A stretch of 21,525 nt of DNA. Source: Conexivisphaerales archaeon. GTDB lineage: Archaea > Thermoproteota > Nitrososphaeria > Conexivisphaerales > DTJL01. Made by a program: the position numbers and the translations under genes. The notes below the pieces were generated by a model that did not search any database, was not told the origin of the DNA, and saw only the letters and a list, made by a program, of their open reading frames with translations. This document shows, one piece after another, positions 1-21,525 of this stretch. Position 1 is the first letter of the stretch; every line of letters starts with the position of its first letter. The stretch spans positions 1-21,525 of the forward strand of contig JBEKZX010000024.1 in assembly GCA_049509455.1 (NCBI GenBank). Direction: 5' to 3'.

Positions 1-168
1 GTGCCCAAAGGCAGTCACTAAGCTGACGGCCATAAGCCTGGAGGTGCTCCACTTGGAAGTCTGAGCTAGCATGCAGAGGGTAACCCAATGGTCAGGCGCT
101 GACATGTGCAGCACGCCGACGAGAGCGGCTGCAGCTAGAAGCGGGAGCACTGCGACCAAGGCAACCAT
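1..168 (-). CDS. N-terminus of a putative Ni/Co transporter-like (NicO/UreH/RcnA-type) membrane protein, running off the left edge
   Basis: Not in the ORF track. Manual translation from ATG at 168 gives MVALVAVLPLLAAAALVGVLHMSAPDHWVTLCMLAQTSKWSTSRLMAVSLVTAFGH. The HxxxPDHW motif plus a downstream GH in hydrophobic helices is typical of this group. Confidence 0.7.
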   Translation of the reverse strand, partial: MVALVAVLPLLAAAALVGVLHMSAPDHWVTLCMLAQTSKWSTSRLMAVSLVTAFGH

Positions 169-243
169 CAGGGGAACAGGTTGATGCGAAACGGAGGACG
201 GTTGCCCAAGTACTTTGCTCTGCCAACGAAATGAGGTTCAGCT

Positions 244-270
244 CGTGGGCTTGGACCTGCGAATGGGCTG
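244..270 (+). repeat. Dispersed site copy 1 (exact core 247-262)
   Basis: cgtGGGCTTGGACCTGCGAatgggctg. Confidence 0.97.
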
Positions 271-346
271 CTCGTTCATCTTCACATTAATGAGAACAGT
301 AGGTTAACTGAGCGGGTGCGGGAGATCTAAATAACAGCCTCACGAT

Positions 347-1054
347 GTGTGTCTCCCAGGGGGATGCATCATGACCACCACCCGGCAGGCCGGCTTGTAC
401 GGTGAAATAGCACTCGTCCCGTTGATGTTCATTTTGATATTCCAAGTGATAGGTGCCCTTCTCGCCCCAAACGGCTTCTATTGGGGTAGGGACTCGCAGC
501 TGGCCGTCTGGTTCTACCTGTCCGGTGGCGGCAGGCTCAATCTCCTGGCGCTTCTCCTGATTCCGATCGCCCTTGTGACCGTAGTTTTCCTCTACCTTGC
601 CTTTAGGCGTCTTTCGGAGGCCGCATCGGAGAATGGGATTTGGAGTAACGCCCTGTGGGCTGTCGCCTTCCTGTTTCTGGCCGGGGTTGCTTCTCCATTG
701 CAGCTCTTCCACGCCAACACTAACATCGTCAACGGCGTCTTGGTCGCCTATGGTCCCACCTTCGATCCATTTCTGTTCACTGTCGGCCTCATCGAGACTT
801 GGGCTCTCCCAGTAGTTGCCACTGTTTTCATCTGGAGGAGCTTCAGTCTTGTCACCTCCAAGTTGAACGTCAGATGGTTCCGCCTGGCGGGCGGGCTTCA
901 GCTCGTCGCCGCCGTGGCCCCCATCGAAGCTCTAGGGTACGCCACGCTGGCACCGTATCCTCTTCTCTTCTACTCGGTTTCGACACTTCTATCATTCGTG
1001 GTGGTCGCGCTCCTCCTGATCGGCTTCAATGAAGTGCGCAATCTGAGAGTGTGA
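347..1054 (+). CDS. Multi-pass membrane protein of unknown function (true start may be ATG 371)
   Basis: 235-aa ORF with about 6 hydrophobic segments; sole gene between site copies at 247 and 1114. Confidence 0.8.
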   Translation: MCLPGGCIMTTTRQAGLYGEIALVPLMFILIFQVIGALLAPNGFYWGRDSQLAVWFYLSGGGRLNLLALLLIPIALVTVVFLYLAFRRLSEAASENGIWSNALWAVAFLFLAGVASPLQLFHANTNIVNGVLVAYGPTFDPFLFTVGLIETWALPVVATVFIWRSFSLVTSKLNVRWFRLAGGLQLVAAVAPIEALGYATLAPYPLLFYSVSTLLSFVVVALLLIGFNEVRNLRV

Positions 1055-1113
1055 TATCGTCACATCGATTATGACGGTGCGAAGCGCAACAAGCCCCGGG
1101 CGGGCCCCGCCCT

Positions 1114-1141
1114 AGGCTTGGAGCTGCGAATATGAGCTGAT
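1114..1141 (+). repeat. Dispersed site, near-exact copy (core 1114-1129, 14/16 match)
   Basis: aGGCTTGGAgCTGCGAatatgagctgat; carries the right arm as ATGAGCTGAT. Confidence 0.9.
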
Positions 1142-1319
1142 TGTGTCTCGATACCCATACGAGGGATTCGTGTGACCATGCGACCGAAGGCTCACGGGCT
1201 TGATAACTCCTGGACTAGTCGTCGTTGCCAACGACTTCACAGTCAGCCGGCAGCATGTAGGCAGCTGTAAGTGAAACCATGTGATTAAATTGGTGTGGTT
1301 GGGACGGTCCACACCTAGA

Positions 1320-1667
1320 TTGTAGGACGAACTCCTTATCGGGACAACTACTCTCAGTAGAGGCGGAAGAACGGCCGTTCCTAGTGAGGTAATGGAATTG
1401 TTGGACCTGAGATACTCACCTCACAAGAGGGAGAAACTGCTATGGACGCAGAAGGGGGATGAGATCGTCGTCACCAAAGGAACCCCCCAGTCGAGTTACC
1501 AGAAAACAATCCTAAGCAGAGGTGGAGGGGCGGCCGTTCCTAAGCACATTAGGAAAGCGTTGAAACTCGATTCTGCTCTCGACAGGCAAGAGAGGTTGAT
1601 TTGGATACGAAAAGGGGATGAAGTCATCGTTAGGAAGGGAACCCCTCCGTCTAGACCCACCGAATAG
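1320..1667 (+). pseudogene. Tandem AbrB/MazE/SpoVT-like swapped-hairpin DNA-binding protein with TAG at codon 2
   Basis: The frame upstream of ATG 1392 reads TTG-TAG-DELLIGTTTLSRGGRTAVPSEV. This matches the internal repeat KTILSRGGGAAVPKHI. EKLLWTQKGDEIVVTKGTP and ERLIWIRKGDEVIVRKGTP are also duplicated. Confidence 0.65.
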
Positions 1668-1714
1668 CTCAGATTGAAAGTAACCCAAAGCGACCAGCTG
1701 ACGCGAACGAGGAC

Positions 1715-1733
1715 ATGGGCTTGGACCTGCGAA
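1715..1733 (+). repeat. Dispersed site copy 2 (exact core 1717-1732)
   Basis: atGGGCTTGGACCTGCGAa; right arm not conserved. Confidence 0.97.
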
Positions 1734-1800
1734 AGCGGGATAAATGTGAGCAATCCAAATAAATCTATCTGACAACAACGCCGCTAACGAGGGCCACATT

Positions 1801-2724
1801 TTGATCGAAACCGAGAACCTCACGAGGAAGTTCGGTGACCTGACGGCCGTCGACAACGTGAGCCTTAAGGTGAACGAGGGAGAGGTCTTCGGATTCCTCG
1901 GACCCAACGGAGCTGGAAAGACGACCACCGTCAGAATGCTCTGCTGCCTGATATCAAAGACCAGCGGTGATGCAAGGGTTGCTGGCTATGATGTGGGCAA
2001 CGAGGCGGACGCACTAAAGATAAGGAAGCTCATCGGATTGATGCCTGACAACGTAGGTCTCTACGAAAGCCTCAGCGCCTATGACAACCTGGACTTCTAT
2101 GGGAAGCTCTACGACCGTACAGAACAGCAGAGAAAGGAGAGCATACAGCGCTTCCTTACGATGTTGGGACTTTGGGAGAGGAAGGACGTCGCAGTGGGCA
2201 CTTACTCGAAGGGGATGAAACAGAAACTGGGGATTGCGTGCGCCCTCATACACGACCCCCAGATACTCTTCATGGACGAGCCCACGGCGAACCTCGATCC
2301 AGAGTCTGCTAAGGTCGTCAGAGACTTCATTCTGGAGCTCAAGAAGGAAAAGAGGACCATCTTCCTGAACACGCACAATCTCGACGAAGCGCAGAGAATC
2401 TGCGACAAGATTGCAATCCTGAACACGAAGTTGATGGCGGTGGGCACTCCGGAGGAACTCGAGCGCTCGGTGAGCGCGAGGAAGACCGTGGTTCAGCTCC
2501 CGGAGGTGAACGAAGCGATTCTGAACGCACTGAGAAAATTGCCGTTCGGAAACATGGAGGTCGACGGTAACAAGCTGACGCTTGAAGTCAAAAATCCAGA
2601 AACGGACAATATCGCCATTGTCGACGCTATCTATCAAGCCGGCGGTCACGTCGAATCCGTTACGGTCGTCGGCTCAACCCTCGAGGACGCCTATCTGAAG
2701 CTCGTGAGGCGAGACAGCAAATGA
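1801..2724 (+). CDS. ABC transporter ATP-binding protein (ABC-2/DrrA-type exporter)
   Basis: Walker A GPNGAGKTT, signature YSKGMKQK, Walker B ILFMDE and H-loop LNTH. Confidence 0.95.
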   Translation: MIETENLTRKFGDLTAVDNVSLKVNEGEVFGFLGPNGAGKTTTVRMLCCLISKTSGDARVAGYDVGNEADALKIRKLIGLMPDNVGLYESLSAYDNLDFYGKLYDRTEQQRKESIQRFLTMLGLWERKDVAVGTYSKGMKQKLGIACALIHDPQILFMDEPTANLDPESAKVVRDFILELKKEKRTIFLNTHNLDEAQRICDKIAILNTKLMAVGTPEELERSVSARKTVVQLPEVNEAILNALRKLPFGNMEVDGNKLTLEVKNPETDNIAIVDAIYQAGGHVESVTVVGSTLEDAYLKLVRRDSK

Positions 2725-3467
2725 GACTCTCGAAATCCTGGATAATCGCGTCGAAGGATTTCAAGATATTCTTGAAGAAGAAGTACATAATCTTCTCAGT
2801 CTTTATCATCCCCCTAGCTGTCTCATTTCTCCTTCCGGTCGTGATCTACTATGTCGGGCAGGAAAATGGGGGGAGCGGGATTCCGGCTTCTGAACTCACA
2901 TATCTTCTGCCGGCGCTTACCTTCTTCTACCTCCTCCTAGCAGGCCTGATTCCGACCTCAATCGCCTCCTACAGCATAATCGGCGAAAAGGTCGAAAAGA
3001 GCCTTGAGCGCCTCCTAGCGACGCCCACGACCGATGGTGAAATCCTTCTCGGAAAGGGAATCTCATCGTTCCTGCCGCCCATGGGGGCCATCCTAGTAGG
3101 AGCTGCAATCTACATGGTTCTCATGGACCTGGTCACACATGGTCCATTGGGATACTACTTCTTCCCCAACTGGAACGCTGCTATCATCCTCTTTCTGACG
3201 GTCCCTCTCGCAACGATAATGAGCGTCGAATGGAACGTTATCGTCTCGTCAAGGGTGAGCGATGTGCGGGTCGCGGCGCAAATTGGGATTCTGCCGATTC
3301 TTCCCTTCGCAGCGGTCTACGTCGGTGGCGAACTAGACGTGATACAACTCGGCAGCACAAGCAACCTCCTCATCATAGCCGGCATTATTTTGGCGGTTGA
3401 CCTGCTGCTCCTTTACGTTGCCCGAGCTACGTTCCGCAGAGAGGAGATACTCTCGAAGTGGAAATGA
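2721..3467 (+). CDS. ABC-2 type transporter permease
   Basis: ATGA overlap with the ATPase gene; SIIGEKVEKSLERLLATP motif; about 6 TM segments. Confidence 0.92.
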   Translation: MRLSKSWIIASKDFKIFLKKKYIIFSVFIIPLAVSFLLPVVIYYVGQENGGSGIPASELTYLLPALTFFYLLLAGLIPTSIASYSIIGEKVEKSLERLLATPTTDGEILLGKGISSFLPPMGAILVGAAIYMVLMDLVTHGPLGYYFFPNWNAAIILFLTVPLATIMSVEWNVIVSSRVSDVRVAAQIGILPILPFAAVYVGGELDVIQLGSTSNLLIIAGIILAVDLLLLYVARATFRREEILSKWK

Positions 3468-3519
3468 ACGAAAGCTGTGACCGTCGTTCTCAGGACCTGC
3501 GAGCGTAAATCCGAGGGAT

Positions 3520-3548
3520 CGTGGGCTTGGACCTGCGAACGAGCTGAC
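3520..3548 (+). repeat. Dispersed site copy 3 (exact core 3523-3538)
   Basis: cgtGGGCTTGGACCTGCGAacgagctgac; a half copy GGACCTGCGA lies at 3493-3502. Confidence 0.97.
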
Positions 3549-3567
3549 TGGCTCATCTCATAGCCGC

Positions 3568-3804
3568 CTATAAAGTGGGTTTTCTGATGGCTTTTCTGGC
3601 AATTAGAAGAGAACAGGCGTCGTGCGACGAGCAATACTTCTCGCATTGGCTTGCAGTCTCCAAGTCCGAATACCCTAGACCGCAGATGCCGCAATAATAC
3701 ACTGCGATGCCTTCTTCTAACCTTGATTCGACCGTCTCGCCCGCACCCTTCAGTATCGTCCTATGTCGCCTTCTTATGGATGATGGGGTACTCATGAGAG
3801 CCAC
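3568..3804 (-). CDS. Small Cys/His-rich, probably Zn-binding protein
   Basis: YCGICGLGY...QCEKYCSSHDACS pattern; start codon uncertain. Confidence 0.65.
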   Translation of the reverse strand: MALMSTPSSIRRRHRTILKGAGETVESRLEEGIAVYYCGICGLGYSDLETASQCEKYCSSHDACSLLIARKAIRKPTL

Positions 3805-3860
3805 CTCTAGGGCATCGTCTTAGGCTTGGACATTTCATTTTGGATACCTGTCGCTGTTAG

Positions 3861-3887
3861 AAAAAAAATCCTCGGTCTGACCGAGGA
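3861..3887 (-). terminator. Hairpin plus T8 terminator-like element downstream of 3971..4711
   Basis: Perfect palindrome TCCTCGGTC-T-GACCGAGGA (3869-3887) next to A8 (3861-3868), i.e. hairpin then U8 on the minus strand. Confidence 0.6.
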
Positions 3888-3970
3888 CTACGACTCTCGC
3901 TTAATCATCTTTGACATATTGAAATCAACCTACAGTCAGTAGGTGGGCGTAATGGCCTCGGCCTTCATGG

Positions 3971-4711
3971 TTAGAGCTGAATGTAAGCATAGCTTAACCC
4001 GCTCAGCCCCACGATGGAGACATCATACACGCCGAACAGACACGGTGGTCGCACGAAGATAACGGAGGAATAGTTGATTTGCGTCAACGATAGGCCGACC
4101 GCAAAAGGAATCCAAGTGCACGCCATGGGGACGGCCAAGAGATAGTCGCCCTTGGAGGCGGCTGCCGAGTTAAAGGTGAAGACGAACGTGGTCGTCTGGG
4201 TCAGGTTCCCCTCTATCACGTCGGGCATTGCGGTGACGCTGACGTCCGGAGTCTGGTCGAAGGTCATGGTGCCCCCCCATGTACCGGTCTGGATGTCCCA
4301 AAGGCCCACGGAAGGGTCGAGCGTGCCATTCAACATGTAACCCTGCACCGACGGTGAGTAGGCGAACGTGATACTGGCCACTGAATTCGCCTGCATCAAC
4401 AATACTAGCGACCCTGAGGTGCCGTTGGCTGTTGACCCAGTCAAGGGAAGTCCCGACGGGAACTCCAGAGGAGTGGATGTGCTCGTGGAGCTTGTGGGTG
4501 GCGGTGTGTTTGTGGAGGTCGATATGCTCGTGGATGTACTTGTGGATGGGAGCGTGCACGTGGAGACTGTGGATGGAGGCGTGCTTGTGAGTGGAGATTT
4601 GCTCGTGGGTGGAGCTATGCGTGGGAAGGACATGTAAACGGCCCCACCGACGGCCAGGACCAGGACGGCTGCGACCACTGTCACAAGCGCCGTGCTCACC
4701 CCTCTTCTCAA
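3971..4711 (-). CDS. Membrane-anchored/secreted protein with Ser/Thr/Pro-rich linker
   Basis: N-terminus MRRGVSTALVTVVAAVLVLAV resembles a class III signal peptide; STTP-rich stalk; beta-rich C-terminal domain. Confidence 0.8.
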   Translation of the reverse strand: MRRGVSTALVTVVAAVLVLAVGGAVYMSFPRIAPPTSKSPLTSTPPSTVSTCTLPSTSTSTSISTSTNTPPPTSSTSTSTPLEFPSGLPLTGSTANGTSGSLVLLMQANSVASITFAYSPSVQGYMLNGTLDPSVGLWDIQTGTWGGTMTFDQTPDVSVTAMPDVIEGNLTQTTTFVFTFNSAAASKGDYLLAVPMACTWIPFAVGLSLTQINYSSVIFVRPPCLFGVYDVSIVGLSGLSYAYIQL

Positions 4712-4821
4712 ACCATCTCTATGGGAAGATAATCCCCGATAACTCTTAAACCTAACCCTTGGGCGATTCCGTTAACTCATCTGCACGAGGCGAATTTGAG
4801 AGTGAGCCCCAAACGTCAGGA

Positions 4822-4827
4822 TTATAC
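4822..4827 (+). promoter_or_regulatory. TATA-like box for 4851
   Basis: TTATAC 24-29 bp upstream of GTG 4851. Confidence 0.45.
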
Positions 4828-4850
4828 GCCAGCATTCTCTCATCGCTGGT

Positions 4851-5291
4851 GTGTCACAGCGACGGCCCGCACTCAGCGCACGAAGGATTGCTCTAGTCCT
4901 GATTGTTGCGGCCATGGCCGTTGCGGGGGTCTATGCAGTGACCTCTCGGAAACCCGTCGTCGCTTACCACGATATCTCCGTAAGCGGACTTTCCCTCTGT
5001 GTGAGCGATTGTGGTGTCTACCCTGCGCCTATGGCTGAGGGAATAGTCAACGTCAATTCGACTGCGCCCTTGTCAACTCTCGGGGTATATGTCAACAATA
5101 CGTTCAACGGCTTCATGATTCAGAATCCTGCCACATATAGGACGACGGGGGCTGTCGGATACATGTATAAGGAGGGCCATTTTCCCAGCTCGATTCCCGT
5201 TGTTCCTGGGGACACATACGTATTCACCTTCACCGCTACGTTTCAAGATGGAAGCAAGGCGACGGTCAATGAAACTGTAGTCGCAAACTAA
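4851..5291 (+). CDS. Secreted/membrane-anchored beta-sandwich-like protein
   Basis: Basic N-terminus plus hydrophobic helix; C-terminal VPGDTYVFTFTATFQDGSKATV strand pattern. Confidence 0.8.
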   Translation: MSQRRPALSARRIALVLIVAAMAVAGVYAVTSRKPVVAYHDISVSGLSLCVSDCGVYPAPMAEGIVNVNSTAPLSTLGVYVNNTFNGFMIQNPATYRTTGAVGYMYKEGHFPSSIPVVPGDTYVFTFTATFQDGSKATVNETVVAN

Positions 5292-5397
5292 TCCCGCAAC
5301 ACATTCCAAAAAGGTTCTGGGAAGTCCATGGTTGGCGACTCCCCCCGTGAAAAATCGGTTGATGGCAGACTCAAAAACGCTGGTAGGGTCGTTGGAT

Positions 5398-5628
5398 TTA
5401 CGGTGGAGCCGTTAGAAACTGGTAGGATGAGCCACGGATTACGCCTCCAATGTTGGTAAGGAAGAACGTAGTGGAGACTGTGTAGTTGAGTGAAGACTCA
5501 TAGCACCCGCCTGGCCCAATCGTATAGCATATTGTAAGCGGATACTCCTTAGGAATTAAGGGAACGAAGAAGGCGAACAAGACGAGGGCCACTGCGACAG
5601 CCGTAATCGCGAGGTAAGCCCTTCTCAA
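5398..5628 (-). CDS. Small membrane-anchored protein
   Basis: MRRAYLAITAVAVALVLFAFF signal/anchor; TTAAAA about 30 bp upstream on the minus strand. Confidence 0.65.
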   Translation of the reverse strand: MRRAYLAITAVAVALVLFAFFVPLIPKEYPLTICYTIGPGGCYESSLNYTVSTTFFLTNIGGVIRGSSYQFLTAPP

Positions 5629-5675
5629 GCCAAGTATAAGTTGGTCGCACTCCCTTTTAATTCATACTCTTAGGG

Positions 5676-5706
5676 CGTGGGCTTGGACCTGCGAGAATGG
5701 GCCGAC
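5676..5706 (+). repeat. Dispersed site copy 4 (exact core 5679-5694)
   Basis: cgtGGGCTTGGACCTGCGAgaatgggccgac; followed by hairpin CTGGGG/CCCCAG at 5709-5726. Confidence 0.97.
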
Positions 5707-5854
5707 GGCTGGGGGCCCGGCCCCAGATCGGTCTTAAAAGCGGATTGCGAGCCTGATGCAGACTCGGTAGGATCGCGAAATGAGAAACGGTGTTCCGACA
5801 GCTAAGAGTCGGACGCTGTGGGGCCGATTGTGGGTCTCTGTGAGAGGTAGTTGC

Positions 5855-6262
5855 TCAGGAGTGGGACGGCGGCGGCATCATGCTAGCCAGCATTTGGCTC
5901 AGGTCGGGGGTGGAGATGGGGTCATCTTCCACGATCTTCCCCCTGGCGAGACGGTAGTAGGTGATCATTCGGGCGGAGACCTTCTTCCCGCCGATGGTGG
6001 CGTTCATGGTGCCCCGGAATACGACCGCATTGCCTTCGGCCAGCAGGTTCTCGGTCTTGAATTCGCGTACGGGCACGGCCGCCTTCAGCCCGGAGAGCAC
6101 GCCCTTGAAGGCGGCACGGTTGGACGCCCCGTAGGAGCGGTTCACATAGTTAGGCGCGAGCAGCTCGTCGACCGCGTCGACGTTGCCGGCCACCAAGACC
6201 TCTTTGATGAAACGACGGACGACAGCTTTGTTTTTCACGACTGACATGAAGTATTCTCGCAA
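5855..6262 (-). CDS. SnoaL-like ester cyclase / NTF2-fold protein (likely start ATG 6247)
   Basis: NKAVVRRFIKEV...GNVDAVDELLAPNYV...LLAEGNAVVFR...YRLARGKIVE, the typical SnoaL pattern. Confidence 0.85.
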   Translation of the reverse strand: MREYFMSVVKNKAVVRRFIKEVLVAGNVDAVDELLAPNYVNRSYGASNRAAFKGVLSGLKAAVPVREFKTENLLAEGNAVVFRGTMNATIGGKKVSARMITYYRLARGKIVEDDPISTPDLSQMLASMMPPPSHS

Positions 6263-6362
6263 TGACCGTCAACTTGGTGGATATAAGCCTCCTGTCGAAA
6301 TCAACCGAAGGCGAACGTAGACTTGGAGAAGTGCCCAGCCTCCCGGGCCCTCCCCGCTGACT

Positions 6363-6665
6363 TCAGGCAATCGCTGGTGGGAGAGGTTCGCCATTGCGTG
6401 GGCTTGGACCTGCGAAGGACTCGACTTTCCTCTGACGCCCTTTCGTCAGCTCTTCCAGCTTATGCTGCAGATCCTCCACCTTGAGGAAGGCCGGGTCATA
6501 CCAAACATGAATCCTATGGGTGAAACTATTCACATGGGCGCCTAGGACTCCGCCGACGGCCAGCATCTCCTCCTCCAGTGACCGGACCCCCGGTGTGCCT
6601 TCTTCCGTCTCGAGCCTGAGTATCGCCTTAGCCTTCCCATTTGTGTCCCCTGTCGCCATTCCCAT
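6363..6665 (-). CDS. HMA-fold (heavy-metal-associated-like) protein lacking CxxC, reading through site copy 5
   Basis: SLEEEMLAVGGVLGAHVNSFTHRIHVWYDP fits the HMA beta-alpha-beta-beta pattern; FAGPSP near the C-terminus is encoded by the repeat. Confidence 0.7.
   Translation of the reverse strand: MGMATGDTNGKAKAILRLETEEGTPGVRSLEEEMLAVGGVLGAHVNSFTHRIHVWYDPAFLKVEDLQHKLEELTKGRQRKVESFAGPSPRNGEPLPPAIA
6397..6418 (+). repeat. Dispersed site copy 5 (exact core 6400-6415)
   Basis: cgtGGGCTTGGACCTGCGAagg. Confidence 0.97.
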
Positions 6666-6754
6666 CGCATCCGGGCTGTCACCGGATACTTAGAGGGGAG
6701 GTATCGAATGTAGCAAACTGCAATTCTTCACTTGTTCATCACTTCCAAGATAGG

Positions 6755-6760
6755 TATATA
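6755..6760 (+). promoter_or_regulatory. TATA box for 6788
   Basis: TATATA 28-33 bp upstream of TTG 6788. Confidence 0.55.
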
Positions 6761-6787
6761 TCTTGACGAATGTAGATTAGAATTGAA

Positions 6788-7375
6788 TTGACGGGAAGCG
6801 AATCCGAAAGAAGAGCAAGAACTGTGACCAGATCCTTCAGGATAAGCGAGGACGCATTCAACGCCCTTGTTGAGGATGCGGCGAAGGAGAAGGTCAGCGT
6901 CAACACACTGGTCAACCAGCTCTTCCTCGGATACTCTGAATTCGATAGGTTCTTCAGGGGGGTCGGAATGATCAAGGCCTCCCCAATCACAATTGGCCGC
7001 CTCCTTGCTGCGGCGTCGGACGAAGAGGCGGCCAAGATCGGTTCAGAGGATGGGTCCGACATCCCCGAGACCATAATGATGGCAAAGGAAGGGCAGATTA
7101 CTCTGCCCGGGGTAATAAGGTACCTGGACACGATGGCGGATTACTCTGGTGTGTTCGAGAATAACGTGGTGATCTCTGGCGGCAGGACCACGATCACGCT
7201 CATGCACAGATTCGGCATGAAGGGTTCTCTCTTCCTGAAGGGCTTCGTGACCGCCCTCCTCAAGTCTGTGAACGTCAGCCCCACCATAGTGATGGCTGAA
7301 CACTCCGTTACAATCGAGCTGCCGTCGGACGGACGGGCGATGTCCTGGGCCGCAAGGGAAGACACGGCCCCCTAA
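6788..7375 (+). CDS. Putative regulator with N-terminal ribbon-helix-helix-like domain
   Basis: TVTRSFRISEDAFNALVEDAAKEKVSVNTLVNQLF has the strand-helix-helix pattern of CopG/Arc-type proteins. Confidence 0.7.
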   Translation: MTGSESERRARTVTRSFRISEDAFNALVEDAAKEKVSVNTLVNQLFLGYSEFDRFFRGVGMIKASPITIGRLLAAASDEEAAKIGSEDGSDIPETIMMAKEGQITLPGVIRYLDTMADYSGVFENNVVISGGRTTITLMHRFGMKGSLFLKGFVTALLKSVNVSPTIVMAEHSVTIELPSDGRAMSWAAREDTAP

Positions 7376-7419
7376 ACGGCCTGAGCGATCGTCGAAACGA
7401 GGGCATCGTCGCGGGACAA

Positions 7420-7816
7420 GGCTTAAGGTGAATTCCCCTTTCTATGACGTGGGCCAAGGCATGGAGATCTACGCGTGCGCCGTCCTCCAGACCGGCCGAA
7501 CCGAACCCAGAATCGCCTCAGCCATCTTATCATCCTACGCAGCGTTATGCAACCTTTGAAGCGTGTTTGCTGATATCTTCACCAGACCTAGTCTCAAGAA
7601 GAATCGGTCGAAGCTCGCGAACGAGAGGATCTGTTGGTTCAGAAACGTGTTGACGCTGACGTTCCTCCGAGTTGCCTCTTCCTTCGACGCCGCCAGCGCC
7701 GCTCCGTCTATCCTGGAGGAGCGGGTCACCATCTTTCCATGCTCCCCAAAGACGATGAGCGAGTGGCACTCCGGACATATGACCGTGCTCGGCACCGGTC
7801 TTCTGTACAGTCCCAT
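7420..7816 (-). pseudogene. Decayed inverted paralog of 6788..7375
   Basis: MVTRSSRIDGAALAASKEEATRRNVSVNTFLNQQILSFASFDRFF aligns with the intact gene. TAG (7535-7537) falls at the Ser of AAASDEE. Removing 20 nt (7497-7516) restores DDKMAEAGLEDG, matching SDEEAAKIGSEDG. The left end of the feature is approximate. Confidence 0.75.
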
Positions 7817-7912
7817 GTGGTTCTTTTAGGTTGCAGACGGTTCACACTAGTCACAACGAATACGCCCTGTTCAAGTAGGCTCATCCGGCCAACGAAGGTG
7901 AGGTAACACGGT

Positions 7913-8425
7913 ATGACTGATATGGTCGTGCTGGCGTTCGACAACATCGACGCCGCTAACAACGTGAAGCACCAACTGATTGAGCTCAATGCAGAATTCC
8001 TGCTAAAGCTCGACCAGGTGGTAGAGGTGGTCAGAAAGGCCGATGGCCAAGTCAAGATCAAGGAGGAGCCAAGGCTTACCGGTGCCGGGGCATTAGGCGG
8101 CGCCTTCTGGGGCCTTCTGGTAGGGCTCGTATTCCTTGCTCCAGGGCTGGGGCTTGCCTTCGGGGCTGTCTCAGGCGCCATCGTGGGTCATTTTGCCAAG
8201 TATGGGATCAGCAAGGAATTCATGGGCAAGATCAACGAGGCAATCAAGCCGGGAGAGTCCGCTCTCTTCATCCTCGCAGAGGATGTCAAAGCCGACAGAG
8301 TAGTTCCGATGCTCGTCCAGTATCATCCAAGGGTCCTCAGGACTTCCCTTACGGCAGCGCAGGAGGCGGAGCTTAAGGAGGCGTTCGGAATCTCGAACAA
8401 CGCAGTCAGCGCGCCCGCCAAATAG
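7913..8425 (+). CDS. DUF1269-family membrane protein
   Basis: GAGALGGAFWGLLVGLVFLAPGLGLAFGA glycine zipper; IKPGESALFILA; PRVLRTSLT...EAELKEA. Confidence 0.88.
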   Translation: MTDMVVLAFDNIDAANNVKHQLIELNAEFLLKLDQVVEVVRKADGQVKIKEEPRLTGAGALGGAFWGLLVGLVFLAPGLGLAFGAVSGAIVGHFAKYGISKEFMGKINEAIKPGESALFILAEDVKADRVVPMLVQYHPRVLRTSLTAAQEAELKEAFGISNNAVSAPAK

Positions 8426-8442
8426 CAAGGAGGAGAAGATAG

Positions 8443-8871
8443 TTGGGAAACAACATTGAGGAGAAGGAAGCCAAGGAAGGGGCGGCCCTCAGGGCGGAGA
8501 TTTCGCATCTAAAGGGAGAGGTCTCACGTCTGAAGACGGAGTTGGCCAATTCCGAAGCGAGGGAGAAAGCCAAGCTCGAGGCCGAGCTCGCGAGCCTGCA
8601 TCAGAAACTGCAGGCAAAGGTGACGGAGGCGAAGCTCAAGTCGGAGAGCGAGGAAAAGATGGCCCGCGCAAAGGTGAAGGCCCAGGTCAGTGACCTCGAA
8701 GGCAAAGCGAGCAAGGCGAGAGCCGAAGCCAAGACGACCATAGAAAGGGAGTCCAAGGCCCGAGCTGAGGTCCTAGAGGCGAAGGCAGCAAAGGCACAAG
8801 GCGAGGCGAAGGCGCGCCTCGAGAAAGGGATCGCCGACGTTCGGAAGAAGTCAAAGAAGGCCGCTGTCTAG
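8443..8871 (+). CDS. Ala/Lys/Glu-rich coiled-coil protein
   Basis: Heptad-rich sequence; AGGAGG at 8428-8433 before TTG; operon position. Confidence 0.8.
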   Translation: MGNNIEEKEAKEGAALRAEISHLKGEVSRLKTELANSEAREKAKLEAELASLHQKLQAKVTEAKLKSESEEKMARAKVKAQVSDLEGKASKARAEAKTTIERESKARAEVLEAKAAKAQGEAKARLEKGIADVRKKSKKAAV

Positions 8872-9465
8872 TTGAACCCACTCAGGCAGCCTGGCTGGCT
8901 CCGAGCCCTTGAAGTCTTCACCGGCGTGTCAAGCATTGCCCTTGGAATACTGGCGCTCGCTTTTCCGGGTTTGAGCGTCGCCGCTCTCGTCGTCCTGCTC
9001 TCGATCGGCCTCATCTTCGTAGGGATAAGGTCGATTTCACTGGTAGCCTTCAGCGGCCTCTCCATGGCATTGAGGGGGATTAGTGCTGTAGCTGGAGTCG
9101 TATCGATAGTCCTCGCCGTGGTGGTCTTGGGCTTCCCGGGATACGGCGCACTGACTCTGGTCGTATTCCTGTCGTACGGCCTGGTGGTTTACGGATTCAG
9201 CAGGATCTACCTCGCCTTCGCTGTCAAGGCTGCGCCCGGATGGCTCAGGGCACTAGGTGCTGTCGTGGGCGTCCTCGATGTCATCTTCCCTGTAGTTGTG
9301 CTCGCCCTTCCAGGCCTGGCACTCTTGACACTCTCTGTCTTGCTCTCCCTGGCGCTGCTCGTCACTGGTGCAGAGATCCTCGTCTCGGGGGTGGTGGGCC
9401 GCACCTGGCTCGGAAACTTGGTGAAAGACGTTTCAGATGTGAGTAAGGAGATCGGAAAGGTCTAG
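8872..9465 (+). CDS. HdeD/DUF308-family membrane protein
   Basis: Internally repeated PGWLRAL...GV.SI..GILALAFPG units; abuts the previous stop codon. Confidence 0.8.
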   Translation: MNPLRQPGWLRALEVFTGVSSIALGILALAFPGLSVAALVVLLSIGLIFVGIRSISLVAFSGLSMALRGISAVAGVVSIVLAVVVLGFPGYGALTLVVFLSYGLVVYGFSRIYLAFAVKAAPGWLRALGAVVGVLDVIFPVVVLALPGLALLTLSVLLSLALLVTGAEILVSGVVGRTWLGNLVKDVSDVSKEIGKV

Positions 9466-9634
9466 CGTCTGCAGTAAGCTCCCTCTCCAATCTCTTTCCT
9501 CCGAGGTCTACAATGCTAAATCATCGAGAGATCTGTTGTAGCGAGGACCATCAGCTCGCGCCAAACCTCTTCTGCTAGGAGAGCACGTCACCTCAGCTCA
9601 AGCATCTGCCACGGGAGTCTCTCAGGTGCCTCAC

Positions 9635-10144
9635 CTATTCGATGGCATACTTCTTCGAAAGGCGTTCTGTGGCCGAGTGGTTGATCAGGGGGCCGTTTGA
9701 CAGGTTGGAATTGCTCACGACCGCGAGCGTTCCCGAGTCTGATTTTATCCATGTGTTCCTCAGGGCGACCCGCACGACCCTCCCCTTTACCGCGCCATAT
9801 TCGACGACATCGTTCAGACGTATGACTCCGTCATGGAAGAGAAGTATACCTGAGATGATGTTGGAGAGCGAAGTCTGCAAGGCGAGAGAAGTTGCGAGAG
9901 CCCCGACTCCAGAGAAAGTCAGCAGTGTGAACTCCGACGCCGCACCTGTCAGGCCAAGGATCCCAGAGGCGACTACGAGAGCCGCCACCACCCTCAGGCT
10001 CGCCCTGATATCGCGGATGACCGTTCGACCTGCCTTTGCGTTCTTAGCTGCGCGCCCGATTATCCAATTGATAGACTCCTCAATCGCGAAGGTTCCGACG
10101 ACCAGCGTGATGGAGCCAATCACTATGCCCGTCTCTGATACCAT
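9635..10144 (-). CDS. Small MscS-family mechanosensitive channel domain protein
   Basis: SLALQTSLSNIISGILLF...IRLNDVVEYGAVKGRVVRVALRNTWIKSDSGTLAVVSNSNL. Confidence 0.88.
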   Translation of the reverse strand: MVSETGIVIGSITLVVGTFAIEESINWIIGRAAKNAKAGRTVIRDIRASLRVVAALVVASGILGLTGAASEFTLLTFSGVGALATSLALQTSLSNIISGILLFHDGVIRLNDVVEYGAVKGRVVRVALRNTWIKSDSGTLAVVSNSNLSNGPLINHSATERLSKKYAIE

Positions 10145-10172
10145 TTCGAGCGGTACTGCGCGGTGTTAGTAC

Positions 10173-10178
10173 TTAAAA
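10173..10178 (-). promoter_or_regulatory. TATA box for the MscS-like gene
   Basis: TTTTAA on the minus strand, 29-34 bp upstream of ATG 10144. Confidence 0.5.
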
Positions 10179-10285
10179 TGAGAGGAGAAACGGTTCAACT
10201 CCAAGTGGTCGTCCAGCGCCCATTCTACTTTGTATAGCCGTTCCTGCTGGAAAAGACAACGGTGTTATCAACCGCCAATCCAGAA

Positions 10286-10315
10286 CGTAGGGCTTGGACC
10301 TGCGAATGGGCTGAC
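10286..10315 (+). repeat. Dispersed site copy 6 (exact core 10290-10305)
   Basis: cgtaGGGCTTGGACCTGCGAatgggctgac. Confidence 0.97.
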
Positions 10316-10414
10316 TCAGTTTTAAGTTTGCCCAACCTGTAGTTTAGGCAAACAGTACTAGTCGCTCATTTGGAGTCTTGGAGTGGCTTCTTAGACAAAC
10401 CCAGTTTTGTTACG

Positions 10415-10438
10415 CGTGGGCCTTGAGGCTGCGAATGG
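10415..10438 (+). repeat. Degenerate site copy
   Basis: cgtGGGCcTTGaggCTGCGAatgg. Confidence 0.6.
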
Positions 10439-10485
10439 CGAGGAATTCGCACATCTCGTCAGCAGCTCCAGTCCTGCGAAAGTCC

Positions 10486-12423
10486 TTAGTCCAGTCCAAG
10501 CCTCTTCAGGAGGTCAAGATACCTTGGGTCGTTGCGAACGCCATCAAGGTCCCAGTCCCATTTGATGTCCAAGAGGGAATCTTCTCGCCTAGAATAGGAC
10601 TTCTCCAGCCACTCGAACCCCTTGTCGACTTCGCCGAGGTAGAAATGGAAACCGGCAATGTTATAGGAGTAAAATGGAGTTTGGCCAAGGTGGGCCTCTA
10701 CCTTAGGCAGAAGCTCTCTGACCCTATGCTTGTCGCCTTCGAAGTAGGCACCATACGCCTCGGCCGCCGTCCTCATCGAAGGATACATGCTCTGAAGATA
10801 CTCGACCCCGGCCTCCATTTCGCGTCTCATCTCTTCAAACATCTTCATCATGCCATAGGCGCCAGCCATATCTCCGTGAGCGCCTTCAAACCCCAATTCG
10901 AGGGCCCGCCTGTACGGTTGGAGCGACTTGGCAAATTCTCTCTTGGAGAAGTATAGGTTCCCGTGGTTCAAATTGATCACCGGTGATAATGGGTCCAGTT
11001 CCACTGCCTTCTCTATCTCCCTCTGAGCTTCGTCCCATCTCAGCTCGGACCGCAGGACCCAATAGTACCACTGGTGAGCGGTGGCGTAGCTTGGCTTAAG
11101 CTCGATCGCCTTCCTGTACTCCTCCTCCGCCTCGTGGAGCTTGTATTCCGATCTCAGCAAATATCCCCTCGTGGTGTGTGCTTCGGCTAAGGAGGGATCG
11201 AGGCCCAGGGCCTTTGCAACCATCGCCTTTGCCTTCGCCAGGTTCGCTTCGGGGTCGACGTTCCAGTTGTTGCGGAGCAGTGCTGCGCAGTCCGCCTGTC
11301 CAACGTACCCCAGAGCGAAGACGGGGTCCTCCTTCGTGGCCTCTTCGAAGAAATCGGAGGCCTTCTTGAGGTCGTCTAATCCTCTCCTATTCCAGAGATA
11401 CCTCCCCTTCAAGTAGAGGGTGTAAGCCTTGGTGCTCTCCGTCGGCTTCCTCCCAATCCGTTGCATCTCCGGCAGGAGAATCTTGACACGAAGGGCATCT
11501 GCCACCTGTCTCGCGATGTCGCTTTGGACCTCGAAGACGTCATCCAGGTTTCTATCGTAGCTCTGAGCCCACAGATGTTCGTCGCCAGCCACGTCGATGA
11601 GCTGGGCGGTCACCCTGATCCGATTTCCTGCCTTTCGGAAGCTCCCTTCGAGCACCGACCCCGACTTCAGCTCTCTTCCGATTTCTCCGATCCTCTTGGT
11701 CGTTCCCTTGTATCCCATTACGGAGGTCCTTGAAATCACCTTAAGGCCGCTGATTCCGGAGACTGTTGAAATGATCTCTTCCGTTATCCCTTCCGCGAAG
11801 AATTCGTCGTTAGGGTCCGGGCTCATGTTCCTGAAAGGAAGGATGGCTATTCGGTCACGCGGGAGATCGATCTCCTCCTTGGAGACTTGCGGTGGTTGCT
11901 CCCACGGCATCACCATCTTGAAGACTTCGAGGGGTGCACTTACATTCTTCAGCGGCTTCTCCCCTAGACTCGCCATCTGCAGCTCGGTCTTGTTCGCAAC
12001 CTGGTCGTAGACTTGGCGAGACAGACACACTCCGCCGTCTTCGGCCAGAGGCTCTATTCTCGATGCGACGTTGACGGCATCACCCGAAATGTCTCCTCGT
12101 GATTCCACGACTTCTCCAAGGTGGATTCCTACCCTGAGATGGATTCTCTTATCCGAAGCAAGGGAGAGGTTGAACTCCCTTATGGCCCTCTGAATGTCGT
12201 ATGCGCATCTCACGGAATCAATGGCGTTCGGGAACTCCACAAGGAAGGCGTCGCCGATCGTCTTCACCTCCCTGCCATTGTGTCTCTTGAGAATGGGTCT
12301 GATCAGATTCCGCTGTTCTTCGACCAAGGCAAGAGATAGGGTTTCGTCTCTCTGCCCGAGGGCGGTGTAGCCTACCATATCTGTGAACATAATCGCGGCC
12401 AGTCTGCGCTGCCCCTCTGACAA
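10486..12423 (-). CDS. Class III adenylate/guanylate cyclase fused to a TolB-like domain and TPR repeats
   Basis: RRLAAIMFTDMVGY, KTIGDAFL, LRVGIHLGEV and DISGDAVNVASRIE catalytic motifs; IAILPFRNMS...FFAEGITEEII domain; TPR helices. Confidence 0.93.
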   Translation of the reverse strand: MSEGQRRLAAIMFTDMVGYTALGQRDETLSLALVEEQRNLIRPILKRHNGREVKTIGDAFLVEFPNAIDSVRCAYDIQRAIREFNLSLASDKRIHLRVGIHLGEVVESRGDISGDAVNVASRIEPLAEDGGVCLSRQVYDQVANKTELQMASLGEKPLKNVSAPLEVFKMVMPWEQPPQVSKEEIDLPRDRIAILPFRNMSPDPNDEFFAEGITEEIISTVSGISGLKVISRTSVMGYKGTTKRIGEIGRELKSGSVLEGSFRKAGNRIRVTAQLIDVAGDEHLWAQSYDRNLDDVFEVQSDIARQVADALRVKILLPEMQRIGRKPTESTKAYTLYLKGRYLWNRRGLDDLKKASDFFEEATKEDPVFALGYVGQADCAALLRNNWNVDPEANLAKAKAMVAKALGLDPSLAEAHTTRGYLLRSEYKLHEAEEEYRKAIELKPSYATAHQWYYWVLRSELRWDEAQREIEKAVELDPLSPVINLNHGNLYFSKREFAKSLQPYRRALELGFEGAHGDMAGAYGMMKMFEEMRREMEAGVEYLQSMYPSMRTAAEAYGAYFEGDKHRVRELLPKVEAHLGQTPFYSYNIAGFHFYLGEVDKGFEWLEKSYSRREDSLLDIKWDWDLDGVRNDPRYLDLLKRLGLD

Positions 12424-12511
12424 CCCTTGTCCCGTGCTCGTACGAGTTCACCCGAAGATAAAACCATTTGCAGACTCTCAGATTGGCCCATTTCTGTCAG
12501 AATCTCAGGAG

Positions 12512-12538
12512 GTGGGCTTGGACCTGCGAAATGGACCG
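12512..12538 (+). repeat. Dispersed site copy 7 (exact core 12514-12529)
   Basis: gtGGGCTTGGACCTGCGAaatggaccg; flanked by CTCAGG (12504-12509) and CCTGAG (12540-12545). Confidence 0.97.
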
Positions 12539-12561
12539 GCCTGAGCAGGGGAGACTCTGCC

Positions 12562-13314
12562 TTAACCTCTTCTGGCCACACACACGATCGACGGACTCTT
12601 CTCGACGAAGGGCACTTTTGCGATGCTTCCGAACACGTCCTGGACTATGTAACCCGTCCGTTCAAGCAATCCCACGAGTTCATCTTTGAAGATGTAGCGG
12701 AGGCGGAACTGGAGCAGACGCCTCTTCACGACGCCGTTCGGACTTACGAAGTCGTAGATCATCGTCGCATCGAACGACTGATTCGGTTTGTCGAACTCTT
12801 GAGAAGAGAGGCAAAGGAGGGTCTGACCTTTGACTTGTTTCACGTGGTCCAGCCTCAGCAGCTGCGACGGCCTATCCGGGTTGGGGTTGAACACTTCGAG
12901 AAGAAGGAGCCCGTCGGGTTCGAGGTGGTCGCAGACGCGACTGAGCGTGTCCTCCTGGTCTTTCACAGTCAGGTTGTGGAGGAAGGAGGCGAACGGTATG
13001 AAGGCCATCTTGAACTTCTGGTCGAGGCGGAAGTCCCGCATGTCTCCTCTTACTATGCGAACCCGTCTTCTCGTAGGTGGTTCCTCTTTCGCAAGCTTCC
13101 TCCTGAAGACGGCGAGCATTCTTCTGTTGATATCTAGCCCCGTTATCTTCAGCCCTGCTTGGGCGATGGGTATGGTGACCCTTCCGGTCCCGCAAGCGCA
13201 CTCGAGGATGGGCCCGCCGCACTTGCTGGCGTATTCGAGATAGAACGGGATGTCGTCTGTCCTGTCGTAGAAGAGATCGTAGAAGCTCGCCTCCACGTCA
13301 TATATGTCGGCCAA
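12562..13314 (-). CDS. Class I SAM-dependent methyltransferase
   Basis: ILECACGTGRV motif I, ITGLDIN, VRGDMRDF; sole gene between copies 7 and 8. Confidence 0.93.
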   Translation of the reverse strand: MADIYDVEASFYDLFYDRTDDIPFYLEYASKCGGPILECACGTGRVTIPIAQAGLKITGLDINRRMLAVFRRKLAKEEPPTRRRVRIVRGDMRDFRLDQKFKMAFIPFASFLHNLTVKDQEDTLSRVCDHLEPDGLLLLEVFNPNPDRPSQLLRLDHVKQVKGQTLLCLSSQEFDKPNQSFDATMIYDFVSPNGVVKRRLLQFRLRYIFKDELVGLLERTGYIVQDVFGSIAKVPFVEKSPSIVCVARRG

Positions 13315-13401
13315 TTCTACTTCAACAGCTGGAAATGCTGAGTGTCCTGTCCCTCATAAACGGTACTTTCCCGGAATGGCTACAGGCGCTAGCAGTTCAG
13401 A

Positions 13402-13434
13402 CGTGGGCTTGGACCTGCGAAGGAATGGGCTGAC
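13402..13434 (+). repeat. Dispersed site copy 8 (exact core 13405-13420)
   Basis: cgtGGGCTTGGACCTGCGAaggaatgggctgac. Confidence 0.97.
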
Positions 13435-13599
13435 CACGCGGAGATAACTCGGATATCTATTGCTGCCGGAAAAGAGATCAATGACACTGGAGAGGCGTCT
13501 TGCATGCGATGCTAATGAAGCTGCGGCGAACGAGCCCTTCTTCTTAGTCGATTCCAAGAGGCAAGGGGATAAATCCAAGGCTCAAGCAAGAAAGAGTGC

Positions 13600-14373
13600 A
13601 TGTTCCACTTTGTCAAGGTGATGGCTGCGGTACTGGTCATCCTGGGTCTTGCGGGAAGCTCCGTGACCGGATACGTCCTCATCAATTCCAGCTACTTCCT
13701 TTCACCTCTCGATAGGGATTCGCAGCTCCTGTCGAACGTCTCCCTCCCCACGACCATCAGCGTCGACCTATCGAACGCCTCCGAGAGCATCAGAGCCGTA
13801 GGGGATTCTCTGCCAGAGTCGATCTCCGTCAACCTGTCCAGCTCTGCTCAGAGCATCAGAGACGTAGGAGACTCCCTGCCAGAATCGATTACAGTAGATC
13901 TATCCAACACCTCCACGAGCCTTAGGAATATGGCAGACTCTCTTCCTAGCTGTATTTCCGTATCTCCCTATGGCTGTGTGTTTGATTTGACGGCTACGAA
14001 GGCGGCACTTTACAACATATCTGACTCATTGAACAACGTGACCGTCAATACAGGTCTAGACGAGTCTAAGGCGGCTCTCTACAACCTATCTGACTCGTTC
14101 GACAACATAAGCGTCAGTGCAGGCCTAGAGAGCACGAGGGTGGCACTCTACAACGTATCTGATTCATTGAGCAACATAGAGGTTACCACCGATTTGGGAA
14201 CGGTTCAGGAGCAGCTTCAGCAAGCTGCACCAACACTCATTCAGTTCAAGGAGGACACGATCATCTTGCTCTCGATTCTCTTCGCTGTGGGCGTGGCCAC
14301 ACTCTTGACAGGAATAGCTCTTGTCCTATTGGTTAGGGACATCGAGAAGATGAGGCAACCCCCCCGGACCTAG
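13600..14373 (+). CDS. Surface protein with N- and C-terminal TM helices and 22-23-aa internal repeats
   Basis: Repeats such as SLPESISVNLSSSAQSIRDVGD and SFDNISVSAGLESTRVALYNVSD; ATAAAT at 13569-13574. Confidence 0.85.
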   Translation: MFHFVKVMAAVLVILGLAGSSVTGYVLINSSYFLSPLDRDSQLLSNVSLPTTISVDLSNASESIRAVGDSLPESISVNLSSSAQSIRDVGDSLPESITVDLSNTSTSLRNMADSLPSCISVSPYGCVFDLTATKAALYNISDSLNNVTVNTGLDESKAALYNLSDSFDNISVSAGLESTRVALYNVSDSLSNIEVTTDLGTVQEQLQQAAPTLIQFKEDTIILLSILFAVGVATLLTGIALVLLVRDIEKMRQPPRT

Positions 14374-14464
14374 ACCAGTCGAAGTCATCGGTCGAAGGCT
14401 CGAGAGGAGAAGCATCGTTTATTGTTGAATTCGTTGCATCAGGATTCTGCGTTCGAGTAGGAAG

Positions 14465-15178
14465 CTAACCCTTCTGTTGCGACGTCACGACTGCTGAAAA
14501 GACGTGATTGCCGCAGTCGGAAAGAACCCTGGTAACCTCGACGGTACTCTGTTGGCCTGCCGGAACATAATACTTGTTAGTCCAGATGGATGAACCGTCC
14601 GACCTGAAGGACACGTTAGCGTATCCACTCACCGGCCCGCTATTCACCAGTATGAATGAGAAAGTCACCTGTTCAGAACACGTGTTCCCTACAATGTAGA
14701 AGTTGACATCATTGCCTGAGCCTCCAGTTGTCGAGAAGGTCCCCGTCACCTGTCCACCTGCAATCAGCGCAACCGTGATATCCTTTGTCTGGCCAGCGTT
14801 GAGAGAGACGGCAGTGCTGTACTGTTTGCCTGCCACGCTGTAGTTGACTGTCACGTACTTCGAAGAGAAGGTCGAGAACGAGTTGTCGAAGGTCAAGTAG
14901 TAGCTACCCGCCAAGGTCGAAGTGTAGCTGAATGAACGCGATCCTGAAACCGTTCCTTGATCCTGAACTGTTTGAGTGACTGGGCTTTGAACAGGCTGAT
15001 TCACATTAAAGGCTGTCAACTGGATGTTCGGCTGCTGCAGCAAGTAATAGGCTGCCACTCCACCAACAGCAACCAGCACCACAACTACCACCGCCGCAAC
15101 AATCCAAACCATCCGCCTGCTCTTGGGAGCTTGCCTAGCCCCCTTAGGCTTCTCTTCCGCCACAGGTAGAAGAAACAC
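14465..15178 (-). CDS. Membrane-anchored protein with GOLD-like beta-sandwich (likely start GTG 15163)
   Basis: TM helix followed by GSYYLTFDNSFSTFSSKYVTVNY, which resembles the GOLD/p24 motif; TTAAAC at 15188-15193 fits a start at 15163. Confidence 0.75.
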   Translation of the reverse strand: MFLLPVAEEKPKGARQAPKSRRMVWIVAAVVVVVLVAVGGVAAYYLLQQPNIQLTAFNVNQPVQSPVTQTVQDQGTVSGSRSFSYTSTLAGSYYLTFDNSFSTFSSKYVTVNYSVAGKQYSTAVSLNAGQTKDITVALIAGGQVTGTFSTTGGSGNDVNFYIVGNTCSEQVTFSFILVNSGPVSGYANVSFRSDGSSIWTNKYYVPAGQQSTVEVTRVLSDCGNHVFSAVVTSQQKG

Positions 15179-15276
15179 GGCCGTGCAGTTTAAGCATTTG
15201 TTAATGAGGCGGAATGGTTATCCATGCCTAAGAGAAAGCCGTGGTTTGAACATAGCATCCTATGTCCCTGTCTGAT

Positions 15277-15981
15277 TCAGATGAGATCCAGAATCTTGCG
15301 GGGGACCGTATAGGTGGCCCCACAGAACTGGCACTTTCCCGTGGGCTCTTTGCTCTTCAGCGGGATGGCCGCCCCGCAAGTGGGGCACTTGATTTGGAGC
15401 GCACCGTCCTTGAAGTCGAAGCTGGCTGCGATGTTGTAGTTGACGGTCTCTCGCTGCATCAGGTTCTTGCTGACATAGCTCTGCCCATCAAATATGCCGT
15501 CAACGACACCGCTGGCGATTAGAGACTCTATCCTTCTCTTCCCATCTTGGAACCCGTTGGGTAAGCCATAACGACTGAGGATTGAGCAGACATCAGCGAC
15601 GCTGACTCTCTCCCTCGACTTCGTCAATTGGATTACCTCCCTTGCCCCTTCTTCTTCGTTCTTGACTGTCTTTATGGCCCAAACGAGGCGGTCGTAGCTA
15701 CCCAAATCCGAAGACTCGAAGCTCAAGAGATACTCATTTCCGTCTGGGTATGTCAAGTCCAACCTGACTACCTGCTTCTTCAAAATCAGACCCGTCAGCT
15801 ACTGGTCGTGACCGTGGATGCATCCATAAGGGAACCTGAGCTGGATCTGTCCTCGTGACACGAGTTTGAACTCTCTGATGTTCCCGTCGTAAGTGAAGAG
15901 GGCATCCATCTTATCGAAGTAGGAACGATTCCTGAAGATAGTACAGCCGCCGCCAATCAGGTCGATAGAGTCCACAGTCAT
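15277..15981 (-). pseudogene. Protein with C-terminal double Zn ribbon, split by an in-frame TAG at 15799-15801
   Basis: ORFs 15799..15981 and 15277..15783 are in the same frame (...HGHDQ*LTGLILKKQVV...); C-terminus CPTCG...CQFCG. Confidence 0.75.
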
Positions 15982-16004
15982 TGTCGAGTATCGAGCGAAC
16001 TATT

Positions 16005-16030
16005 AGCTTTGTCCCTGCGAAGAATAGCCG
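16005..16030 (+). repeat. Degenerate site copy at the right end of the array
   Basis: agctttgtcCCTGCGAagaatagccg; 11/16 core match plus a partial right arm. Confidence 0.45.
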
Positions 16031-16053
16031 CTGTTCAGAGAACAGCAGGACCG

Positions 16054-16533
16054 TCACGGCGAGGTCAGGTTGTAGAGCACCCAGCCGTCTCACGTCGTCA
16101 CGACCGTCGAGTTCCCCAGGAGGCCCTCCAGCGCCGAGCCGTTGACCATCCCCCAGGCGCGACCCCCGTACCTTACGGTGTCCCCTACGAAGCTCGGCGC
16201 CTGGTTCGACGGGGTCGGCAGGAGGGCGTAGCCGACGTCGTTCTCCTCCAGGAACTCCCTCAGGCCGGTCGCGTTGTGGAGCTGCGCCAGCAGCGGCCCG
16301 GCCATCTGGCTGTCCATCAGCTCGAAAGACCGGACGCCGGCGTAGTACTCGATGCCGTACCCGAAGAGGGTCATGAAGGCGCTCCCGCCGAAGGAGGCCC
16401 TGTTCGCGGCGATGTACTCGAACGGCTCCTCCAGGCCGGCGTTCCAGCCGGGGCCCTTGACGTCCTTGACGGGGGAGGCTGTTGGCGTCCTCGATGCGGC
16501 GTCAGCGGCGGCGTCAGCGGCGGCGTCAGTATC
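16054..16533 (-). pseudogene. 5'-truncated, nonsense-bearing paralog of the C-terminus of 20888..>21525
   Basis: KGPGWNAGLEEPFEYIAANRASFGGSAFMTLFGYGIEYYAGV aligns with KGYGWNGGLQAPFEYISQNRAQFGGSAFLTLFANGIEYYAGV. STVVTT*DGWVLYNLTSP* aligns ungapped with STLMENWGNWELYNLTAP*. No start codon precedes the homologous part. Confidence 0.85.
16496..16529 (+). repeat. 12-bp tandem repeat (GCGGCGTCAGCG x about 2.8)
   Basis: GCGGCGTCAG at 16496, 16508 and 16520. Confidence 0.95.
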
Positions 16534-16538
16534 CTACG

Positions 16539-17567
16539 CTAGGGGGTCATCGCATTCTGTAGCAGGTCCACTAGCTTCACCCATATCCTGTTTCTGAAGC
16601 CAAGGAGCGGGACCTTGCAATCAACATTGGCGCAATCAACGAAGGTGGCTCCCGTCCTGATCAACTCGTCCCAGTTACCAGCGCTGAGAGCATGGGTCTG
16701 CTGAGTGTGACATATGCCGCAAGTTATTGTCCAAGGCCTTTGCAACGCCTGGACTACGTTGGTGCTGAGTAGCTGAACAAGAGCGGCTGAATGTTCGTTG
16801 AACCAGGCAGGCCACTCCTCATTCTTTGCCTTATCGATTGCCGTGGACTTCAGCGCGTTGACCCTTTCATTCACCCTGCGGTCGAACTCCTCGTTCAGGC
16901 CCTTGCTTACGTCCCTTCGGTATTCTGCAAGTATCCACTTCGACAGCTCATCCTTCGGCAGCTCGGGTGAATCAGGCGGCAGATTTCGCTTGGCCATAGC
17001 AGCCTTGACTGTCGCGCTCACGCCCTGCTCGACCTCTGTGGGCTTCGTCTCCTTTTCCCACTTTTGGTGAAGGGCTCCGGCTCGCTTCTCGATCTCCTGC
17101 TGGCCCTCCGGCAGCTTGATGAATTCATCCGGCTTCAGGTTCAGCTTCCCCTGCAATCCTTCGTTCTCCTCTTTCAGTGCCTTCATCTCTCCCTCCAGCT
17201 CGGTCACACGATCATCCCGACTCGTGTACTTCTCTTGGGCCTCTCGAAGTCTCTTCTCGTATTGTCCCTTCACCTCCTCCTTTTCTTTGTCCTTGTGGTC
17301 CAGAGCTTCCTGATGGGCCTTCCGCTCGCCTGAGAGCTCGGCCTCCTTCTCTTCAAGCGCAACGACAGAGTCCTTCCGGCATTTCTCGAGGTCCGACTTC
17401 ACCCTGTCTCTTTCCTTCTCTACCGTGTCGAACAGGACTATCCTCTTGAAGAGCCCCGACTCGATGTTGAGGCCCATCAGCCTAGCCAATTCGTGCTGAA
17501 ACTTCGCCTCATCGCTCTCCGTCATTCCTATGGACCTCCCAAAGCGGTGGCCAGTTTGTCTATCCAC
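16539..17567 (-). CDS. Coiled-coil protein with C-terminal Zn-finger-like motif (likely start ATG 17525)
   Basis: Long K/E heptad region; CGICH...DCANVDC; ATG 17525 lies 2 bp after the upstream gene's stop. Confidence 0.8.
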   Translation of the reverse strand: MDRQTGHRFGRSIGMTESDEAKFQHELARLMGLNIESGLFKRIVLFDTVEKERDRVKSDLEKCRKDSVVALEEKEAELSGERKAHQEALDHKDKEKEEVKGQYEKRLREAQEKYTSRDDRVTELEGEMKALKEENEGLQGKLNLKPDEFIKLPEGQQEIEKRAGALHQKWEKETKPTEVEQGVSATVKAAMAKRNLPPDSPELPKDELSKWILAEYRRDVSKGLNEEFDRRVNERVNALKSTAIDKAKNEEWPAWFNEHSAALVQLLSTNVVQALQRPWTITCGICHTQQTHALSAGNWDELIRTGATFVDCANVDCKVPLLGFRNRIWVKLVDLLQNAMTP

Positions 17568-18787
17568 ATTTTCACCGCCGGATGCTCAAGCAAGACATTT
17601 GCGGGCATGGTGGCAGACCATGACCTGAGCTGCACGGCTATGGCGCCCACTTCGTCTTTAGTCAGAGACGATGGTTCCTTGAACAGCTTGACCGAGACGC
17701 CGTTCTTCTGCATGACTTCCTCCAGGGATGATATACGGCCCGAGCTATCCTCAAACTGGGTCTCGAGCTTCCTCAGCTGTTCAGCCCTCTGGGCTACCGC
17801 GTACTCGGCGACGCCTTTCTTCAGGGCGAGGTCGTCCAGCTCCTTCTTCACTTCATCGATCCTTTGGCTCAGGTCCTTCAGCCTTGCCGCAGCGCTTCTG
17901 GACTCAGATACCAGCTTCGCCACCCCCGATTCCCTCTCTCTTCTGAGCGCATCCAGCTCTCTCAGCCTGTCGGTGGCCGACACCTCCTCTGCCAGCTTCC
18001 TGGCGAAGGCTTCTGGGCTGAAATCCACCTCCCGTGCCGACCTGACCATCCGGATTAGTCTCTCCAGGTCGGCGGGGTCTCCACCCACCTCCCTGAGCCG
18101 CTTGTGCAGATCCCGGCTGAGCTTCAAGTCCTCTTCCGTCGACTCGTACGCCCTGAGGAGCTCCTTCCTCCTTGACTCGTTCTCTTTGAGGAGCTCCTCC
18201 TTCTTCGACTCGTACTCCTTGAGGACCTCCTTCTTCTTCACTTCGAGCTGCTTCGTCTCCTTGGTCAGAGAGTCGACCTCCGCCAGCATCTTCTCCCTCC
18301 TTTCGGCCTTCTCCTTCAGGTCCTCGACGACGCCGTGAGCGCTGAGGCCCGTCTCAGTCTCCACGTCGTCCATCTCCTTCGTATACGCGACGACTTCCGA
18401 CACGCTGAAGGCCTCCCGCTTAACACGGTCCATGACTTCGTCTATGAAGTCCAACGCCCGGTCATCGGACAAGCCCACCTGACCAAGCCTTTTCGAGACC
18501 ACCAGGCCCTGCGCCGCATCCTCTATGGTGAGCTTGTGGGTCCTCAGCTGACCCGAAAGCCTGTGCACGTCTTCGATGATGGCCCTGACGCCGTGAAGCT
18601 GCGCGGTCTCATCGATGCCCAGCTTCTCTGATTCTCTAATGAACTTCCGTACGACTTCGCGCTGCTTGGTGTGTCCTACGTCGGCCTCTCCCTCGATCAT
18701 CTTCTCCGTGTATCCTTTCAGGTAGAGCTCGATGACCTGGTCCTCCTGCCAATCCTCAACCTTCTTGGGCATTGTCGCTACGGTCAA
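17528..18787 (-). CDS. Coiled-coil protein with N-terminal helix-turn-helix-like segment
   Basis: QVIELYLKGYTEKMIEGEADVGHTKQREVVRKF resembles an HTH; long heptad region follows; alternative start ATG 18772. Confidence 0.8.
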   Translation of the reverse strand: MTVATMPKKVEDWQEDQVIELYLKGYTEKMIEGEADVGHTKQREVVRKFIRESEKLGIDETAQLHGVRAIIEDVHRLSGQLRTHKLTIEDAAQGLVVSKRLGQVGLSDDRALDFIDEVMDRVKREAFSVSEVVAYTKEMDDVETETGLSAHGVVEDLKEKAERREKMLAEVDSLTKETKQLEVKKKEVLKEYESKKEELLKENESRRKELLRAYESTEEDLKLSRDLHKRLREVGGDPADLERLIRMVRSAREVDFSPEAFARKLAEEVSATDRLRELDALRRERESGVAKLVSESRSAAARLKDLSQRIDEVKKELDDLALKKGVAEYAVAQRAEQLRKLETQFEDSSGRISSLEEVMQKNGVSVKLFKEPSSLTKDEVGAIAVQLRSWSATMPANVLLEHPAVKMWIDKLATALGGP

Positions 18788-18815
18788 GAATACGGACAGG
18801 TCTTAGATAAGGTGC

Positions 18816-19058
18816 TCTAGGCCGAAAAGGGAGCCGTCTTGCCGGAAAGAGGGCCATCTAGCCGGAAAGGGGTCGCCGAATAGCCTAATAGGCCGAATAG
18901 AAACGCCAAATAAACATGGGCCCCCAACAGCCCTGGGCCAGCACGGCACAGGTTCAAATCAGGCTGTTGACAGAGGGAAGAATCTATCTGGCCGTCAGGT
19001 GCCGCTGGATCGTCTGACGCGCGACACGGCCCCAAGCGTTCTGGCGGGCTATTCGGCC
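18816..19058. repeat. Direct and inverted repeat cluster upstream of the coiled-coil operon
   Basis: Three 20-22-bp direct repeats at 18816, 18837 and 18857 (GCCGGAAAG exact at 18841 and 18861). GCCGAATAGCC (18875-18885) is inverted at 19047-19057. CAACAGCC/GGCTGTTG lie at 18925-18932 and 18962-18969. Confidence 0.8.
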
Positions 19059-19226
19059 GTCGACCAGCATCTAAACGGCTAACATCACCCGGTTCACGGC
19101 CACCTCACAAGGGGTAGCGACGTCGGTAGCTGTGGAATGGTAGGCCGGAGGGTGGGGATGAACGTCAGGCAGTCCGAAACATGGATTGTCTACCTCAGCT
19201 CTCGTCTTCGGCGGACGGCGTACCGC

Positions 19227-19232
19227 TTAAGT
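19227..19232 (+). promoter_or_regulatory. TATA-like box for the flippase
   Basis: TTAAGT 25-30 bp upstream of ATG 19257. Confidence 0.5.
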
Positions 19233-19256
19233 AACGATAGCACGAAAACCAAGGTC

Positions 19257-20807
19257 ATGGCCGGCCAACCCCCGGAGCCCAGCTCCACGGCGAAGGGGAT
19301 GTACCACCTCTTCCTCGGGAACGTAGCCGCCTCCGTCCTGCTCGCAGTGGCGGCGATCTTCATCGGCAGGCTCCTGGGCCCCGCGGGCTACGGCCTCTAC
19401 GCCATCGCCGTGGTCACCCCCTCCTACATGCAGACCTTCATACAGCTGGGGATACCGACCGCCTCCACCAGGTTCCCCGCCAAGTACATGTCCGAGGGGA
19501 ACGAGGGGAGGGCCGTCTCCTTCATCTACTCGATGGCGCTCGCCGAGGCCCTCATGGCCCTGGCGGCGGTGGCGGTCGTCGTCCCCCTCTCCGGATTCAT
19601 CGCGTCCTCCATCCTCGACAGGCCCCAAGTCGCTTCTTTGGTGCCCCTTGCGGCCGTCGCCGCCGTCGGCCAGGTGCTCCTCTCAGTCACCCAGTCGGGC
19701 CTTGAAGGGTTGAATCGGATGAAGGGGTCGGCCGTCCTGCAGGTGATCCAGGCCGGGGTGAAGGCGGTGGTCACGGTGGCGCTCATCCTGGCGGGGTTCG
19801 CCATCTTCGGGGCGGTGGCGGGCTTCACGCTGAGCTTCCTCGCGGCGGGGCTGGCCGGCTTCGCCTTCATAGTCAGGCTGAGGGAGAGCTTCCTCCCTAG
19901 CGAGTGGTTAAGGGACCTGAAGGAGGCGCTGAGGTACTCCCTCCCCCTATACGTCGCCGCCCTCGCCGCCGGCTTGGTGTCGCCGTACCTGGTGACGCTC
20001 ATGGCCAGGTACGCGGGGAACGCCCAGATAGGGGGCTACGGGGCTGCGGGGAACATTTCGACCATCATCGTCCTCTTCACCTACCCCATCGTGACGGCGC
20101 TCTTCCCCCTCTTCAGCCGCCTCGCGAGGGACGAAAGGGGGCTGGCGGAGACGTACGACAGCGCGGTAAGGTACTCCACGATGTTCGTAGTCCCCGTCGC
20201 GGCGGTGATGATGGCGCTCTCCGTCCCCCTCACCTCGGCCATCTACGGGAGGGCCTACGGGTTCGCAGGGGTCTACCTGGCGCTGACGGCGACCCAGTAC
20301 TTCTTCGTCGGGCTGGGGAGCCTGTCGCAGGGGGCCCTCCTCAGCAGCGTGGGCGAGACGAGGAAGTACCTCGCGGCGAGCCTGGCCGGCTCCGTCACAT
20401 CCCTGCTTGCGGCCTCGGCGCTCATCCCGTTCCTAGGCGTCTACGGGGCGATCGTGGCCGCCTTCATAGGGAGCGCGACGTCGGTGGCCGTGGCGTGGAG
20501 GATGGTCAGCCGGCGCCTTGGGACGAACGTCAGGCTGTCTCGGATATGGAGGATCTACGTGGTTTCGGGGGTGGTGGCGGCGCTTGTTTACCCGGTGTCC
20601 CTCCTCCCCCTCCATCCGATAGCCGTCACCTTGCTGGGAGGGGTCGCCTTCCTCCTCCTTGTGATCCCCCTTATGGCCTTCACCGGGGCCGTGAGGAGGC
20701 AGGACATGATCGCGCTCGACGGCTACTCCAGGGAAGTGGGGCCCGTCTCGTACGTGTTCGGGATCGTCATGAAATACTACGACATCTTCGAAAGAGAGAG
20801 GCCCTAG
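19257..20807 (+). CDS. Oligosaccharide/polysaccharide flippase (Wzx/RfbX, MOP superfamily)
   Basis: GRLLGPAGYGLYAIA, QIGGYGAA and LFPLFSRL motifs; about 14 TM segments. Start moved from 19137 to 19257 on the basis of promoter spacing. Confidence 0.9.
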   Translation: MAGQPPEPSSTAKGMYHLFLGNVAASVLLAVAAIFIGRLLGPAGYGLYAIAVVTPSYMQTFIQLGIPTASTRFPAKYMSEGNEGRAVSFIYSMALAEALMALAAVAVVVPLSGFIASSILDRPQVASLVPLAAVAAVGQVLLSVTQSGLEGLNRMKGSAVLQVIQAGVKAVVTVALILAGFAIFGAVAGFTLSFLAAGLAGFAFIVRLRESFLPSEWLRDLKEALRYSLPLYVAALAAGLVSPYLVTLMARYAGNAQIGGYGAAGNISTIIVLFTYPIVTALFPLFSRLARDERGLAETYDSAVRYSTMFVVPVAAVMMALSVPLTSAIYGRAYGFAGVYLALTATQYFFVGLGSLSQGALLSSVGETRKYLAASLAGSVTSLLAASALIPFLGVYGAIVAAFIGSATSVAVAWRMVSRRLGTNVRLSRIWRIYVVSGVVAALVYPVSLLPLHPIAVTLLGGVAFLLLVIPLMAFTGAVRRQDMIALDGYSREVGPVSYVFGIVMKYYDIFERERP

Positions 20808-20887
20808 GGAGCAGCCGCCCTTCGATTGGCCGTCCGGTCACTGAATCGCTCTTCTGACGGACCTGTCCTTGACGGAGGGCAATGTCG

Positions 20888-21525
20888 TCAGGGCGCGGTC
20901 AGGTTGTATAGCTCCCAGTTCCCCCAGTTTTCCATGAGGGTGGATTCGTTCAGAAGGGCCCCCACCGCGGTGGTCCTCTCCCACGAGGCGGCCGCCCCCC
21001 CGAAGCCTGCGAACGGGTTCGACGTGCTGGGGAACAGGGCGTAGCTGATGCCATGTGACAGCAGGAAGGAGCGGAGGGCTCCCGCGTCGCCGAAGTAGGG
21101 CTCCAGGGAGATGTATTCATACTTCTGCGACAGGTCAATGGAGGGGACCCCGGCGTAGTACTCTATGCCGTTGGCGAATAGGGTGAGGAAGGCGCTGCCG
21201 CCGAACTGGGCCCGGTTCTGGGAGATGTACTCGAAGGGGGCCTGGAGGCCGCCGTTCCAGCCGTATCCCTTGTCCTGTCTCACGGCGGAGATGTCCTGGA
21301 GGGCGGTCGAAGCGATGAGAGGGACGAAGGGCTGCGCCACCAGGGCGATGGAGAGAAGCAGCACTACGGCCAGGGAGGCCTTCTTGAGACGAGGAGCGCG
21401 CGTTGAGGCGAGCAGGGAGGACGAGTAACGGCTCCTGAAGAAGTAGTAGAGCCCCACGAGGACCCATGCCCCGGCCAGCCACCAGAGCGAGTAGTCTGTG
21501 TACGCGCTGACTCCCCTGACGGCGT
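20888..21525 (-). CDS. C-terminal part of a polytopic membrane protein, possibly GT-C glycosyltransferase-like; runs off the right edge
   Basis: The frame stays open from 21457 to the window end (AVRGVSAYTDYSLWWLAGAWVL...). TM helices are followed by an extracellular domain. The family call is inferred from architecture and the neighbouring flippase. Confidence 0.6.
   Translation of the reverse strand, partial: AVRGVSAYTDYSLWWLAGAWVLVGLYYFFRSRYSSSLLASTRAPRLKKASLAVVLLLSIALVAQPFVPLIASTALQDISAVRQDKGYGWNGGLQAPFEYISQNRAQFGGSAFLTLFANGIEYYAGVPSIDLSQKYEYISLEPYFGDAGALRSFLLSHGISYALFPSTSNPFAGFGGAAASWERTTAVGALLNESTLMENWGNWELYNLTAP

Follow-up and report, generated by a model that had tools for sequence, protein, structure and literature searches.

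Integrons are the textbook platform for single-gene capture, and their attC sites are imperfect inverted repeats (R''-L''...L'-R') that fold into a hairpin and end in RYYYAAC and GTTRRRY. The pdif sites of Acinetobacter plasmids are 28-bp dyads (11-6-11) in alternating orientation, and the ICESt1/ICESt3 family is said to grow by tandem accretion of integrative elements and integrase-less CIMEs at att sites. RNA-guided DEDD recombinases tolerate asymmetric sites and exchange strands at a short core, which for IS110 is usually CT. The integrons reported from archaea are of attC type only, and mostly CALINs (Ghaly et al. 2022, PMC9668308). How does the archaeal locus described here compare with these systems? 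The window, by which we mean the whole stretch of 21,525 nucleotides that was analysed (Conexivisphaerales archaeon, DTJL01; GCA_049509455.1, contig JBEKZX010000024.1, positions 1-21,525, forward strand), contains repeated copies of a 16-mer, GGGCTTGGACCTGCGA, which probably forms the core of a recombination site, asymmetric and specific to the genus, that delimits mobile gene cassettes and is served by a dedicated recombinase acting in trans. The analysis shows that the sites are non-coding and clustered, that cassettes are present or absent exactly at them, and that one and the same flank occurs fused to different cassettes.

As in integrons and CALINs, co-oriented sites specific to a species or genus surround small, unrelated accessory-gene cassettes; these are gained, lost and shared at the site, with each neighbour keeping one part of it, most arrays have no adjacent integrase, and the site is parasitised by a site-specific IS family. 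Unlike integrons, the system has an asymmetric site of ~25 nt built of direct repeats, with neither folded palindrome nor R/L boxes, its genes lie in both orientations, and its many dispersed arrays lack an IntI/attI/Pc platform. The likeness to pdif/Xer modules lies in the short recombination sites around movable modules that contain no recombinase gene; the archaeal site, by contrast, has no dyad and is always co-oriented. A pdif/dif-type site was rejected, the arms around any central 6-8 bp matching at only 3-4 of 11-13 positions (consensus, by eye). The features of the window are as follows, with G000 standing for its own genome and G001, G002 and G004 for others of the genus.

244-272, plus strand: site 1, CGT, exact 16-mer (247-262) and ATGGGCTGCT box
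244-1109, plus: cassette 1, site, D1a and a DUF996 membrane-protein gene (347-1054, Pfam)
263-311, plus: D1a-type downstream flank element, family of ~21 copies in the genome, small palindrome inside
1114-1129, plus: site 2, two mismatches
1717-1732, plus: site 3, exact
1733-3522, plus: ABC cassette, ABC ATPase (1801-2724) and ABC-2 permease (2721-3467), Pfam
3523-3538, plus: site 4, exact
5553-5678, plus: U2-type upstream flank, 4 copies in the window's genome
5679-5694, plus: site 5, exact
6400-6415, plus: site 6, exact
7514-9472, plus: three-gene block (DUF1269, coiled-coil, DUF308), 90% identical to G001:C27, flanks unrelated
10238-10289, plus: U1-type upstream flank, diverged copy; element type targeted by the IS110-family IS in G004
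10290-10305, plus: site 7, exact
10306-10417, plus: gene-less mini-cassette, H element, hairpin with 7-bp stem
10418-10434, plus: degenerate site, 1-nt insertion and substitutions; closes a gene-less 128-bp unit
10436-12520, minus: cyclase-TPR cassette, gene 10486-12423 (Pfam); 93% identical to G002:C1, flanks there unrelated
12514-12529, plus: site 8, exact
12530-13404, minus: methyltransferase cassette, gene 12562-13314 (Pfam)
13405-13420, plus: site 9, exact; final clear site of the window
13451-13487, plus: solitary U1-type element, 30 nt past site 9, no core behind it
16005-16020, plus: possible decayed site, 11/16 matches, only the right half intact

The complete site consists of CGT, the 16-mer, 0-4 A/G and ATGGGC. 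Eight exact copies of the 16-mer and one with two mismatches lie on the plus strand of the window (0.28 expected from shuffles), a tally of at least nine matches is reached in 0 of 100 shuffles, and the minus strand has no match at up to three mismatches. The preliminary description had thus read the array well: a renewed search found all eight exact copies that it placed at 247, 1717, 3523, 5679, 6400, 10290, 12514 and 13405, the copy of 14/16 identity at 1114 was recovered, the minus strand is empty as claimed, and the spacings of 867, 603, 1806, 2156, 721, 3890, 2224, 891 and 2600 bp are correct. Its degenerate copy at 10418 is real, whereas that at 16005, with 5/16 mismatches, is weak and, taken alone, cannot be told from chance; it may be the end of the array, and from ~16.6 kb onward the genes are syntenic with G001. 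Pfam bears out the DUF996, ABC pair, cyclase-TPR and methyltransferase contents that had been assigned, but gives no support (E<=0.01) to the AbrB-like and SnoaL assignments. More than one gene lies in each of the intervals 3523-5679, 6400-10290 and 13405-16005. The TATA boxes that the preliminary description assigns to many of the genes would be a further difference from integrons. The site is non-coding, because the motif turns up in each of the three reading frames and has a spacer of variable length (0-4 nt). Conserved arms of ~50 nt, U1 or D1a, are carried by a minority of sites only. The asymmetric core of direct repeats bears a faint likeness to a tRNA T-arm.

How far does the site extend beyond the window? 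Scanning the whole genome on both strands gives 69 copies at up to two mismatches, spread over 31 mostly short contigs (reversed control, 0), with 36 of 38 neighbouring pairs co-oriented (P=3e-9). Only 10 of the 69 fall within ORFs of at least 150 aa, although such ORFs cover 68% of those contigs, and contigs of at least 35 kb, 39% of the assembly, carry a single copy. Many copies lie near contig ends of this fragmented MAG. Three of the four other genomes of the genus (G001, G002 and G004) have 12-65 copies in many dispersed clusters, and 36 genomes from other genera yielded no copy; the site is genus-restricted. In the contiguous relative G004 there are at least 15 clusters. Arrays recur in independent peat metagenome assemblies, one contig of which (L161) begins at site 9, its position 5 corresponding to window position 13405.

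Do the modules move, and is it at the site that they do so? Between the window's genome and peat metagenome contigs, two single cassettes differ by presence or absence, exactly at sites (C112:117-1537 vs L145; C93:6932-8034 vs L190). L145 fuses G000:C112 to the window from 244 onward at 99.9% identity, so that site 1 has a population variant with a different left neighbour, and one upstream flank is found fused to 3-4 different cassettes. Conserved gene order across the sites would have spoken against movement; comparison with relatives shows that order is not conserved there and that modules recur in other contexts, with homology stopping at the site. Of 16 interior synteny breakpoints, 7 lie no more than 25 nt from a site, where 2.4% would be expected. 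Cassette 1 has a 92%-identical copy in another array (G000:C98) with unrelated flanks, and the homology of the cyclase-TPR cassette to G002:C1 begins right after the degenerate site and stops within site 8. Around the three-gene block (7514-9472), degenerate site-like remnants lie 25-70 nt beyond the homology ends. All five genomes of the genus have paralogues of the ABC pair (~70% identity) in other arrays, and the H-element mini-cassette has many copies in the window's genome, G004 and metagenomes. Identity between species is 90-93.6% for cassettes vs 82-87% for a well-conserved core block, and the analysis shows that cassettes are common to different species. The earlier proposal of a gene capture and shuffling platform with its own site is supported, and none of the conditions named as refuting it was fulfilled, except that the arrays are many and dispersed and do not form a single platform.

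Joints that share the upstream flank differ in the core only at positions 11-15, and those sharing the downstream flank only at positions 1, 2, 4, 5 and 9. Because the base differences are split by the shared side, strand exchange can be placed, provisionally, between core positions 9 and 11, i.e. within 2 nt; only ~8 independent joints are informative, and against an even spread of crossovers along the conserved block P is roughly estimated at ~0.02. In the mechanism that we propose, the full site would be the complete unit given above, with U1 and D1a/H arms added in some copies; its left part would go with the upstream cassette, and the downstream cassette would take the right part together with spacer and ATGGGC box. 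Cassettes of 0.1-4 kb, either gene-less or with one to a few accessory genes that may point either way, would be inserted, deleted or exchanged when two co-oriented sites recombine, and serial insertion would build the co-oriented arrays, which would reside in the flexible genome. A dedicated recombinase catalysing the exchange in trans is inferred, the likeliest candidate being the tyrosine integrase of a co-resident integrative element, as is a circular cassette intermediate. No circular cassettes were seen among the contigs.

Could the modules be reshuffled without any dedicated recombinase? The motif might be a dispersed non-coding repeat, either regulatory or structural, or MITE-like (U1, core and D1a), between whose copies homologous recombination or slippage occurs. 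We regard this as unlikely, yet as a serious contender: no linked recombinase has been found, the site is built of direct, not inverted, repeats, the longer conserved arms and gene-less units resemble a small repeat element, and deletion between direct repeats would likewise preserve co-orientation. However, an invariant block of only ~25 nt is short for homologous recombination, every informative joint fits one exchange point, the core is far better conserved than the arms, as expected of a recombination core, and the site is still present on cassettes whose flanks are unrelated on both sides. The MITE version also leaves unexplained why gene content between copies differs among relatives, and REP/MITE repeats were rejected on this difference and on the absence of a palindrome. 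We favour dedicated site-specific exchange, as yet unproven, over homologous recombination between the repeats. A counterpoint is that the full site, besides having no hairpin partner, lacks dyad symmetry and in this latter respect departs from the core sites that tyrosine or serine recombinases use. Such asymmetry would suit an IS110/IS1111-type DEDD recombinase guided by a bridge or seek RNA, and the mapped exchange point adjoins a CT dinucleotide; IS110-family genes also lie 0.2-0.7 kb from sites in G004 (three copies) and G000:C52. The G004 element belongs to this family both by its DEDD and Transposase_20 domains (Pfam) and by its insertion in one orientation at a fixed sequence, and it has subterminal inverted repeats. 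That it moves the cassettes is nevertheless very improbable. The copies have distinct ends of their own and sit inside U1 or D1a, never at the core: the three in G004 are inserted in U1 between ...TATTGCTG and CTGGAAAAG..., 42 nt upstream of the core. The family is widespread in the order and missing from the G001 and G002 assemblies, both of which have arrays. On account of these own ends, the off-core insertion and this absence, the elements look like parasites of the site arms. IS1111-attC elements are mentioned in PMC11187229 as targeting attC; the likeness (an IS110-family IS in one orientation at a fixed position in a conserved arm of a cassette site) is limited to the parasitic IS and does not extend to the cassette system, and the target here is the U1 arm.

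Might these be integrons or CALINs after all, with attC sites overlooked? The layout is that of integrons, in which co-oriented sites separate small cassettes of unrelated content and cassettes come and go at the site, and archaeal MAGs have been reported with integrons and CALINs (PMC9668308). Yet over 186 sites, with 150 nt taken on each side, the inverted partner of the core is not enriched (mean longest match 5.95 vs 5.81 shuffled), MFE folds give no consistent hairpins, the RYYYAAC...GTTRRRY pair is absent, an Rfam search found nothing, and an IntI-type integrase with attI is not met with beside the array, the window's contig having no PF00589 gene. With cassette genes in both directions and many dispersed arrays besides, this explanation retains next to no credibility, and the initial statement that the site lacks the attC signature holds. 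Hardly more can be said for a strand-polarised architecture motif (KOPS- or Chi-like) or an assembly artefact at a repeat. Strict local co-orientation and the copies near contig ends would fit, but an even spread, which would have refuted the array, is not what the scan gives: in G004, a single contig has 26 of the 65 copies packed into ~95 kb, several strand changes occur within one contig, and large contigs are almost free of the motif. Nor are the arrays chimeras of one assembly, because they lie inside G004 contigs of 286-576 kb and recur in the independent metagenome assemblies.

Which enzyme would serve the site? No recombinase consistently linked to or adjoining the arrays was identified. 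G000 has one intact PF00589 match (C100, beside a tRNA) and one such gene split over contigs, and its integrase near a site is located at a tRNA-Arg gene, as island integrases ordinarily are. The integrases near sites share ~23% mutual identity; the one 0.7 kb from a G002 array of 13 sites is divergent and lacks a close orthologue in the remaining genomes. In G002, two segments with tyrosine integrases (G002:C59 and G002:C35), 9.6 and 12 kb long, are bounded by sites, their mobility as units not being shown. Arrays lie near tRNA genes or tRNA fragments, partly within islands next to tRNA genes. These segments and locations recall ICE/CIME accretion, in which direct repeats of one att core also part neighbouring elements and small integrase-less units rely on an integrase in trans. 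Here, by contrast, the units are much smaller, at 0.1-4 kb, and much more abundant, with dozens in a genome and at least 15 loci, the core is not the 3' end of an adjacent tRNA, and the site is tied to no single integrase family. That the arrays represent an undescribed cassette-capture class in Nitrososphaerota, with a short asymmetric core, a recombinase unrelated to IntI/Xer and possibly an unknown or guided mechanism, is a tentative proposal about which we have more doubt than conviction.

The system works like a bacterial integron, but with a different site. In this soil and peat genus of Nitrososphaerota, a visible part of the accessory genome consists of cassettes joined by a site quite unlike attC, and their cargo includes transporters, regulators, signalling proteins and chromate-resistance-like genes. 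The population-level evidence for cassette gain and loss is direct, and cassettes are common to several species. The site offers a way to search for a new recombinase, which might also prove useful as a tool, and gene-by-gene exchange in archaea becomes open to study through a defined site whose exchange point is mapped, from the joints compared, to within 2 nt.

Eight exact copies of the 16-mer core lie in the window, at the positions assigned to them by the preliminary description (247, 1717, 3523, 5679, 6400, 10290, 12514 and 13405), and a further one at 1114 carries 2 mismatches; the chance expectation for matches over this length is 0.28. As had also been claimed, the minus strand holds no copy, here tested at up to 3 mismatches, every one being on the plus strand. 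The two copies listed as degenerate held up unequally: that at 10418 carries a 1-nt insertion, but that at 16005 retains only 11 of 16 bases. Pfam supports the DUF996 membrane protein, the ABC ATPase/permease pair, the cyclase-TPR gene and the methyltransferase, but gives no match for the ORFs named AbrB-like and SnoaL. Other repeats occur in the window. A 257-aa ORF (13600-14373) contains three 69-nt tandem repeats at 13999-14205 (65-74% identity), corresponding to 23-residue protein repeats; a 419-aa minus-strand ORF (17528-18787) contains, at 18129-18236, a 42-nt sequence in three copies that overlap at a period of 33 nt; and outside the array, 16318-16477 and 21131-21290 form a 160-nt direct repeat with 76% identity and 4.8 kb spacing.

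Is the core a feature of the chromosome at large? The source genome (G000; 2.05 Mb, 140 contigs) has 69 copies at up to 2 mismatches, 25 of them exact, on 31 contigs, compared with 0 for the reversed control; ORFs of at least 150 aa contain just 10 of the 69, yet span 68% of those contigs. Neighbouring copies are co-oriented in 36 of 38 pairs (P=3e-9), and the contigs of at least 35 kb, 39% of the assembly, have only 1 copy. Among 40 relatives, a 15-mer of the core was found in the same genus only (12 copies in G001, 26 in G002 and 44 in G004), with 0 in the fourth congener, G003, and 0 in 36 genomes of other genera. A 15-mer scan of 185,579 species genomes was swamped by single chance hits among the matches listed, and viral contigs gave no match to the site. 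The assembly of G004 (10 contigs) has 65 copies at up to 2 mismatches, grouped into 15 clusters or more; two stretches of contig C2 account for 26 of these, and several changes of strand occur within a single contig. An even spread or a replichore polarity would have refuted the cassette reading; since the motif is clustered and changes strand within a contig, neither applies. On the same contig two arrays meet head to head (L010:9896-10626, that is G004:C2:103895-104625), with opposed sites 700 bp apart, the upstream arm (U1) of each pointing inward, and a 50-aa basic zinc-ribbon-like ORF and an 88-aa ORF between them. G003 has an intergenic repeat of its own, about 120 nt long, in which a perfect 6-bp inverted repeat surrounds an 8-nt centre (C34; L014:428-547, 6152-6194 and 7424-7545). 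It adjoins homologues of the cyclase and ABC cassettes, has only 6 copies genome-wide, and may be the counterpart of a hairpin element found at some sites rather than of the core.

What does a complete site look like? Across 178 distinct contexts from G000, its relatives and metagenomes, the conserved block reads (ga)CGT, R-GGCTTGGACCTGCGA, 0-4 A/G and ATGGGC, followed by a weaker yGAC. Within the block a TGGGCT(TG)GAC-like unit occurs twice in direct repeat, and there is no dyad symmetry. Longer conserved arms are present at some sites only, and their upstream and downstream families combine freely:

U1: upstream element of about 55 nt, a conserved arm of some sites
D1a: conserved downstream arm of some sites, about 50 nt long and including a small palindrome
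H: hairpin element, which makes gene-less mini-cassettes (for example window 10306-10417)

Evidence that the site bounds mobile units comes from its joints. The cyclase-TPR cassette (window 10436-12520) is 93% identical to a copy on G002:C1 that has unrelated sequence on either side; their homology begins directly after the degenerate site and stops inside the next one. Likewise, the site and DUF996 gene of window 244-1109 have a 92%-identical counterpart in a different array of the source genome (C98), and the upstream flanks are unlike right up to CGT. Peat metagenome contigs from the same population as G000 supply alternative joints. In one of them, L145, the array of contig C112 runs straight into window position 244 at 99.9% identity; the left neighbour in C58, the window's own contig, differs, being 95.6% identical to a stretch of G000:C2. 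The 1.4-kb cassette between C112 sites 117 and 1537 is absent from L145, and the 1.1-kb cassette between C93 sites 8034 and 6932 is absent from the metagenome contig L190; at both cassette-less joints the leftover site is a hybrid of the two. A single upstream flank leads to three or four distinct downstream cassettes (C3:4693, C112:117, L145:94 and G004). When metagenome contigs were compared with G000 at 95% identity or more, 7 of 16 interior synteny breakpoints fell within 25 nt of a site, against an expected 2.4%. Gene order across the sites, whose conservation would have spoken against the cassette reading, is thus not conserved, and at the population level the gene-cassette system is supported. 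No circular contigs were found. Between species, the cassettes are 90-93.6% identical and a well-conserved 20-kb core block only 82-87%, which points to an exchange of cassettes within the genus.

Where in the site does the exchange take place? At joints sharing the upstream flank (at least 93% identity over 80 nt) and not the downstream one, core differences are confined to positions 11-15; the sole departure is a difference at position 1, and there the flanks of the pair match at only 95%. At joints sharing only the downstream flank, the differences are at positions 1, 2, 4, 5 and 9, and the spacer and ATGGGC box travel with the downstream side. The approximately eight independent informative joints are all consistent with a single exchange between positions 9 and 11, that is between ...TTGGAC and CTGCGA. 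Crossovers spread evenly over the conserved block would agree in this way about 2% of the time (a rough estimate), so site-specific recombination is favoured, though these comparisons do not prove it.

Could the array belong to a known kind of element? Its behaviour is that of integron cassettes and CALINs (PMC9668308) and of att-site accretion arrays. However, the attC structure and IntI/attI platform that define integrons and the dyad of dif-type sites were tested for and are absent, so the array is not a member of the integron or dif-type families. The lack of an attC signature noted earlier is borne out: the sites share no consistent fold or attC-like hairpin, and an inverted partner of the core within 150 nt is not enriched (mean longest match 5.95, compared with 5.81 in shuffles). 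A coding motif is ruled out, as the site is read in all three frames and its spacer varies in length, and so is a known RNA family, as Rfam gave no match in the window at E<=1. A tRNA fragment serving as att site was also considered. Read in reverse complement, the core agrees at 13 of 16 positions with the T-arm of tRNA-Glu(TTC) on G000:C100, a gene adjoined by an integrase. However, with E 0.73 in a comparison with just 28 tRNAs this agreement is not significant, and the core is unable to form a T-arm; the likeness may be kept as a lead only. This tRNA (C100:2951-3027) has the T-loop TCCAAAT, with C at the usual U55 place, and 18-21 nt of its T-arm are common to several other tRNAs of the genome. 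A tRNA-Met or its 3' fragment does lie near arrays in three species, and a 3.2-kb two-cassette block common to G000 and G004 at 93.6% identity has its end within the final 15 nt of tRNA-Met; some arrays, at least, are therefore inside tRNA-linked islands. The block holds two ChrB_C genes, an MFS transporter, a site and then a 214-aa ORF. The tRNA-Met is complete in G000 (C2:14751-14824); G004 has only the fragment (C2:112991-113005, or L140:992-1006), which looks like a putative scar of island integration.

IS110-family elements deserve separate consideration, as DEDD transposase genes lie 0.2-0.7 kb from sites. In G004 a 1.3-kb element, with subterminal inverted repeats and encoding a 363-aa DEDD plus Transposase_20 protein, occurs three times at one fixed point of U1, 42 nt upstream of the core and oriented as the site, one copy being broken by stop codons:

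L134:4225-5520 (G004:C3:189224-190519): IS110-family copy inserted in U1
L135:2997-4295: IS110-family copy inserted in U1
L136:1345-2709: IS110-family copy inserted in U1

Where contig C52 of G000 ends (C52:30330-31252; L137:4330-5253), a distinct IS110-family gene abuts a D1a arm; the small palindrome that could be taken for its leader belongs to this arm. Are these the cassette recombinases? That was rejected as the main reading, as the insertions are in the arms and the family is widespread in the order, its distribution not following the motif. By analogy, we read them as probable parasites of the arms; the IS1111-attC group, mentioned in PMC11187229, are comparable parasites on integron attC sites, the target here being the arms of the site. 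Indirectly, the insertions speak for the arms being conserved, repeated and functional DNA.

Which enzyme, then, moves the cassettes? Tyrosine integrases (PF00589) are few and not consistently close to arrays. In the five genus genomes there is only one serine recombinase (PF00239), in G004; no SSV-type integrase (PF16795) or Cas1 (PF01867); no TnpB near sites; and, in G000 and in G004, a single IS605-type Y1 element (PF01797) that is not near a site. The IS91 Y2 search (PF04986) had no match there, but was uninformative, as control genomes also gave none. In G002, a dense 13-site array on C59 stops 0.7 kb short of the gene for a divergent 395-aa tyrosine recombinase, which lies in a 9.6-kb site-bounded segment whose other genes have no Pfam family. 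The nearest relatives of this enzyme, widespread in Bathyarchaeia and other groups, are only ~42% identical, and G000, G001 and G004 yielded no orthologue. On G002:C35, sites bound a 12-kb segment that encodes a 476-aa integrase. In G000, C90 ends in 122 nt that it has in common with both the start of C75 and the end of C132, and joining C90:10620-10970 to C75:1-905 (alternatively C132:4801-5705) yields an intact 377-aa tyrosine recombinase gene that adjoins tRNA-Arg(TCT) and has the site at C90:9942 at a distance of 0.66 kb. The first 301 codons of this gene exist in two variants (90% DNA identity), each beside a tRNA-Arg(TCT) gene, and an Alba gene (C90:10108-10410) lies between it and the site. 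Among 10 fetched integrase-locus ORFs, its best matches are the two G002 integrases (23% identity, E 1e-13 to 1e-14). These 10, which include one overlapping opposite-strand ORF, were used to build an HMM; in 190 kb of array contigs from metagenomes it detected no additional integrase, and the abundant cargo (ABC pairs, DUF7347 winged-helix proteins, cNMP-binding, NHL and MFS proteins) has no recombinase-like domain. On present sequence evidence no single integrase can be named as the cassette recombinase, because the enzymes are mutually too distant and too irregularly placed. Leaving its recombinase unidentified, the comparison of genomes and metagenomes indicates that the gene-cassette system is real, uses a site of its own and is confined to one genus.
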